Positions 1 to 64,000 are shown, numbered from the stretch's first letter. The stretch is DNA of 64,000 nt from an uncultured Candidatus Bathyarchaeia archaeon (GCA_964584965.1 CAZPBM010000057.1:647-64646), one strand, 5' to 3'. The notes: generated from the letters alone by a model not told the origin. Numbers and translations are program-made.

Positions 1-11
1 CTGAAAAAGAG

Positions 12-2345
12 TTGCGTATGAGGATTAAGGAGTTAAAGAGTGATCTATGTACATTAAAAGATTTTGAGGTTTCTATTGGCAAGATTATTGAAGAAATGTG
101 GACTGAAGAAGCCGGTCCAACTGCGTTCCCATCCATAGCCGATTTGAGAGAATGGGACTTAAAACTTTTGGAAAGGTATAAACCGTTCTATATGCCTTTC
201 TGCGATGTCTGTTGCCTCTGCACCTTCGGAAAATGTGACTTAACCGGAGATAAACGGGGAGCTTGCGGATTAAACATGGCAGCGCAGCAGTCCCGCATCG
301 TTCTGCTTGCATGCTGTATAGGCGCCGCAACCCATATAGCCCACGCTAGGCACCTAGTTGAACACTTGATAGAGATTTTTGGCCGTGAACATTCAATAGA
401 CGTTGGAGGTGTAAGTGTCGAGGTTGAGGCTCCAGTTACCCGCTTGGTTTGTGGAGTTAGGCCTAAAACATTAGCCGACTTGGTTGATGTTCTGAACTAC
501 CTTGAAGGACAGGTTACTCATCTGCTTTCAGCAACTCACACAGGGCAGGAGGGAAGCAACATTGATTTTGAATCTAAAGTTTTTCACGCTGGAATGATAG
601 ACCAAGTCGGAATGGAGATCGCAGACATCGCGCAGATATCTGCCTACAGGTTTCCTAAGGCTGATCCTGAAGCTCCGCTCGCAGAAATAGGGCTCGGTGT
701 AGTTGATGTTACTAAGCCCGTTATTTTGGTTATTGGGCATAATGTTCCGCCAGCCATTGAAATCGTGGATTATCTTACGGATAGAGGATTGTACGGCGAG
801 GTAGAGGTTACTGGTCTATGCTGCACGGCACACGATGTAACCCGATATAATCCCAAGGCAAAGATAATCGGCCCCATCTCATGGCAGCTCAGGTTCATAA
901 GAAGCGGAATACCGGACGTAATCGTCGTTGATGAGCAGTGTATTCGGGCAGACTCCTTAGTCGAGGCTCAAAAAATTAGGGCGCCGTTGATCGCTTCTAG
1001 TGAAAAAAATTGTTTGGGGCTTCCAAACCGAACGAACGACTCTCCGGATGAGATAGTTAAGGATCTGTTAGATGCAAATACACCTGGCGCACTCATCCTT
1101 GACCCGGCTAAAGTTGGAGAGGTAGCTGTCAGAACAGCGATAGCAGTAGCTCCGAAGAGAAGAAAGTTCAAAGCTATACCTGACATAGATGACGTGATTG
1201 AAGGCGCCAAGCGATGTCTGAAATGCGATGACTGCAGAAGGGCTTGTCCTAATGATCTGCCCATAACCGAAGCCATGGCAGAAGCCGCGATGGGAAATCT
1301 AGAGGAACTCTCAAGCCTCTACGAAGAATGCGTCGGATGTGCACGTTGCGAAAGCGCGTGTCCGTTGGATTTTCCGTTACATAGCTTCATTGTTAAGGCG
1401 GCTGAGAAAAAACTGAAAGAAGAGAAGTACAAGATACGAGTAGGTAGAGGAGCGATACGAGACACTGAGATAAGGGAAGTCGGCGGCCCGATAGTTCTCG
1501 GCGAGATTCCTGGCGTTGTAGCGTTCGTTGGATGCGCCAACTATCCAAAGGGTGGAAAAGAAGTTGCTGAGATGGCTATGGAGTTCGCCAAGAGACGGTA
1601 CATTGTGCTAACGTCTGGCTGCGCCGCGATGTCAGCGGCAATGTTTAAGGATGAGGATGGCAAAAGTCCCTATGAAATTTATTCGGGGGTATTTGATGCA
1701 GGCGGCATCGTAAATGTTGGTTCCTGCGTCTCGAACTCTCACATAGCTGGAGCAGCGATAAAGATTGCTAGCATATTTGCCAAGCGTAGACTGCGCGGAA
1801 ACTATGAGGAGATAGCCGATTACATCCTTAACCGGGTCGGCGCTGTTGGGGTGGCTTGGGGAGCCATGTCTCAGAAGGCAGCCGCAATCGCAAGTGGTTT
1901 CTGGCGGCTAGGAGTGCCCGTGATAGTTGGGCCTCATGGCTCTAAATATAGGCGCATGCTTTTAGGTAGAAAGGATCAAATGGAAGACTGGTATGTTTAT
2001 GACGCCCGTACCGGAGAGAAGGTTTATGTGGGTCCCACACCAGAGCATCTATTTTATGCGGCTGAGACAAAAGAGGAAGCCATGGTCGCAATAGCTAAAT
2101 TCTGCATGAGACCGAATGACACTACGAAGGGCCGATCCGTCAAGTTGACGCATTATGTAGATTTGAGTAGACGCTTATACGGTGTGATGCCAGATGATAT
2201 TCACCTGTTTGTACGCACGTTGGCCGATGTCCCAATCACGATGAAGGATGAGATATTAAAGGTTTTGGAAGAGAAGGAGTGGAGGGAAAACATCATACCT
2301 GATCCAACTCTTCTTCCCAGATTGATTAGGAGGAGACGTGAATAA
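12..2345 (+). CDS. cdhA: Acetyl-CoA decarbonylase/synthase (ACDS) alpha subunit, CO dehydrogenase
   Basis: CDVCCLCTFGKC cluster motif, GHN, CCTAHD, DEQC, 2x[4Fe-4S] (CLKCDDCRRACP, CVGCARCESACP), GCANYP, GSCVSN. The frame is open to the window edge, so the true start may lie upstream. Confidence 0.97.
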   Translation: MRMRIKELKSDLCTLKDFEVSIGKIIEEMWTEEAGPTAFPSIADLREWDLKLLERYKPFYMPFCDVCCLCTFGKCDLTGDKRGACGLNMAAQQSRIVLLACCIGAATHIAHARHLVEHLIEIFGREHSIDVGGVSVEVEAPVTRLVCGVRPKTLADLVDVLNYLEGQVTHLLSATHTGQEGSNIDFESKVFHAGMIDQVGMEIADIAQISAYRFPKADPEAPLAEIGLGVVDVTKPVILVIGHNVPPAIEIVDYLTDRGLYGEVEVTGLCCTAHDVTRYNPKAKIIGPISWQLRFIRSGIPDVIVVDEQCIRADSLVEAQKIRAPLIASSEKNCLGLPNRTNDSPDEIVKDLLDANTPGALILDPAKVGEVAVRTAIAVAPKRRKFKAIPDIDDVIEGAKRCLKCDDCRRACPNDLPITEAMAEAAMGNLEELSSLYEECVGCARCESACPLDFPLHSFIVKAAEKKLKEEKYKIRVGRGAIRDTEIREVGGPIVLGEIPGVVAFVGCANYPKGGKEVAEMAMEFAKRRYIVLTSGCAAMSAAMFKDEDGKSPYEIYSGVFDAGGIVNVGSCVSNSHIAGAAIKIASIFAKRRLRGNYEEIADYILNRVGAVGVAWGAMSQKAAAIASGFWRLGVPVIVGPHGSKYRRMLLGRKDQMEDWYVYDARTGEKVYVGPTPEHLFYAAETKEEAMVAIAKFCMRPNDTTKGRSVKLTHYVDLSRRLYGVMPDDIHLFVRTLADVPITMKDEILKVLEEKEWRENIIPDPTLLPRLIRRRRE

Positions 2346-2904
2346 GTCGAAGTCTACTGAACCTTGGCAGACGGCTGAAATTCCGGGACCGAAGAAGGCT
2401 TTAGTCATAACCAAGCCTGAGGTTGTTTCAGCCTTAATAAGACGGGCCAAGAACCCAATACTCATAGTTGGCCACGAAGCCGTCGAGGTTCAACTCAAAA
2501 ATGAAAAACTTATAGATTACATTATCCGCATTGCTGAGAATACTAAGATTCACGTTGTGGCTACAGCGCATATGCAAGGTGAATTCTTCAAGCGGTGTTT
2601 CCATGTCGACGCTTGGATGCCTGCAGTTGACATAGCGAATAGGCTTAAGGATTCCGAGTGGAAGGGATTGGATGGTAAGGGGTCCTATGACCTCGCTCTT
2701 TTTGTAGGTCTTCCCTACTACATGGAGTGGCTCATTCTCTCTGGCCTAAAGCACTTTTCATCTGGACTTAAGACGGTTTCTTTGGGCATGCATTATCAGC
2801 CTCATGCTTCATGGTCATTCCCAAACTTGTCTGTTGAGGAATGGAGGAAAAATCTCCAAGTTATCGTAGAAGAATTGGGAGGAAAAAAGAATGTCCACGT
2901 TTGA
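2338..2904 (+). CDS. cdhB: ACDS epsilon subunit
   Basis: EPWQTAEIPGPKKA, WKGLDGKGSYDLALFVG, ASWSFPN; directly follows cdhA. Confidence 0.95.
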   Translation: MNKSKSTEPWQTAEIPGPKKALVITKPEVVSALIRRAKNPILIVGHEAVEVQLKNEKLIDYIIRIAENTKIHVVATAHMQGEFFKRCFHVDAWMPAVDIANRLKDSEWKGLDGKGSYDLALFVGLPYYMEWLILSGLKHFSSGLKTVSLGMHYQPHASWSFPNLSVEEWRKNLQVIVEELGGKKNVHV

Positions 2905-4300
2905 AGATATTCCTGTAGATGTCGGGGTCATCTACGAGGGTGAGAGAATCAGATGGCCAGACGCGTATACCGAGCTTGGAGGACCGAAAGTAGAGCACAA
3001 GTTTGAGCTAGTCAAGGTTCGAAGCGCGGAAGAAGTTGAGGATGGAAAAATAACGATAATTGGGCCCGACATAAAGGACTTAGAGAAGAAGTCGTATCCG
3101 TTTGGAATATATATCGAGGTCGCTGGAAAAGACTTGGAGGAGGGGCTTGAAGGCGTTATTGAACGTAGGATTCACGAATACTGCAATTATATTGAGGGGG
3201 TCATGCACCTAAACCAGAGATACGATATTTGGCTTCGGATAAGCAGGAGATCATTCGAGAAGGGATTAAGATCCTTCATGTTTATCGGAAAAGTCCTTCA
3301 GAGACTTTTTAAGAGCGAAATACCTATCATCGAGAAAATCCGCATCACCTTTGTAACAGACCCTGAAAATGTCAAAGAAAAGTTTAAAGAAGCGATGGAA
3401 ACCTACGAAAGGCGGGATGCAAAAGCCAGAGGCCTAAAAGATGAAGAAGTTGACGCCTTCTATGGATGCACTCTCTGCCAATCATTCGCCCCGACCCATG
3501 TCTGCGTGATTACACCTCAAAGATACTCCAACTGCGGAGCCATAAGCTGGTTTGACGGAAGAGCTGCTGCCAGAGTAGATCCTAAAGGACCGATCTTCAG
3601 GATAGATAAGGGTGAATGTGTTGACCCCTTTAAGGGTGAATACACAGGCGTTAATGAGGCTGTAAGGACAAAATCTGGAGGAGAGATCACTCGAGTTTGG
3701 CTTTATACAGCCTTTGAACATCCCCACACATCATGTGGCTGCTTCGAAGCCGTAGCTTTTTACATACCTGAGGTAGACGGTTTCGGCATAGTTCACCGAG
3801 GTTTTCCAGGAACCGCTCCCAATGGTCTTTCCTTCTCTATTTTGGCGGATTCCACGGCTGGAGGAAGACAAGTGGACGGTTTCCATGGCATATCCATAGA
3901 GTATATGCGGTCGCCTAAGTTTCTTCAAACAGATGGCGGCTGGAGCCGCATAGTTTGGCTACCTGAGACCATAAAAGAACGGATTAAAGACTTTGTACCA
4001 ACGGAGCTTATCGATAAGATTCCGACAGAGAAAGAGGTCACGAATATAGAAGAGTTGAAAGCCTTTTTGGAGAAGGAGAACCACCCAGTGGTTGAGAGAT
4101 GGAAGATCGTTCCTCTCGAGGTTGGAGCTGAAAGACCAGTCGCGGAAGAAAGGATTGAGGCTTCAGTCATGGCTTCGATGCCTATAACGGCTTCAACCGT
4201 TCCTATTGCAGATGGATCCAGAGTTGGCGTTTTTAGAATTGTCCTTAAGAATGTCAAGATTCACGCTAAAAAAGTGAGGATTCGAAGTAAGGAGAAGTGA
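2891..4300 (+). CDS. cdhC: ACDS beta subunit (acetyl-CoA synthase)
   Basis: YEGERIR, MHLNQR, FYGCTLCQSFAPTHVC, A-cluster motif HTSCGCFE. Confidence 0.97.
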   Translation: MSTFEDIPVDVGVIYEGERIRWPDAYTELGGPKVEHKFELVKVRSAEEVEDGKITIIGPDIKDLEKKSYPFGIYIEVAGKDLEEGLEGVIERRIHEYCNYIEGVMHLNQRYDIWLRISRRSFEKGLRSFMFIGKVLQRLFKSEIPIIEKIRITFVTDPENVKEKFKEAMETYERRDAKARGLKDEEVDAFYGCTLCQSFAPTHVCVITPQRYSNCGAISWFDGRAAARVDPKGPIFRIDKGECVDPFKGEYTGVNEAVRTKSGGEITRVWLYTAFEHPHTSCGCFEAVAFYIPEVDGFGIVHRGFPGTAPNGLSFSILADSTAGGRQVDGFHGISIEYMRSPKFLQTDGGWSRIVWLPETIKERIKDFVPTELIDKIPTEKEVTNIEELKAFLEKENHPVVERWKIVPLEVGAERPVAEERIEASVMASMPITASTVPIADGSRVGVFRIVLKNVKIHAKKVRIRSKEK

Positions 4301-5550
4301 GTCGCGTGAAAAATAAAAAAGGAAACAAGGATGAAAATGAAGACTCCTCCATAAAAATTGGTCCTAAACTTTTAGAGCTCCTAAGTAAACTATGCGAAAT
4401 AGAGCTTGAAGACGTAGAAATAGATGCCGGAGAACTTGAGATATGGATTCCAGCCTTGTCCACAGTTATCCCGCCTCCAGCTGTTGCACCCACGGTTACT
4501 AAGGTTGTACCTGAAAAGCCAACCGAAATTCTGAGAGCTGAGTTCAAGCCTCTGGTTCAGACCTACCCCGGAAGGATCACCGAAGTGAAGCTCGGTGCAA
4601 AAAGATCAGAGGGAGGCTCACGCGGTAGGACTCTGACGATTGGAGGTGAGACGTCGCCAGCCTTCTACTTGTTCGAGGAGGTCCCGCCAAATCTCCCCGT
4701 CGTCTCCGTAGACGTATTCGATACTGAGATCAGTCTCCCCAGAGCTTTGAGGACGTATGTTCAAGACGTTATAGGAGACCCCGCTGCTTGGGCTAAGATG
4801 GCGGTTGATAAATTCGAAGCTGACGCGGTCACTGTGCATCTGCTAAGCACGGACCCGTTGATTAAAAACGCTTCGCCAACAGATGCGGCAAAAACCATAG
4901 AGAGAGTTTTGCAGGCTGTAGATGTTCCGATCATAGTCGGCGGATGCGGAGATCCGAAAAAAGATGCTGAGGTTTTTAGGAAAGTAGCCGAGGTGTCCGA
5001 AGGAGAAAGAGTTATGCTCAGTTCCCTTACGCTTGATATGGCGGAGGCCAAGATTTTGGGGGACGTAGCCCAAGCCGCGAAGAAGCATGGTCACGTCGTA
5101 CTTGCATTCACGTCTATGGAGCTGAATCGGGCGAAGGAGCTAAACCGCAGACTATACGAGTTTCTACCTAGAGAGAGCATAGTGATGGACTTGACCACCG
5201 CTGCTTTAGGCTACGGTCTCGAATACTCATTCAGCATCTATGAAAGAGCTAGATTAGCAGCTATAATGGGAGACCTCGAGCTTCAGCATCCAACTTTATC
5301 AGGGTCGACAAACGCTTGGGCTGCAAGAGAAGCTTGGATGAAGATGGGACCTGAATGGGAGCCAAGGGAGCTCCGAGGTCCAATGTGGGAGACCGTTACG
5401 GCGCTGGCTCTGCTTCTAGCCGGTGTTGACGTATTTATGATGATGCATCCGGCTGCAATACGTACAATAAAGGAGGTTATCAAGAACTTGACGGTCTTGG
5501 GTAAGGCAAAATCCGAGGACATCGCAGATTGGGTTTCCATCAGATTATAG
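4297..5550 (+). CDS. cdhD: ACDS delta subunit (corrinoid Fe-S protein, small subunit)
   Basis: GGSR...TIGGE, GCGDPKKD, ALGYGLEYS, NAWAAREAW, RGPMWE, MMMHP. Confidence 0.96.
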   Translation: MSRVKNKKGNKDENEDSSIKIGPKLLELLSKLCEIELEDVEIDAGELEIWIPALSTVIPPPAVAPTVTKVVPEKPTEILRAEFKPLVQTYPGRITEVKLGAKRSEGGSRGRTLTIGGETSPAFYLFEEVPPNLPVVSVDVFDTEISLPRALRTYVQDVIGDPAAWAKMAVDKFEADAVTVHLLSTDPLIKNASPTDAAKTIERVLQAVDVPIIVGGCGDPKKDAEVFRKVAEVSEGERVMLSSLTLDMAEAKILGDVAQAAKKHGHVVLAFTSMELNRAKELNRRLYEFLPRESIVMDLTTAALGYGLEYSFSIYERARLAAIMGDLELQHPTLSGSTNAWAAREAWMKMGPEWEPRELRGPMWETVTALALLLAGVDVFMMMHPAAIRTIKEVIKNLTVLGKAKSEDIADWVSIRL

Positions 5551-5565
5551 GAGGCGAAAAAAGGA

Positions 5566-7008
5566 TTGACTGAAAGAGAAATAAAGAAAGGCATCAGGGA
5601 ACTAAGCCCCCTCGACATCTACAAGTTGCTTCCAAAAATTACGCCGCCCTGCGGAGAATGTGGGGAAAAGAATTGTATGGCTTTTGCAACTAAGGTGATT
5701 AACAGAGAAGTTGCCATAGAAGAGTGTTCTCCACTCTTGGAAGAGAAGTACAAAGGAGATTATGAGAAACTTAAGAAACTTTTGGCCCCAGCGGTTAAAG
5801 AAGTCACTATAGGAACGGGAGATAACTCCATCAAGATCGGCGGTAAGCTCGTTATGTATAGGCACGAGTTTACTTATCACAATCCGACACCTATAGCTAT
5901 AGATGTCACGGATGAAATGCCCGAGAACGAGGTTATGGAACGAGTTAAGATGGTTGAAGGCTTCAAATACAATTACATTGGAAGAACACTAAACCTTGAT
6001 ATGATCGCCATCAGGTCGACATCGAATGATCCTGTCAAATTCAAATCAACTGTGGAAAAGGTTGCTGAAACCACGAGGCTGCCATTGATTCTATGCTCTT
6101 TGAATCCTGATGTTATGGAAGTAGCTTTAGGATCAGTGTACGAAAGGAGACCCTTAATTTATGCGGCTACAAAAGACAATTGGAGGAAAATGGCTGAACT
6201 GGCATTAGCGTACAATTGTCCATTGACACTCTTCGCCCCGAACGATTTGAGTCTTCTCAGATCCTTAGCGAATACTCTCATTAAGTATGGTGTTAAAGAT
6301 CTTATGCTTGACCCGGGCACTTTCTATGAGGATGGATTATCCGAGACTATCAACAACTTCACTATGATTAGAAGAAATGCGTGTAAAGGTGGGGATACAC
6401 TGCTCGGCTTTCCCATCCTAGGCGCGCCCATAACGGTTTGGCTAGAGAAGGATGTGCCGAAAGAACTGCTACAGTGGAGAGAAGCCTACATCGCCTCGAT
6501 GTTGATATCCAGATACTGCGACATATTAATAATGCACAGCACTGAAGGGTGGGTTCTATTGCCAAACACTATCTGGCGGTTTAACCTCTACACAGATCCA
6601 AGTAAGCCCGTTTCGGTTGAAGCCGGATTGAAGATCTTTGGAAAGCCTGATGAAACTTCGCCGGTGATGTTTACGACAAACTATGCTTTAACCTACTTCA
6701 CGGTAGAATCAGACATAAAGTCGTCTGGTGTCGACTGCTACCTCATAGTTGTTGACACTGGCGGAATCAGCGTTGAAAGCTCCGTGGCTGGCAGAATCTT
6801 AACGGCGGAGACAGCTGCGGACGCGCTGAAGAAGTCTGGAGTCGAGGAGAAGGTTAAACATAGATATTTGATTATTCCAGGTTTAGCTGCAAGGTTAAGC
6901 GGAGAGATTGAGGAAACAACGGGCTGGCACATCCTAGTAGGTCCAAGAGACTCTTCAGGAATACCAGCGTTCCTGAAGGATAATTGGCCGCCAAAGGAAG
7001 AAGGATAA
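5566..7008 (+). CDS. cdhE: ACDS gamma subunit (corrinoid Fe-S protein, large subunit)
   Basis: IYKLLP...CGECGEKNCMAFA...C Fe-S motif, LYTDP, TTNYALTYFTVESD, VGPRDSS. Confidence 0.97.
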   Translation: MTEREIKKGIRELSPLDIYKLLPKITPPCGECGEKNCMAFATKVINREVAIEECSPLLEEKYKGDYEKLKKLLAPAVKEVTIGTGDNSIKIGGKLVMYRHEFTYHNPTPIAIDVTDEMPENEVMERVKMVEGFKYNYIGRTLNLDMIAIRSTSNDPVKFKSTVEKVAETTRLPLILCSLNPDVMEVALGSVYERRPLIYAATKDNWRKMAELALAYNCPLTLFAPNDLSLLRSLANTLIKYGVKDLMLDPGTFYEDGLSETINNFTMIRRNACKGGDTLLGFPILGAPITVWLEKDVPKELLQWREAYIASMLISRYCDILIMHSTEGWVLLPNTIWRFNLYTDPSKPVSVEAGLKIFGKPDETSPVMFTTNYALTYFTVESDIKSSGVDCYLIVVDTGGISVESSVAGRILTAETAADALKKSGVEEKVKHRYLIIPGLAARLSGEIEETTGWHILVGPRDSSGIPAFLKDNWPPKEEG

Positions 7009-7042
7009 ATCCTAGATTAAAGAAGCGGAAGCAAAGAAAAAC

Positions 7043-7807
7043 ATGAGATCGATTGTTTCGATGGGTAGGGGAGGCAGCGGAAAGACAAGTTTCGTCGCAC
7101 TTATGACAAAGTATTTTATCGAGATAGGCGATACACCGATTCTTCTTGTTGATGCGGACCCAGACCAAAATCTAGCTGAAGTCTTAGGCATAGATATGGA
7201 AAAAGAGGGGCGAAAAACAATCTCCGAGCTGCTGATCGAAACTTTCTTGGAGGGGGGAGGCACCACTGTTGGGGTGCCACCATCGGAGAGGATAGAGAGC
7301 AAAATATGGGAGAAAGGGCTGTATGAGGGAGAATACTTTGATCTAATAGCGATTGGACCAAAATGGATAGAGGGTTGCTACTGTCTCCCCAATGCCGCAT
7401 TGAAGAAAGCCTTAGAAAACCTTACAAGAACCTACAAGAACGTGGTCGTGGACTCTCCTGCTGGCTTAGAGCATTTAAACAGAAGAGTCACATCTAGGGT
7501 GGACGATGTCTTCGATATAATAGACCCTTCCCAAAAATCTTTTGACCACGTGAAAAGGGCTTTCAGGATTACAAAAGAGTTGAGCATAAGCTTCAAGAAC
7601 TTTTACATCATTGGAGGATACAGGTTTCCAAAAACCCTAGAACTCGAAGTTAAGAAAAGGACAAATTTAGAATACCTAGGGAAAGTCGCCTACGACAAGG
7701 ATGTTGAAGGTTTCATATTCTCCGGTAGATCTCTTCTCGAACTGCCGTCCTCATCCCCTGCTTACCACTCGGTGCAAGAGATCATGAAAAAAGCCGGATA
7801 CGCATAG
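7043..7807 (+). CDS. cooC: CooC/AcsF-type nickel-insertion ATPase
   Basis: GRGGSGKT P-loop, DADPDQN, GCYC metal motif, DSPAGLEHLNR; inside the cdh operon. Confidence 0.9.
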   Translation: MRSIVSMGRGGSGKTSFVALMTKYFIEIGDTPILLVDADPDQNLAEVLGIDMEKEGRKTISELLIETFLEGGGTTVGVPPSERIESKIWEKGLYEGEYFDLIAIGPKWIEGCYCLPNAALKKALENLTRTYKNVVVDSPAGLEHLNRRVTSRVDDVFDIIDPSQKSFDHVKRAFRITKELSISFKNFYIIGGYRFPKTLELEVKKRTNLEYLGKVAYDKDVEGFIFSGRSLLELPSSSPAYHSVQEIMKKAGYA

Positions 7808-7895
7808 ACTTTCCTCAATTGCTTATCAGAGCAAAAATGATACAGTTCATCAAAACATTTTCTCTGCTGCGAAGGAGCTAGAAGGCTTAAGCGTC

Positions 7896-8345
7896 ATGTC
7901 TAGTAAGAAAGAAAGCCTTGATATCTTCCAAATGCTATATGAAGCCTCCAAGAGGAAGAGGGAAGAGAGGACTAGGCTCCTAGAGTCAATTGGTGTAAAG
8001 GAATATTTCAAGGAGGGAAACATCAGGATCAATAATAGAACCTGCCGAGGTGTTGAGTGCAAATTATGCATCAAGGCTTGCCCAACAAACACACTCTACT
8101 GGGGTCAAGGCGAAGTAAAGATAATTGAGGGCCTATGCATCTATTGCGCAGCCTGCGTTCTAATCTGCATCGTAGACAACTGTATACAAATAACCAGAAA
8201 ACGAACAGATGGTAAAATAGAGAGATGCGGCACGCCAAGCGAGGTTATTAAGCTCCTAGAAAAAATAAGCTCAAAGAAGAGGCTAGACATCACAAATCGT
8301 CGATTCCAAGTCCAGAGATGTGTGGAGGGACTCAAAATAATTTAG
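7896..8345 (+). CDS. 2x[4Fe-4S] ferredoxin-domain protein
   Basis: CRGVECKLCIKACP and CIYCAACVLIC motifs. Confidence 0.85.
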   Translation: MSSKKESLDIFQMLYEASKRKREERTRLLESIGVKEYFKEGNIRINNRTCRGVECKLCIKACPTNTLYWGQGEVKIIEGLCIYCAACVLICIVDNCIQITRKRTDGKIERCGTPSEVIKLLEKISSKKRLDITNRRFQVQRCVEGLKII

Positions 8346-8393
8346 GAAAATGTAGATATTTCGTAAATGAGTAGCGTTTAACGGTGAGTTTGT

Positions 8394-9188
8394 TTGAAAA
8401 TCGCTGTTGCTGGCAAGGGTGGCGTAGGAAAAACATTAATCTCTGGAACACTTGCGCGCCTACTCGCGCGAGACGGGTTCAGAGTCCTCGCCGTCGATGC
8501 TGATCCAGCCATGAACCTAGCATACGCTTTGGGCATTCCGGCAGATGTGGCTTCCAAAATCGTTCCAATAGCGGAGAATAAGGGGCTCATTGAAGAACGG
8601 TCAGGGATTAAACCGGAATCAGCCTTCAGCATCTTCATCAACCTCACACCAACCGTAGACGACATTGCCGAGAAGTACGGCGTAGTTGGACCTGATGGCG
8701 TTAGGCTTCTCGTTATGGGAACTGTGCGCTCAGGCGGTTCTGGTTGTATGTGCCCAGCAAACTCCCTATTACGCGCCTTGATTAGGCACATCACCCTGAT
8801 AGAAAGGGACGCCGTAGTTATGGATATGGAGGCTGGGCTGGAACATCTTGGAAGAGCGACTGTACGAGGTTTTGACGCGCTGTTATGCGTTGTGGAGCCT
8901 GGAAGACAATCAATAGAAACCGCTGGCAGAATCAAACGCTTAGCCAAAGACATTAACATAAAGGAGGTCTTAGCAGTCGGAAACAAGACCATAACTGAAG
9001 AGGATGAAAAGATCATTGGCGCGTCGTTGAGTAAGATTGGACTGGACATTATCTGCACTGTTCCGTTCGATCAGAATATCGTCCGTGCCGACATTTTACG
9101 TGTAGCTCCCATAGATTACTCTCCTTCATCACCCGCAATAGCTGCCATTCAAAGGCTCGAAAAAATTCTCAAGGAAAGGTACCGTTAA
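8394..9188 (+). CDS. cooC: Second CooC-type nickel-insertion ATPase
   Basis: GKGGVGKT, DADP, GCMCP, DMEAGLEHLGR. Confidence 0.92.
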   Translation: MKIAVAGKGGVGKTLISGTLARLLARDGFRVLAVDADPAMNLAYALGIPADVASKIVPIAENKGLIEERSGIKPESAFSIFINLTPTVDDIAEKYGVVGPDGVRLLVMGTVRSGGSGCMCPANSLLRALIRHITLIERDAVVMDMEAGLEHLGRATVRGFDALLCVVEPGRQSIETAGRIKRLAKDINIKEVLAVGNKTITEEDEKIIGASLSKIGLDIICTVPFDQNIVRADILRVAPIDYSPSSPAIAAIQRLEKILKERYR

Positions 9189-9219
9189 GAGTAATATAGA
9201 AAATATTGGATGTATACGA

Positions 9220-9999
9220 GTGAGAATATTCGGGTCCTCCACTTTGCGTTTATGCTTTATTTACGGAGACGATTTCGCTGAACGCATCATAGGGAACCTT
9301 TGTAACTCGATTAATTTTTGCCAAGCCTGCGGTTTAACCTGCGAATATTGCAGAACGAAGTATGGGTCCTTCGCTGGAAATATCTATGGCGCTTACAGGG
9401 TAACTGGAGCCCTGCCATCTCTCATCGAAGAGCCTGAAAAGTTCTTGCCGCACAATATGCTGGGATGCGATGTATTAATTGCGATAGGCCTTCATTCCGA
9501 TTTGCTGTTGGCTTTGCCTTTGGTTGCAAAGGAGTCCAAGGCGAGGGTAGTAATCATTCCGATCGAGGATAAAAAATGGTGCCCTACAGCTGTTAGGCGC
9601 CAGCTTACAGAGGAGTTAAAAGAACTCGGCTTAGAGTATGCTTTCCCTAAGCCTTTCTGTTCCCTTGAAGGATCCAACCAACCAGTCTTAGAAGAATTTG
9701 TTAGGCAGTACAGAATTGGCAGACCAGAGATTAGAGTTGAAGTTAAGGACGGTTTTATCTCAAATGCCTTCGTTTTGAAGAGCGCGCCTTGTGGATCTAC
9801 ATGGTACGTGGCGCAACGCATAAAGGGAAAGGAGGTCTCCGAAATAGAAGATATTGTGGCTGTTGCCCATCACTCATACCCATGCACCGCAAGTATGGAG
9901 ATGGATACTGAACTCAACGAGCCTATACTTCATAAGGCTGGCCACATAATCCGAGAAGTAGTTAAGAATGCAATAACGAAAGTCATAACAATAAAATAG
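9220..9999 (+). CDS. DUF166 family protein
   Basis: FPKPFCSL, IGRP, SAPCGSTWYVA, HHSYPCTASM, LHKAG; extra N-terminal CxxCxxxCxxC. Confidence 0.75.
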   Translation: MRIFGSSTLRLCFIYGDDFAERIIGNLCNSINFCQACGLTCEYCRTKYGSFAGNIYGAYRVTGALPSLIEEPEKFLPHNMLGCDVLIAIGLHSDLLLALPLVAKESKARVVIIPIEDKKWCPTAVRRQLTEELKELGLEYAFPKPFCSLEGSNQPVLEEFVRQYRIGRPEIRVEVKDGFISNAFVLKSAPCGSTWYVAQRIKGKEVSEIEDIVAVAHHSYPCTASMEMDTELNEPILHKAGHIIREVVKNAITKVITIK

Positions 10000-10167
10000 T
10001 ACACATTCGAAGGCATGTATAGGGGCGAAATATTCTTTGCGATACTACGGTTTTTGAAAGTACAGTTAAAGAAGAGTAAGAAACCGTAACATGTTTGTAT
10101 TTTTATCAACATGAAATAAGATTTATCGTTGGCATTGACATATCTATGATGCGTAAGAAGGATCTTC

Positions 10168-10651
10168 TTGAATTTGTTGCGAGATGTTCCCCAGAGAGAT
10201 AATTCCGCTGAGGTGTTTAATGCTGTTGATGAAGTTATAAGTGGGTCTAGGAACAAGTATGAATATAACTGGGAGTAGGAATACGGCTTCATTCCTCAAA
10301 CATGGTTTCACAATAACGACCCTATGGACATTATGATATTATCCTATGAACCGCTTAGTGTCGGTTGCATAGTGAAGGTGAGACCCATATGTGTACTCAT
10401 TATGGAGGACGAAGAAGAAGATCCCAAAATTTTATCTGTTACCGTAAACGATCCTAGATTTGATGGGTATAAGAAACTTTCAGACGTTCATTCCCAACCG
10501 TTTCAGAGAGATACAGGAGTTCTTTGAAATCTACAAGAGGTTAGAACCGAAGAAATGGGTTAGGTTCAAGACCTAGAAAGACGCTGAAGAAGCAAAGAAG
10601 ACAATTGAATACTCAATCAATCTTTACTAGGAGAAATTCACCAAGAAATAG
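10168..10651 (+). pseudogene. ppa: Family I inorganic pyrophosphatase pseudogene
   Basis: Reads GSRNKYEYNWE*EYGFIPQTW...DPMDI...MEDEEEDPKIL...DPRF. TAG at 10276, the usual LDRVL...YP segment is missing, a frameshift near 10500, then EIQEFFEIYKRLEPKKWV with further stops. Confidence 0.9.
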
Positions 10652-10959
10652 TTCCATCCTTCTTTTAGTATCAGTATTTTCGAACCTGTAACCTGATCTT
10701 CATATTTCTTAGCGAGAGTGGCATGTTCTATAGTCATGTGGGGAGATCATAAATAAAGTAGGAAACAATCGAACGATACATTCTGTCTGAGACTTTGGTC
10801 CAAATGGGTTTGCTAATACAGATCCACTAATAAGGGAGCCTCTGATGATTTGCTCTAATTAGAGAAACGATTTTAACTTGAATTGCTAAATAAATAGTAT
10901 TGAAAAAGAGCACATAATACCAGCGTAGGCGGTTTTCAAGTCAAAGATGAAAGGGGAGG

Positions 10960-13656
10960 TTGGTTACGGGCATCGAAGGTCTGGACAAGATTTTCAATCC
11001 CAAAAGAATTGCGGTTATTGGAGCAAGTAACCAAGAGGGGTCGGTTGGTTTTAGGTTATTCAATAACCTTATCGGGGTTGGTTTTAGAGGTTTCGTTTAT
11101 CCAGTTAATCCTTTCAGTCCAAGTATTCAAGGCGTAACAGCTTATCCAAGTGTTAAGAAGATTCCTTGGCAAGTGGATCTGGCGATTGTTGCGACGCCTG
11201 CCCATATTGTGCTCCCAGTTGTTGAGGAGTGCGGTGAATCCGGAATCACTGGAATCATAATAGTCTCATCGGGCTTTGGCGAAACTAGCCCTCAAGGAAA
11301 AGCCTTGGAAGAAGAGCTCCTAAAGTTGAAACGTGCCCACGGCTTGAGGATCATCGGACCTAACTGCCTTGGCGTTATGCGTCCCAGCACAAGGTTGAAC
11401 GCGACATTTGCGAATAAGACGGCAAGGCCAGGCAGGATAGCTTTCATGTCACAAAGCGGAGCTCTGTGCGCTTCGGTCTTGGATTGGGCAGCCCATGCGA
11501 ACGTGGGATTCAGCTGTCTAGTCTCGACTGGAGGAATGATCGATGTCGACTTTGCAGATCTGATAGACTACTTTGGGATGGACCCTGAAACTAGGAGCAT
11601 AATCCTCTTCATCGAAGCCATAAAAGACCCACGAAAGTTTATGAGTGCGGCTCGAAGGTTTGCGGGAACTAAACCCATTATTGTTGTGAAGGCCGGTAAG
11701 TCCCTTGAAGGCATGAGGGCTGCCGCGTCACATACGGGAGCGATTGCAGGTGAGGATGCTATCTATCGCGCCTTCTTTGAGAGGGCAGGCATAGTCCGCG
11801 TTGAGGAGATTGCTGACCTATTTAACTGCTCCGAGATATTAGATATGCAACCGTCTCCGAAAGGTCTGAAACTGGCCATAATCACAAATGCCGGCGGACC
11901 TGGGGTTATGGCCACCGACGCGCTGATAGCTAGAGGAGGGAGACTTGCAACCCTAAGTAACGAGACGATCCAAGCCTTGGATAGGATCTTACCGTACTAC
12001 TGGAGCAGGTCAAACCCCATCGATGTATGCGAGGACGCTACGGTTGATAGATTTAGGAGAGTTTTCGAAGGATGCTTTAGAGATTCGAACGTAGATGGCT
12101 ATCTAGTGATCTACACGCCCATTGGAGCCGCCGGCCCATCTGAAACCGCTGAGGTTCTTGCAGAAATTTCAGAGGAAACTGACAAGCCTATCTTGGCATC
12201 TTGGCTCGGGGAAGAGGATGTACGGGAAGCCGTAAGCATCCTTCGGAAGAATAGGATCCCCACGTACTCTACGCCTGAGCAGGCGGTAGAGACTTTCGTG
12301 TACATGTACCAATATGCGCGAAATCTTGAGCTTCTCTACGAGACGCCTGAAGAGATGCCTACCAGCCTCTCAGCCAACAGGGAATGCCTCCAGCGGATAA
12401 TGGAGATGGCATCTAAGGAGGGTAGGGAGGTCCTCACGGAGCCAGAGTCGAAGGAGTTTCTGGAAATCTATGGGATCCCGACGGCTAAGGCTTATGTTGC
12501 GAGGACTCCTGATGAAGCAGCCAGCATAGCCTCCAGAATTGGTTTCCCAGTTGTAATGAAAATCCTCTCATCTGAGCTTACGCATAAAACCGACGTTGAC
12601 GGTGTAATATTGAATGTTACTTCTGAATCACAGGTTAGGAGATGCTTTGAAGAGCTCATGAAGCGGGTTAAGAGGTGGCATCCCTCCATAAAGATTGAAG
12701 GCGTGACTGTTCAACCCATGTTTTCCGGCGGATACGAGCTAATAATTGGGTCAAAGAGGGATCCCCAATTCGGCTCAGTCATAATTTTTGGAACAGGAGG
12801 AATTGGTGTTGAACTCTTTAATGATATCTCGGTTGGTTTTCCGCCTCTGAACCAGACCTTAGCAAGAAGGATGATCGAGCAGACCAAGGCTTACAAGATA
12901 TTCTCAGAAGAGTTTAGAGGTAGACCTCCAGTCAACATTCGACTGCTGGAGGAGGCGCTCGTCAGGTTCTCTCAGCTCGTAGCGGACTTCCCACAGATTA
13001 GGGAGGCTGATGTGAACCCTCTTTTGGTCGATGAGAAAAGTGTCACAGCCTTGGACGCTCGGATAGTAATAGACCTTAACAAGGTCTCCGCTGAGGTCCA
13101 ATCCTATGAGCATCTCATAATAAGGCCTTATCCGAGGAAATACGTAACCCGACGCACTTTGAAAGACGGAGAGGAAGTATTGCTTCGTCCCATAAAGCCT
13201 GAGGATGAACCCCTCATAGCTGAACTCTTCCAGACGTTCTCTGAAGAAACCATGCGCTTAAGATTCTTTCAAGTCGCGAGAGAAATATCCCACCAGACTC
13301 TAACCCATTACTGCAACATAGACTACGACCGCGAGATGGCTATAGTTGCTGAGCTGACCGAGAGCGGAAAACAACGTATAGCTGGCATGGTTAGGCTCAT
13401 AGTTGAACCAGACGGCGAGAGCGGCGAAGTCGCTGTTGTCATTGGAGACCCTTGGCAGAACAGGGGTTTAGGCACCATGATGTTCGACTACATCATTGAG
13501 ATCAGCAAGGACATGGGGCTTAAGAGAGTCTTCGGAGAGATCTTAGCGGAAAACACAAAGATGATACACATTTGTAACACAAGAGGCTTCGAGATCAAAC
13601 CCATAGACGAAGAAACATACTTAGCAACACTCGAACTCGAAAAAAGCAAGTCGTAA
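10960..13656 (+). CDS. ADP-forming acetyl-CoA synthetase (alpha+beta) fused to a C-terminal GNAT (Pat-type architecture)
   Basis: AVIGAS, GPNCLG, SQSGAL, ASHTGAIAG, TNAGGPGV, HKTDVDGV, DPQFG, DARI; GNAT part LRPIKPED...RLRFF...DYDREMA...WQNRGLG. Confidence 0.92.
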   Translation: MVTGIEGLDKIFNPKRIAVIGASNQEGSVGFRLFNNLIGVGFRGFVYPVNPFSPSIQGVTAYPSVKKIPWQVDLAIVATPAHIVLPVVEECGESGITGIIIVSSGFGETSPQGKALEEELLKLKRAHGLRIIGPNCLGVMRPSTRLNATFANKTARPGRIAFMSQSGALCASVLDWAAHANVGFSCLVSTGGMIDVDFADLIDYFGMDPETRSIILFIEAIKDPRKFMSAARRFAGTKPIIVVKAGKSLEGMRAAASHTGAIAGEDAIYRAFFERAGIVRVEEIADLFNCSEILDMQPSPKGLKLAIITNAGGPGVMATDALIARGGRLATLSNETIQALDRILPYYWSRSNPIDVCEDATVDRFRRVFEGCFRDSNVDGYLVIYTPIGAAGPSETAEVLAEISEETDKPILASWLGEEDVREAVSILRKNRIPTYSTPEQAVETFVYMYQYARNLELLYETPEEMPTSLSANRECLQRIMEMASKEGREVLTEPESKEFLEIYGIPTAKAYVARTPDEAASIASRIGFPVVMKILSSELTHKTDVDGVILNVTSESQVRRCFEELMKRVKRWHPSIKIEGVTVQPMFSGGYELIIGSKRDPQFGSVIIFGTGGIGVELFNDISVGFPPLNQTLARRMIEQTKAYKIFSEEFRGRPPVNIRLLEEALVRFSQLVADFPQIREADVNPLLVDEKSVTALDARIVIDLNKVSAEVQSYEHLIIRPYPRKYVTRRTLKDGEEVLLRPIKPEDEPLIAELFQTFSEETMRLRFFQVAREISHQTLTHYCNIDYDREMAIVAELTESGKQRIAGMVRLIVEPDGESGEVAVVIGDPWQNRGLGTMMFDYIIEISKDMGLKRVFGEILAENTKMIHICNTRGFEIKPIDEETYLATLELEKSKS

Positions 13657-13978
13657 AACCAAGATTTTTGCTATGCTAAATGTCAAGAGAAAAGTAAAAA
13701 TTCCCAATAGACGCGAAGAAATATCTTGCCATAAAAGACTTCAAGCGGAGAGACACCTAAAAAGGTTCCGGAGACTCGGCCGGAAATCGAGGAACCGAAA
13801 AAATAATCATGGGTTCGACAAAATGGTATAATAATGTACTGTACCGCCCTTTGTCCCTGATCCGAGGTTCTCAGCCTCAACCAAAGGTTCTAGCAACCAT
13901 GGTGAGGATAGAATCACTGAACCCCAAACCTAAACAGTGAACAGTTTTCTCGAAGGCTTCCAACGCCTCGTAAAATCG

Positions 13979-13994
13979 TTTCTACATGTAGAAA
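13979..13994. promoter_or_regulatory. Perfect 16-bp palindrome TTTCTACATGTAGAAA, candidate operator upstream of the GH1 gene
   Basis: Palindrome read directly from the sequence; function inferred. Confidence 0.35.
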
Positions 13995-14215
13995 AATGGC
14001 TTTCTGGAAGCGGCTAAATCTCCAGTTTTGTACATGCTGGAAGCTTGGTTTATAAAGGAAAATGTCTACATGATAATGCTGCATAATTGGGTTCTTATTT
14101 AATGTACAAATTGACATAAAACAAAAAGGATAAGAGAACTCTTCTTTTCTATAAAAATGGGACAGATACTTTCTAAATTTTAAATACATCTCTTTCCAAT
14201 TCTTGTTTGATTAGT

Positions 14216-15730
14216 ATGGGTTTTCCGAAAAGGTTTTTGTGGGGCGCATCTTCTTGCGGCTTCCAGTTTGAAATGGGTGACTTGTCACGTGTATCTTTAG
14301 ATGAAAACACTGACTGGTTTACTTGGGTTCACGACAAACAGAACATAGAAAAGAAGACTGTAAGCGGGGACCTTCCTGAAGATGGTCCGAACTACTGGCT
14401 CCTTTTTGAAGAAGACCACAGAATCTGTCTTGATTTGGGCTTTAACGCCTATAGAATCGGCATAGAGTGGAGTAGAATTTTCCAAAAAAGCACAAAGGAA
14501 CTGAAAGTCGACATTGAAAAAGCGGATGACGGAAAGATTTCTGGGATTCACACTGAAGAAGGTTTCATGGAAAAACTTGAGAAAACTGCAAACAAGGATG
14601 CATTGAACCATTATCGTTCGATGATTCTTGATTTGAAGGAAAAAGGCATTGAACCATTCGTATGCCTGAACCATTTCACTCTGCCTCTTTGGGTTCACGA
14701 CCCAGTAGTTGCCCGAAATTCAAAGTTAAAGTTAGGTCCAAGAGGCTGGCTTGATGAAGATACATTAATTGAGTTTTGGAAATACGCGTCTTACGTGGCT
14801 TGGAAACTTGGAGATCTTGTGGATCATTGGATAACCTTTAACGAGCCTTTAGTCATTGCCGAAAGTGGATACGTGTTACCTGAGATCGCATTCTTTCCCC
14901 CAAGTGTAAGGAACTTTAATGCTTTTAAGAAGGTCATAGTTAACACAGCTGTTGCGCATGCACGGGCCTATGACGCGATAAAGGAGTGGGACAGGGAAAA
15001 AGCCGAATATAGTAGCAACTCTTCAGCGGAAATAGGCGTTATTCAGAATGTGTCACCGATTGTTCCTCAAGATCCTAAGCGTGATGGTGAAACAGCTGCT
15101 TTTGTTAATCACCTTCATAATAGATTCTTTCTTGAATCCGCCTCATCGGGGTGGCTTGACGAAAACCTTAATGGAGAAAAAGAAAAAATCGAAGTTAAGA
15201 GTTATCTTGCCAACAAGCTGGACTGGGTAGGTGTGAACTACTATACTCGGAACGTTATTAAGTGTGGAAGGTCGTTATTGGCAAAGATATTTGTTGGGAT
15301 ACCTTTTGTGCCTGAAATAGTATCTGGATACGGAAACGACTGTAAACCTAACAGCACGTCGAAAGACGGAAGACCGACTTCTGATTTTGGCTGGGAACTT
15401 TATCCAGAGGGTTTAACCGAGGCCTTGAAGATCGTGTCAAAGTATGGGAAACCCATGTTTGTGACCGAAAATGGGATAGCTGATGCCGAAGATAAACTGA
15501 GGCCTCGTTTTATTACTGAGCATTTAAGGGAACTGGATAAAGCCATTAACAGTGACAAACTTGATGTTCGGGGCTATTTCCATTGGGCTTTAACGGACAA
15601 CTACGAATGGGCTTCGGGCTTTAAGATGAAGTTTGGATTGTACGCTGTGGACTTTAAAACGAAAGAAAGGATTCGGAGAAAAAGTGCAGAGACGTACAAA
15701 CGCATCATTGAGATGGGTGAAGTGCCTTAA
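14216..15730 (+). CDS. Glycoside hydrolase family 1 beta-glycosidase (archaeal LacS/CelB-like)
   Basis: GFQFEMG, IEWSRIF, NHFTLPLW, TFNEP (acid/base), VTENG (nucleophile), DNYEWASG. Confidence 0.95.
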   Translation: MGFPKRFLWGASSCGFQFEMGDLSRVSLDENTDWFTWVHDKQNIEKKTVSGDLPEDGPNYWLLFEEDHRICLDLGFNAYRIGIEWSRIFQKSTKELKVDIEKADDGKISGIHTEEGFMEKLEKTANKDALNHYRSMILDLKEKGIEPFVCLNHFTLPLWVHDPVVARNSKLKLGPRGWLDEDTLIEFWKYASYVAWKLGDLVDHWITFNEPLVIAESGYVLPEIAFFPPSVRNFNAFKKVIVNTAVAHARAYDAIKEWDREKAEYSSNSSAEIGVIQNVSPIVPQDPKRDGETAAFVNHLHNRFFLESASSGWLDENLNGEKEKIEVKSYLANKLDWVGVNYYTRNVIKCGRSLLAKIFVGIPFVPEIVSGYGNDCKPNSTSKDGRPTSDFGWELYPEGLTEALKIVSKYGKPMFVTENGIADAEDKLRPRFITEHLRELDKAINSDKLDVRGYFHWALTDNYEWASGFKMKFGLYAVDFKTKERIRRKSAETYKRIIEMGEVP

Positions 15731-17012
15731 TCTTCTTCGCCCTTTCAGCAATCTTTCCACGAATCTCCAACACGTCTTTTGTGATAACAAATGCAAGCAT
15801 AACGAAGAGCCCTCCACAAATCATCCATGTTGAAACCGAAATGTAGAGTATGCCTAATCCTAGGCCATACGTGTCTGCGAGAACTCCTGAAATCAGAGGC
15901 GCAGCAGAGGATCCACTGTACTCGAATATTCTGAGCAAGGCGTCTGCTGAGCTTCTTACCTCGGGTTCAGAAATGTCTGTTACTGCAGCAGAAACGTTTG
16001 GACCTGCCATTGGTAAAATGAAAGAGGCTAATGTTCCTGCAATCACAAATCCTATGACATCGGTTTTAGGCCACATAATTGTCAGGTAAAGGGTTGGTGC
16101 AGAAAGAAACACAGCAACTGCGCCTACGATTGCTCTTCCTCTGACGTTTTTCTTGAAAAACATGTCTCCGAGCAATCCGCCTACCAGATTTCCTCCAATC
16201 ATACTTAAGAGCCAAACTAACATGATAATCATTGACAGGTTCTCATCGAACCCTCTTTCGCCAATCATGTAAGTGAAGATCCAAGCCTGTAGGACTTGCC
16301 ACGGAAACACTCCGAAGAATCCTTGCAAGCTAAGAAAGAGCAGCGACTTTTTCTTGATGAGCAAGACGAAGTCCTTGAGATTTATTCTATAAAGTTCCTC
16401 TTTGATTTTAACATCTGATAATTCGGGTTCGGAGCTTCCTCTGGGAACATCTTTAACCGAGAAATATACAAGAAGCGCCATTAAGATTCCAATTCCGCCT
16501 GTAAAATAAAACAAGTTTCTCCAGCCTGTAGCATAGCCTATTACTACGCCTAAGATTGTGCCGATTAATGCGCCTAAAGCCGCTGAGGCGCTTATTAACC
16601 CAAGTGGTTTTCCTCGGCTGCTTGGAGGAAAATAGTCGCTGATCAAACTATTCATAGTTGAGGGTGGTGTGTCATCTATCCCTGTAAGGGTTCGTGTTAT
16701 GAGAAAGTCTGAAAAAGTTTTAGAAACCGTATTGAGCCACGTTGTGAGTCCCCAAATTATGCCAGATAAACTGATTAGAGTTTTTCGTGAATATCTGTCG
16801 GACAAGTATCCCCAAACTGGATACAGGAAGACGGACATAAAGAACGTTGCAGTAAATATCAAGCCTCCGCTTGTGTACGTGATGTCAAATTCATCTAAAA
16901 TCTGTTGGAGGGCAACAGAGATTACGAAAATGTCCGCTGTATGTAAGGACCTGAAGATAAATAGTATTATGGCTACGAACCAAGAATAACCTAGACTTTT
17001 ATGGAAGTTCAT
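15705..17012 (-). CDS. MFS transporter, probably for sugars
   Basis: Multiple TM segments, motif A GYLSDRYSRK; abuts the GH4 gene. Confidence 0.9.
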   Translation of the reverse strand: MNFHKSLGYSWFVAIILFIFRSLHTADIFVISVALQQILDEFDITYTSGGLIFTATFFMSVFLYPVWGYLSDRYSRKTLISLSGIIWGLTTWLNTVSKTFSDFLITRTLTGIDDTPPSTMNSLISDYFPPSSRGKPLGLISASAALGALIGTILGVVIGYATGWRNLFYFTGGIGILMALLVYFSVKDVPRGSSEPELSDVKIKEELYRINLKDFVLLIKKKSLLFLSLQGFFGVFPWQVLQAWIFTYMIGERGFDENLSMIIMLVWLLSMIGGNLVGGLLGDMFFKKNVRGRAIVGAVAVFLSAPTLYLTIMWPKTDVIGFVIAGTLASFILPMAGPNVSAAVTDISEPEVRSSADALLRIFEYSGSSAAPLISGVLADTYGLGLGILYISVSTWMICGGLFVMLAFVITKDVLEIRGKIAERAKKIKALHPSQ

Positions 17013-18401
17013 TTATCTCACGTTTTTATAATGTTTCGATGCTTCTGAATTCCAAGGTTGACCAAGCTGTTCCTCTAAAAGCATGCTTGCGTCTTCGAAA
17101 GATTTTGTTCTGTGATCATCCATGATTGTGAGAAGCAAGCTTTTTCTGTCGCCTTCTAGAAATGCTTGAAGAACTTGTTCCATTCTCAACATTCTTGGAA
17201 TCAAAACATGCAACATTAGACGTTTAGGCAATTTTCCTACGCGTAAAGCGTTTACCTTTCCTCGGTCATCATTGGATTTTCTGATCAAAGTCGGGACCTC
17301 AACCACCACATTGTTTGGTATGCCGTCTATCGCTCCACTATTTGGGATGTTCAACTGAAGCTGAACTTCTTTGTTGTTTGCGATGGCATCAATGAAGGGA
17401 ATATGTTGTTCTCCGCTTAAAGACGGAGGATAAGCTTTTGTCAACGCAACCTCAGGATTGTTAGACCAAGCATACAGCTGGTCAAACATCGCTCTCAGCT
17501 GATTCAGATACATCGACCATCCTATTTCTGAGTCAAACCCACCTGTGGGACCGAACCACTTCTTTTTTGTCTCCAAGTCGATGTGATACCACCAAGGCGA
17601 TGCACTTCTTACGGTGTCTCCAATTGGAAAGAGACCATATAATTTATACATGTTCACAGCAGCTGAAGACAGTTGTTCCACACTCCAAGGTGGATTGTTC
17701 TGAAACTCGCTGCTTCTCCAGTATTTTTCAGCCTCTTTCTCGATCCATTGATCCAGAATTGGATAAGCATTTTTACCTCTATAAAGGAAGTTTGCAAGCC
17801 AGATGTTGTGATTAAAGCCTGCAATTATTACGTCAACATCTTCGATTTCTAAGCCAAGAGCCTTCACAATTTCAGTATAACTAAAGTGCCCGTGACATAT
17901 TCCGACAACTTTGGCTTTTGTTTCTCTCGAAATTAGTGTTGTACCTTCAAACACCGGATTTGCAGCTTGCAGCAGCCAAGCATCTGGACATATTTCTTCA
18001 ACGTCTCTTGCTAAGTTCAGGAAGAAATTAAGTTGATGGTATGCTCCGACGCCGCCATAATAGTCACTGACTCTATCACCTATGCCTCGGTAATAGCCAT
18101 ATTTCTCCGCGATTTTTCTCTCAATTTCCATAGGCTCATAGCCGCCGACCTTGACGGTATTTACAACAAAGTCAGCGTGGCTTAATGCTTCTTTTCTGTT
18201 CATTGTCTTTTTAATTGTGAAAGACGCGTTCATTTCTTTGACGTATCTAGTTGCAAGGTTATACATCATGTTTAGACGTTTTTCGTCAATATCCATCAAG
18301 ACGACCGTACTGCCATATAGGCTCCTAGTTAAACATAAATCGATTATGAGTCTACCTGTAAAAACTACGCTGCCAGCGCCTATAACAGATATCTGGGGCA
18401 T
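17013..18401 (-). CDS. Glycoside hydrolase family 4 (NAD+/Mn-dependent alpha-glycosidase or alpha-glucuronidase-like)
   Basis: IGAGSVVF, ICPDAWLLQAANP, GICHG, GFNHNIW, SGEQHIP, VVEVP. Confidence 0.92.
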   Translation of the reverse strand: MPQISVIGAGSVVFTGRLIIDLCLTRSLYGSTVVLMDIDEKRLNMMYNLATRYVKEMNASFTIKKTMNRKEALSHADFVVNTVKVGGYEPMEIERKIAEKYGYYRGIGDRVSDYYGGVGAYHQLNFFLNLARDVEEICPDAWLLQAANPVFEGTTLISRETKAKVVGICHGHFSYTEIVKALGLEIEDVDVIIAGFNHNIWLANFLYRGKNAYPILDQWIEKEAEKYWRSSEFQNNPPWSVEQLSSAAVNMYKLYGLFPIGDTVRSASPWWYHIDLETKKKWFGPTGGFDSEIGWSMYLNQLRAMFDQLYAWSNNPEVALTKAYPPSLSGEQHIPFIDAIANNKEVQLQLNIPNSGAIDGIPNNVVVEVPTLIRKSNDDRGKVNALRVGKLPKRLMLHVLIPRMLRMEQVLQAFLEGDRKSLLLTIMDDHRTKSFEDASMLLEEQLGQPWNSEASKHYKNVR

Positions 18402-18498
18402 AATTAAGCTGTCTAAAACTGTTCTAAAAAGCTTTACCCAGAATACCCAAAAAGTCTCTGCTGCACTTATTTTATAGCGACTTACATGTTAATTGCTG

Positions 18499-18798
18499 CT
18501 AAAATTCGTCCTGGTTTTTTCCAAAAGACAAAATGTTCCTTACGTCTTCAGTTTCTAGAATAGCCTTGAAGAAGACCCAAAGCCCCAACAACATAACTAT
18601 GAGACCTAGAATAGCGAATGGGTCATTTAATAACCGCACACCCTCTTCTGCCATAAGTGAAATTAATGTATCAAAGTCTATGTGAGGCGCCCTCCACATT
18701 CCCCAACCAACGATTGTCGTTATTAGTCCAAAAATTGCCAAAATAATTCTCTTTAACTGCAAGACCGTCTTCTCCGTCTTCTTTTGAAAAAATATCAC
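18499..18798 (-). CDS. Hypothetical 2-TM membrane protein
   Basis: ORF with two hydrophobic segments; no family recognised. Confidence 0.55.
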   Translation of the reverse strand: MIFFQKKTEKTVLQLKRIILAIFGLITTIVGWGMWRAPHIDFDTLISLMAEEGVRLLNDPFAILGLIVMLLGLWVFFKAILETEDVRNILSFGKNQDEF

Positions 18799-18837
18799 TT
18801 AAAAAGAGTTTCTAATATTCAGGCGTATATCGATTTA

Positions 18838-19065
18838 TTATGTTATCCTGTTTGGAGCTTCTTTAATTTTGATGAGCTCATTAACCAGTGTTTCGAGGTA
18901 TGTTAAGCCTTTAAAATCCAGCCCGTACCTTCTTAACATGAAAGCAAGCAACGTATAGTTTTTGTTTTTCCAGTGAACCTTTAGGGTTTCATAGTCTTCA
19001 CGGCTAATTTTTTTAGCCAGAATTTTTGCGTCCCTTTCACCTATAGCGTAATAATCCTCAGACAT
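18838..19065 (-). CDS. Hypothetical protein
   Basis: 75-aa ATG ORF with an upstream GGAG-like RBS. Confidence 0.55.
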   Translation of the reverse strand: MSEDYYAIGERDAKILAKKISREDYETLKVHWKNKNYTLLAFMLRRYGLDFKGLTYLETLVNELIKIKEAPNRIT

Positions 19066-19205
19066 TGATAACGATCCATCTCCAACTTTTTCAATACGAA
19101 GTAACTTGTAAATTTATTATTGTTTTTCCACTTATTAAGAATAATTAACAAATAAAAATACGCTAAAAAACAAAAACTTCGCTATTGCCTACAATAATCA
19201 AAAAA

Positions 19206-19529
19206 CTATGAGGTATGAAGTAATCTGCAAACTTCGCAGAATATTCCAATTGATTGGTCTGCAGACAAGTTTTCCTTAACAATTCGTTTTGCAGTGTCAC
19301 TGGCTAATTCTTGAATTTTTGGCATCATTCTTTTAAGATATTCAGCGTTTCCGTATCCCCGTTTTGCGTGAAGGTACTGGCTAATGGCAGCTTGTGTTGT
19401 TCCAAGTTTTTTGGCAGCTTCAACTTGAGTAAAATCATATTTCTTAACAAGTTCTTTAGCTATAAGTGACCTGAATACTGGGAAGACATATTTTGCAGTT
19501 GTTTCGCATGGAAGGCTCATATCGCTCAT
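19206..19529 (-). CDS. Archaeal HTH transcriptional regulator
   Basis: PCE...VFPVFRSLIAKEL...TQVEAAKKLGTTQAAISQY...RG, C-terminal CxxC; start moved to the downstream ATG. Confidence 0.88.
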   Translation of the reverse strand: MSDMSLPCETTAKYVFPVFRSLIAKELVKKYDFTQVEAAKKLGTTQAAISQYLHAKRGYGNAEYLKRMMPKIQELASDTAKRIVKENLSADQSIGIFCEVCRLLHTS

Positions 19530-19668
19530 CGAAAGGAATACTATATGTTTTTTCCATATAAATATGTAATGTTTTATTCTGTAAAATCGCTTTGAATAAG
19601 ATATGTGCAAACGATGAAGAAATATCTATAAATCATTTGCCGATAAGAGTTCAGTTGTGCTGAGGAAA

Positions 19669-20427
19669 ATGAATATAAAAAAAATGGTTGGGGACAAAAA
19701 AGCCACAGAAAAAAAGACTATCACAAGGGTTGATGTAGTAAAAGGCATCGTCAGACAGTTTGAAGATGACGTTGTAGTTGAAACTTCAATACATCTATAT
19801 GTAAACAATAAATTCTACACCTTTTTCACTTGCTCACCCATCAAAATCAGAGAGATGATAATAGGCAATTTACTGAGTCAAAATGTAATTTGCAAATTGG
19901 ATGAAATTCGTTGTCTGAAAAAACGTGAAGGAAAAGTCATAGTTAAACTAGAGCAGAATTACAAAAGTTTACCATGCGCTAATGTTTGTGAAGAACTAGG
20001 AAAGGACTTTTATCCTCTTTTATTATCTTCTGAAATGATACTTAACTCAGCTGACGAATTAGGCGTGAAGGCATCTGTTTTTAGAAGAAGCGGAGGCACA
20101 CATGCCGCAGGCTTGTTCAGCGTTGAAGGTAACCTCATACTTTTTTCAGAAGACATTGGAAGATACAATGCAGTTGACAAGGTCATAGGAGAAGCAGCAC
20201 TAAAAGGCATCGACCTGCAAAAGACGTTCCTCACTATTTCAGGAAGGGTAACTTCAGGAATCATTACTAAAGCTGCAAACACGAACATTCCAATTGTAGT
20301 TTCAGTTTCAGCACCAACTGACAAAGCCATTGAAGCTGCTGAAAATGCAGGTATAACACTTGTGGGCTTTGCAAGAGACAAAAGGTTTAACGTTTATTCG
20401 CATCCTGAAAGAATCAAGTTAGTATGA
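19669..20427 (+). CDS. fdhD: Formate dehydrogenase accessory sulfurtransferase FdhD
   Basis: GGTHAAGLF, EDIGRYNAVDKVIG, SGR, SAPT, TLVGFAR...FNVYSHPERI. Confidence 0.88.
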   Translation: MNIKKMVGDKKATEKKTITRVDVVKGIVRQFEDDVVVETSIHLYVNNKFYTFFTCSPIKIREMIIGNLLSQNVICKLDEIRCLKKREGKVIVKLEQNYKSLPCANVCEELGKDFYPLLLSSEMILNSADELGVKASVFRRSGGTHAAGLFSVEGNLILFSEDIGRYNAVDKVIGEAALKGIDLQKTFLTISGRVTSGIITKAANTNIPIVVSVSAPTDKAIEAAENAGITLVGFARDKRFNVYSHPERIKLV

Positions 20428-20501
20428 ATGGGTAATCAAGGTTCATTATCTCAACAAGGCTTATATTGTTTCTTTCAGAGACAAGAATTTAGGAGGAAAA
20501 A

Positions 20502-21599
20502 TTGTTGATTGGATACTCAAGCCTAGCTTGTCTTCCACAATTAAGAGAATATTCTAGCCATAGAGTTTCAAGCTACGATAAGACTGGAGGAAACGAAGAC
20601 GCATGGGGAATCAAGTCTGGAGAAAAAAGGGTTCTTGCTGACATTGAAGGTCCAGGATGCATAAAACATGTCTGGATGACCCTTGGGTTGCCAAAAGAAG
20701 ATTATCTTAGACGGATTGTTCTAAGATTTTTCTGGGATGGCTACAAGGAGCCGAGCGTCGAATGCCCAATAGGCGACTTCTTCGGTTTAGGGCATGGAAT
20801 TAGGAAAAATTTTGTTTCTTTGCCTCTTCAAATGAGTCCTCAAGACGGAAAAGGATTCAACTGTTGGTGGCCTATGCCTTTCAAGTCAAAGGCAACCATT
20901 GAGGTGGAAAACCAAGGTGAAGAAATTTACTGGCAATACTTTTACATTGACTATGAACGGTACCAATCGGTCGACACAGTCAAGGGTCTAGCATACTTTC
21001 ATGTTCAATGGCGTCGCGAGAAAAACACTTCCGGGTGGGCTTTTCAAGAGGGCTTAGATAGAAAAGAGATGTCTAGAGACTCGCGTAACTTCAACACAAC
21101 TGGAGCAGAAAACTACATAATTCTCGAAGCTGAAGGAGACGGCATATACTGCGGCGCCCATCTTGACGTTGACTGTTTTCAACGGAACCCCGATGACTGG
21201 TACGGGGAAGGAGACGATATGGTTTTTATCGACGGAGAAAAATGGCCACCATCTCTTCACGGAACAGGAACAGAAGACTGGTTCAACTGTGCATACTGTC
21301 CAACTCAAGAGTACAACGCGCCTTACCATGGCGTAATTCTATACTCCGGCACCAAAGACTGGCCTTGGAAAGGAAAACAGACTGTTTACCGATATTACAT
21401 TGAAGACCCAATTAGATTTCGCAAAAGCATTAGAGCCACAATTGAACATGGACACGCGAACACGTTAAGCAACGACTATGCAAGCACTGCATACTACTAT
21501 CTTTCGAAACCCAAAAGGGGCGGACCACCGTTACCGCCAGTCAACGAAAGACTACCAAGGCCCAACGAGGAAGTTTATCAACCTCAACATAAACAATAA
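20502..21599 (+). CDS. DUF2961 / glycoside hydrolase family 172-like protein
   Basis: SSYDKTGGNED, GPGCIKHVWMT, PIGDFFG, WPMPF, WYGEGDD, GTGTEDWF, IEHGHAN. Confidence 0.88.
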   Translation: MLIGYSSLACLPQLREYSSHRVSSYDKTGGNEDAWGIKSGEKRVLADIEGPGCIKHVWMTLGLPKEDYLRRIVLRFFWDGYKEPSVECPIGDFFGLGHGIRKNFVSLPLQMSPQDGKGFNCWWPMPFKSKATIEVENQGEEIYWQYFYIDYERYQSVDTVKGLAYFHVQWRREKNTSGWAFQEGLDRKEMSRDSRNFNTTGAENYIILEAEGDGIYCGAHLDVDCFQRNPDDWYGEGDDMVFIDGEKWPPSLHGTGTEDWFNCAYCPTQEYNAPYHGVILYSGTKDWPWKGKQTVYRYYIEDPIRFRKSIRATIEHGHANTLSNDYASTAYYYLSKPKRGGPPLPPVNERLPRPNEEVYQPQHKQ

Positions 21600-21825
21600 T
21601 AATCATTTCCTTTTTTGATGAACATATTGCTAAGGCATTAGTAGTTTTCTTCTTGGGAATCAAGATTAGAAGGCAACGTCTGGTTTTTAGAAGACTTTAA
21701 TGAGATTTTGGCGATTATATTTTTCTTGTATAAGTGACGGTTTTTGATTAGTCTACCAAATTTTTAAGATTTTTTAGGTAAATGCTTCTGAGAGTTCTTT
21801 CTAGGGATAGACCAAAAAGTTAAAA

Positions 21826-21840
21826 GAAAGTTTTTATAAT
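21826..21840 (+). promoter_or_regulatory. BRE/TATA promoter of the CBS gene
   Basis: GAAAG-TTTTTATAA about 25 nt before the TTG start. Confidence 0.5.
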
Positions 21841-21862
21841 AAAACTATATTGGGGTTAACAT

Positions 21863-22243
21863 TTGGGTTTGAAAGCTCCAGTTGAAAGTGTCATGAGGAG
21901 CCCTCCTGTTACAGTACTCTTTTCAGATACGGTCTCTTCAATTGCAGACAAGATGTTCACAAACAATATTGGTTCAGTGATTGTGATGAGCGGAGGAGTA
22001 CCTGCAGGCATGGTTACTGAAAGAGACATCGTGAAAAGTGTGATAAGAGAACATAAAGACCCAACGAAAACTCGGGCACAAGAAATTATGTCCACGCCTC
22101 TAATCACAATTGAAGGAAACAAAAGCATTAGAGACGCAATAGAGATGATGCGAGACAAAAACATTCGAAGGCTTGCAGTGACAAAAAACGGAAGACTTGT
22201 CGGCGTAGTCAGTGAAAGAAGATTGCTGGAAGCATTAATCTAA
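21863..22243 (+). CDS. CBS-pair domain protein
   Basis: IGSVIV...GMVTERDI...IMSTPLIT...IRRLAV...LVGVVS. Confidence 0.92.
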   Translation: MGLKAPVESVMRSPPVTVLFSDTVSSIADKMFTNNIGSVIVMSGGVPAGMVTERDIVKSVIREHKDPTKTRAQEIMSTPLITIEGNKSIRDAIEMMRDKNIRRLAVTKNGRLVGVVSERRLLEALI

Positions 22244-22338
22244 AAAGGCTCCATCCACTTATTTTTTTGGCAAACTGCATTATTGAATTTTCAATCGATT
22301 TGTTCTAGATATTTCGTTCATTTTTGTTCATTAGCTGT

Positions 22339-23754
22339 CTATGAAAAATCCTGAAGAACCCTCATAGCCTTAAGTTCTTTTAAGGAAGTGTCAAATTTTT
22401 CCGCAGTTAACCTTAGGTCCGTCTTACTATGTGCTATTGACAGTATGAATCTTGATCCCATGGGGTGGACTCCTTTATTGATCAAAGCCTTTTCGAGCGT
22501 CTTTGTTGCTTTTTGGCTTTTTTCTCTTTTTTTCTGAAATGCAACGTAGCCGTTAATGTCGACAACTTTCAAGTCTTCTTCGTTAAATCCGAAGCCTACA
22601 TAAATGATTGAGGATGTCGTCCCCCAAGCTAAGCCGTCCACGCCGTTATCAAGGATAACATCGTTTAAAGCGGACTTGAGATCCTCGCCTAAACAGTTAA
22701 TCTTAGGATGAGCTTTACCTTCGGCTACCATGCTGAGACATGTTTTGCCAGCCGCAGCGCAAAGTGGATTCGCATTAAATGTGCCAGGGTGGCTAATTCG
22801 TCTGCTGCTCCATCCTTTCTCGGTTTTTATGTCAAGCATTTCCATGATTTCTCTTTTTCCAGTGACGGCTCCTCCTGGAAATCCACCGCCTAGGATTTTG
22901 CCAAGAGTTGAGAGGTCTGGGACTACGCCATAGTGTTCCTGTGCTCCTCCAGGGGCATCTCTGAATCCAGTTACAACTTCGTCGAAGATTAAGACAACAC
23001 CGTTTTGCTTCGTGATTTTCCTAAGCCCTTCGAGGAAAACCTTATAGGTAGGTAAATATCCCATTTGTGCCCCTCCAGGCTCAAGTATCACGGCGGCAAC
23101 ATCACCTTGGCTTAGCGTTTCCTCAACAGAGTCAAGGTCGTTAGGCGGCAAGGCAACCACAGTTTTACAGGTCTCGTTTGGCACTCCTGAGGGGAAGGAG
23201 CCTGTTAGCGGCGGGGAAAAGGCTGGGTTGAAATCTATGATTGAGTAGTCAAGCCATCCGTGGAAGTGCGAAATGAATTTCACAATTTTCGATTTACCCG
23301 TGTAGGCTCTGGCAATTCTGAAAGCCATCATTGTAGCCTCTGTGCCTGAGCTTGTGAATTCAACCAACCCGTTTCTTGCGCAAGGAACGAGGGTTTTCAC
23401 CTTCTCAGCCCATTCAATCTCAAGCTCGTGCGATGCGCCATAATGTGTTCCTTTTCTGATTTGTTCTACGACTGCCTTGGTTACAGTTGGGTGAGCGTGT
23501 CCAAGGATTAGGGCTCCATGCCCCATCCAAAAATCCACATATTCGTTTCCGTCGACATCCCATTTGTGCGATCCCTTGGCTTTTACGCAGTATATTGGTG
23601 TGGGTTCAAAATAACGTGAGTCGTGAGTTACGCCTCTAGCGAAGTGCTTCGCAGCTTTTTCGTAAAGCATTCTTGATGAAGGGTGCTTTCTTAGATATTC
23701 TGAGTCAATATTATCTGAGGTTTCCTGCGGCTCCATGCTTTTTCCTCTTGACAT
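22339..23754 (-). CDS. Class III PLP aminotransferase (GSA aminomutase-like)
   Basis: WDVDGNEYVD, SGTEA, LIFDEVVTGFR, LGKILGGG (PLP Lys), GTFNANP. Confidence 0.88.
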   Translation of the reverse strand: MSRGKSMEPQETSDNIDSEYLRKHPSSRMLYEKAAKHFARGVTHDSRYFEPTPIYCVKAKGSHKWDVDGNEYVDFWMGHGALILGHAHPTVTKAVVEQIRKGTHYGASHELEIEWAEKVKTLVPCARNGLVEFTSSGTEATMMAFRIARAYTGKSKIVKFISHFHGWLDYSIIDFNPAFSPPLTGSFPSGVPNETCKTVVALPPNDLDSVEETLSQGDVAAVILEPGGAQMGYLPTYKVFLEGLRKITKQNGVVLIFDEVVTGFRDAPGGAQEHYGVVPDLSTLGKILGGGFPGGAVTGKREIMEMLDIKTEKGWSSRRISHPGTFNANPLCAAAGKTCLSMVAEGKAHPKINCLGEDLKSALNDVILDNGVDGLAWGTTSSIIYVGFGFNEEDLKVVDINGYVAFQKKREKSQKATKTLEKALINKGVHPMGSRFILSIAHSKTDLRLTAEKFDTSLKELKAMRVLQDFS

Positions 23755-23917
23755 TTAACTTTGAAACAAACATTTTAATAAAACTAACTCAACGGTTCAA
23801 GCTGCACTCTCGTTAGATTTTTGTGTGTTGCTTAGTTTGTTTTAGGACTAACCACATATATCGTTAATGTCTTAATAGAAATTGCGAGGATAAAACAATA
23901 GGAAGGCGGGCTGAACA

Positions 23918-24844
23918 TTGCCTGTTAACATTACTTTCCTTGGGCATGTTTCGGTAGACACTGTTCAAAACGTTAATGGCACAAGCGTTCAGCCTGGAGG
24001 AGCGGCTTTGCACGCCGCAGTTGCAGCGAAAACTCTCACAGAAGATGTTGCATTAGCCTCCGTTATTGGTAGAGACTATAAGTTCGCAGACATCTTGAAA
24101 TCGTTTGTTCATTTGTATGTCAAAATCTCTGCCTTACCTTCAACAAAATTCGTTATTCGTTACGATGACCGCTGGGAAGCCCATTTTCTGCAAGAAGAGT
24201 ACGGTGCAGGTAAAAAAGTATCTTTCGACATATTGCCAAAGGGTTTGCTGAAGCAAAAATGCATAATTCATATTTCCCCTTTACCGCCGATCAGGGTTCA
24301 GAAAATCGTTTCAAAAATTAGAAGTTTTTCGCCTGAGACAAAAATCTCGGTTAATTCTTGGATTGGCTACATGAAATCTCGGAGAGACCGTAGAATTTTA
24401 AGAGAAATTTCCCAAGAGACAGATTATTTCATAATTAACGACTCTGAAGCGAAAGCCTTGACCGAGTCTGACTCACTTTCCATCGCCCTAAGACTTTTAA
24501 AGGCAAAAATGCTGGTCGTTACGCTTGGCGAGTTTGGGGCAATTGTGAACACTGATAAAGGCGACGTTCAGATGGTTCCAGCTTTGAGGTTTTCAGTAGA
24601 GAAGTTGGTGGACACGACTGGAGCAGGAGACGCTTGGTGCGGCGCCTTCTTGGCTGCTTACCAACTTACAAGTGACATCGTAAAAGCTGTCACAGCTGCG
24701 TCTGTGATTTCCAGTATAAAATGCACTGGATGGGGTTTCAGCAGGCTTTTTGGACTAAAATTCAAGAATGTCGACAGCATAATTGACTATGTTATTGGAT
24801 TAAGAGAGGGAAAAATGCAGATGAGGCTTTCGGAATATTCATAG
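23918..24844 (+). CDS. PfkB-family carbohydrate/nucleoside kinase
   Basis: PGGAA, NDSEA, VTLGEFGA, DTTGAGDAWCG. Confidence 0.9.
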   Translation: MPVNITFLGHVSVDTVQNVNGTSVQPGGAALHAAVAAKTLTEDVALASVIGRDYKFADILKSFVHLYVKISALPSTKFVIRYDDRWEAHFLQEEYGAGKKVSFDILPKGLLKQKCIIHISPLPPIRVQKIVSKIRSFSPETKISVNSWIGYMKSRRDRRILREISQETDYFIINDSEAKALTESDSLSIALRLLKAKMLVVTLGEFGAIVNTDKGDVQMVPALRFSVEKLVDTTGAGDAWCGAFLAAYQLTSDIVKAVTAASVISSIKCTGWGFSRLFGLKFKNVDSIIDYVIGLREGKMQMRLSEYS

Positions 24845-24853
24845 AAATGTTGC

Positions 24854-26077
24854 CTATAACGTCTTAGTTGCTGTGATGTCGACCATGCGTCTAATCTCGT
24901 TCTCCAAATTTTTGGGAAGCCCGAAAATACTTATGTCCATGAAGCCTCGAACTATAAGAGCTGTTGCCTCGTCTTCTGTGAATCCGCGTGCCATGAGGTA
25001 TTGAACTTGTTCCTCAGCAATTTTTCCAACTGCCGCTTCATGTGAAAGTTCTGACCCCTGAGCTTTTGCTAACAACTCTGGAACCGCATATATTGATGCT
25101 TTGCTGGAAAGTAAGAGTCCTCGGCACTCCAGATGAGCTTTGCTGAGGTCGTGTTCTCCCTGTAGGAAGCCTCGAGCGTAGATTTGTGCGTTGTCGGTGG
25201 CTATTGTACGTGCAATGATCTCCCCCCTAGTTCCCTCGTTTTGTAGAACCACTTTTGCACCTGTGTCAATGTACGAGTCCTTTGTGCCATACAGAATACT
25301 GTTAAAGCTAACTCTGGAATTTACGCCCCTGCAGTACGCAGCTGGATACATTTGTAAGCTTTTTACAGGTTTGAAACACAAGAAGTTGCTGACAAAGACT
25401 CCGTTGTCCTCAATTACGGCAGCTGACCTTGGTCGAACATGGAATCCAGGCACCCAGTTATGAATCATCGTGAATGTGAGCTTAGCGTCTTTTTTGACGA
25501 AGAACTCGGAAACTCCGATGTGCAATCCACTATTAACAGTTGGGTGTGTTGTGCAGCCTGTGATAAGCTGTGCTTCTGAGCCTGGTTCCGCAATTATGAC
25601 GTTGTGGACGTTTTGGCTAATGTTGTCAGTGGAAACAAACAGGCAAGCTTGAAGCGGAAGTGTAACCTTTTGATTTTCAAAAATCCTGATGAAATAGCCT
25701 TGGTTTTGTTTCAATTCAGCAAGTGAAGTGTACTTGTCAGCGTCGACCTTTACAGCTGTCCACCAATAGTCTTTCATCCAATCGTATTTTTCTGTGGCTT
25801 CAGACGTGCTCATTATTTCGACTTTGCCTTCGAACATTTTCTGAACAGCCTTCGACGTGACGGAGTGGTCGAGCTGAAAGAAAGAGCCGGAACGTGACTG
25901 GTCATCTGCAACAATCCCTACCTCATAAGCGCGTTTCAACACGTCTTCAGGGAGCAGCGTAATCGGACAAGAATTCCAGACTTTTGGGTTACTCGAAAAT
26001 TTACTTACATCAATGTCTGGACCTAATGCCGCGGGTTTATCTCTTGCCTTTGCTGCATCTTCATAGCTTTTGGGCAT
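24854..26077 (-). CDS. sufB: SufB/SufD-like Fe-S scaffold (SmsB)
   Basis: GYFIR, PLQAC, HIGVSEF, MIHNW, AHLECRGLLL, AVPEL, LSHEAAVGKIA...YLMARG; paired with sufC. Confidence 0.92.
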   Translation of the reverse strand: MPKSYEDAAKARDKPAALGPDIDVSKFSSNPKVWNSCPITLLPEDVLKRAYEVGIVADDQSRSGSFFQLDHSVTSKAVQKMFEGKVEIMSTSEATEKYDWMKDYWWTAVKVDADKYTSLAELKQNQGYFIRIFENQKVTLPLQACLFVSTDNISQNVHNVIIAEPGSEAQLITGCTTHPTVNSGLHIGVSEFFVKKDAKLTFTMIHNWVPGFHVRPRSAAVIEDNGVFVSNFLCFKPVKSLQMYPAAYCRGVNSRVSFNSILYGTKDSYIDTGAKVVLQNEGTRGEIIARTIATDNAQIYARGFLQGEHDLSKAHLECRGLLLSSKASIYAVPELLAKAQGSELSHEAAVGKIAEEQVQYLMARGFTEDEATALIVRGFMDISIFGLPKNLENEIRRMVDITATKTL

Positions 26078-26793
26078 TTCATACACCAACTGTATCCTTC
26101 ATTTAGAATTTGGGTGAGAATGTTTAATGGTTCTCCTGAACAAACGATTGAGTTGTTTACTAGAACATGAGCTTTGTCAGCGTTTACGTATCGAAGTATG
26201 TGACCTTGATGAGTAATCAAGAGAGCGGACTTCTCCGACAGCATACTGTTAATTATGTTACCGATGATTTGTAGATTTTCGACGTCAACACCTGAATCTG
26301 GCTCATCAAGCATAACAAAATCGCTGTCTTGGGCGAGAATTTGAATAATTTCGGATTTTTTAACTTCGCCTCCGGAGAACCCCAAGTTTATGTCTCTTTC
26401 TAAGAATTCTTGTGGAAACTTTACTTTCTCCATCAACGTGTCTATTTTCTTCTTATCTGCCGCCAAGTGTTCAAGGATGCCCCCTAGCTTTACCCCACGT
26501 ATAACAGGAGGGTTCTGAAAAGCTACGCTCATTCCAAGTTTAACTCTCTCGTTAATGGGCATGTGGGTTACGTCTTTACCTTTGAAAAGAATTGAGCCTT
26601 CTACAACCTTGTAACTGGGTATTCCCAGAATCGTCATTAATAATGAACTTTTTCCCGAGCCGTTTGGACCGAAGAGAACGTGCACTTCGCCTTCTGGAAT
26701 TTCGAGGTCAACTTTGTTCAGTATTTTCTTACCTGAAACCTTAACAGTGAGATTTCTCATTTCAAGTATGTTACTAGTCAAAACATTCGTCAC
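26023..26793 (-). CDS. sufC: SufC-like ABC ATPase (SmsC)
   Basis: GPNGSGKS, GFSGGE, LDEPDSGVD, ITHQG, C-terminal CxxC (WCMKC). Confidence 0.92.
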   Translation of the reverse strand: MTNVLTSNILEMRNLTVKVSGKKILNKVDLEIPEGEVHVLFGPNGSGKSSLLMTILGIPSYKVVEGSILFKGKDVTHMPINERVKLGMSVAFQNPPVIRGVKLGGILEHLAADKKKIDTLMEKVKFPQEFLERDINLGFSGGEVKKSEIIQILAQDSDFVMLDEPDSGVDVENLQIIGNIINSMLSEKSALLITHQGHILRYVNADKAHVLVNNSIVCSGEPLNILTQILNEGYSWCMKCPKAMKMQQRQEINPRH

Positions 26794-26873
26794 CCAATTC
26801 GCAATTTTAGATGCTATATTCAGTCTTTAATATTAACATTGCTAACTTTTCTTTTCATTAAATAAGACTGGCT

Positions 26874-27944
26874 TTACTTCTTTGACTTAAAACCTAAAGA
26901 TTTAAGTAGTTTCCTTCCACGCGCTTCTGTGGTGCAATATGTCCTAACGAGTAATCCTTTGGTGCCCAAAATTCTAAATAATGAAGGAATTTCGTTGTCC
27001 GGCGCATCAAGTAAGACAAGGCGTTTACCCTTTTTCTGTATCTTTTCGTACATTTTAAGCCACATTGTTGAAGTGACTGGCGGGTTGCCTGCTCCAGGAG
27101 TCCACTGTATTCCATCAAGCTCAGGTATGCTGAGAAGGGCATCGAGGTGCGGGATTTCTCCTGGGCCGTCCAGATGATAGATTGTATGGTCTAACCGCAC
27201 ACACTGTTCCTTAATGTAATGGAAAGCGAGTTCCATGAAAATTCTTGGCGATAGCATAGCAGCAAAGTCGCATTGTATTGGGTACCATCTTTCGCGGCAC
27301 CACAAACCCATCCAAGCTGAGTTTCCACGTGTGGAACCCTCTGAAATGCGGTAAAGCTCATCATAGCATTTGTGCCACAACTCAAGAATTATGTTTGATA
27401 AAGCCTTCACTTTTTCAGGGTTTTTGAACATGTCAACGATTAGGTTTTGTGAGCCACGTAAGGATGCAAGAACGTCGGTTACGCCACCTAAGTCTGTGAT
27501 TCCAGTCATGAATTTTCCTCGGCTTCTCTCACTTACGTACGAAGTGATGTCTTTCGTTATCTTCCACCATTTACCACATGGAGTAGCCGTCAATTTCTCA
27601 AGGTCTGACCAAGGCTTAGGAGTTTCAAACCAGACAGTCTCAGAATCGTCACGGAACCTTGCCTCTGCACCAAGAAACGTGGCGACGATTCCAGCTCCAA
27701 GATTAATCCACAAATCAGGATAGGCATCGCCTCCAAACCACATTCTTGAACAGTAATCCTCAAACTCGGCAACAGTCTTCTCTGGATTCAATGGGTCCTT
27801 GGCGAATCCCCAGCCCCACCACGGTTGCAAATTCTCATAACCCTTTTTTGGTGCTACGATTTGGATTATGGGCCCACTGCCTTCGTTATTCCACCAAGCT
27901 GTGAAACGTTCACAGGTTTTTCGCCAATCTTCTTTGTAAAGCAT
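26874..27944 (-). CDS. UroD/MtaA-superfamily TIM-barrel protein (trimethylamine corrinoid protein 2-like subfamily)
   Basis: DVLASLRG, QCDFAAMLSP, YHLDGPG, LDGIQWTPGAG. Confidence 0.75.
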   Translation of the reverse strand: MLYKEDWRKTCERFTAWWNNEGSGPIIQIVAPKKGYENLQPWWGWGFAKDPLNPEKTVAEFEDYCSRMWFGGDAYPDLWINLGAGIVATFLGAEARFRDDSETVWFETPKPWSDLEKLTATPCGKWWKITKDITSYVSERSRGKFMTGITDLGGVTDVLASLRGSQNLIVDMFKNPEKVKALSNIILELWHKCYDELYRISEGSTRGNSAWMGLWCRERWYPIQCDFAAMLSPRIFMELAFHYIKEQCVRLDHTIYHLDGPGEIPHLDALLSIPELDGIQWTPGAGNPPVTSTMWLKMYEKIQKKGKRLVLLDAPDNEIPSLFRILGTKGLLVRTYCTTEARGRKLLKSLGFKSKK

Positions 27945-28095
27945 ATATTAGCCTCAAGGTTCTCGATTATTAATTTTTTGGCGAATCATCTTTTATTCTT
28001 GGCAAAGATTTTGATTATTCTATCTCCAAGCGTATGTCAATCTAACTTCGTTGGAAAGAAGCATGTTCCAAAGCTTAGGCTTGATTTCTGGCATG

Positions 28096-29133
28096 TTAAT
28101 CTTGGGCTAGGAAATTTGCCACTTGACTTAAGGTGCCTTCAGATGCAATACTGTAACTGCCGTCGATGACAGAAACACTGTATAACGCGATATACGTTAT
28201 GTGAGCAGGCCACCAATTGTTTGAAGATTGAAGCTCAGACTGGCAGGCTTCGAGTCAATCGTGTACCATGAGGACGTTAGGTAATTACCCGCTGGGTCAA
28301 TGATGCATACGTCTCCTCCTTGAACGGGAAGAATGACTGCTAAATGTGCTGTGTCATAGGAGAATTCTATATGCGCTAGATAGAGGCTGTATTCTGTGCC
28401 ATAAACGTATTTCTTGTAGTATTTTATCATAGCGTATGTTATTACTGCTTGGTCGTCACAGTTGCCTTGTTTAATTTCAAGCGTAAGACTTGGCGTCTAA
28501 ACGTAGTTTCTATACTCAGTTATAGTAAACTCTGTAATGTAGTCAAAGCCGTCAAATTTTATGTACCAATAAGTAGACGGATAAAGCATATCGCCGTCGT
28601 GAATGTAGTCTATGTTTGAAACAACATAGTCGTATATTTTCTCTTCGGAAAACCACAAATCGTAGAGCGACCGGTGACAGACAGAACGGTGGAAGATGTT
28701 TTCCGAACCTCAGCATCATACAAAGTGCGGGTAAACGCATCAGGAATGCAGGAGTAAGAGTATAGTAGATTATAGAGTTCTGTGACATTTTCACTTAGTC
28801 CCACATAATACGAAGAGATGTCTAGATAATTTTGGCTTAATTCATTATATTCGTCGTCTGTGTGGCTATGAGTTACCCTATAATCATTATACGCCGCGTC
28901 GAGAAGGGTAAATTGTGACTGAAGATCAACTTTTTCACCTATTAATGTATCCACTCGATTTTACAAAGCTGTTTTCTCGTCAGTGAGTTCAACAACATTA
29001 TTTTCCAATTCAACATTCTCAAGCGTTAAGGTCGTAATTTGACTTAAGAAAATAAAAGACACCAATATTCGAAGCAGCAAGCAAAACAATTAAAGCCAAA
29101 GTGACAACTGATGTGCGTCCACTCTTTTTTCAT
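28096..29133 (-). pseudogene. Membrane-anchored coiled-coil plus transglutaminase-like cysteine protease, pseudogene
   Basis: Reconstructed across frames: TM (VVTLALIVLLAASNIG), coiled coil, KIYDYVVSNIDY, YV*TPSLTLEIKQGNCDDQA, AHLAV, IIDP. Stops at 28961 and 28497 plus several frameshifts. Confidence 0.8.
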
Positions 29134-29219
29134 TATTCGGAAATCCAATACAAATTCACAACACATATTAACATAGAAAATTTATAACATTTATTCAAAA
29201 AATTTGTAAAAACCCTGAA

Positions 29220-29334
29220 TCCATAAAGCCTATGTGAAGAAAAAGTTTCAACGTACATAGAACAAGAATAGGCAACATGGCCAGAAAAGCTGACCCGACT
29301 ATATATACCCCCCTCCCCCCTCAACAACATGCAC
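29220..29334 (-). repeat. Dispersed non-coding repeat, copy A
   Basis: Hand alignment to the reverse complement of 59641-59752: 12 substitutions and one 3-nt indel. Confidence 0.93.
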
Positions 29335-29525
29335 GGAACAAGAAAAATAAACGTTAATACACTAAAAAATACGCACGTCAGTTTACACGGTTTGGAAAAA
29401 GCGTAAACAGCGCAAATGAAACAAGCGATATTGCTTAAATTATAACCTTAGGTAGCACAAAAAGACAAAGCTCTCAAAATCAAAATAAAGTCACATAAAA
29501 TGAATAATAGATAATAAAAAATGAG

Positions 29526-30023
29526 GTGATGAATATTACTAAAAGCCATTCTTATGTTGAGTTCCCTGGAAACGTTCACTTCGAATGCATCCTATGCGCC
29601 CTATGTTGCGGAGATACAGAAACTAATGTTCGAAAAATTCTTTTACTGAAGAATGAGGCTGAGAAAATTTCGAAAAAAACCAATGAAGACATCGAAAAAT
29701 TCGCGGAGAAAACTGGTGATAAAACATCATATGCCTATGCGATGAGAAAAACAAGTGACGGCAAATGCGTGTTTTTAAAAGAAAAATTATGTACCATTTA
29801 TGGCATAAGACCTATAATCTGCAGGTTCTACCCGTTCAAGCTTGACAACCTTGGAAATCAACATTATGCATTTTCTTACACAAAAGAGTGCCCAGGTATA
29901 GGAAAAGGACCCTATCTTAACAGAGAATTTTTCGAAACATTGTTCACCGAATTTATCACTTCAACAAAAGAAACAGACCATAAAAAATACGTAATTCCAA
30001 CACCCATCTTTGTCAAGATATGA
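29526..30023 (+). CDS. YkgJ-family (CxxCxxCC) cysteine-cluster protein
   Basis: FECILCALCC, CVFL...CTIY..RP.ICRFYPF, CPGIG. Confidence 0.9.
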   Translation: MMNITKSHSYVEFPGNVHFECILCALCCGDTETNVRKILLLKNEAEKISKKTNEDIEKFAEKTGDKTSYAYAMRKTSDGKCVFLKEKLCTIYGIRPIICRFYPFKLDNLGNQHYAFSYTKECPGIGKGPYLNREFFETLFTEFITSTKETDHKKYVIPTPIFVKI

Positions 30024-30051
30024 CTACGTCTTCCAAAAGAGCCTTAATTAA

Positions 30052-30999
30052 CTATAAATCCATGACAAAGAGAAGGCAATCTACTAGCTCCTTGTATCTG
30101 TTTCTAATGGTTACCTCAGTCACCTTCGCAATTTCCGCTATCTCACGCTGAGTTCTTCGTTCTCCAACTAAGACCGAGGCAATGTAACTTGCCGCCGCTG
30201 CAATACCTGTAGGTCCCCTGCCAGAAGTTAGCTTAAGGTTACCAGCTGTCATAAGAATTTTATTTGCAATCTCCTCAACTTTACCCTGCATCGTCAACTG
30301 ATTAGAAAACTTTGACACATACTGGTTTGCCCGAACTGGAGGAATAAGATAATCGAGCTCCTTAACCAAGAAGCGGTAGCTTCTCCCAACCTCTCTCTTA
30401 CTAACATTAGAAGCCTTAGAAATCTCTTCAAGAGTTCTGGCCAACCCACATTGTCTGCATGCAATATATACAGAAGCTGCGCTAATTCCCTGAATTGACC
30501 GTCCACGAATAAGTCTCTCCTTAACAGCCTTCCTGTAAATGACTGAAGCTGTCTCAAAAATGCTTTTTGGTAACGAAAGATTGTTTGCTATCTTCGTAAT
30601 CTCGGAAAGAGCAAACGCAAGGTTCCGCTCCATAGCATCGGAAACCCTAATCCTCCTCTGCCACTTCCTCAAACGGTAGATTTGAGCCTTCTGACCTGCG
30701 GAAAATTTTTTTCCGTAAATGTCTCGATCGTGCCAGTCAATCATCGTCGAAAGTCCCTTGTCATGAATCGTAAAAGTAACTGGAGCGCCAGTTCGAGCTC
30801 TCTTTTCTCTTTGCTCAGTATCAAAAGCCCGCCACTCAGGTCCTTGATCCGTTAATTTCATGTCAAGGACGAACCCACAGTCCATGCACACAACTTCTGC
30901 AGACTCATAATCTCTCATAAGCCTAGTTCCGCCGCATTCAGTGCATCGCTGAATATCTCTAAGACCAGGTGAAACAGACGTTTTTTTATTTTCGCTCAT
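30052..30999 (-). CDS. tfb: Transcription initiation factor IIB
   Basis: Zn ribbon [45 protein letters not shown]. Confidence 0.98.
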
Positions 31000-31253
31000 C
31001 TTCTTCCACTTCTTTTTTTCTGTTTTGAAAGAGGCGTAAAGTAAAGAAAACTTCCTACAATTGTCTGCGGGTCACCAGTTTTAACATCAACTAAGACATA
31101 AGGCGATACAGTTGGTCCAATAACGTCAAATACTTTCCCCATTTGCTTGTTCTTCTCGTCCATTACCGTTACGCCGATTCCAGGAGTTTTTTCAGCTTTT
31201 ATGACTGCTTTACCACTCGGACTGATATGAACGACTCGTCCGATTTTCTTCAA
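30996..31253 (-). CDS. gar1: H/ACA RNP protein Gar1
   Basis: IGRVVHIS...[14 protein letters not shown]; conserved position upstream of tfb. Confidence 0.92.
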
Positions 31254-31297
31254 CCCTTCAACTCCTCAAAAGACGTGAACGAAAAAACCCAAGTTTG

Positions 31298-31312
31298 TTA
31301 TATAAACATTTC
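31298..31312 (-). promoter_or_regulatory. BRE/TATA promoter for gar1-tfb
   Basis: Minus strand GAAATG-TTTATATAA about 45 nt upstream of the gar1 start. Confidence 0.55.
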
Positions 31313-31323
31313 TCATTTTAAAT

Positions 31324-31608
31324 TCAGACCATAAGTCTCGAAATCTCTTGAGCTACTTCACTGATAATCCTGTTCTTAGGCTTCGTTTTCTTAACAAGAA
31401 TCAAACCACTCTTTTTCCATGAAAAACGAGGATATGTCACATCCGTTATTACTTTATATGAAAATCCAAGATTTGCAACTGCTTTTTCAAGCACGCCCAA
31501 GTTTGGAGACGGTCTCGAGAGCTTTTTAGGCACCTTTCTTCCTTCAGACCTTGTTTTCATAGAATCAAAATAGACAGGCCATAAAACAATTTCATCTCGT
31601 CTCCGCAT
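31324..31608 (-). CDS. srp19: Signal recognition particle protein SRP19
   Basis: VLWPVYFDSMKTRSEGRKVPK, YPRFSW. Confidence 0.95.
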   Translation of the reverse strand: MRRRDEIVLWPVYFDSMKTRSEGRKVPKKLSRPSPNLGVLEKAVANLGFSYKVITDVTYPRFSWKKSGLILVKKTKPKNRIISEVAQEISRLMV

Positions 31609-31670
31609 GTCCTCAAATCACCATAACATATTTTGTGGACGACTTAATAATATGAGAGAAAACAGCTCTA

Positions 31671-32054
31671 CTATGAGACTAGAATTCCGTTAAGAACTCC
31701 CGATTGCCCAGGTCTGGATGTTACTCGAATAGTTCCAATAGAAGTTTCAAGAAGTGTTCCTTTTGTTATTACACCTCTTCTGTCATAGTCCACGTTAGAC
31801 GGGTTCTTAAGAACCCTTAATATTTCAACCCTCTTAGTTTCTCCAGTTGAAGAATCAGAGACATTCACATATTTTGTACTTACGAGACGAACCTTTAGGG
31901 TTCCTCCTCTTCCTCTTTCTTTTTTTGTCTCATGCTCACCAACAGTGGTCATAACGGGAAAGTTTCCCTTCTCGAACCGTCTTTTACCTCTATATGCTTT
32001 CTTTTTCCCGCCTGAACGCTTCTTTTTATGTAGATTGCCATGCCAAGATGACAT
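31671..32054 (-). CDS. rps8e: 30S ribosomal protein eS8
   Basis: WHGNLHKKKRSGG, NPSNVDYDRRGVITKG, VTSRPGQSG. Confidence 0.98.
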   Translation of the reverse strand: MSSWHGNLHKKKRSGGKKKAYRGKRRFEKGNFPVMTTVGEHETKKERGRGGTLKVRLVSTKYVNVSDSSTGETKRVEILRVLKNPSNVDYDRRGVITKGTLLETSIGTIRVTSRPGQSGVLNGILVS

Positions 32055-32123
32055 TCTTAATTCTCCTTAAGTAAAAAGGAAGGAACCTTCAGACTAATAT
32101 AAATTTAACGGATACTTAATGTC

Positions 32124-32729
32124 CTAACTCTCATTAAAATCGTATTCTTCATCAGAACTAAGCGGCTTTTTCATTAATTCATTAAAAGTCTTTTTAAGTT
32201 GACGTTTCATTATTTTGATGTCTCGACTTAAACCAAAATAGTCCGAAAAAAATTCCGTTACACGCAGAACCTTATTTCTACCATCACTTTTGCGTTCAAT
32301 AAGCCCCATTTCAGCCAACTGCCTAATGTGACCATAAGCATGAGCCCCTCGAGTATCAACAACCTGTTTTTGAACTATTGGCTGCTTATAAGCTATGTAA
32401 GCAAGAGTCCTAAGTGGACCGTCAGACAACAAAGGCCTAACAGCGAGTTTCCTGACTTTAGCTGAAAACTCGGTTTTTAACTGAAGAACGAACCGTTCAT
32501 CCTCAAGTTCTATTACCTCAAGCGGAGTTTCCAGTTGCTTATATTTTTCTATCAAAGCTCTAGCCAGCTGCTGAACCCTTTTCTTCGATCGGCTCCTAAT
32601 AATATGACCTAATGTTTTTATGTCAAGTGGTCGGCCTGCTACATAAAGGGCAGCCTCAATTAAAGCCAAATCTTTTTTAAGTTTTTCCTCTTGATTTTCA
32701 TCAGTTGTTACTTCATTTTTAACTGACAT
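32124..32729 (-). CDS. scpB: SMC-Scp complex subunit ScpB
   Basis: IEAALYVAGRP, LRTLAYIAYKQP, RG, TEFFSDYFGL. Confidence 0.95.
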   Translation of the reverse strand: MSVKNEVTTDENQEEKLKKDLALIEAALYVAGRPLDIKTLGHIIRSRSKKRVQQLARALIEKYKQLETPLEVIELEDERFVLQLKTEFSAKVRKLAVRPLLSDGPLRTLAYIAYKQPIVQKQVVDTRGAHAYGHIRQLAEMGLIERKSDGRNKVLRVTEFFSDYFGLSRDIKIMKRQLKKTFNELMKKPLSSDEEYDFNES

Positions 32730-33403
32730 TACTGAGCCTCATTAATGGTTACAAAAACCTCGTCAGAATTTTCCTTCTGCCATAAGGTTATCCTGTTTTT
32801 TTGAGCCAAAAAAAGCAAAACAATGAAATTTCGAATTTGCTCAATCTTTCCTAAGCCACGTGCAAGTTTCGAGAAAGTAATGATTTTTCCCTCATTGGCA
32901 AGTGTTACTATTTTTTTCATCAGCCTATCCATCTGCTCCTCCATCTCTATCAGATAAGCGCTGATAGTAGGGAATACGCCAGCCGGAGGAATGATCTCAG
33001 TTCTTGTAGACGCTTTCAAGGCAAAGATCTTCTCAGTTTTCAGTGCATTATCTAATGCCTCAAGCAAATTCTGGATTGTTGTTGTAGTCAACTCGTATCG
33101 AAGCGGAAGAACTAGGGGTGGAGGAATAAAATCAGATGGTGGTTCTGGAGCTAAAGGAGCCTTCTCAAGTTCAAGAAGCAGTTCAGACTTCATAAGGTAG
33201 ACTGTTGAAGATGAACCAAGCGCCATTCCTGAAGCTCTGAAATCAATCTCATTTCTTTTTTCCATCTCGTCAAGAAACGACAAAAGAAGAAAAGACAAGT
33301 TAATGTCCCAAGGATTCAACTTTTCCAGCAACTGCAAGTCGAAAAGAATATTCCAAGGTGGGCGAAAATAAAAGGGCTTATTGATATTTGTCTCTGTCAT
33401 CAC
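32729..33403 (-). CDS. scpA: Kleisin ScpA
   Basis: NPWDINL, DFRASG.AL, MKSE, FIVLLFLA...LWQ; between smc and scpB. Confidence 0.9.
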   Translation of the reverse strand: MMTETNINKPFYFRPPWNILFDLQLLEKLNPWDINLSFLLLSFLDEMEKRNEIDFRASGMALGSSSTVYLMKSELLLELEKAPLAPEPPSDFIPPPLVLPLRYELTTTTIQNLLEALDNALKTEKIFALKASTRTEIIPPAGVFPTISAYLIEMEEQMDRLMKKIVTLANEGKIITFSKLARGLGKIEQIRNFIVLLFLAQKNRITLWQKENSDEVFVTINEAQ

Positions 33404-36400
33404 GTGGCCTCTTTGAAAGTTGTTGTTACAACATGCGATACACCCTCAAAACCGTAAACCCCATATATTCTGTCGGCTTTACTGACCATTTCAGGCTTTA
33501 AAGTTATGACGACAAACTGTGATTTTTGGGCTTCTTCCGCAAGCAGCTCACCAAGTCTCTCAACATTAGAAGCATCTAAGTGAGCGTCAATTTCATCAAA
33601 CAAATAAAACGAAGCTGGAGTGAATTCCTGCAATGCAAACAGGAAGGCAACAGCAGAGACTGACCGTTCACCGCTGCTAGCACCACTTACTAGAATAGGA
33701 GGCTTTCCCACAAATTGGACTATCATGTCCACGCCTCCCGCAAATGGGTTCTCGGGATTCTCAAGTTTCAATGCGGCGTTTCCTCCATCTGTAAGCTTTG
33801 AGAAATATCTATCAATTCTTTCGTTAATTTTGTTAAAAGCCGCCATAAAAGCATTGTATTTCTTTCTCTCAATCTCTTCAATAAACTCAACAATCGCCAT
33901 TCTTTCTTTTTCCAACTCGTTCATGCGTATTGAAAGTTCCTTGTACTTTGAGATCTGATCCTCATACTGTATCTGTGCAAGTTGATTAATGGCACCTATC
34001 CGTTCTAACTCAAGCTTCATCATTTTTAACGAAGTCTCAATGTCTTGGATGCTTTTGGAAGGAACAGTAAAGGGTTCTTCATATCCAAAGTTCCTAAGTT
34101 GATCAAGTTGTCTTTCAACAAGAAGATTTAAAGTCTGATAGTTGAGCCTTAATTCATCCAATAACTTGTCAGACTGTTCATATTCAGCTTCAAGAACCCG
34201 AAGTTTATTATCTATCTCATCAATATGCATTGTGTACTTCTGCGATTCACCTTTGATAGTTAATAACGATTTGGATAGTTGATCCTTAACAACCTCAAGT
34301 TCTCTAATTTTATTCAGAACTGTCTCCTTTTCAGTGTTAAGTTTATCAACTTCTTGCTCCAAAGTTGCTATCTGACTAGATGCCTTATCCCTTTGAACAT
34401 AGGCATTCTCTAATTCTACCTTTAATGTAGTTTCCAATTTTGACTGGAGAGAAGAGAGTTGAGTTTCCACTTGACTAAGTTTCTGCCTTAGCGTAATTAA
34501 TTCAGTTCCCAAGACCTCACGTTTTTGTTCTCTTTCTTGAGCCATTGAAAAGTCAACATTGTGCTTAAGATTTTCAAGTTCACTTTTTAGCTTATTCTCT
34601 TCGAAGGAACATCTTTTTATTGCATCGTCAAAAAACCCTATTTGTGCCTTCTCTTTCTCGAGACTGCTTTGTAAGGTTGTTATGTTCTCTTCAACGCGCA
34701 TAATGCTTCTTTTCGTTTCATGAATGCTTTTACGTGTTCCATCAATTTCTGAATCAAGCTTTCCCAAGGCTTCGGCTGAAGCAGTTATTTCATTCTGTAT
34801 GTTCACGATTTCTTTTTCTAACTCGTTAATATCGAGTTCTCTTTTAGTTAAATTCGCCTTCAACGTAGTTACAGCCTTATCAAGGTCTTTTAAGGCTGAC
34901 TCACTAGGCACAAAGGATGAAAAATCAATAGGCGCTCGATAGAATCCGCTTTCAACACCGCCCCCCGCCTCGTAAAGATCGCCAGCCTTTGTAACAGAAC
35001 GATATCCAGCATGAGAGATCATCAACGCTGTTTTTTCGTCAGCTGCCAAAAAAGTATCGCCAAAAACAAATGAGACAGCGGCCTCATGCGTCGGATCATA
35101 CTTTACGAAAGACATGACCTTGTCTTTTGTACCTTCAATCTGCGGAAAATCGTCCATTCTAACGCTTGATAATCCTTTAAGCGGAATAATCTTTATTCTC
35201 CCAAGTTTGAGTTGCCGCAGTGTTTCAACACATACAAAGGCCGTTTCCAAACTGTCAACAACGAGCGCGTTAAGCCATCCAGCAGCTGCAGCTTCGACAG
35301 CACGTTCATAACCATTTTTAATGCTTATCAGATTCTTTAGACGACCTACAACACCTTTGACAATGCCTTCTTCAGACGATTTTTCTATATATTTTAGGGC
35401 ATTCTCTTCTGTTGTGAACTTGTTAACTAGTTCCTTGCGGGTCTCAAATTCCACAAGAGCTTCTTTGGCGACATCAGCAATTTTCTCTGCCTCTTTTATT
35501 TCTGACTCTAGAACTTCTTTTTTCTCTGTTTTTTTCTTAAGAGACTCCTGTAGTAAAGTTAATCGTTCTATTCGTTCTTTGCATATGTTTTCTAAATCCC
35601 GCAAAGACTTTTCAAGCCTATTTGATGCATCGGCATAATCGACTTTTCTATCCTCAAGATTTCTGAGCCTTTCTGAATAAATGTTGACCTTAGATTCAGT
35701 TTCTGCGCGTTGGCTACGAAGCTTTATTACTTCTCTATGTATCTGTTCAATTTGGTTTTCAATTTCACGTAACCTTCTTGTTACCTCATTCATACTAGAT
35801 CTGGCTTTCAGTGTTTCTTCATTCATTATTTCAAAAGCTGATTGTTTCTCAGCGATTTCCCTTTTAAGTAAATCCCGAGTTGGAGCAAGTTCATTGATCT
35901 TATTCTTAATATTTTCAATCTCTTGACAGAGAAATTCGATCTGTTGTTCAGCATTCTGTTTTACTCTTGTAAGGTTATCTAAACTTGTTTTATAAGATGT
36001 AATTCTTGTCGAAAGTTCAACCAGTTTTGATCTTAAGTCTCCTATCTCCATTTGGATCTGGAAAAACTTCGTTTGGTTAGCCTCAACCTCTTCAAAACCA
36101 AGTTTTCTCCACTCTATCTCAATCTCGTGACGCTTTGACTGTAAAGTTTCTCTCTGAGTTCGTATCGCTTGAATCTTTTTTTCTAAAACACCAATCTGTG
36201 CAGTCAATTCGCTAATCTTCATTTGGTTAGTTGTTATCTCATAAGACAGCTCAGCTGCTTCAAAACGTCTAATCTCGCTTTGAATGAAATTGTGACGTAG
36301 GAGGTCATTCCTTTCTCTCTCTAGAGCCTCAATTCTATTCTGAACCTCGCTTACCTGCCCCATTGCTGTTTTGATTGAAATGTCTGCTGCTTTCAGTTTT

Positions 36401-36945
36401 TCATCTGCTTCAGTTTTCTCTGCATCATATGTGGCAATACCAATCATGTCCTCGATAATTTTTCTACGTTCCATAGGAGAAATTTCAGCCAATCTCGTAA
36501 GTGTGCCCTGAAGAACAACATTATGTCCATAAGGACTGATACCTGCCATCGCAAGAATCTCCATGGCATAGGCTCTAGAGACCCTTCGACCATTAATTCT
36601 GAAAATACTTTGTCCTTCATGGTCGATTTCTCTTGAGAACGTTACCGTCGCAGTGTCAGTTGGCAGACGATTGTCCGAATTATCAAACTGAATAACGACC
36701 TTAGCGCTATCTTTCTTTCTTGAATCCGAGTTAGGGGTCCCGCTGAAAATAAGTTTTGAAAAGTTTTCTGCCCTAAGTCTTCTTGAGCTAAGTTCGCCTA
36801 AACAGAAAAGAACAGCATCAATTATGTTGGTTTTTCCACTCCCGTTTGGCCCGGTTATCGCCGTGAATCCTTTATCAAATGTTAATGTTGTTTTCTTACC
36901 AAACGTTTTAAAACCGTTGACCTCAATTTTCTTTATAAAAGGCAT
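33400..36945 (-). CDS. smc: Chromosome segregation protein SMC
   Basis: GFKTF, GPNGSGKTN, VLQG, coiled coils, hinge GRIKIIPL...GDLYEAGG, FDEIDAHLD. Confidence 0.97.
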   Translation of the reverse strand: MPFIKKIEVNGFKTFGKKTTLTFDKGFTAITGPNGSGKTNIIDAVLFCLGELSSRRLRAENFSKLIFSGTPNSDSRKKDSAKVVIQFDNSDNRLPTDTATVTFSREIDHEGQSIFRINGRRVSRAYAMEILAMAGISPYGHNVVLQGTLTRLAEISPMERRKIIEDMIGIATYDAEKTEADEKLKAADISIKTAMGQVSEVQNRIEALERERNDLLRHNFIQSEIRRFEAAELSYEITTNQMKISELTAQIGVLEKKIQAIRTQRETLQSKRHEIEIEWRKLGFEEVEANQTKFFQIQMEIGDLRSKLVELSTRITSYKTSLDNLTRVKQNAEQQIEFLCQEIENIKNKINELAPTRDLLKREIAEKQSAFEIMNEETLKARSSMNEVTRRLREIENQIEQIHREVIKLRSQRAETESKVNIYSERLRNLEDRKVDYADASNRLEKSLRDLENICKERIERLTLLQESLKKKTEKKEVLESEIKEAEKIADVAKEALVEFETRKELVNKFTTEENALKYIEKSSEEGIVKGVVGRLKNLISIKNGYERAVEAAAAGWLNALVVDSLETAFVCVETLRQLKLGRIKIIPLKGLSSVRMDDFPQIEGTKDKVMSFVKYDPTHEAAVSFVFGDTFLAADEKTALMISHAGYRSVTKAGDLYEAGGGVESGFYRAPIDFSSFVPSESALKDLDKAVTTLKANLTKRELDINELEKEIVNIQNEITASAEALGKLDSEIDGTRKSIHETKRSIMRVEENITTLQSSLEKEKAQIGFFDDAIKRCSFEENKLKSELENLKHNVDFSMAQEREQKREVLGTELITLRQKLSQVETQLSSLQSKLETTLKVELENAYVQRDKASSQIATLEQEVDKLNTEKETVLNKIRELEVVKDQLSKSLLTIKGESQKYTMHIDEIDNKLRVLEAEYEQSDKLLDELRLNYQTLNLLVERQLDQLRNFGYEEPFTVPSKSIQDIETSLKMMKLELERIGAINQLAQIQYEDQISKYKELSIRMNELEKERMAIVEFIEEIERKKYNAFMAAFNKINERIDRYFSKLTDGGNAALKLENPENPFAGGVDMIVQFVGKPPILVSGASSGERSVSAVAFLFALQEFTPASFYLFDEIDAHLDASNVERLGELLAEEAQKSQFVVITLKPEMVSKADRIYGVYGFEGVSHVVTTTFKEAT

Positions 36946-36986
36946 CTTTATTCCTCAACAAACCAACGCTCGGTTTTTTTATCTCA

Positions 36987-37532
36987 TTATTCCCTTACGA
37001 ATTGTTTCTTTCCATTTTTTTGTAATACCTTAGTCACGTTCTTAATAAAATGTTTCAGCTTTTGTTCCTCTCCATAAACAAGGACGGTGCTATCGGTTTG
37101 AACCGTTAATTTTAATCCTTTTTGTTCAGCAAGATGTTTTATTTTTTCAATTGTGACAGTTTCAAAAGGTTCAATTCTTACCCACTTGTCTTCACGAGGA
37201 ACCCCGACAGGAACCCCTTTAGAAGGTTTAGGTTTCCATAATGTTTCGCGTCTTTGTAATTCGGCAAGGTTTCTTAGCCATTTTTCCATTTCTGTTTTAC
37301 CAAGCCTATTTCCTGCTAAAGGAAGCAGAGTGGATTCAAGATTTGCAAGGTACTCCTCACTTTTTTGAAGGATTTCAGAACGCGATTGGTCAACCTTATA
37401 AATTTCCATTAAAGTTTTGGCAGCTCGCAGGTCGCTCATGATGTTAGCTGGAATTTCTTCACCCTTATTTCGCAGCTCTACAATTAAATTAGACATGAGC
37501 TCCCATACAGCCTCATAATCCACGCTTTTCAC
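36987..37532 (-). CDS. DUF2096-like archaeal protein
   Basis: W.LMSNLIVELR.KG.EIP...DLR.AK, GVPR...WVR. Confidence 0.65.
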   Translation of the reverse strand: MKSVDYEAVWELMSNLIVELRNKGEEIPANIMSDLRAAKTLMEIYKVDQSRSEILQKSEEYLANLESTLLPLAGNRLGKTEMEKWLRNLAELQRRETLWKPKPSKGVPVGVPREDKWVRIEPFETVTIEKIKHLAEQKGLKLTVQTDSTVLVYGEEQKLKHFIKNVTKVLQKNGKKQFVRE

Positions 37533-37781
37533 CTCGTATCCTGATGTAAAACAACCTTGGAATTGACCTCATTGCGTACTCAAGATTTAAAGTTCACCTC
37601 CAAGTTCCTGAAAATCCTTTGTTCATCATACTGTCTAAGCATTCACCTTGAAGAAACAAAAAAGTTGAAATTCCAAATATTTGTTTCTAATACGCATGTA
37701 TATATGTAACTATGAAAAACCGGAAAACTGTAAATACCCCAAATTTAGTCATATAACGACGGACATGAAGGTAAAAGATGC

Positions 37782-38174
37782 ATGAACAAAGGAAAAGGAC
37801 AGGAGGATGCCCTGCAACCATTCGGATATAAACAAGCAATAGTAGTAAGGTCGGATTTGAACATGAGTTGTGGAAAAGCAGCAGTACAAGCCTGCCACAG
37901 CGCTGTTTCTGCATCAGAAGAAACAAAAAAAAGGCATCCACAATGGTTTCGGTATTGGATGCGGGAAGGGCAATGTAAAATAGTTCTAAAGGTCAATTCC
38001 AAAGAAGAATTGCAAGAACTGGAGAAAAAAGCCAAGAAACTTGGTATATCAACATTTCTTGTATCTGACATGGGATTAACTGAACTTCCGCCAGGAACAA
38101 TAACCGCGCTTGGCATCGGACCTGCTCCGACAAGCCTCATTGATAAGGTTACGGGGAGCCTTTCGCTTTATTAA
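37782..38174 (+). CDS. pth2: Peptidyl-tRNA hydrolase Pth2
   Basis: KQAIVVRSDLNMSCGKAAVQACHS, GQCKIVLK, DMGLTE, LGIGP. Confidence 0.96.
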   Translation: MNKGKGQEDALQPFGYKQAIVVRSDLNMSCGKAAVQACHSAVSASEETKKRHPQWFRYWMREGQCKIVLKVNSKEELQELEKKAKKLGISTFLVSDMGLTELPPGTITALGIGPAPTSLIDKVTGSLSLY

Positions 38175-38195
38175 CGATATCTATAGAGGATACAC

Positions 38196-39569
38196 ATGAC
38201 GCTTGAAGTGCCCTCTCTTGAAGCAGACTTCGGAATGGCAGTTTATGTTTCACGAAACCTTGGGATCGGTGGAAAGATTCGGATCGTCCCAGAAGACTTT
38301 GTTGTTGAAGAAGTGCTGGTTAATGGCTCAAAAGCTTCCGTTAGTGTCACTGACACAAGCAGACTAAATTCTAATTTTGGGCGTTATATTATATGTGTTC
38401 TAGTAAAGAAAGGCTGGGACACGTTTGCAGCATTAAGAGCAATATCTCGACAATTAGATATTGACCAAGAAAGAATTAGTATTGCTGGAATAAAAGATGC
38501 AAGAGCTTTGACTGCGCAGCACATAAGCATTGGTGGAGTTCCTCTTGAAAAAGTGAATGAAATTCGTCTAGAAAACGCGGTCATCATTCCAACACGTTTT
38601 TCGAATGAAAAAATCTCTTCTAAGTTTCTTTTCGGCAACCAATTTGACATAAAGGTAAGGGAACTCGGATGCTCTATTGAAGAAGCGAAACGAAGAATTG
38701 ACGAAACGAAAAATGAAATTGATGACTTCAACGGAATTCCTAACTTTTTTGGACATCAGAGGTTTGGAACTATCAGGCCTTTTACTCATAAAGTTGGGCG
38801 TCACATCGTTAAAGGTCAGTATGAAAATGCGGCATTGATTTTTCTTTCTGAACCCAGCGTATATGAACATCGACGTGCATCTAGAGCCCGAGAACGGCTA
38901 AGGGAAACTGGAGACTATAAAAGTTGTTTACGTTTTTTTCCGCGGAGACTTGTCTACGAGAGGTTGATGCTGCTTCATCTTTCGAGATACCCGAACGATT
39001 TCTTAGGAGCATTCCGTAAGATTCCGCGTACTATTCGAGTGCTTTTTGTGCAAGCTTACCAGTCTTATCTTTTTAATAGGTTCCTCAGCGAGCGAATAAA
39101 ATGTGGCTTATCTCTCATCGAAGCCTATCCAGGTGACTTTGTGATTAGTTTAGACAAAAACGGATTACCTGCAAACAATTTCAAAAATGTGAAGCCAGAT
39201 GAAATCTTTGAAATTAATGAGGCAATTAGAAGAAAAGAACTTGCTGTTGCTCTGCCATTAGTAGGATATAACCAAAGTGTTTCTGAAGGAGTTCAAGGAC
39301 AAATTGAAAGACAAGTTCTGAAAGAAGAAGACATTCACCCAAAGGATTTCTACTTGAAAGATATGTCTGAAGCAAGCGCAGCTGGCGGTTTAAGAAATGC
39401 CTTAGTTCCTCTTGTGAACTTTAATGTCACTTTTGAAGAGAACGCTCATAATATAGATCAAGGTAATTTTGCAGTGAGGTTTAGGTTTATGCTTCATAAA
39501 GGCTCCTATGCAACAGTTGTTCTAAGAGAGTTTATGAAGCCAATTGACCTTGTGGATGCAGGGTTTTAA
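38196..39569 (+). CDS. truD: tRNA pseudouridine(13) synthase TruD
   Basis: PEDFVVEE, AGIKDARALTAQ, GNQF, PNFFGHQRFG, AYQSYLFN, KGSYATVVLRE. Confidence 0.96.
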   Translation: MTLEVPSLEADFGMAVYVSRNLGIGGKIRIVPEDFVVEEVLVNGSKASVSVTDTSRLNSNFGRYIICVLVKKGWDTFAALRAISRQLDIDQERISIAGIKDARALTAQHISIGGVPLEKVNEIRLENAVIIPTRFSNEKISSKFLFGNQFDIKVRELGCSIEEAKRRIDETKNEIDDFNGIPNFFGHQRFGTIRPFTHKVGRHIVKGQYENAALIFLSEPSVYEHRRASRARERLRETGDYKSCLRFFPRRLVYERLMLLHLSRYPNDFLGAFRKIPRTIRVLFVQAYQSYLFNRFLSERIKCGLSLIEAYPGDFVISLDKNGLPANNFKNVKPDEIFEINEAIRRKELAVALPLVGYNQSVSEGVQGQIERQVLKEEDIHPKDFYLKDMSEASAAGGLRNALVPLVNFNVTFEENAHNIDQGNFAVRFRFMLHKGSYATVVLREFMKPIDLVDAGF

Positions 39570-39712
39570 AGTGTTGAGACTCTTCATTGACTGTTTCTGG
39601 TCATTAACACAATTTTTTTGTTATTTTTGACCGAAAAATATATATTTGTAATGAAATTTTTAATGAAGACAATTAAACAAGCCGCCAATTAGGAAACAGG
39701 AAACCTGAGAAC

Positions 39713-40630
39713 ATGAAAAAGCAGAATCTTCTTACATTGCAGGAGTTTTCTGAAAAGGAAATATGGGATATTCTTAAAACCACAAAAAAATTTAAGCTGA
39801 AAAAGGGCGACTCTAACATTCTTGAAGGAAAATCAATTGCTCTTCTTTTCCAGAAACCTTCGACTCGTACAAGAGTTTCTTTTGATGTCGCTATAAACGA
39901 GTTAGGTGGTCATTCCATTTACCTTGGATGGACAGAGTCACAGTTAGGAAGAGGCGAGACAATAGCTGACACTGCTCGTGTCCTCAGCCGATACTTAGAT
40001 TGCATCATTGCCAGAGTCAATAGACATTCTGACCTTGAAGAAATAGCTGACTATGCGGAAATTCCGGTGATAAATGCTCTTTCCAATTTATACCACCCAT
40101 GCCAAACGATCGCTGACCTTTATACAATCTGGGAAAAGTTTGAAACCATAGAAAATTTAAAAGTTGCTTATGTTGGTGACGGAAACAATGTTTGCAACTC
40201 CTTGCTTATTGGATGTTCAAAACTTGGTGTCAATATTTCAATTGCATGCCCTCCTGGATATGAACCGCACAGTACAGCACAAGAAAAGGCTAAGATGAAC
40301 GCCAAAGAAAGCGGCTCAAAAATTGAGATACTCCGAGAACCAATTGACGCTGTTAGAAACGCCAATGTAGTTTACACGGACACATTTGTCTCGATGGGAG
40401 ACGAACCTGAAAAAGAAACACGACTCAAAACCTTTTTACCAAAATATCAGGCCACTTCAGATCTCTTCAAACATGCCGCAGAAAACGCTTTGTTCATGCA
40501 TTGTCTGCCAGCTCATCGTGGAGAAGAGGTCACAGACGATGTCATGGATGGTCCACGTTCAATAATTTGGGACCAAGCTGAAAACCGTTTGCATACAGCA
40601 AAAGCAATACTTTCAAGAGTTCTTGTTTAG
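39713..40630 (+). CDS. argF: Ornithine carbamoyltransferase
   Basis: KPSTRT, HPCQ, GDGNNV, SMG, HCLP, QAENR. Confidence 0.97.
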   Translation: MKKQNLLTLQEFSEKEIWDILKTTKKFKLKKGDSNILEGKSIALLFQKPSTRTRVSFDVAINELGGHSIYLGWTESQLGRGETIADTARVLSRYLDCIIARVNRHSDLEEIADYAEIPVINALSNLYHPCQTIADLYTIWEKFETIENLKVAYVGDGNNVCNSLLIGCSKLGVNISIACPPGYEPHSTAQEKAKMNAKESGSKIEILREPIDAVRNANVVYTDTFVSMGDEPEKETRLKTFLPKYQATSDLFKHAAENALFMHCLPAHRGEEVTDDVMDGPRSIIWDQAENRLHTAKAILSRVLV

Positions 40631-40700
40631 GCAACCAACATTTGTTTTCATAATACTTATATAATTCAGCAAGATTCAAACTTAAAGAGTTCAATTTAAG

Positions 40701-41282
40701 GTGAAAGAAGTGAGTAAACAAGAGGCACCTCAACTTTTTGGTAAATGGAGCTTCAATGTTGAGGTCAAAGACGTAGGGCTTAAAAGATATGTTTCGGTCG
40801 AACCAGTCAGTGTACCTCATTCAATGGGAAGGCACGAACACCGAAGATTCCACAAGTCTAAAGTGAATCTTGTTGAAAGGCTAATAAATAACTTGATGCG
40901 TCCAGGTCAAAATGCTGGCAAAAAGATCAGGGCGATAAACTATGTCAGAAACGCTTTTGAAATTATCTACTTACGAACAGGGCAAAATCCTGTTCAAGTT
41001 CTTGTTCAAGCAGTTGAGAACTCTGCACCTTGTGAAGACATAACAAGAATCAGTTACGGCGGAGTTGCTTATCAACAGGCCGTGGACATTTCGCCTCAAC
41101 GGAGAGTCGATTTAGCCTTACGTTTCATTGCAGAGGGCGTAAGAAAAGCAGCTTTTGGTAACCCAAAACCCTTAGAAGAATGTTTAGCTGACGAGATAAT
41201 TGCAGCTTCCAACAGAGATTCTTCGAGTTATGCTGTGCAGAAACGAAACGAGATGGAAAGAATAGCCTTCCATGCTCGATAA
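40701..41282 (+). CDS. rps7: 30S ribosomal protein uS7
   Basis: [55 protein letters not shown]. Confidence 0.97.
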
Positions 41283-41466
41283 AGAATATATTCCACATTT
41301 TCATTTCGTTTGTCTTGTTTTCTTATGATTACTAGTTCTAAGTTATTGATACATAATAAGAAAGCTCATCCTAATTCTTTAAAAATAACTTAGTAGTATT
41401 GTCTTCGACTAGACTATGCTATTAGGAGAGAAAAAATAATTTCGGTTTACATTGGTGAACCTTAAC

Positions 41467-43176
41467 ATGGCATTATTGATTAAAAATGGATATGTTTACG
41501 ATCCTCTAAACGATGTAAAAGGCGAAATAATGGACATTTGCGTTGAAAATGGGAAAATAGTAGAAAATATAAACGAAAAAAAAGCACATGTCATAGATGC
41601 ATCAAACTTGGTCGTAATGCCTGGTGGCGTAGACATACATACTCACGTTGCGGGCTCAGAAGTGAATGCTGGAAGGCTTTTACGACCTGAAGATCATTAC
41701 AGTGATGTAGAAATTAAAACAGCCATAACTAGGTCAGGAGTAGGGCATTCTGTTCCGTCCACTTTTACAACAGGCTACAGGTACTCACGCATGGGATATA
41801 CAACTATTTGCAATCCTTCTATGCCTCCTCTTGAAGCTCGCCATACCCATGAAGAGCTTGATGATACTCCGATGGTTGATAAGGCAACCTTCCCCTTGCT
41901 TGGAGATTGGTGGTTTGTCCTTGAACTTCTCCGAAAAAACCTTCTCAAAGAGTGCGCTGTTCACGTTGCTTGGCTGATATCGGCTACAAAGGGTTACGCG
42001 ATAAAAATCGTTAATCCAGGCGGCGTCGAGTCATGGGGGTTTGGGAGAAATGTTAAAGACCTCGACGAACCAGTCCCAAATTTCGGAATAACGCCAAGAG
42101 AGATTATTCGTGGACTTTGTAAGGTAAATCGTATATTGAATCTTCCCCACACGATTCACGTTCACACCAACCGACTTGGGCAACCTGGGAACTATCTTAT
42201 TACACTTGAGACTATGAAATGCGTGGAGGATCTTGCCTTTGAGAAAAAGCCTTCCATACATATAACGCATTGCCAGTTTAGCTCCTTTAAGGGAGATGAT
42301 TGGGGAAACATCACGTCCGGAGCTGAAGAGATTGCAAAATATGTTAATGGACATAGCCACGTAACGATAGACATGGGTCAAGTTGTCTTCAGAGATACAA
42401 CAACAATGACGGCTGATGGTCCATGGCAGTTTACCTTACATAAGCTAAGCGGCAACAAATGGGTTAACCACGATGTTGAAACTGAAACCGCAGCAGGCAT
42501 AGTTCCTTTTACTTACAGACGAAAGAGTCTTGTACATGCAACAATGTGGTCAATAGGCCTTGAACTTGCATTACTTATAAGAAACCCATGGAAGGTCTAT
42601 CTTACAACTGATCATCCTAACGCAGCTCCTTTTACAACTTATCCGAAGATAATCTCTTGGCTTATGAGCGAGAAAGCAAGAGGTATTATGCTGAATAAGA
42701 TTAACAAAAAAGCCAAGAAACGTTCTCTTCTTCCAAGCATTGACAGAGAATATGACCTTTTGGAAATTGCCATTATCACACGTGCGGGTCAAGCAAAAGC
42801 CCTAGGGATGAAAAACAAGGGACATTTAGGTCTTAACGCTGACGCTGACATTGCAATATACGATCTTAATCCAAAAAATGCGGACTTTTCAAAGGATTAC
42901 CGAAAAGTCCGCCGTGCTTTCGAGAAGTCCGTTTTCACAATAAAGGATGGGGAAATTGTGGCGAAAAACGGAAATATAATAAAACCTGTCGCGGGAAGAA
43001 CCATGTGGACAGACATTAAAACAACTTCATGTACCATGGCAAGTTCATATTCTGAGACTTTAAAAGACTTAAAGAAACGGTTCCGAGATTATTGGACAAT
43101 AGAGTTGGACAACTATTTTATTCCGGAAAAGTTCCTAAAATCTTCGAAACCAGTACCAATTAAACCAGAGGTGTGA
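41467..43176 (+). CDS. fwdA: Formylmethanofuran dehydrogenase subunit A
   Basis: PGGVDIHTH, GRLLRPED, ARHTHEE, KIVNPGG, HVH, MTADGP, TTDHPN. Confidence 0.96.
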   Translation: MALLIKNGYVYDPLNDVKGEIMDICVENGKIVENINEKKAHVIDASNLVVMPGGVDIHTHVAGSEVNAGRLLRPEDHYSDVEIKTAITRSGVGHSVPSTFTTGYRYSRMGYTTICNPSMPPLEARHTHEELDDTPMVDKATFPLLGDWWFVLELLRKNLLKECAVHVAWLISATKGYAIKIVNPGGVESWGFGRNVKDLDEPVPNFGITPREIIRGLCKVNRILNLPHTIHVHTNRLGQPGNYLITLETMKCVEDLAFEKKPSIHITHCQFSSFKGDDWGNITSGAEEIAKYVNGHSHVTIDMGQVVFRDTTTMTADGPWQFTLHKLSGNKWVNHDVETETAAGIVPFTYRRKSLVHATMWSIGLELALLIRNPWKVYLTTDHPNAAPFTTYPKIISWLMSEKARGIMLNKINKKAKKRSLLPSIDREYDLLEIAIITRAGQAKALGMKNKGHLGLNADADIAIYDLNPKNADFSKDYRKVRRAFEKSVFTIKDGEIVAKNGNIIKPVAGRTMWTDIKTTSCTMASSYSETLKDLKKRFRDYWTIELDNYFIPEKFLKSSKPVPIKPEV

Positions 43177-43182
43177 AAAACA

Positions 43183-44001
43183 ACGATCACGTTACGACCA
43201 AAATATTCCTTAAAAGTACCTGTCTACGCAGAATGCATTACGCCTGATATTTTCTTAGAGAAATCTATCAAAGAAATTTCAGAATTAAGAGTTTGGGAAG
43301 GAAACAGACAGAAAAGCCTCGGAGACATTTTTGGCATTACTGTGAAGGACGGTGACGCAGATGAAAACAACATTATTTTTCTAAGTGGAGATTTTCGCAA
43401 GGTACGAATGATAGGGTACAAAATGACTCGAGGCACCATTATTATCGAAGGTAACGCGGGAATGCGTCTAGGTGAAGGTATGAAAGGGGGAAAAATCCTA
43501 GTAAAGGGCAATGTCGATTCTTGGGCTGGTTGCATGATGAAGGGGGGAAAAATTGAGGTTACCGGGTCAGCTGGAAGCTATGTTGGCTCATCATATCGCG
43601 GATCCACAGAAGGCATGACAGGCGGAGAAATTCTAATACATGGAAACGCAGGAAACGAGATCGGCTGCCACATGAAAGACGGACTGATTAAAGTTGAGTG
43701 CCACGCCGGATTTTTTCCAGGAACCCACATGAGAAATGGAACAATCATCATTTTAGGCGACTGTCTGGGACGAGCTGGTGCAGAAATGGTAGATGGCAAA
43801 ATAATTGTCTGTGGATATTTGCCTTCTGTCCTTCCTACTTTTACGATAGACAACATTAGACCTGACGTTAAAGTTAATGGAGAAAAAATAATAGGCCCAT
43901 TTTACCGTTTTACAGGCGACATAGTTGAGGAAGGTAAAGGAAAACTTTTCGTAGCGAAGAACAAAAATTCACATCTCGCATCCTATGAGAAATACCTATA
44001 A
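43183..44001 (+). CDS. fwdC: Formylmethanofuran dehydrogenase subunit C (start uncertain; probable ACG at 43183)
   Basis: The FwdC N-terminus ITLRPK...AECITPD...WEGNR...LGDIF is in frame upstream of the track's GTG 43342; GxxM repeats, YRG, FTGD. Confidence 0.9.
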   Translation, partial: TITLRPKYSLKVPVYAECITPDIFLEKSIKEISELRVWEGNRQKSLGDIFGITVKDGDADENNIIFLSGDFRKVRMIGYKMTRGTIIIEGNAGMRLGEGMKGGKILVKGNVDSWAGCMMKGGKIEVTGSAGSYVGSSYRGSTEGMTGGEILIHGNAGNEIGCHMKDGLIKVECHAGFFPGTHMRNGTIIILGDCLGRAGAEMVDGKIIVCGYLPSVLPTFTIDNIRPDVKVNGEKIIGPFYRFTGDIVEEGKGKLFVAKNKNSHLASYEKYL

Positions 44002-44025
44002 CCCAACTATGGTTGGAGAAGAAAG

Positions 44026-44985
44026 TTGTTACAAGTAAGTGTTAATCAAAGAGCAATGAAACTTGTAAGAGAGTTATGTGCCAAAGCAGATATGTATAGG
44101 GTTAAGGTAAAGAAGAGCAAAACAGGCGCATCGGTAATAGACGCTGGGTTGGAAGCAGAAGGAAGCATTGAAGCTGGCAAGATAATAACAGAAATTTGCC
44201 TAGGAGGGCTTGGTCAAGCAGAAATTTCTACTATCCAGATTGGTTCAAAAAGTCTTCTGTCAATCTCAGTCTCCACGGACTTTCCAGCAATCTCAACTCT
44301 AGGATCTCAAATGGCTGGGTGGCAAATAAAATCAAAGGATTTTCAAGCATTAGGGTCTGGTCCTGCTCGGGCTTTGGCTTTAAAACCCAAGTCGATTTTT
44401 GAGCAAATCGACTACAAGGACAAATATGACGAAGCTGTGCTTGTTCTTGAAACCGGTAAAGAACCGCCTGAAGATGTCGTAGTGAATATCGCCAAATCTT
44501 GTCGGATCGATATAGGCAAACTCTTTCTTGTTGTTGTTCCAATAACATCTATTTCAGGAATCACTCAAGTTTCAGGAAGAGTGGTTGAGATGGGAATTTA
44601 CAAACTTGTAAACATGGGTGTAGATCCAAAATGTATCTTGTATGCAGAGGGCTCTGCGCCTATACTGCCTGCTCATCAAGATCCTGTTGAGGCTATGGGA
44701 CGATCGAACGATGCAATACTTTATGGAGGAGAAACACATATAGTCCTAAATTACGATGAAGATGTGGAACTTAGACGACTAATTGAGAAATCGGTTTCTT
44801 CGGCATCAGAGCAATATGGGCAATCGTTTGCAGAGATCCTTAAGAAAACAGATTTTGACTTCTATAAAATTGATTCGCAACTTTTCGCCCCTGCTGTAAT
44901 GACAATAGAAAACAAAAGGACGGGTAGAACGTTTTCTGCTGGAAAAATCAATTCAGATGTATTGTTGAGAACAATAAATCCTTAG
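44026..44985 (+). CDS. mch: Methenyl-H4MPT cyclohydrolase
   Basis: SVN, EICLGGL, LGSQMAGW, GSGPARALA, LVLE, QVSGRVVE, AMGRSNDAILYGG, FYKID..LFAPA. Confidence 0.96.
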   Translation: MLQVSVNQRAMKLVRELCAKADMYRVKVKKSKTGASVIDAGLEAEGSIEAGKIITEICLGGLGQAEISTIQIGSKSLLSISVSTDFPAISTLGSQMAGWQIKSKDFQALGSGPARALALKPKSIFEQIDYKDKYDEAVLVLETGKEPPEDVVVNIAKSCRIDIGKLFLVVVPITSISGITQVSGRVVEMGIYKLVNMGVDPKCILYAEGSAPILPAHQDPVEAMGRSNDAILYGGETHIVLNYDEDVELRRLIEKSVSSASEQYGQSFAEILKKTDFDFYKIDSQLFAPAVMTIENKRTGRTFSAGKINSDVLLRTINP

Positions 44986-45034
44986 CACAGCAAACAGGGA
45001 TTCTTAAATTTCAGTTCTCTTAAAAAGTTCCATC

Positions 45035-45643
45035 TTATGATTTGATGAAGAAACTTTTCACCATTGTTGTAAAGCCTTGGTTGTTAGCCAGTGAAAGGAG
45101 AAGAACGCCTTCTACAACCATTTCAACAAACGCCTTTATGAGAATTCCGACAATTATGGGATATAAAACGAAGATTGGCGTACCAAAAACTATTGGGAAA
45201 ACGGCCAAGAAAATGAATACCGTATAAACTGCCTCTGGAATGTAAGAAATTAAAGTTGATGATATGAAACGAGGTTGATGATGGTTCTCATCTCTAAGCC
45301 CCATGGCGGCCATTACTATACCTGCAACTACCCCTGTTAATGCTTTACCTAAAGGCAGTGCAAATCCTGTAATCATATTTCCCTTTGAAAATCCAAACTC
45401 ATTTGCAGCAACCAAGCCCCCTATAATCCCTGTCAAACCTCCGATTACTGGTCCTCCATAAAGCGCACTGATGAAGGTTGTTATGTGAGAAAGATCTAAG
45501 GCTATTGAGACGCTATACGGCCCAAAAGAAACTGTGGGCAAGAATGGTGCGAACATAATTGAAAGCCATGATATAACATTTCCCAACGTACCCATAATAC
45601 ATATCCAGATCCAATCTTTAGGTGAAACCATTCTAATATGCAT
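45035..45643 (-). CDS. ECF transporter S-component-like membrane protein
   Basis: About 6 TMs, LDLSHI...ALYGGPVIGGLTG. Confidence 0.75.
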   Translation of the reverse strand: MHIRMVSPKDWIWICIMGTLGNVISWLSIMFAPFLPTVSFGPYSVSIALDLSHITTFISALYGGPVIGGLTGIIGGLVAANEFGFSKGNMITGFALPLGKALTGVVAGIVMAAMGLRDENHHQPRFISSTLISYIPEAVYTVFIFLAVFPIVFGTPIFVLYPIIVGILIKAFVEMVVEGVLLLSLANNQGFTTMVKSFFIKS

Positions 45644-45769
45644 TCTACATACCTTTTATGATGTGTTTTCCGTGAACTAGAGGCTCGGCTCAATAAAGCT
45701 TATGGTTACTTATTTAAGGGTTATTACTTAAAATCGAGTAATCATTTTTGGGAAAAAGGTGACAGGTGT

Positions 45770-46822
45770 TTAAAGGGTTAATTTAGCACTCAGTCCAACT
45801 CGTTTTTTTCTTGAAAGTTTTACTAGTAAATCAAGAGCCTTTTCGTCTTCAATTGGCCTCGTACGGATAACACCATTCGAGTCTGCTTTCCAGAATAGCT
45901 CCTCAGCTTTTTCCGTTCGGAGAATAGTTAAAGTCCAGTCCTCTAAACCCAGCCCCCCTACAGACATGTCAGCCAGCTCAGAAGAGAAGTCTGAACACTG
46001 CACAATGCAGTTTCTGACATATTTCTTCGCCTCTTTCAAGGCGATTTCTTTTACGTTGCCTGATTTGGTTGTAACGAGAAGTTTTCCCTTTATGTTTATT
46101 TTTGCCACTTCCGCTATGTTGATCCCAAGTTCATTGTGCAGCCATTGTTTTATTAGTCCTTCATAAGTAAAGCATTCGCTGCAGAAGACGCCGATTGTTA
46201 AGGCAATAGCATCTGAGAATTTCTTTAAAGGGAGGGCTTGGATTTTTCGAACTGCTTGTATTTGGTCAGGGGTGCCTACAAACGCAAGTTTTTTCTTTTT
46301 TTGAAGTATGCCTTCTTTTAATGCAATCATGTTTGGTGAATAAGTGTACCTTGTTCCAGCACAATCCAATATATCCTTCGCTGCTGTAGCTAGCTTAGGA
46401 ACTGCTTTCAATGGTTCAGTTTCGCTTACACTAGAAAGGACGGCGCCATCGATGTATCCTTCATTTAAGGCATAGATCAATAGCGACGTGATAATTCCGC
46501 CGTCTTGGCAAACTCTTTTTATGTTTTGGTCTGTTGTTTGAGCAAAAACTATTTTACGGTATATGCCAAAGTCCTCGTTGTCTCTTCTTTCTCTATTGTA
46601 CACAAACTTTTCCAACTCTGGAATAGATAAATTGTACCGTGGGCATACCTGGGCGCAGACGCCACAAGACTTGCATTCTCTTAAGAGGACCGGTTTCTCA
46701 TCAACATATTCAAGACAGTTAAAAGGGCATACAACAACGCAAGAAGCGCAACCAACACATGATGAAGGTAAAACATGTTTTCTAAGAGTTTCTTCGAAGC
46801 TTGCTTTCAGAATTTGAACCAT
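45770..46822 (-). CDS. F420-dependent oxidoreductase beta subunit (FrhB family) with N-terminal 2x[4Fe-4S], FpoF-like
   Basis: CVGCASCVVVCP, CKSCGVCAQVCP, QDGG, AGTRY, VGTPDQ, GVFC, CSDFSSELADMSVG. Confidence 0.88.
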   Translation of the reverse strand: MVQILKASFEETLRKHVLPSSCVGCASCVVVCPFNCLEYVDEKPVLLRECKSCGVCAQVCPRYNLSIPELEKFVYNRERRDNEDFGIYRKIVFAQTTDQNIKRVCQDGGIITSLLIYALNEGYIDGAVLSSVSETEPLKAVPKLATAAKDILDCAGTRYTYSPNMIALKEGILQKKKKLAFVGTPDQIQAVRKIQALPLKKFSDAIALTIGVFCSECFTYEGLIKQWLHNELGINIAEVAKINIKGKLLVTTKSGNVKEIALKEAKKYVRNCIVQCSDFSSELADMSVGGLGLEDWTLTILRTEKAEELFWKADSNGVIRTRPIEDEKALDLLVKLSRKKRVGLSAKLTL

Positions 46823-46904
46823 TTTTTCACCTTCTTTGTGGCCTGAGATTAATTTTCCGTGTTAAACTTTATTATGTATCTCGACTCTCTAATATAGAAT
46901 TTGG

Positions 46905-47816
46905 ATGAGGTCTTTATCAAATCTATTAAAAGAAGCGCACAATGTTGACTACAGAGCGTTTCTGAGGCTAGTTTTCCAAGTTGACCAGATACTCTCTTCG
47001 GAAAAAGCAAAAAGGCAAATTGTCGGAAGGCTTGTTTATTTAGCTCCAAAAGGAAAGACAATAATAATCGGCGACATTCATGGCGATCTGGACAGCCTCG
47101 AACAAATACTGAACGAGATAAAAATATGCGAAGTTTCTTTTGGAACAGATGATTATCTTGTTTTTCTTGGAGATTATGGTGACCGAGGACCTTTTTCTCC
47201 TGAGGTTTACTATGTTGTTTTAAGTTTGAAAAAAATGTTTCAAGAAAACGTAGTTTTACTTCAAGGAAACCACGAGGGCCCACAGGACCTTTTAGCTTCT
47301 CCTCATGATCTTCCTCATCATCTGTTTCGGAAATTTGGTACAGAATGGCAAACGGTTTATTTGAATCTTAGTTCTCTTTTTAGAAGGTTCTATACAGCTG
47401 TGCTTGTGGAAAGCAAATTAATAATGTTACATGGCGGGGTTCCCAGTAAGGCAAGAACTGCTGACGATGTTGCATTTGCATATAAAAAACATCCATCTGA
47501 GACTTATCTTGAAGAAATATTATGGAGCGATCCAGCTGAAGGCATCAAAGGTACCCATTTTTCTCCTCGCGGCGCAGGATATCTGTTTGGTGAGGACGTG
47601 ACAGACATGTTTCTTAGAATTGTGAATGCCAAATGCATCGTTAGGGGGCATGAACCAGCCGATAAAGGATATAAGGTCAACCATAGTGAAAAAGTGATAA
47701 CAATTTTCTCAAGAAAAGGGCCACCATATAACAATAATAAAGGAGCCTACGCTATTGTCGACAATAGTGAGGGGGTTTCCGCAAATTATATTTCATCATG
47801 TATTCAACAGTTCTAA
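46905..47816 (+). CDS. PPP-family Ser/Thr protein phosphatase
   Basis: GDIHG, GDYGDRG, GNHE, HGG, ILWSDP, SPRGAG, RGHE, TIFS. Confidence 0.93.
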   Translation: MRSLSNLLKEAHNVDYRAFLRLVFQVDQILSSEKAKRQIVGRLVYLAPKGKTIIIGDIHGDLDSLEQILNEIKICEVSFGTDDYLVFLGDYGDRGPFSPEVYYVVLSLKKMFQENVVLLQGNHEGPQDLLASPHDLPHHLFRKFGTEWQTVYLNLSSLFRRFYTAVLVESKLIMLHGGVPSKARTADDVAFAYKKHPSETYLEEILWSDPAEGIKGTHFSPRGAGYLFGEDVTDMFLRIVNAKCIVRGHEPADKGYKVNHSEKVITIFSRKGPPYNNNKGAYAIVDNSEGVSANYISSCIQQF

Positions 47817-47972
47817 GAAGTTTGTTTTACAAAATTTCGAGAAATTGGTAGCAAAGGTTCCAGAATCTATAAAATGTCTTAATGTTCTAGCTTTTCTAAA
47901 TGTTCCAAATATATGGACCTATGATTCATATTCTTTAAAAAGTAATATTAATCACCTCAATTAACAAAGAAC

Positions 47973-48221
47973 TTGATGGTTGGAACATCGTTGGGACAAA
48001 TGATGGCTCTGAAAGTTGACCTAAAATCCATAGACGGTGAAGGCGAATTTCCATGTCCATCATGTGGAACTATCATCTCTCCTGATGACGATTCTGAAAA
48101 AACCTATAAAATAGTGGATATCGACACGTTTGATGATGGCTCTTTGAGGACTTTAACAATAATCTGTAATAAATGCCGTAAAACCATAATTTTAGAAGGC
48201 TTTGAACTGCTAAAAAACTAA
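47973..48221 (+). CDS. Small CPxCG zinc-finger protein
   Basis: GEFPCPSCG...CNKC; start may be ATG 48000. Confidence 0.8.
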   Translation: MMVGTSLGQMMALKVDLKSIDGEGEFPCPSCGTIISPDDDSEKTYKIVDIDTFDDGSLRTLTIICNKCRKTIILEGFELLKN

Positions 48222-48303
48222 GTAAACCCATTTTCGCATAAAATTATGGCTAACTGGGCTTGAATAGAAAGATTTTTCTTTTCATTTACCACTGTATTCA
48301 AAG

Positions 48304-49287
48304 GTGGCTGAGCTGCGGTTATTTGGAACCTTCTCTTCTGTTATTGGCAGTTTTCCTCTTGATGATTTTGAACCTAACAGAGAAAGATGCATAGAAGACC
48401 AGCTTAAATTAGGTTTGGATTTCCCATCTTATCCTCAATTAACTGAAATGGGTCCACAGTTCCTAGATGAACTCGTAAAACATGGTAGTGGAATTCAGTC
48501 AGAAAAAACTCGGTACAAGATGAACCTAAAAAAAATTGAGTACCAAGGTCCTCCTATAGGCTTAGAACCATTTTTATGGACAAGAAATTATCTTCAAAAA
48601 AAAGGTTTAGCGAACATAGTTCGTTTAAAAGTTCCTATAACGGGACCTTTCACTCTTGCCTCTTATATTGAAATTAAACCGGGAGTTTTTCCCTTTAACT
48701 CTGCGGTAGCTGATTTGAATTTAGTAAAACAAGTTGCCGATGTGTTGACAAAAAGCTGTGAAGAAGCTTCAAAGACTGCCAGCATGATCTCAATCGATGA
48801 ACCCATCTTAAGCGTGCTAGTTGGAACAAGAATAGCCTTTGGTTATAAAGAAGAAGGCATAGTTAGAATATTTGACAGCCTAAAAAAGTCCTGTAAAGAC
48901 AGCATTGTGGGGACACACATTTGTGGCAGAATCTCTCCTAAACTGGCAGACATCCTTCTTGAAACGGAATTGGATTATCTCAGCCACGAATTTTGCGACA
49001 TGCCTCAAAATATAAAAGTGTATTCTCCAAAAAAAGTAAAAGAAAAAGAAAAAATGTTGTCTGCCGGTTGTGTGTCAACAAAAAATCCGAGAATTGAGAG
49101 CATAGATGAAATTTTAAAAACAATGAAACTGTTCAAAGAATACAAGGACTCAGTGATTTTCACTCCAGACTGTGGTTTTCGCAAGCTCTTGTTAGGCAAC
49201 TTAACTAAAGATGAAGCTTACGAAATTTCTTTACGCAAGATCAGAAACATGGTTGAGGCGTTAAAAAAATTTAAGGCATCTTTTTGA
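48304..49287 (+). CDS. Single-barrel (core) MetE-type methionine synthase
   Basis: IGSFP, YPQL, ITGPFTLA, IDEP, Zn ligands HIC...E...PDCG. Confidence 0.82.
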   Translation: MAELRLFGTFSSVIGSFPLDDFEPNRERCIEDQLKLGLDFPSYPQLTEMGPQFLDELVKHGSGIQSEKTRYKMNLKKIEYQGPPIGLEPFLWTRNYLQKKGLANIVRLKVPITGPFTLASYIEIKPGVFPFNSAVADLNLVKQVADVLTKSCEEASKTASMISIDEPILSVLVGTRIAFGYKEEGIVRIFDSLKKSCKDSIVGTHICGRISPKLADILLETELDYLSHEFCDMPQNIKVYSPKKVKEKEKMLSAGCVSTKNPRIESIDEILKTMKLFKEYKDSVIFTPDCGFRKLLLGNLTKDEAYEISLRKIRNMVEALKKFKASF

Positions 49288-50548
49288 CAGAGTTATTATT
49301 TGTCTTCTCTAGCAGTCCAGATTCTCTGAGGAGTCTGCGAAATTCCTCATCCCTTAAAGAGGCTTTTCTTCCACCGGCGTAGATTGCTTTAATCTTTTTT
49401 AGAACATTAAGAGCTGCTTCGTCACCAGGCGTTTTCCCAGTTATCTCTTCAATCATATACTTAACTATTGCTTTTCCAGACTGTTTACCTATGGTCAAAC
49501 GTCGTTTGTTCCCGACAAGCTCCGGAGGATATGGCTCATAAGTCAAGGCATTGCTGAGAACTCCATGGGTGTGAATGCCAGATTCGTGAGCAAATGCATA
49601 GTCTCCCACGATTGCTTTGTTTGGAGGGACAACATAGCCAGTGGCTTTCCCGATTAAATCAGCAGTTTCCTTGAGTTTATTTATTTTATTTTCAAACTTT
49701 TCTACGCCATGATGCATCAAAAGGTTCATTATGACTTTTTCGGTCTCTGCGTTTCCTGCCCTTTCACCTATGCCTAGAAAAGTTGTGCTGGCGTAAATTT
49801 TTTGCCAAACTCCAGAAGCAGCTCTGATAGCAGCGAGTGTGTTTTCAACAGCGTTCCCGAAATCGTCGTGAGCGTGAATTTCAACGTTTTCTATCTTGGT
49901 TTCAGCTTTTATGGCTCTTATCTTCGCTGGAATTCCGATTGGTAACGTAGCGTCTACGGAGGATAGTCCAATACCTACTGTATCGCATATTCTATAGCAT
50001 TCCGCTCCTGCATCTGCCACTGCATTAATGAACTTTTTTTCGAAGTTCCAATCTGCTCTCGTGCTGTCTTCACCATGGACGAAAACCCTTAGTCCGTGGT
50101 CTTTTGCAGCGTACTCGACGACTTCAATAACTCGATCGATGAGTTCTTCAGGGGATTTTTCTGGCCATTTAGCCTTGAAGTGTATGTAAGAGACGGGATG
50201 CGAAATTCCGATGTTCTCAAATTCGCAGTCAAGAGCGTTATCTACATCTTCCTTTACTGCTCTGCACCATCCGGCAATACTAGCTTGTAAACCCATTTTA
50301 TGTATGATTTTTGCTGCTTGTCGATCGGGTTTTTGGAAATGGTGTAGTTCGATCCTTTCAACTCCAATTTCGTCCAATAGTTTTGCAATCTTCGCTGCGT
50401 CTGTGGGAGTGACTGCTAGGCCTGGCATCTGAACTCCGTCTCTTAATGTTGTATCATCAATTATTGGATCTGTATCTAACGGAAGACACCTAAATCCAAA
50501 TTTTTCAAAATCCACGTTACGAACACCGCTTGTTTTTATATAAGGCAT
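49271..50548 (-). CDS. DRE-TIM acetyl-CoA condensing enzyme (homocitrate/isopropylmalate/Re-citrate synthase family)
   Basis: DTTLRDG.Q, HGEDSTRAD, CDTVG, HAHDDFG, GIGERAGNA, AFAHESGIH; no LeuA regulatory domain. Confidence 0.88.
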   Translation of the reverse strand: MPYIKTSGVRNVDFEKFGFRCLPLDTDPIIDDTTLRDGVQMPGLAVTPTDAAKIAKLLDEIGVERIELHHFQKPDRQAAKIIHKMGLQASIAGWCRAVKEDVDNALDCEFENIGISHPVSYIHFKAKWPEKSPEELIDRVIEVVEYAAKDHGLRVFVHGEDSTRADWNFEKKFINAVADAGAECYRICDTVGIGLSSVDATLPIGIPAKIRAIKAETKIENVEIHAHDDFGNAVENTLAAIRAASGVWQKIYASTTFLGIGERAGNAETEKVIMNLLMHHGVEKFENKINKLKETADLIGKATGYVVPPNKAIVGDYAFAHESGIHTHGVLSNALTYEPYPPELVGNKRRLTIGKQSGKAIVKYMIEEITGKTPGDEAALNVLKKIKAIYAGGRKASLRDEEFRRLLRESGLLEKTNNNSVKKMP

Positions 50549-50570
50549 TTTCTGGGAAAATCGGACAGTA

Positions 50571-50846
50571 TTACGAGTTTATGGATGTTGGATGAAAGAT
50601 TGAAATCAAAGTTTCAGTGTGAACGACGTTTGGGTGTTGCTCCACCATTTCGTAGATTATCTTACTAAGCTCCACTAGACTTTCTGCTTCAACTACCACA
50701 ACCGCATCGAACCTACCTAGGACGGAATTAGCTATTTTTACTCCCTTGATTTTTCTGGATTTTACGATCTCTTCCGATGTTCCAGGCTTTACTGTAACCA
50801 TTATGAATGCTCTTAAGGCTTTGCCACGTAAATCTTTGGAAGGCAA
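50571..50846 (-). CDS. Stand-alone Lrp/AsnC ligand-binding domain protein
   Basis: RAFIMVTVKPG...VLGRFDAVVVVEA...VVHTETLI; no HTH. Confidence 0.88.
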   Translation of the reverse strand: MPSKDLRGKALRAFIMVTVKPGTSEEIVKSRKIKGVKIANSVLGRFDAVVVVEAESLVELSKIIYEMVEQHPNVVHTETLISIFHPTSINS

Positions 50847-50896
50847 TTTTTCACCTAACCTTTAATGTTTGTTCTTTAACAGTTTCATTGTGGATT

Positions 50897-51124
50897 TTAT
50901 AGGACTAAAGAGGTTTCAGTGTGGACGATGTTAGGGTCTTTCTCGATCACTTTGTATAGGATTTCATTTACGCTTTCGAGGTTTGGAGCCTCGATGATCA
51001 CAACAGCATCGTATCTTCCATATATTGCGTCTGCTTGAACGACCTCTTTCACTTTACTCTTTATTCTCTTAACGACCTCTAACGATGTCGCAGGTTTTGT
51101 TTCAATAAACACGTATGCTCGCAT
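50897..51124 (-). CDS. Stand-alone Lrp/AsnC ligand-binding domain protein
   Basis: RAYVFIETKP...IYGRYDAVVIIEA...IVHTETSLV; no HTH. Confidence 0.9.
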   Translation of the reverse strand: MRAYVFIETKPATSLEVVKRIKSKVKEVVQADAIYGRYDAVVIIEAPNLESVNEILYKVIEKDPNIVHTETSLVL

Positions 51125-51147
51125 TCATATCACCACCTTTTTCTTTT

Positions 51148-52635
51148 CTAATAATCAAGATACTTCATTATCTCCCATGGTGTAACGTAAAGGCAGTATT
51201 GGTTCCAATCGTTCGTCTTGTATTCTATGAAAGCATCAAAGATGTGGCTTCCAAGAGTCTGATGAATAATTTCGTCGCTCTTCATTTCATCCAATGCCTC
51301 TTTAAGGGTTGTTGGAAGTTCCCTAATGCCCAAGGCTCGACGCCTTTCAGCAGACAGTTTGTAAACGTCCTCGTCAACAGGGTCGCCTGAATCTATTTTC
51401 TTCTTGACACCATCCAGTCCTGCCATTAGAAGACAGGAAAAAGCCAAGTATGGATTGCATGATGGGTCTACTCCTCGGTATTCGCAACGTTTATGAGATG
51501 CGTATTGAGGTCCCTTGTAGTATAGCGGAATCCTTACTAACGCAGATCTATTTCTGCGAGACCACATTATATAGATTGGAGCCTCAAACCCTGGAACAAG
51601 CCGTTTGTACGAGCTTATTGTTGGGCAGCAAACAGCAGTTAAAGCTCTAGCATGCTCAAGTAATCCACCAATAAAGTATCTTCCAGTCTGGCTTAGCTCA
51701 GCATACTCATCGTTTTCGTCGTACATGACGTTCTCTTTGTTTTTCCACAATGATGTGTGAACGTGCATTCCACTAGCATTGTCCAAGTAGACAGGTTTAG
51801 GCATAAAAGTCGCTATTAACCCATGCTTTTTGGCAACATTTTTTGCTACAAACTTGTAATAAAGTGCATTGTCAGCTGTTTCAATCAAGGGCCCAAATCG
51901 GAAATCAATTTCTATCTGGCCTGAAGTTGCCACCTCGTGATGGTGTTTCTCGATTTTTAAGCCGAAGCAATCCTCAAGAATTGAGGCAACCTCATTGCGG
52001 TATTCGATTGTTGTGTCTTCAGGCGGAGGTCTATAATAAGCTTCTTTTGGCCTAAGAGTATAACTTCCTGTAGAAGTCTCTGGCGACTGTGGGACAACTC
52101 TGGGCGCCCCCCAAGAGTCTCCTTCGCCTCCTTTTGGGCTGACCCAAAGATCCCAAGTTAATTTTGTAGGGTCGATTGAAGAGAAGATGAAGAATTCTAG
52201 CTCTGGAGCGAAAAAGCTGGTAAATCCCATTTCTTTTGCGGCTTTTACAGCTCTCGCTGCAACATATCCTCTTGGATCTACTTCTGATGGTTCTTTGCTT
52301 CCATAAGATTCGTAAACGTCGCCTAAGATTATTCCGCTTTTTTGGTTTTCATTGCTTGTCCAAGGGATAATCGCAAGTGTATTTGGGTCGGGCATGAATA
52401 TCATGTCTGATTCTTCGATTGTTTTGAAGCCTCTAACCGATGAGCCGTCGAACCCTATTCCAGACGTAAAGGCTGTGCCTTCAATGTATTCGCTTGCTGG
52501 AATTACCATGTCTTGCATTAAGCCTCTGATGTCGATGAAGGCTGAGTGTACCCAACGAACCTTGTTTGCCTCAAGTTTTTCAATGGCTTTCTTTTGGCTT
52601 TCAGCGTCTTTCATGGAGTTCACCATTTTATTCAA
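51148..52635 (-). CDS. glnA: Glutamine synthetase type I
   Basis: FDGSSVRGF, ESDM, PELEFF, HHHEVA, ATFMPKP, SGMHVH, SYKRLVPGFEAP, NRSALVRIP, EYRGVDPSCNPY. Confidence 0.97.
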   Translation of the reverse strand: MNKMVNSMKDAESQKKAIEKLEANKVRWVHSAFIDIRGLMQDMVIPASEYIEGTAFTSGIGFDGSSVRGFKTIEESDMIFMPDPNTLAIIPWTSNENQKSGIILGDVYESYGSKEPSEVDPRGYVAARAVKAAKEMGFTSFFAPELEFFIFSSIDPTKLTWDLWVSPKGGEGDSWGAPRVVPQSPETSTGSYTLRPKEAYYRPPPEDTTIEYRNEVASILEDCFGLKIEKHHHEVATSGQIEIDFRFGPLIETADNALYYKFVAKNVAKKHGLIATFMPKPVYLDNASGMHVHTSLWKNKENVMYDENDEYAELSQTGRYFIGGLLEHARALTAVCCPTISSYKRLVPGFEAPIYIMWSRRNRSALVRIPLYYKGPQYASHKRCEYRGVDPSCNPYLAFSCLLMAGLDGVKKKIDSGDPVDEDVYKLSAERRRALGIRELPTTLKEALDEMKSDEIIHQTLGSHIFDAFIEYKTNDWNQYCLYVTPWEIMKYLDY

Positions 52636-52654
52636 CTAGCCGACTTTAATTGTG

Positions 52655-52702
52655 AAATTTATATATAAATTTTTTGGTTTATTGAGAAAATATTTAAATA
52701 TT
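52655..52702. promoter_or_regulatory. Back-to-back TATA elements of the divergent glnA / lrp promoters
   Basis: Perfect palindromes AAATTTATATATAAATTT (52655-52672) and AATATTTAAATATT (52689-52702). Confidence 0.55.
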
Positions 52703-52716
52703 GTGCTTTCTATTGA

Positions 52717-53250
52717 ATGTATATCCATTGGAAGTGTGGGGCGGAAGAGTTGGACCCCGTTTTGTTCGATAAAATAGACGAGGTTGATCTTAAAATCATA
52801 AATTTACTTCAAGAAGACTCCCGTTTTAGCTTTAATAAAGTCGCCTCAAAACTTGGCATATCGGCTGGAACCGCATTTAATCGAATAAAAAACCTAGAGG
52901 AAAAAGGGATAATAAAGGGTTACACCATCATCGTTGACCCTGCAAAGATTGGCTACGCTATGACTGCTCTTGTGCTCATTCAAGCTGAGGGCGCCCATCT
53001 TTCAGATGTTGAAAGGGAAATTGCCAAAATTGACAATGTAGTGTCGGTTTATGACATTACTGGAGATTTTGACATCGCTGTAATTGCGAGGTTTCTGGAT
53101 AGAACAAGCTTAAACGAGTTCATAAAAAGACTGGTTGCCATGCCTTATGTAAAGAGAACGGTTACTAACATTATTCTTAATGTCGTTAAGGAGGACATAA
53201 GAATCAGAATTCAACAGGGGCATATAATGAAAAATCCAATTCACTCTTGA
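52717..53250 (+). CDS. Lrp/AsnC transcriptional regulator
   Basis: IDEVDLKII.LLQEDSR HTH, GIIKGY, VYDITGDFD; start may be downstream (TTG 52750). Confidence 0.93.
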   Translation: MYIHWKCGAEELDPVLFDKIDEVDLKIINLLQEDSRFSFNKVASKLGISAGTAFNRIKNLEEKGIIKGYTIIVDPAKIGYAMTALVLIQAEGAHLSDVEREIAKIDNVVSVYDITGDFDIAVIARFLDRTSLNEFIKRLVAMPYVKRTVTNIILNVVKEDIRIRIQQGHIMKNPIHS

Positions 53251-53339
53251 TCCTTTGTGTACCTTAAATTCTTTAATCTTCGAAAACATTTATCGGTAAA
53301 ATAATAGTTTTTTGTTGTAGACCTATAGGTGATTGTGGA

Positions 53340-55007
53340 ATGAGGGTTGCCATGGCTCAAATAAACCCAACGGTAGGAGACTTGGATGGAAACACTGACA
53401 AAATTTTAAAGTACATAGAAGAAGCAAAAAAGCATAAAGCTGAGTTGGTGGTGTTTCCTGAATTAGTTGTCACCGGTTATCCTCCTCTAGACTTGTTGCG
53501 TGAAAAATCATTTGTCAAAGACAATATTAAGGTTGTAAAAAAAATAGCTAAGATGAATAGGAACATAGTCGGCGTAGTTGGTTTTGTCGACCAAAAGAAA
53601 GACAAACTTTTTAATGCTGCAGCTATTTTCGGGGAAGGCACAATTGTTGGTATAGCGCATAAAGCTCTTCTGCCTACGTATGATGTTTTTGATGAAGACA
53701 GATACTTTGTTCCAGCTAAAGAGGATGAAATTCACCCTCTAAGTGTGAACTTAGGTGGAAGGCAAGTTAAACTGGGTGTTGAAATCTGCGAAGATATATG
53801 GGACAAGAAATACGAGATTAAGGTCACTGATATTCTCGTTGAACGTGGAACACAAGCCATAATCAATATTTCAGCTTCACCTTTTTATATTGGGAAAAGG
53901 TTTGAACGCGAAAAACAACTTAAGGAAAAAGCCAAAAAATTACGTGTTCCAATTTTTTATGTTAATCTTGTTGGTGGTCAAGACGAGCTTGTTTTTGATG
54001 GACAAAGCATGAGTGTTGATGCTGAGGGAAATTTTATTGCGTTTGGTAAGCAGTTTCAGGAAGACCTCATAATTGTTGATATTAACAGCGAAACTTGGAC
54101 AGCGCCTAAAGTTGCTCCTCCAAAATATTGCGAAGAGGAGGAAAAATTTAATGCGTTGGTGTTGGGTATTCGAGATTACTATAAGAAGACGGGCTTCGAG
54201 AAAGCTGTTGTCGGAATGAGCGGTGGAATTGACTCTTCGCTAACGACTTGCATCGCTGTTGAAGCCTTAGGAAAAGAAAATGTCATTGGCGTTTCTATGC
54301 CGTCAAAATATTCAAGCGAACATAGCAAGACTGATGCGGAAAAACTGGCGAATAATCTGGGGATCTGTTTTGTAAAATTTTCGATTCATGACATTGTTGA
54401 AAGCTATAAAAGAACACTTGATGAGCCTCTTAAGGCAATTAGGAAACATTTTAGTGTTCACGAGTTTGATGATGATCCGATTGCTGATGAAAATATACAG
54501 CCTAGAACTAGAGGAAACTGTCTTATGGATATTTCGAATCGGTTGAAGGCATTGAAAATTTTGGTTTTGAATACTGGGAATAAGACAGAGCTTGCGTTGG
54601 GATACTGCACTTTATATGGAGATATGGCTGGTGGAATAGGGGCTTTGGGCGACGTGAGCAAGCTTGACGTGTATAAGCTTGCTAGGTACGTTAACATCAA
54701 AGCTAAAAAGGAGGTCATTCCAGAAAATGTTTTTAAGAAGAAGCCATCGCCTGAGCTAAAGGAAGCTCAATTTGATCCATTCGACTTTGATGTTGTCAGC
54801 CCTTTGGTTGACGAAATAATTGAACATCACAGAAGCCGAAAAGAACTAGTTAAGAAAGGATACCCCAAAGCTGTCGTGGATGATGTTTACAATCGAATAA
54901 GAAGGTCCGAATACAAGAGATGGCAGGCGGTTCCTTGTATAAAGATTACAAAACAGGCTTTTGGAATCGGGTGGAGGATGCCTATAGTTAATAAATACAA
55001 GGGCTAG
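53340..55007 (+). CDS. nadE: Glutamine-dependent NAD+ synthetase
   Basis: Nitrilase domain (FPEL, K..LPTYDVFDE, ICED) plus SGGIDS, ENIQPR, TGNKTE, YGD. Confidence 0.96.
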   Translation: MRVAMAQINPTVGDLDGNTDKILKYIEEAKKHKAELVVFPELVVTGYPPLDLLREKSFVKDNIKVVKKIAKMNRNIVGVVGFVDQKKDKLFNAAAIFGEGTIVGIAHKALLPTYDVFDEDRYFVPAKEDEIHPLSVNLGGRQVKLGVEICEDIWDKKYEIKVTDILVERGTQAIINISASPFYIGKRFEREKQLKEKAKKLRVPIFYVNLVGGQDELVFDGQSMSVDAEGNFIAFGKQFQEDLIIVDINSETWTAPKVAPPKYCEEEEKFNALVLGIRDYYKKTGFEKAVVGMSGGIDSSLTTCIAVEALGKENVIGVSMPSKYSSEHSKTDAEKLANNLGICFVKFSIHDIVESYKRTLDEPLKAIRKHFSVHEFDDDPIADENIQPRTRGNCLMDISNRLKALKILVLNTGNKTELALGYCTLYGDMAGGIGALGDVSKLDVYKLARYVNIKAKKEVIPENVFKKKPSPELKEAQFDPFDFDVVSPLVDEIIEHHRSRKELVKKGYPKAVVDDVYNRIRRSEYKRWQAVPCIKITKQAFGIGWRMPIVNKYKG

Positions 55008-55086
55008 AACTGTAGAAATATAGAACGGTATTTTGATGGTAATCTTTTATACAACAAGTCTCTGAAAAGTTGCGTTATTTTTTGAG

Positions 55087-55644
55087 CTATGATATAGTGT
55101 CAAAGGCAATGTTTGAAACGACCTTTAAAAGATCTGAACGGGTGATTATGCCGACAAGTTTCCCCTTCTTTGTCACCAAGACACCTGAGTTTTTTTCTAA
55201 TAGAGGCCTAATTACAGCAATGTCCGTGTCCTCTGGGACGCTTGGGAAGGGTTGCTTCATTATTTTTTCCACCGTTTCCTCTGCAATGTTGGGATTTAGG
55301 TTTCTGATGATTGATTCTTCAGTAATCATTCCCACGACTTTTCCATCGTCAACTATAGGTAGTTGCGAGATTGCGTATCTTACCATGATTTCGCTTGCTT
55401 CCCTAATCTTGTCTTTGGGATTTGCAGTGATTACGTTGCGGGTCATGATTTCTCCGCATTTTCTTCCTTTTCCTCCTTCGAGTGTTTCTAGAATCTTGTT
55501 TATTGTTGAGAGTCTTGGGTCCACTTTTTCGCTTTCTATTTTTGCGATGTGAGCTTGTGACACTCCGACCATCTTTGCAAGCTGGCTTTGTGTCAAGCCT
55601 GCCTCAAGTCTTTTTTTCTTTAGAATAGATCCTGTTAATGGCAA
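55087..55644 (-). CDS. XRE-HTH plus CBS-pair regulator
   Basis: GLTQSQLAKMVGVSQAHIAKIE...DPRLST, then two CBS motifs. Confidence 0.93.
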   Translation of the reverse strand: MPLTGSILKKKRLEAGLTQSQLAKMVGVSQAHIAKIESEKVDPRLSTINKILETLEGGKGRKCGEIMTRNVITANPKDKIREASEIMVRYAISQLPIVDDGKVVGMITEESIIRNLNPNIAEETVEKIMKQPFPSVPEDTDIAVIRPLLEKNSGVLVTKKGKLVGIITRSDLLKVVSNIAFDTIS

Positions 55645-55773
55645 AGAATAACCACCAGTTATTTTTTATGTATTATATATCGTTATGGTTTCTTATGTTT
55701 TTCTCGTTTTCCAAGATTGCTAACTTCGCTAGTAACAACCTGTCCTCCACATAAAGTTATGGGGTTCATAATT

Positions 55774-56683
55774 CTAACCTAAGAGATTAAGCCTGTTAAG
55801 TAGACCTTCTATGAAAACCTTTGAGGACACGATATCCTCTTCTATGTTTCCTTTGTAACCAGTTCCACCAACATCTATTGCAATGTAACCCTTGTATGAA
55901 TGCTTAGCTAAGGCTTTGATGAGTGATTCCCAGTCGATTGTTCCTTTTCCTAATGCTAGATGAAAGTTATCTCTGCCATCGTTATCAGATGCATGTACAT
56001 AGAATACTTTTGACTTTAGCTTTTCGACTGACAAGGGTAAAATTTCCTTCTGAGCATGCAAATGCCCAGTGTCTAGCACAGCCCCAAAGTTCTCGCGTTC
56101 CACGGCATCCATTAATCGAAGCATCGAGTCAGTATTGCTTATGTTCTCTCCTACACGAGGTTCTAGACAGAGTTCAAGTCCATACTTTCCAGCTATCTCG
56201 CTACAAGTTTTGAAAGTGTCGACCATTTCATCCCAAAAAACGTTCCAATCAAAACCTAAAGGAATATCGATCTTATACTCATGACCAAAGCTTATGGCCT
56301 CTTTGTATGGGGTTTTACCTAAAAAATTGATAGGTGGACGGAAAGAGTCAAGTTGAATCATATCACAACCAAGATATATGGTTATCTCACAACATTCTTC
56401 AAAATGTTTAATACTTTTTAACCTTAGATCATCATTTAGGCTCACAATATCAGGGAAAATAGCGCAAAGGTCAATAATGTTAAGGTTCAAATTATCGCAT
56501 ATTCTTCTTATCTTTTCCTTGTTTCTCTTAAATTGAGAAAGTTGTGACTCGTGCATAATCTCAATTTCCGTTGATTCAAAGCCTAGTTTAGAAATTTCTT
56601 TCAAAGAAGTGAAAATTTTTTTCCATTGACGGCGGATAGCCATATTTTGTTATTGCATAAAGCCAAGCGCAGCAAACCTTCAT
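55774..56683 (-). pseudogene. Sugar phosphate isomerase/epimerase (AP endonuclease 2 TIM barrel) with a frameshift in an A7 tract
   Basis: ATG 56683 behind GGTGA encodes MKVCCAWLYAITKYGYPPSME and joins the main ORF (LEPR, DTGH, HASDNDG, HLALGKG) only if one A of the tract at 56616-56622 is skipped. Confidence 0.8.
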
Positions 56684-56840
56684 TCACCAAGCCTCCACAA
56701 TCTTCAGTTTTATGAATGACATTTACATTAAACTATTGTATATCTTTTTTAAGCCTCTCTACCACTTAGTTTGTATCAGACAGAAATATCAGTTACAGGT
56801 ATTTACAGAACCTTAACTCTACGGAACCATGAAATTGTAT

Positions 56841-57250
56841 TCAAGGCTGGTTGTAGTTTATAGCGTGTTTGAGGAGGCAACAACTTACTAGGAAAGATAC
56901 TGACGGATAGGGGAACGTAGTTCTGCACTAGTGGAAGTGAATGTAAAGTGCAAGTCGTGAATAGGTTCGGGCTCTACCTTACTAGGGAAGGAATCAAGTA
57001 CATTCTATGTTGCGTTAACCATCCGTAAACAAACGGGAAGTTGGAACGGTTCTCTGGAGTCTACGGACAGAAAACGCATCAGTTCAAGAGCATGGATGAG
57101 TGTGAGCACTGGCATAATGAGATGAAACCACATCGCAGTTTGGACTTTGAAAACTCAGAAACTCTTATCCAACTTTTTACAGAAAAAGCTGCCAGCGCAA
57201 GCAAGTATTCCAGTATAAATAAAGTTAGTGAAATAACTATGGAAAATTAG
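56841..57250 (+). mobile_element. IS481-family transposase remnant (integrase core)
   Basis: SRLVVVYSVFEEATT, ILTDRGT*F, GIKYIL..VNHP*TNGKLER, WHNEMKPHRSL; stops at 56918 and 57026. Confidence 0.85.
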
Positions 57251-57394
57251 TGTTCATGTTTTTTCTCTTAAGTTGTTAATGTTTTTATTACTTATTAGAT
57301 GTATAATAGTGCATGTTTCGTGTAAAGATTATTCCGTAAAGTATATATTCAGTTAAGGTGTTAGCACAGAGCAAGATGGAACGGTGTAGTTTCC

Positions 57395-58603
57395 ATGAGA
57401 AACATTGTTGTTACGGATCTTAAACAGGTTCCTTTGGAAAACCAGAGAATTGAAGTGATTGAGAGAAAGGGGCTTGGACATCCGGATACCATTTGCGACA
57501 GCATTATGAATGATATTTCAATTAACCTTAGCAAGGAGTACTTGAAAAGGACTGGAAGTATTTTGCATCATAATATTGACAAGTCTCTTTTAGCTGCTGG
57601 GCACGTGGAAACGCGATTTAAGGGTGGCATAGTAAGAAAGCCGATGAAGCTAATTTTTGGTGACAGAGCAACGTACGAGGTTGATGGAGACGAGATTCCC
57701 GTTGAGGAGATTGCGGTTCAAACGGCGAAGCAATGGTTTAAAAAGAACATGCGGTTTGTGAATCCTAATGAACATGTTGTGTATCAAGTTGAAATTCAGC
57801 CAGGTTCATCTGCGTTGACGGATATTTTCAGAAGAGGCGGTAGGGTTCTTGAGGCGAATGACACTTCGGCAGCTGTGGGCTGGGCGCCTCTTACGAAGAC
57901 GGAGATGGCTGTGTTAAAGACGGAGAATTACTTGAACTCGAAGGAGTTTAAGAAGAGTTTTCCAGAGTCTGGTGAAGACATTAAAGTTATGGGTCTGAGA
58001 AAAGATGATAATCTGGAATTGATTATTTCGATGGCTTTTGTTGATCGTTTCATCGAAAGTGAAAAGCATTATTTTGAATCAAAAGAGAAGATTCTTGAAA
58101 ATGTAGTGCAATATGTTGAGGAGAATAATAGCTTCTCTAAGACGCAGGTGCAGCTGAATACTTTGGACACTCCAGGAAGAGGGATAGATGGAGTTTACTT
58201 AACTGTTTTGGGTACAAGCGCAGATGGGGCTGATTCTGGTCAGGTTGGTAGAGGAAACAGGGTTAATGGGCTTATTTCGCTTAATCGACCGCAATGTTCG
58301 GAAGCTGCAGCTGGCAAGAATCCTGTTAGTCATGTCGGGAAAATCTATAACTTGTTGACTTTTCAGATTGCAAACAAGATTCATCAACAGGTTCAGGACG
58401 TTAAAGAGGTGTATGTTTGGTTGTTGAGTAAGATTGGGCAACCTATTGACCAACCTACAGTAGCAGCAGTTCAAATTATCCCGGATGGGCGTATTTCTTT
58501 TGATAGGGTTAAGAGGGAAGCAGAGGAAGTTGTTGATTTTGAGCTGGAAAACATTGAGAAATTCTGTATGGAATTAGCTATGGGTAAGATTCCGGTGTGT
58601 TAG
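57395..58603 (+). CDS. mat: Archaeal-type S-adenosylmethionine synthetase
   Basis: ERKGLGHPD, HHNIDK, ANDTS, GEDIKVMG, DSGQVGRGNR, AAGKNPVSHVGKIYN. Confidence 0.97.
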   Translation: MRNIVVTDLKQVPLENQRIEVIERKGLGHPDTICDSIMNDISINLSKEYLKRTGSILHHNIDKSLLAAGHVETRFKGGIVRKPMKLIFGDRATYEVDGDEIPVEEIAVQTAKQWFKKNMRFVNPNEHVVYQVEIQPGSSALTDIFRRGGRVLEANDTSAAVGWAPLTKTEMAVLKTENYLNSKEFKKSFPESGEDIKVMGLRKDDNLELIISMAFVDRFIESEKHYFESKEKILENVVQYVEENNSFSKTQVQLNTLDTPGRGIDGVYLTVLGTSADGADSGQVGRGNRVNGLISLNRPQCSEAAAGKNPVSHVGKIYNLLTFQIANKIHQQVQDVKEVYVWLLSKIGQPIDQPTVAAVQIIPDGRISFDRVKREAEEVVDFELENIEKFCMELAMGKIPVC

Positions 58604-58624
58604 TGTGTAGTGTGTTTTTGTTTC

Positions 58625-59518
58625 TTACTTTAGGATTATGATTGAGCCGTATCCTACGATTAGGTCTGTTCCTCCGCCTGTGTCGTGGCTTGTCGCATAT
58701 TTTAGAAGTTTAGCTTCTTTTGCGCCCAGTTCCTTAGCTGCGACAATCATTGTGGCGACTGGAAGGGAACCGCACATCGTGTAGCCTTTTTCTTGGATTG
58801 TGTTTACCAGTTTTTCTGCGTCTAGTTTGAGGATGATGTCTATGATGGATTTGTCTGCGTCGTTCATCCATTTTAAAGCTTTTTCGAAGGGTCTCATTCC
58901 AACAGGCGCATACCCGTAGTTTGGGCCGTAGTGAATGAAGTCTGTGCTTCCTAGGATGACTGTGTCTTTTTGTTGGTCTTTTACTGCTTTTGCGATTGCT
59001 TTGCCGACGTTTTTGCACATCGTGTAGTCGCCGTAGCCCACGGTTATTGGAACGATCTTGAATTTTCCGTTGTAGATGTATTGGAGGAATGGGAGTTGAA
59101 CCTCTATTGAGTGTTCTTGGTCGTGTGCCTCTGGATTTATGTCTATGTACTCAGAATTTTTTGTAATAGTTTTTGCAAGTTCCGAGTCTACCTCGACGTC
59201 TCCTAGTGGCATTTTCCAGATTCCGTCAAGCATCGTGTTGAAGCCTGGGTAGCCTCTGTGGTTTACTCCGATGATTATGAAGGTTTCTGGTGTTCCGTCC
59301 TTTGCTATGTTGTGGTAGGTGTATCCTGCGATGGGTCCTGAGTAGACAAGTCCAGCGTGAGGAACCACTGCTCCAACTATGCGTCTCTCCCCGTGTTCTG
59401 GAATTTTAGGCAGCTCGCCGACTCCGTGTTTTGATGTGAAACACCATTCTATTTCCTCTTTTTCCTCCTTGCTGTTAAAGGGGTGAAACCCCCAAGCTGA
59501 AGCTCTTCTAACCCTCAT
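58625..59518 (-). CDS. MEMO1 family protein (AmmeMemoRadiSam protein B)
   Basis: VPHAGLVYSG, GVNH, EHSIEVQLPFLQ, STDFIHYG, TMCG, YATS.D, VGYGS. Confidence 0.93.
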   Translation of the reverse strand: MRVRRASAWGFHPFNSKEEKEEIEWCFTSKHGVGELPKIPEHGERRIVGAVVPHAGLVYSGPIAGYTYHNIAKDGTPETFIIIGVNHRGYPGFNTMLDGIWKMPLGDVEVDSELAKTITKNSEYIDINPEAHDQEHSIEVQLPFLQYIYNGKFKIVPITVGYGDYTMCKNVGKAIAKAVKDQQKDTVILGSTDFIHYGPNYGYAPVGMRPFEKALKWMNDADKSIIDIILKLDAEKLVNTIQEKGYTMCGSLPVATMIVAAKELGAKEAKLLKYATSHDTGGGTDLIVGYGSIIILK

Positions 59519-59640
59519 CCTAAATCCCTAAGAATACATATGTGGAGGAAATATAAAAACGACGTAAATGGGCCATTTTCGAATGTTTTCAAGCATGCTA
59601 CATGTGGTTTGCACGTTAGTTTTTGTGGGTTTCCTTTTTT

Positions 59641-59752
59641 GTGTAAGTTGTTGAGGGGGGAGGGTATATATAATCAGGTCAGCTTTTCTGGCCATCTTAC
59701 CTATTCTTGTTCTATGCGCATTGAAACTTTTTCTTTACATAGGCTCTGTGGA
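59641..59752 (+). repeat. Dispersed non-coding repeat, copy B
   Basis: Inverted copy of 29220-29334; 100 of 115 aligned columns identical by hand. Confidence 0.93.
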
Positions 59753-59869
59753 AACACTGGAATTTTGGGTTTAGTTTATGGCTTTTTGTGCAATTGTTTT
59801 TCTATTATTATATAAGATGGGTTGTTGCTTCTTAATGGTTGAGAAGGATTTTGGTTTGGAGGCAGAAGT

Positions 59870-60535
59870 TTGACTCAGTTTGTTATAGATGAAGGTGTGA
59901 AGGCTGCGTTTCCCGATTTAACAGTCTTGGTTGTGCAAATAAACAATGTCAATGTGCAGTCATCTGGTTTGAAGCTTGAGGAGTTTAAGAAGCTTGTAAC
60001 GGAAGAAACGAGGCAGTTTTACGATGCTGAAACTCTTAAGGATAGGCCTGTGTTGAGGGCTTACCGTGACTTTTTTTGGAGAATCAATGTTGACCCTACA
60101 AAGGTTCGTCCCGCAGCTGAGGCCTTAATACGAAGAGTTGTTGTTGGGAATCCATTACCTCGCATAAACACCTTGGTCGACGCATATAACCTTGCCTCAA
60201 TCAAAACAGAGGTCGCTGTCGCTGCGTTCGATGCTGACAATCTACGTGGAGACTTGATAATGCGTTTCGCAAGAAAAGGCGAAAAGTTCCATGGAATCGG
60301 AATGAATAAGCCCTTGAATCTTCAAGGCAGCGAAATCGTGGTTCAGGACGCTGAGAAACTTGTCGCCGTTTACCCCTACAGGGACTCTGAAGACTCAAAG
60401 GTCTCGGAAGCAACCAAAAACGTCTTGTTGCTGTTTTGTGGCGTTCCAGGTATAACTGAAGAAAAACTGTTGGAGGCGATGAAGGTTACAGTTGATTATG
60501 TGACGAGGTTTTGTGGTGGAACCGTAAGGGTTTAG
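59870..60535 (+). CDS. Stand-alone B3/B4 (PheRS-beta editing-like) domain protein
   Basis: AYRDFFW...DPTKVRPAAEALIRR, INTLVDAYN, FD, YPYRDS. Confidence 0.9.
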   Translation: MTQFVIDEGVKAAFPDLTVLVVQINNVNVQSSGLKLEEFKKLVTEETRQFYDAETLKDRPVLRAYRDFFWRINVDPTKVRPAAEALIRRVVVGNPLPRINTLVDAYNLASIKTEVAVAAFDADNLRGDLIMRFARKGEKFHGIGMNKPLNLQGSEIVVQDAEKLVAVYPYRDSEDSKVSEATKNVLLLFCGVPGITEEKLLEAMKVTVDYVTRFCGGTVRV

Positions 60536-60571
60536 AACGTGGAAAAACACTTTGGAAGTAAGTGAAAAAGT

Positions 60572-61330
60572 GTGTTGTCGTTCAAGCAGAAAATGGCTGA
60601 GTCGGCGGAAAAAAGGGATTCCAACATCGTGTTAGCCTTGGACCAGATTCCAGAGGGCACGGGAACTCCTGTTGAAAGAGGCATAAAAATTCTTGAGGAG
60701 ACTTATCCCTACATCTGCGCAGTTAAGTTGAACCATCATCTTGTCCTACCTTTGGGGTTGTTCGACGGAACGAAGGAAATCGTGGATAAAGCACACAGCC
60801 TCGGTTTGCCTACAATAATGGACTGCAAAATAAACGACATAGGATACACGAACCGTGTTATTTCTGAAAACTATTTTAATGCAGGTTTTGACGCTGTAAT
60901 CGCGAACCCCTTCGTTGGGTGGGAGGATGGGCTTCAACCTGTCTTCGAGGTTGCTGAAAAAATGAGCCGAGGCGTAATCTTGCTCGTTTATATGAGCCAC
61001 AACGCTGCATGGGAGGGCTACGGACAAATGGTTCATGACCCAAATGCCAATGAGCTAAAAGCACAATACCTAGTTTTCGCTCAAAAAGCATTGGCGTGGA
61101 AGGCAGACGGCGTAATTGTAGGCGCAACGTATCCAGAAAAAATCAGAGAAATCCACACCATTCTAAAAGGAAAAGTGCCTATATATTCGCCTGGCGTAGG
61201 TGCACAAGGTGGAGACATCAAAGCAGCTGTTGAGGCAGGTTCAGAATACTTGATAGTTGGAAGGTCAATAACGCTTGCGGATAACCCTAAGCAAGCAGCA
61301 AAATCGTTTAGAGACGCTGTAAAAAACTAG
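60572..61330 (+). CDS. pyrF: Orotidine-5'-phosphate decarboxylase
   Basis: VLALD, DCKINDIG (DxKxxD), VGAT, PGVGAQGG, IVGRSI. Confidence 0.96.
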   Translation: MLSFKQKMAESAEKRDSNIVLALDQIPEGTGTPVERGIKILEETYPYICAVKLNHHLVLPLGLFDGTKEIVDKAHSLGLPTIMDCKINDIGYTNRVISENYFNAGFDAVIANPFVGWEDGLQPVFEVAEKMSRGVILLVYMSHNAAWEGYGQMVHDPNANELKAQYLVFAQKALAWKADGVIVGATYPEKIREIHTILKGKVPIYSPGVGAQGGDIKAAVEAGSEYLIVGRSITLADNPKQAAKSFRDAVKN

Positions 61331-61415
61331 CACACTATTCAGAAAAGAAAGTTCTTTTTACCTCTAAATGAAAGCATCTGGTTCTTCTAACTGTTGATGT
61401 TAAAGAGTTCTGAGC

Positions 61416-61559
61416 CTATTTGTTCCACAGTTCTCTTCTTAGGAGGTCGCGTACAGCAGCTCTTATAGCTGCGCTTCTACTTGGGTACATGTTTTGACGA
61501 ACAAGTTCGTCGAGTCCTTCAAGGTATGCCTCAGGAAGAAGAACGGTTACAAGCTTCAT
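61416..61559 (-). CDS. Small ribbon-helix-helix protein (CopG/CdrS-like), 47 aa, not in the ORF track
   Basis: MKLVTVLLPEAYLEGLDELVRQNMYPSRSAAIRAAVRDLLRRELWNK; GAGG RBS upstream. Confidence 0.88.
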   Translation of the reverse strand: MKLVTVLLPEAYLEGLDELVRQNMYPSRSAAIRAAVRDLLRRELWNK

Positions 61560-61699
61560 ACGTTTCGCGCCTCAACATAACATACTAACATATGGTTTTA
61601 TTACTATGTACAACATTTAAGTTTAAAAGAATTTGGTATAAGATGAATGAAGCGTAATCTAGACGTTCACAACAATTATCATGAAGAAGGAGAAGAAAT

Positions 61700-62902
61700 A
61701 TGAAGGGATTCAACGCGGAAAAATTCGTTAAAGACCAAATCAACGAAATAAGACGGGTTATAGGCAACGAAAAAGCTGTAATTGCAGTTTCAGGCGGCGT
61801 AGACAGCTCAACATGCGCTGTTCTTACTCATCAAGCAATTGGAGACAACCTTGCCTGCGTCATACTGGACGACGCTTTTATGCGAGAAGGAGAGCCGGAA
61901 AAGGTCGCAGAACTCCTTTCGCAACCACCGCTGAATCTTCCGATGAAGGTTGAACGTGTTCAGGAACGTTTCTTAACCGCGCTCGGTGGACTTAGAGACG
62001 CGGAAGAGAAGAGGAAAGCCTTCAGGAAGACTTTTTATGAGACTCTCAGTGACGTTGCGAAAAGGGAGGGAAGCAAGTTTCTTGTTCAGGGCACAATTCT
62101 TGCAGACATCATTGAAACAAAGGGTGGAATAAAGACGCAGCATAACGTCTTAGAACAAATAGGCATCAGTACGAGGGAACTCTACGGATTTAAGGTAGTT
62201 GAACCTTTAGTGACACTGCTTAAGCACCAAGTAAGACAGGTCGCCAGATACCTCAAGATTCCGCCAGAAATATCCGAAAGGCAACCCTTCCCTGGACCTG
62301 GACTTTCAGTCAGAGTTGTGGGAGAGATTACCCCTGATAAGTTAGCGTCACTGAAAAAGGCGACAGTAGCTGTGGAAAACAACCTGTCCCAGCATAGTCC
62401 AAGCCAGTATTTCGCTGCAATCATTAACAACGAGGAAATTTTTCCTAGGCCAAACCTCAGAAATCTTGTAAACTCAACGGCGAAGCACCTTAAACTAAGC
62501 CAAATTAACGTTTGGGTCAAAGTTCTCGCAGACAAAGCCACGGGCATGAAACAAAGGGCTCGGCGATACGGCGAAATTGTGGCTGTTACGTGCCGAAAAG
62601 ACGGTGGCGAACTCTATCAACCCGACTTTATGAAATTAGATGGCCTTCAAAAGAGGATATTGTCAAGGATGCGGTCTGCCACGCGGGTCTTGTACGAGAT
62701 AGGCGAAGGTGATGGAAAACAGCCCTACGTTGTTGTTGTTAGAGCTGTTAAGACAGAAGATTTCCTTAAGGCTAAGGCAGCAGAAATCCCATGGCCTACT
62801 CTTCAGGAAACAGCATCTCAGATTCTCAGGGAGTGCCCGAACGTTTCGTCTGTTTACTACGACATTACGCCCAAGCCTCCGGCGACAATAGAGATGGAAT
62901 AA
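61700..62902 (+). CDS. guaAb: GMP synthase ATP-pyrophosphatase subunit (subunit B)
   Basis: SGGVDS, EEKRK, LVQGTI..D, IKTQHNV, RQPFPGPGL, YDITPKPPATIE. Confidence 0.92.
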   Translation: MKGFNAEKFVKDQINEIRRVIGNEKAVIAVSGGVDSSTCAVLTHQAIGDNLACVILDDAFMREGEPEKVAELLSQPPLNLPMKVERVQERFLTALGGLRDAEEKRKAFRKTFYETLSDVAKREGSKFLVQGTILADIIETKGGIKTQHNVLEQIGISTRELYGFKVVEPLVTLLKHQVRQVARYLKIPPEISERQPFPGPGLSVRVVGEITPDKLASLKKATVAVENNLSQHSPSQYFAAIINNEEIFPRPNLRNLVNSTAKHLKLSQINVWVKVLADKATGMKQRARRYGEIVAVTCRKDGGELYQPDFMKLDGLQKRILSRMRSATRVLYEIGEGDGKQPYVVVVRAVKTEDFLKAKAAEIPWPTLQETASQILRECPNVSSVYYDITPKPPATIEME

Positions 62903-62952
62903 CGGTCTCCTTTTAAGCAACGTCTAATAACATGTAGAAAGGTGACAACGCG

Positions 62953-63276
62953 ATGAGAGTTCTGGTTCAACGAATTGAATCTATTAAAGATCCGTCTGGT
63001 AACCTTGGTAAACGGGTGGAACTCGTCGAGGAGGAAATTATGCCAAGCTACGCGATTAGACCTCCAACCGAGGAGGCTCGAATAATTCAAGACGTTTTTA
63101 AGGCTTTACAGCAACAGATGCCTATAATTGGAGCACAGGCAAGGTTCAGCTCACCAAAAATTATACTGTTTTTAACAGAGCAAGAGTACGAAGCGCTAGG
63201 CGTAAGGTTCGACGTAAACCAGGTTTATGATGTTAATTTGGCTGAAGGAACAATAAAATTCCACAGAGTCTCTTAA
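62953..63276 (+). CDS. Arcadin-1-like protein
   Basis: V.RIESIKDPSGNLGKRVELVEE...PKIILFLTEQEYEALG..FDVNQVY; family recognised from memory. Confidence 0.7.
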   Translation: MRVLVQRIESIKDPSGNLGKRVELVEEEIMPSYAIRPPTEEARIIQDVFKALQQQMPIIGAQARFSSPKIILFLTEQEYEALGVRFDVNQVYDVNLAEGTIKFHRVS

Positions 63277-63361
63277 GCTCATGTTAATCTAAACATCTAC
63301 TGCTGCATGAATTTTACAGTATATCTGTTAACCCCGTTAAATTTCGTGTAGGCTGACAAAC

Positions 63362-63637
63362 ATGAGGGTTAGGGCTCACGTGTTCGTCAGAGGATACGTT
63401 CAAGGTGTCTTCTTTAGGTACGAAACCCGAACAAAAGCTACGCAACATAAAGTAACTGGATGGGTAAAAAATTTGCGTGACGGAAGAGTGGAAGCAGTCT
63501 TTGAAGGTGAAAAAGAAGCGGTGGAAGCCATGATAGATTTCTGCCGCCATGGGCCTCCTGGGGCCACAGTTACAGGCGTCGATGTGCTTTGGGAACAACC
63601 CACAGGAGAATTTGACAGATTCCGTGTTTTGTACTGA
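63362..63637 (+). CDS. acyP: Acylphosphatase
   Basis: VRGYVQGVFFR, GWVKN..DGRVE, GPPGA. Confidence 0.96.
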   Translation: MRVRAHVFVRGYVQGVFFRYETRTKATQHKVTGWVKNLRDGRVEAVFEGEKEAVEAMIDFCRHGPPGATVTGVDVLWEQPTGEFDRFRVLY

Positions 63638-63747
63638 CAATGAATCCTTCTGGTGTTGCAATAGAAACCAAAAGAAATATTAGTCGTTGCACAGTTGTTA
63701 CTTGTTGCGCCAAACAGTTTTTGGGGCAATACAGGAAAGGTGATTCA

Positions 63748-64000
63748 ATGAGCGAAGGTTGGGTTGAAACTTGTGCCAGAATTCTTGAGCAAATCGAGAA
63801 AATGGCTGAAAAACCAGATAAAGATAGACTGGACATAATTCAGTCGATGAGGTTTTCTTTATATGCCCTACATCGAAGCATACTAGGCTGGCTTAACTGG
63901 GTAAACAACCCGGACATAATGGTGTCTTTTACACGAGAAGAACTCGAAGCCATGAACAAGAAAATTACGAGTTTCATACAAGACTTCATAAAATACGACA
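63748..64000 (+). CDS. DUF2153-family protein (truncated by the window end)
   Basis: MSEGWV...DRLDIIQSMRF...HRSILGWLNWVNNPDIM..FTREEL...FIKYD; GGTGA RBS; not in the ORF track. Confidence 0.75.
   Translation, partial: MSEGWVETCARILEQIEKMAEKPDKDRLDIIQSMRFSLYALHRSILGWLNWVNNPDIMVSFTREELEAMNKKITSFIQDFIKYD

Follow-up and report, generated by a model that had tools for sequence, protein, structure and literature searches.

A two-module intergenic repeat at gene-order breakpoints in the genome of a hot-spring archaeon

The two copies of a short non-coding sequence found in the window, i.e., the whole stretch of 64,000 nucleotides that was analysed, are members of a repeat family with about 40 copies in the genome of a hot-spring archaeon. 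The family is the only high-copy repeat of this Bathyarchaeota-type genome. Most gene-order breakpoints among three species were shown to fall inside a copy, as was at least one that separates two strains, and the comparisons show that the copies act as sites of recombination and rearrangement. With a probability of roughly 0.7, ectopic homologous recombination in this genome has its main substrate in this lineage-restricted, non-coding intergenic repeat of mosaic structure.

The copies in the window and their family

A repeat search of the window detected the two copies as an inverted pair of 106 nt (29220-29325 and 59647-59752) with 86% complementarity, and a second repeat piece lengthens the pair to 29345 and 59630. 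An earlier note had described two inverted copies of about 115 bp with 12 substitutions, mostly transitions, and a 3-nt indel in a G-tract; all of this was recovered in a MAFFT alignment over the same range, including the excess of transitions by our own count. The extents obtained with the HMM and the covariance model reach slightly beyond these limits (29214-29338, minus strand; 59638-59769, plus strand). With 41 occurrences of this sequence in the genome (nhmmer, E ≤ 1e-3), the pair is far beyond what chance would produce. In the following list, the window coordinate is the coordinate on contig C57 minus 646.

59638-59769, plus strand: copy B, whole (M1, spacer and M2); nhmmer C57:60287-60414, covariance model C57:60284-60415
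59638-59695, plus strand: copy B, module M1, with the G-tract at 59653-59664, TATATATA at 59665-59672 and the palindrome GGTCAG-CTTTT-CTGGCC at 59677-59693 (sequence, family alignments)
59710-59769, plus strand: copy B, module M2, with TTCTATGCGCATTGAAAC, a T-tract, TTTACATAGG (most copies TTTATATAGG) and TGTGGAAAC/TGGAAT repeats (sequence, family alignments)
29214-29338, minus strand: copy A, whole; nhmmer C57:29982-29861 (HMM 1-119), covariance model C57:29860-29970
29277-29338, minus strand: copy A, module M1, with the G-tract at 29308-29322, TATATATA at 29300-29307 and the palindrome at 29279-29295 (sequence, alignment)
29214-29262, minus strand: copy A, module M2, diverged in its 3' part (sequence, alignments)
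58625-59518, minus strand: Memo-family gene, upstream flank (U) of copy B; Pfam PF01875, E = 5e-71
59870-60535, plus strand: B3_4-domain gene, downstream flank (D) of copy B; PF03483, E = 5e-30
29526-30023, plus strand: CxxCxxCC (YkgJ-type) gene, upstream flank (U) of copy A; PF03692, E = 4e-11
59549-59560, minus strand: TATA-like promoter belonging to the Memo gene itself, read there as GTTTTTATATTT (upstream-region comparison)

The Memo, B3_4 and YkgJ-type neighbours named in the earlier note were thus confirmed by Pfam, but the 114-aa ORF on the side assigned to a transglutaminase has no Pfam match. Both GGTCAG/CTGGCC and CTATG/CATAG are unchanged between copies A and B, as had been stated; the invariance of the second pair, however, does not extend to the family, in which most copies read CCGTG...TATAG and CTATG/CATAG is the variant of one sub-family of this species.

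The repeat unit is non-coding, about 140 bp long and composed of two modules, each of which is also found alone. M1 consists of a G-tract, TATATATA and a GGTCAG-N5-CTGRCC palindrome, and M2 of a T-tract, TTTATATA and three TGTGGA repeats. The 1.84-Mb genome contains 41 copies at E ≤ 1e-3 and 54 at E ≤ 10, roughly one per 40-45 kb. With 19 near-full, 11 M1-only and 11 M2-only copies among the 41, the family is a mosaic of separable short modules in intergenic DNA. Decayed copies such as C16:50155 are present, and some copies lie at contig ends (C10:228, C58:1306, C18:120120, L049). In a self-BLAST of the genome, 342 of 612 non-self HSPs come from this family, and neither another high-copy repeat nor a high-copy IS was detected.

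The covariance model matches this genome 45 times and two congeners 43 and 28 times (28 in G002); two further congeners have 11 and 9 weak matches to a diverged M1 half only, and 34 of the 41 family genomes searched have none. Out of about 185,000 records, the core pattern was found in that of just one other species. The proposal of a lineage-specific dispersed element is borne out by the 41 to 54 copies here and the 43 and 28 in congeners, and the possibility that only two copies exist and relatives lack the sequence can be dismissed on the same counts. M1 is kept across five species, and in G001 and G003 it is joined to a different repeat unit. Passive homologous recombination accounts neither for the retention of M1 in five species nor for the first spread of the family.

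Breakpoints of gene order at repeat copies

Breakpoints were sampled in 864 kb of two sister species (G002 and G005) compared with this genome (G000), using a synteny map of 400-nt tiles and a home-made ORF caller; the related genomes are non-independent samples. Of the 49 junctions, 25 are internal and 11 one-sided; the other 13 are flanked by contig ends on either side and are uninformative. A copy lies at the junction of 16 of the 25 internal breakpoints, three more have a copy on this genome's side, and nine of the 25 are without a copy in the relative. The association of copies with breakpoints has a Fisher p of 1.4e-22, calculated on a crude gene map with non-independent genomes. One further junction, at a tRNA-Leu gene, is on one side no more than 1.4 kb away from the end of a G000 contig. 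Twelve of the 31 copies of the sample are collinear or at contig ends. For 20 copies in two congeners, the flanks lie beside different copies here in 15 cases and are collinear in four, with one case left unassigned.

The junctions that fall inside copies always consist of the upstream flank of one copy and the downstream flank of another, and sometimes both reciprocal products are present. Reciprocal exchanges were found between C31:75.8k and C61:34.9k in G002 and between C54:37.5k and C44:12.7k in G005, and the segment C14:10290-14643, which lies between inverted M2-only copies, is inverted in G005 (4.4 kb). The Memo gene of the window adjoins, in two element-less congeners, a gene that here follows another copy (C18:69486). 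At strain level, 13 copies were compared with an independent assembly of 97-98% identity: the flank pairs are as here at eight; another two reach contig ends, and at one copy the difference lies deep within a contig of 60 kb. Of the three strain-level differences, two are situated no more than 300 nt from a contig end.

The genomes compared are without exception draft metagenome assemblies, in which repeats are prone to assembly errors. The breakpoints might be artefacts, in which wrong flanks were joined over the repeat and the chromosomes are really collinear; the copies at contig ends fit this explanation, as do the short-k Logan contigs of four runs, all of which end at the element and provide no independent bridge. 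It is nevertheless very improbable, given that the identical stretches between copies are just about 45-50 nt long, which is below read length, and that the independently assembled strain gives the same flank pairs at 8 of 13 copies. Moreover, G002 and G005 have two junctions in common that differ in this genome, the reciprocal products and the clean 4.4-kb inversion lie inside long contigs, and the flanks of three informative sites are non-adjacent in three element-less congeners, too.

Copies of one species resemble each other more than they resemble the copies at orthologous positions. L001 and L032, an orthologous pair, share 64.9% identity, compared with 84-91% for own-species paralogues, and two sister-strain orthologues cluster with other paralogues with support values of 99/90 and 100/99. 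This greater likeness within species indicates a putative homogenisation by gene conversion; lineage-specific bursts of copying could produce it instead.

Homologous exchange, site-specific recombination and transposition

The exchange would proceed by general homology-dependent recombination rather than by cutting at one fixed site, because some events require a crossover in M1 and others one in M2. The contrasting proposal is a dedicated recombinase target of the shufflon or att type, at which an enzyme drives the reshuffling and the M1 palindrome is the crossover site. The palindrome, GGTCAG-N5-CTGRCC, has inverted 6-bp arms around a 5-nt spacer, a layout like that of tyrosine-recombinase core sites, and it is conserved across five species as the best-conserved part of the family. 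Its spacer occurs in both orientations (CTTTT in this genome, AAAAG in five G003 copies), and the exchanges are reciprocal. However, several of them took place with copies that consist of M2 alone, without the palindrome (the C14 inversion, C54 x C44, C36:20502 x C5 and C31 x C61:20512), whereas the crossover of C31 x C61:34900 must be in M1, so that there is no single fixed crossover point. The 13 Phage_integrase matches in this genome could provide the enzyme, but matches to this family, counted at family level, occur in all seven genus genomes with or without the element, and no recombinase gene was found among the 17 proteins beside annotated copies. A dedicated recombinase is improbable, and general homologous recombination is preferred.

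The archaeal origin recognition box was considered as a further identity for the element and rejected, as the element has only GTGGAAAC, without GGGGT at a fixed distance. Three such boxes of the TTCCACAGGAAACGAAGGGGT type adjoin orc1/cdc6 at C17:26315-26841, the genome's own origin.

A still-moving non-autonomous transposable element, MITE-like or derived from IS200/IS605, would explain the rearrangements by transposition or by recombination between new insertions. The earlier note had listed a non-autonomous mobile element among its suggestions, and the multi-copy, intergenic occurrence, the length of about 140 bp, the narrow lineage, the sub-terminal palindrome and the decayed copies are all compatible with it. 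An inverted-repeat scan of both window copies, however, detected no terminal inverted repeat common to their ends, in agreement with the note's own remark on this point; the scan of copy B gave just a 10-nt palindrome in its interior, an 11-nt pair in the flanks of copy A is absent from B, and the ends are unrelated in the alignment of 45 copies. The longest shared border word of 15 full copies has a mean of 4.67 nt versus 4.91 nt in mismatched pairs, which gives no sign of a target duplication. In a transposase search that covered the Y1 (PF01797) and TnpB (PF07282) families, no match was found in this genome and G002 despite their 45 and 28 copies; PF01797 has no match in G000, G001, G002, G003, G004 and G006, and six in G005 only. 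No longer repeat with the same ends was detected by self-BLAST.

Among the ten copies of the 864-kb sample that lie in collinear blocks, no clean presence/absence case was found either: nine have a counterpart in G000, sometimes a weak one, and at the tenth (G005 C4 versus C20) the alignment is lost past the gene end. The site C16:50155 carries a decayed copy and is not empty, and three sites in element-less congeners are synteny breaks. Ongoing transposition is an unlikely explanation. Under homologous recombination between existing copies, the family would have spread before the split of the three species, probably with no transposition since.

Promoter and RNA functions and related repeats

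It is conceivable, albeit doubtful, that M1 (purine tract and TATATATA) and M2 (TTTATATA) are working archaeal promoters of a small-RNA or promoter cassette, which either produces short non-coding transcripts ending at T-runs or drives neighbouring genes, with recombination as a side effect. TATA-type archaeal octamers are present in both modules in the family alignments. By eye, M1 resembles the genome's tRNA promoters, which have a purine run ending in GG directly before the TATA box, and in most copies T-runs occur within about 30-100 nt past M2. An M2 remnant on C28 lies on the opposite strand, about 55-60 nt before the start of a kinase-like gene. On a weight matrix derived from 27 upstream regions of tRNA genes, however, the element scores lower than the tRNA sites on either strand (mean -2.6 forward, 6.7 reverse, against a tRNA median of about 12 and a background 95th percentile of 10).

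The element shows no orientation bias towards neighbouring genes among 40-41 copies: 21 of 41 have a co-oriented gene downstream, 21 of 40 have a divergent gene upstream, and 9 of 40 are flanked by convergent genes. The genes flanking annotated copies are unrelated to one another (Pfam, 17 proteins). The Memo gene has its own TATA-like promoter, which is conserved between the window and each of the five congener loci compared with it, of which four lack an M1-M2 element at this place. These orientations and the promoter of the Memo gene speak against a portable promoter for neighbouring genes, another suggestion of the earlier note.

The structured small RNA that it also envisaged fared no better. 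RNAalifold gave -0.22 kcal/mol for 45 copies and thus no conserved fold, and six single folds on either strand have z values from -0.36 to +1.23. A match to a known Rfam family, which the note had named as refuting its proposal, was found neither at the gathering score in the whole window nor at E ≤ 10 in 59550-59900. In the 3' arm of the palindrome, the common variants are precisely the ones that preserve G-U pairing on the element's plus strand, which would suit an RNA; however, compensatory changes are absent, the palindrome variants being one-sided transitions only, the 5' arm of the G001 copies breaks two of six pairs uncompensated, and the spacer is inverted in five G003 copies. In addition, an M1 transcript would be expected to start beyond the palindrome, which follows the TATA box, and so would not include it; the stretch that this transcript would hold is less conserved than any other part of the element and contains indels. 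The element is more likely read as DNA than as structured RNA, and the palindrome may be a candidate protein-binding or easily opened site beside TATA-like and homopolymer tracts.

Correia repeat enclosed elements (CREE) carry terminal inverted repeats and a TA target duplication. CREE of Neisseria are multi-copy intergenic repeats of about 100-150 bp that may contain promoter-like sequence and have been discussed together with chromosomal rearrangements, and to this extent they resemble the element (PMC2649163, PMC9778887). Unlike these bacterial repeats, the archaeal element has two separable modules and neither inverted ends nor a target duplication. In BIME, palindromic units are combined with other motifs into mosaics, and REPs, units of about 35 bp that often occur as inverted pairs, are mobilised by RAYT (Y1) transposases. 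REPs and REPINs of Gram-negative bacteria are short, intergenic, palindromic, high-copy and long-persisting (PMC8049555), and the element shares with REP/BIME its palindrome-containing short intergenic units in mosaics, its high copy number and its persistence. It differs in that Y1_Tnp has no match in this genome and each unit has one palindrome beside TATA-like boxes.

Putative mobile promoters are highly similar promoter-like intergenic sequences beside unrelated genes of one genome (PMC3575422). The element satisfies this half of their definition; however, the class is defined by an upstream position, whereas 9 of 40 copies here lie between convergent genes with random orientation, and the tRNA-promoter matrix gives no support for promoter activity. 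Prokaryotic and archaeal MITEs are small, multi-copy, non-coding and intergenic (PMC10969869), and the element matches them in size, copy number, non-coding nature and position. It differs from them in that no terminal inverted repeats or target duplications were found, nor an autonomous partner by self-BLAST and in the search of the Y1 and TnpB families, nor a clean insertion polymorphism among the ten copies in collinear blocks. IS elements, rRNA operons and tRNA genes serve as recombination substrates at synteny breakpoints, e.g., in Pyrococcus and Thermococcus. The element resembles these substrates in its dispersed homology, the inversions and translocations, the U(i)-repeat-D(j) junctions and the reciprocal products. 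Unlike such kilobase-sized genes or IS elements, the substrate here is a non-coding repeat of 40-140 bp with 75-95% identity.

A dispersed repeat of two modules

The inverted pair described in the earlier note is real: a repeat search of the window recovered arms of 106 nt that are 86% complementary (29220-29325 and 59647-59752), adjoined by a piece of 35 nt, and the alignment of the two copies reproduced the 12 substitutions and the 3-nt gap in the G-tract. By manual count, the substitutions are mostly transitions. Pfam searches confirmed the Memo, B3_4 and CxxCxxCC/YkgJ-type genes as neighbours; the ORF on the side labelled 'transglutaminase' gave no Pfam match.

Copies of the element in the window
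29214-29338, minus strand: copy A, beside the YkgJ-type gene
59638-59769, plus strand: copy B, between the Memo and B3_4 genes

The proposal that the element is dispersed also held. BLAST of copy B against its own assembly (1.84 Mb, 68 contigs; G000) yielded 41 matches, and iterated nhmmer searches of G000 converged on the same number (25, then 40, then 41 matches at E<=1e-3; 54 with filters off at E<=10). In a self-BLAST of G000, the repeat family makes up 342 of the 612 non-self HSPs, and the remainder are low-copy paralogous genes. The element of about 140 bp consists of two modules, M1 and M2; according to HMM coordinates, 19 of the 41 copies are near-full, 11 are M1-only and 11 are M2-only. 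The M1 consensus is T(T/C)C(C/T)GTG..GTTGTTGAGGGGGGAG(G)n - TATATATAG - TCG - GGTCAG - CTTTT - CTG(G/A)CC - ATC, and the M2 consensus is TTCCGTGC...TTGA.A - T6-7 - CTTTATATAGGCTC - TGTGGAAACAC - TGTGGAA.. - TGTGGATT. Between them lie 14-40 nt of poorly conserved spacer. In both window copies, CTATG...CATAG replaces CCGTG...TATAG, which places them in a sub-family of this species. The homopolymer tracts and the spacer gain or lose 1-6 nt between copies, which is incompatible with a conserved reading frame. M1 and M2 share the start TTCYGTGCAYRTTG; their origin as tandem duplicates was rejected, the local alignment scoring 17.5 against a shuffled mean of 22.6 (not significant). In some copies, an extra insert of about 20 nt, e.g., CATGGCTTAAGGCATAAGTGCC, which is itself partly palindromic, lies between the modules.

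Copies with an insert between M1 and M2
G000: C33:19828, C66:21241 and C58:1306 (contig:position)
G002, a congener: C1:57782

As noted before, the element lacks terminal inverted repeats: an inverted-repeat scan of the two window copies found none common to both ends. At the borders of 15 full copies, the longest shared word averages 4.67 nt, vs 4.91 nt for mismatched control pairs, and no target duplication was detected. An 11-nt inverted pair, TAACATTTATT / AATAAACGTTA, flanks copy A at window positions 29185-29195 and 29346-29356; it is missing at copy B and is therefore no feature of the family. The element is a mosaic, TIR-less intergenic repeat family, which is new for Bathyarchaeia as far as literature listings and the openings of abstracts go, where no description of such a repeat in this group was found. 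It resembles the dispersed Correia and REP/BIME repeats of bacteria as a recombination substrate but shows the defining features of neither.

Promoter, RNA and transposition as explanations

A promoter or small-RNA cassette, in which the TATA-like octamers TATATATA and TTTATATA would fire transcripts ending at the T-runs, seems rather unlikely. On a gene map of home-made ORF calls, 41/41 copies sit between long ORFs, and the flanking genes are unrelated housekeeping genes according to Pfam. The suggested role as a portable promoter for neighbours is not supported by their orientation: 21 copies have a co-oriented and 20 an opposed downstream gene, the counts for the upstream gene are 21 divergent and 19 co-oriented, and genes converge from both sides on 9/40 copies. 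Furthermore, the Memo gene beside copy B possesses a TATA-like box of its own, some 40 nt ahead of the start, which is conserved in five congener loci, four of them without the M1-M2 element. With a promoter weight matrix derived from 27 tRNA upstream regions (an A-rich stretch, then TTTAAA), the element scores below the tRNA sites on both strands. Orientation, the Memo box and the matrix scores thus make the octamers a resemblance and no evidence of activity. A start-codon-anchored promoter profile was uninformative, since the genes have Shine-Dalgarno leaders.

The structured RNA envisaged in the earlier note was not recovered either. Rfam gave no match, RNAalifold on 45 copies returned -0.22 kcal/mol and paired only the G-tract with the T-tract, and single-sequence folds of either strand were no better than shuffles. 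The common variants of the 3' arm of the M1 palindrome are transitions that keep G-T/G-U pairing on the plus strand of the element; however, no pair is altered on both sides, two pairs are broken in copies of the congener G001, and a strand-biased mutation spectrum would yield the same pattern. In five copies of another congener, G003, the palindrome spacer is AAAAG, the reverse complement of CTTTT, and this flipped spacer points to DNA-level events.

As to a mobile element, also considered in the earlier note, searches for the Y1 transposase and TnpB families found no member in G000 or G002. Integrase-family matches occur in 7/7 genomes of the genus. No clean insertion polymorphism was seen among the sites compared; a supposed empty site at C16:50155 proved to be a decayed copy, and another (G005 C4 vs C20) did not align past the gene end. 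At the YkgJ-type loci of three element-less congeners, only that gene matched, which is uninformative for copy A. IS200/IS605-type elements (Y1 transposase with TnpB) are found in G005 alone among the element-bearing genomes, with six matches per family.

IS200/IS605-type elements of G005
Contigs C21, C37, C44 and C78

An identity with ORB elements, suggested by a resemblance, was rejected after the likely replication origin of G000 had been read; this AT-rich region (C17:26315-26841) lies beside orc1/cdc6 and contains three classical ORB elements of the TTCCACAGGAAACGAAGGGGT type. A CRISPR lead was also dropped. The lone viral match is a spacer in an array of seven 36-nt repeats (L123:1618-2053) on an IMG/VR record of 421,673 bp, a 'viral' contig without a copy of the element. 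Only this one of six spacers matches, over 19 nt; the 19-mer, shared with the M1 core, also occurs in unrelated metagenome loci, and the other five spacers had no match among the sequences compared. The match was treated as chance level.

Rearrangement and exchange between copies

Bathyarchaeia are abundant, uncultured archaea, and to our knowledge hardly anything has been learnt about the factors that shape their chromosomes. When the flanks of 20 copies from the element-bearing congeners G002 and G005 were mapped onto G000, 15 had their two flanks beside different copies or contigs, four were collinear and one was undetermined; the joins at shuffled copies always combine the upstream flank of one copy with the downstream flank of another. 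A synteny sample, 474 kb from G005 plus 390 kb from G002, was then tiled against G000 (~86-88% nucleotide identity). This gave 49 junctions, of which 13 have G000 contig ends on both sides and are uninformative, 11 are one-sided (three with a copy) and 25 are internal. A copy lies at the junction in 16 of the 25 internal breakpoints, and three more have one on the G000 side. The association of breakpoints and copies has a Fisher p of 1.4e-22 on a crude map of ~608 called intergenic gaps; the sample holds 31 copies, and no more than 19 of them fall in called gaps. Some two thirds of the breaks in gene order between the three species are thus accounted for by one small non-coding repeat family.

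The exchanges C31:75.8k x C61:34.9k (in G002) and C54:37.5k x C44:12.7k (in G005) are each represented by both of their reciprocal products, and G005 inverts a 4.4-kb segment between the inverted M2-only copies C14:10251-10290 and C14:14643-14711. Since some exchanges use M1-only and others M2-only copies, crossover seems to take place at any stretch of homology. In congeners that lack the element, the two flanks at each of three informative sites (copy B, C18:69486 and C26:7743) are also non-adjacent. In G001 and G006, the Memo gene adjoins the gene that follows the C18:69486 copy in G000, which is probably the ancestral neighbourhood. One junction without the element, at ~6000 of G005 C3, lies at a tRNA-Leu(CAG) gene (G000 C3:31388); it was counted as one-sided because on G000 C3 it comes within 1.4 kb of the contig end. 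tRNA genes are a usual kind of integration site.

G000 side of the tRNA-Leu junction
C57:~14624-15024 (window ~14000-14400)
C3:31392

The reality of the breakpoints was checked in 31 loci from a metagenome scan, of which 25 carry the element; 12 of these 25 are 99-100% identical to G000 and may not be independent, and 13 come from another record set, with 97-98% identity. Among these 13 sister-strain loci, eight are collinear across the copy, two reach G000 contig ends and two differ near contig ends. The last, deep in a 60-kb contig, joins C18:120120 (upstream flank) and C28:15985 (downstream flank) through one intact copy; in G000, ~11-15 nt around the M2 TATA box are present at both halves. 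The idea that such split elements are attL/attR of an insertion was rejected: the flanking genes are ordinary (2H-phosphoesterase-like by eye, AAA_17 kinase-like by Pfam), and the pair was therefore read as a rearrangement and not as an integrated element. Another split element, with M1 at C31:49785 and M2 at C31:42245, spans 7.5 kb with both modules oriented alike, an arrangement repeated in G002. Two junctions are common to G002 and G005 and different in G000. Logan contigs of the four sequencing runs found, all of DNA, stop at the element without a bridging contig and therefore neither confirm nor contradict the copy B junction.

Sequence comparison of the copies points to gene conversion. 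Copy B and its orthologue L032 are 64.9% identical, compared with 84-85% between copy B and its best G000 paralogues and 90-91% between copy B and two sister-strain copies. Genome labels cluster on the copy tree (18 changes vs 25.7 when shuffled; 0/200 shuffles as low), and two sister-strain orthologues group with other paralogues with high support. The family looks old and kept alike by recombination rather than by current transposition. These signs of conversion between strains come from a genome that has no high-copy insertion sequences, and the family offers a tractable archaeal example of rearrangement driven by short-homology recombination. For metagenomics, the element marks contig breaks and spots of possible binning or scaffolding error in these organisms.

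Distribution and the M1 module in relatives

By BLAST, the element was found in three of 41 related genomes, namely G000 and two of its six congeners, and in 0/34 genomes of other genera. With a sequence-only covariance model of 45 copies, 45, 43 and 28 matches were obtained in the three element-bearing genomes, 11 and 9 weak matches in two further congeners and single weak ones in two other genera; the other 34 of the 41 family genomes had none. The weak congener matches are M1 alone, with the G-tract, TATATATAG, the palindrome and CTGACCATCC. An exact-pattern scan for the M1 core across one genome per species (~185,000 species) returned one other record, a Candidatus Bathyarchaeota MAG. M1, i.e., the G-tract, (TA)4, the GGTCA-N7-TGACC palindrome and CATC, is kept in five species with differing partner modules; this conserved module is a tangible candidate for protein-binding or promoter function.

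It is conceivable, at long odds, that M1 is bound or opened by a dedicated system acting on DNA (for example a nucleoid or insulator protein, or a recombination-promoting factor) and that the reshuffling is actively promoted. Instead of passive homology, this would be the archaeal equivalent of what BIMEs or shufflons are in bacteria, and the two-way spacer together with the strand-asymmetric arm variation would reflect hairpin or cruciform extrusion in vivo.

In the element-less congeners G001 and G003, the M1-like modules lie between units of another repeat, TCTGATTTG-N9-T-rich-GTTTG-N9. This repeat forms intergenic tandem arrays, whose unit consists of (G)TCTGATTTG, nine variable nt, a T-rich stretch, GTTTG and a near-identical 9 nt; the variable 9-nt word differs between units and is repeated inside each unit.

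Arrays of the TCTGATTTG repeat
L055 (G001) and L056 (G003): upstream of the Memo orthologue
L212, L213 and L219-L236: further loci with arrays
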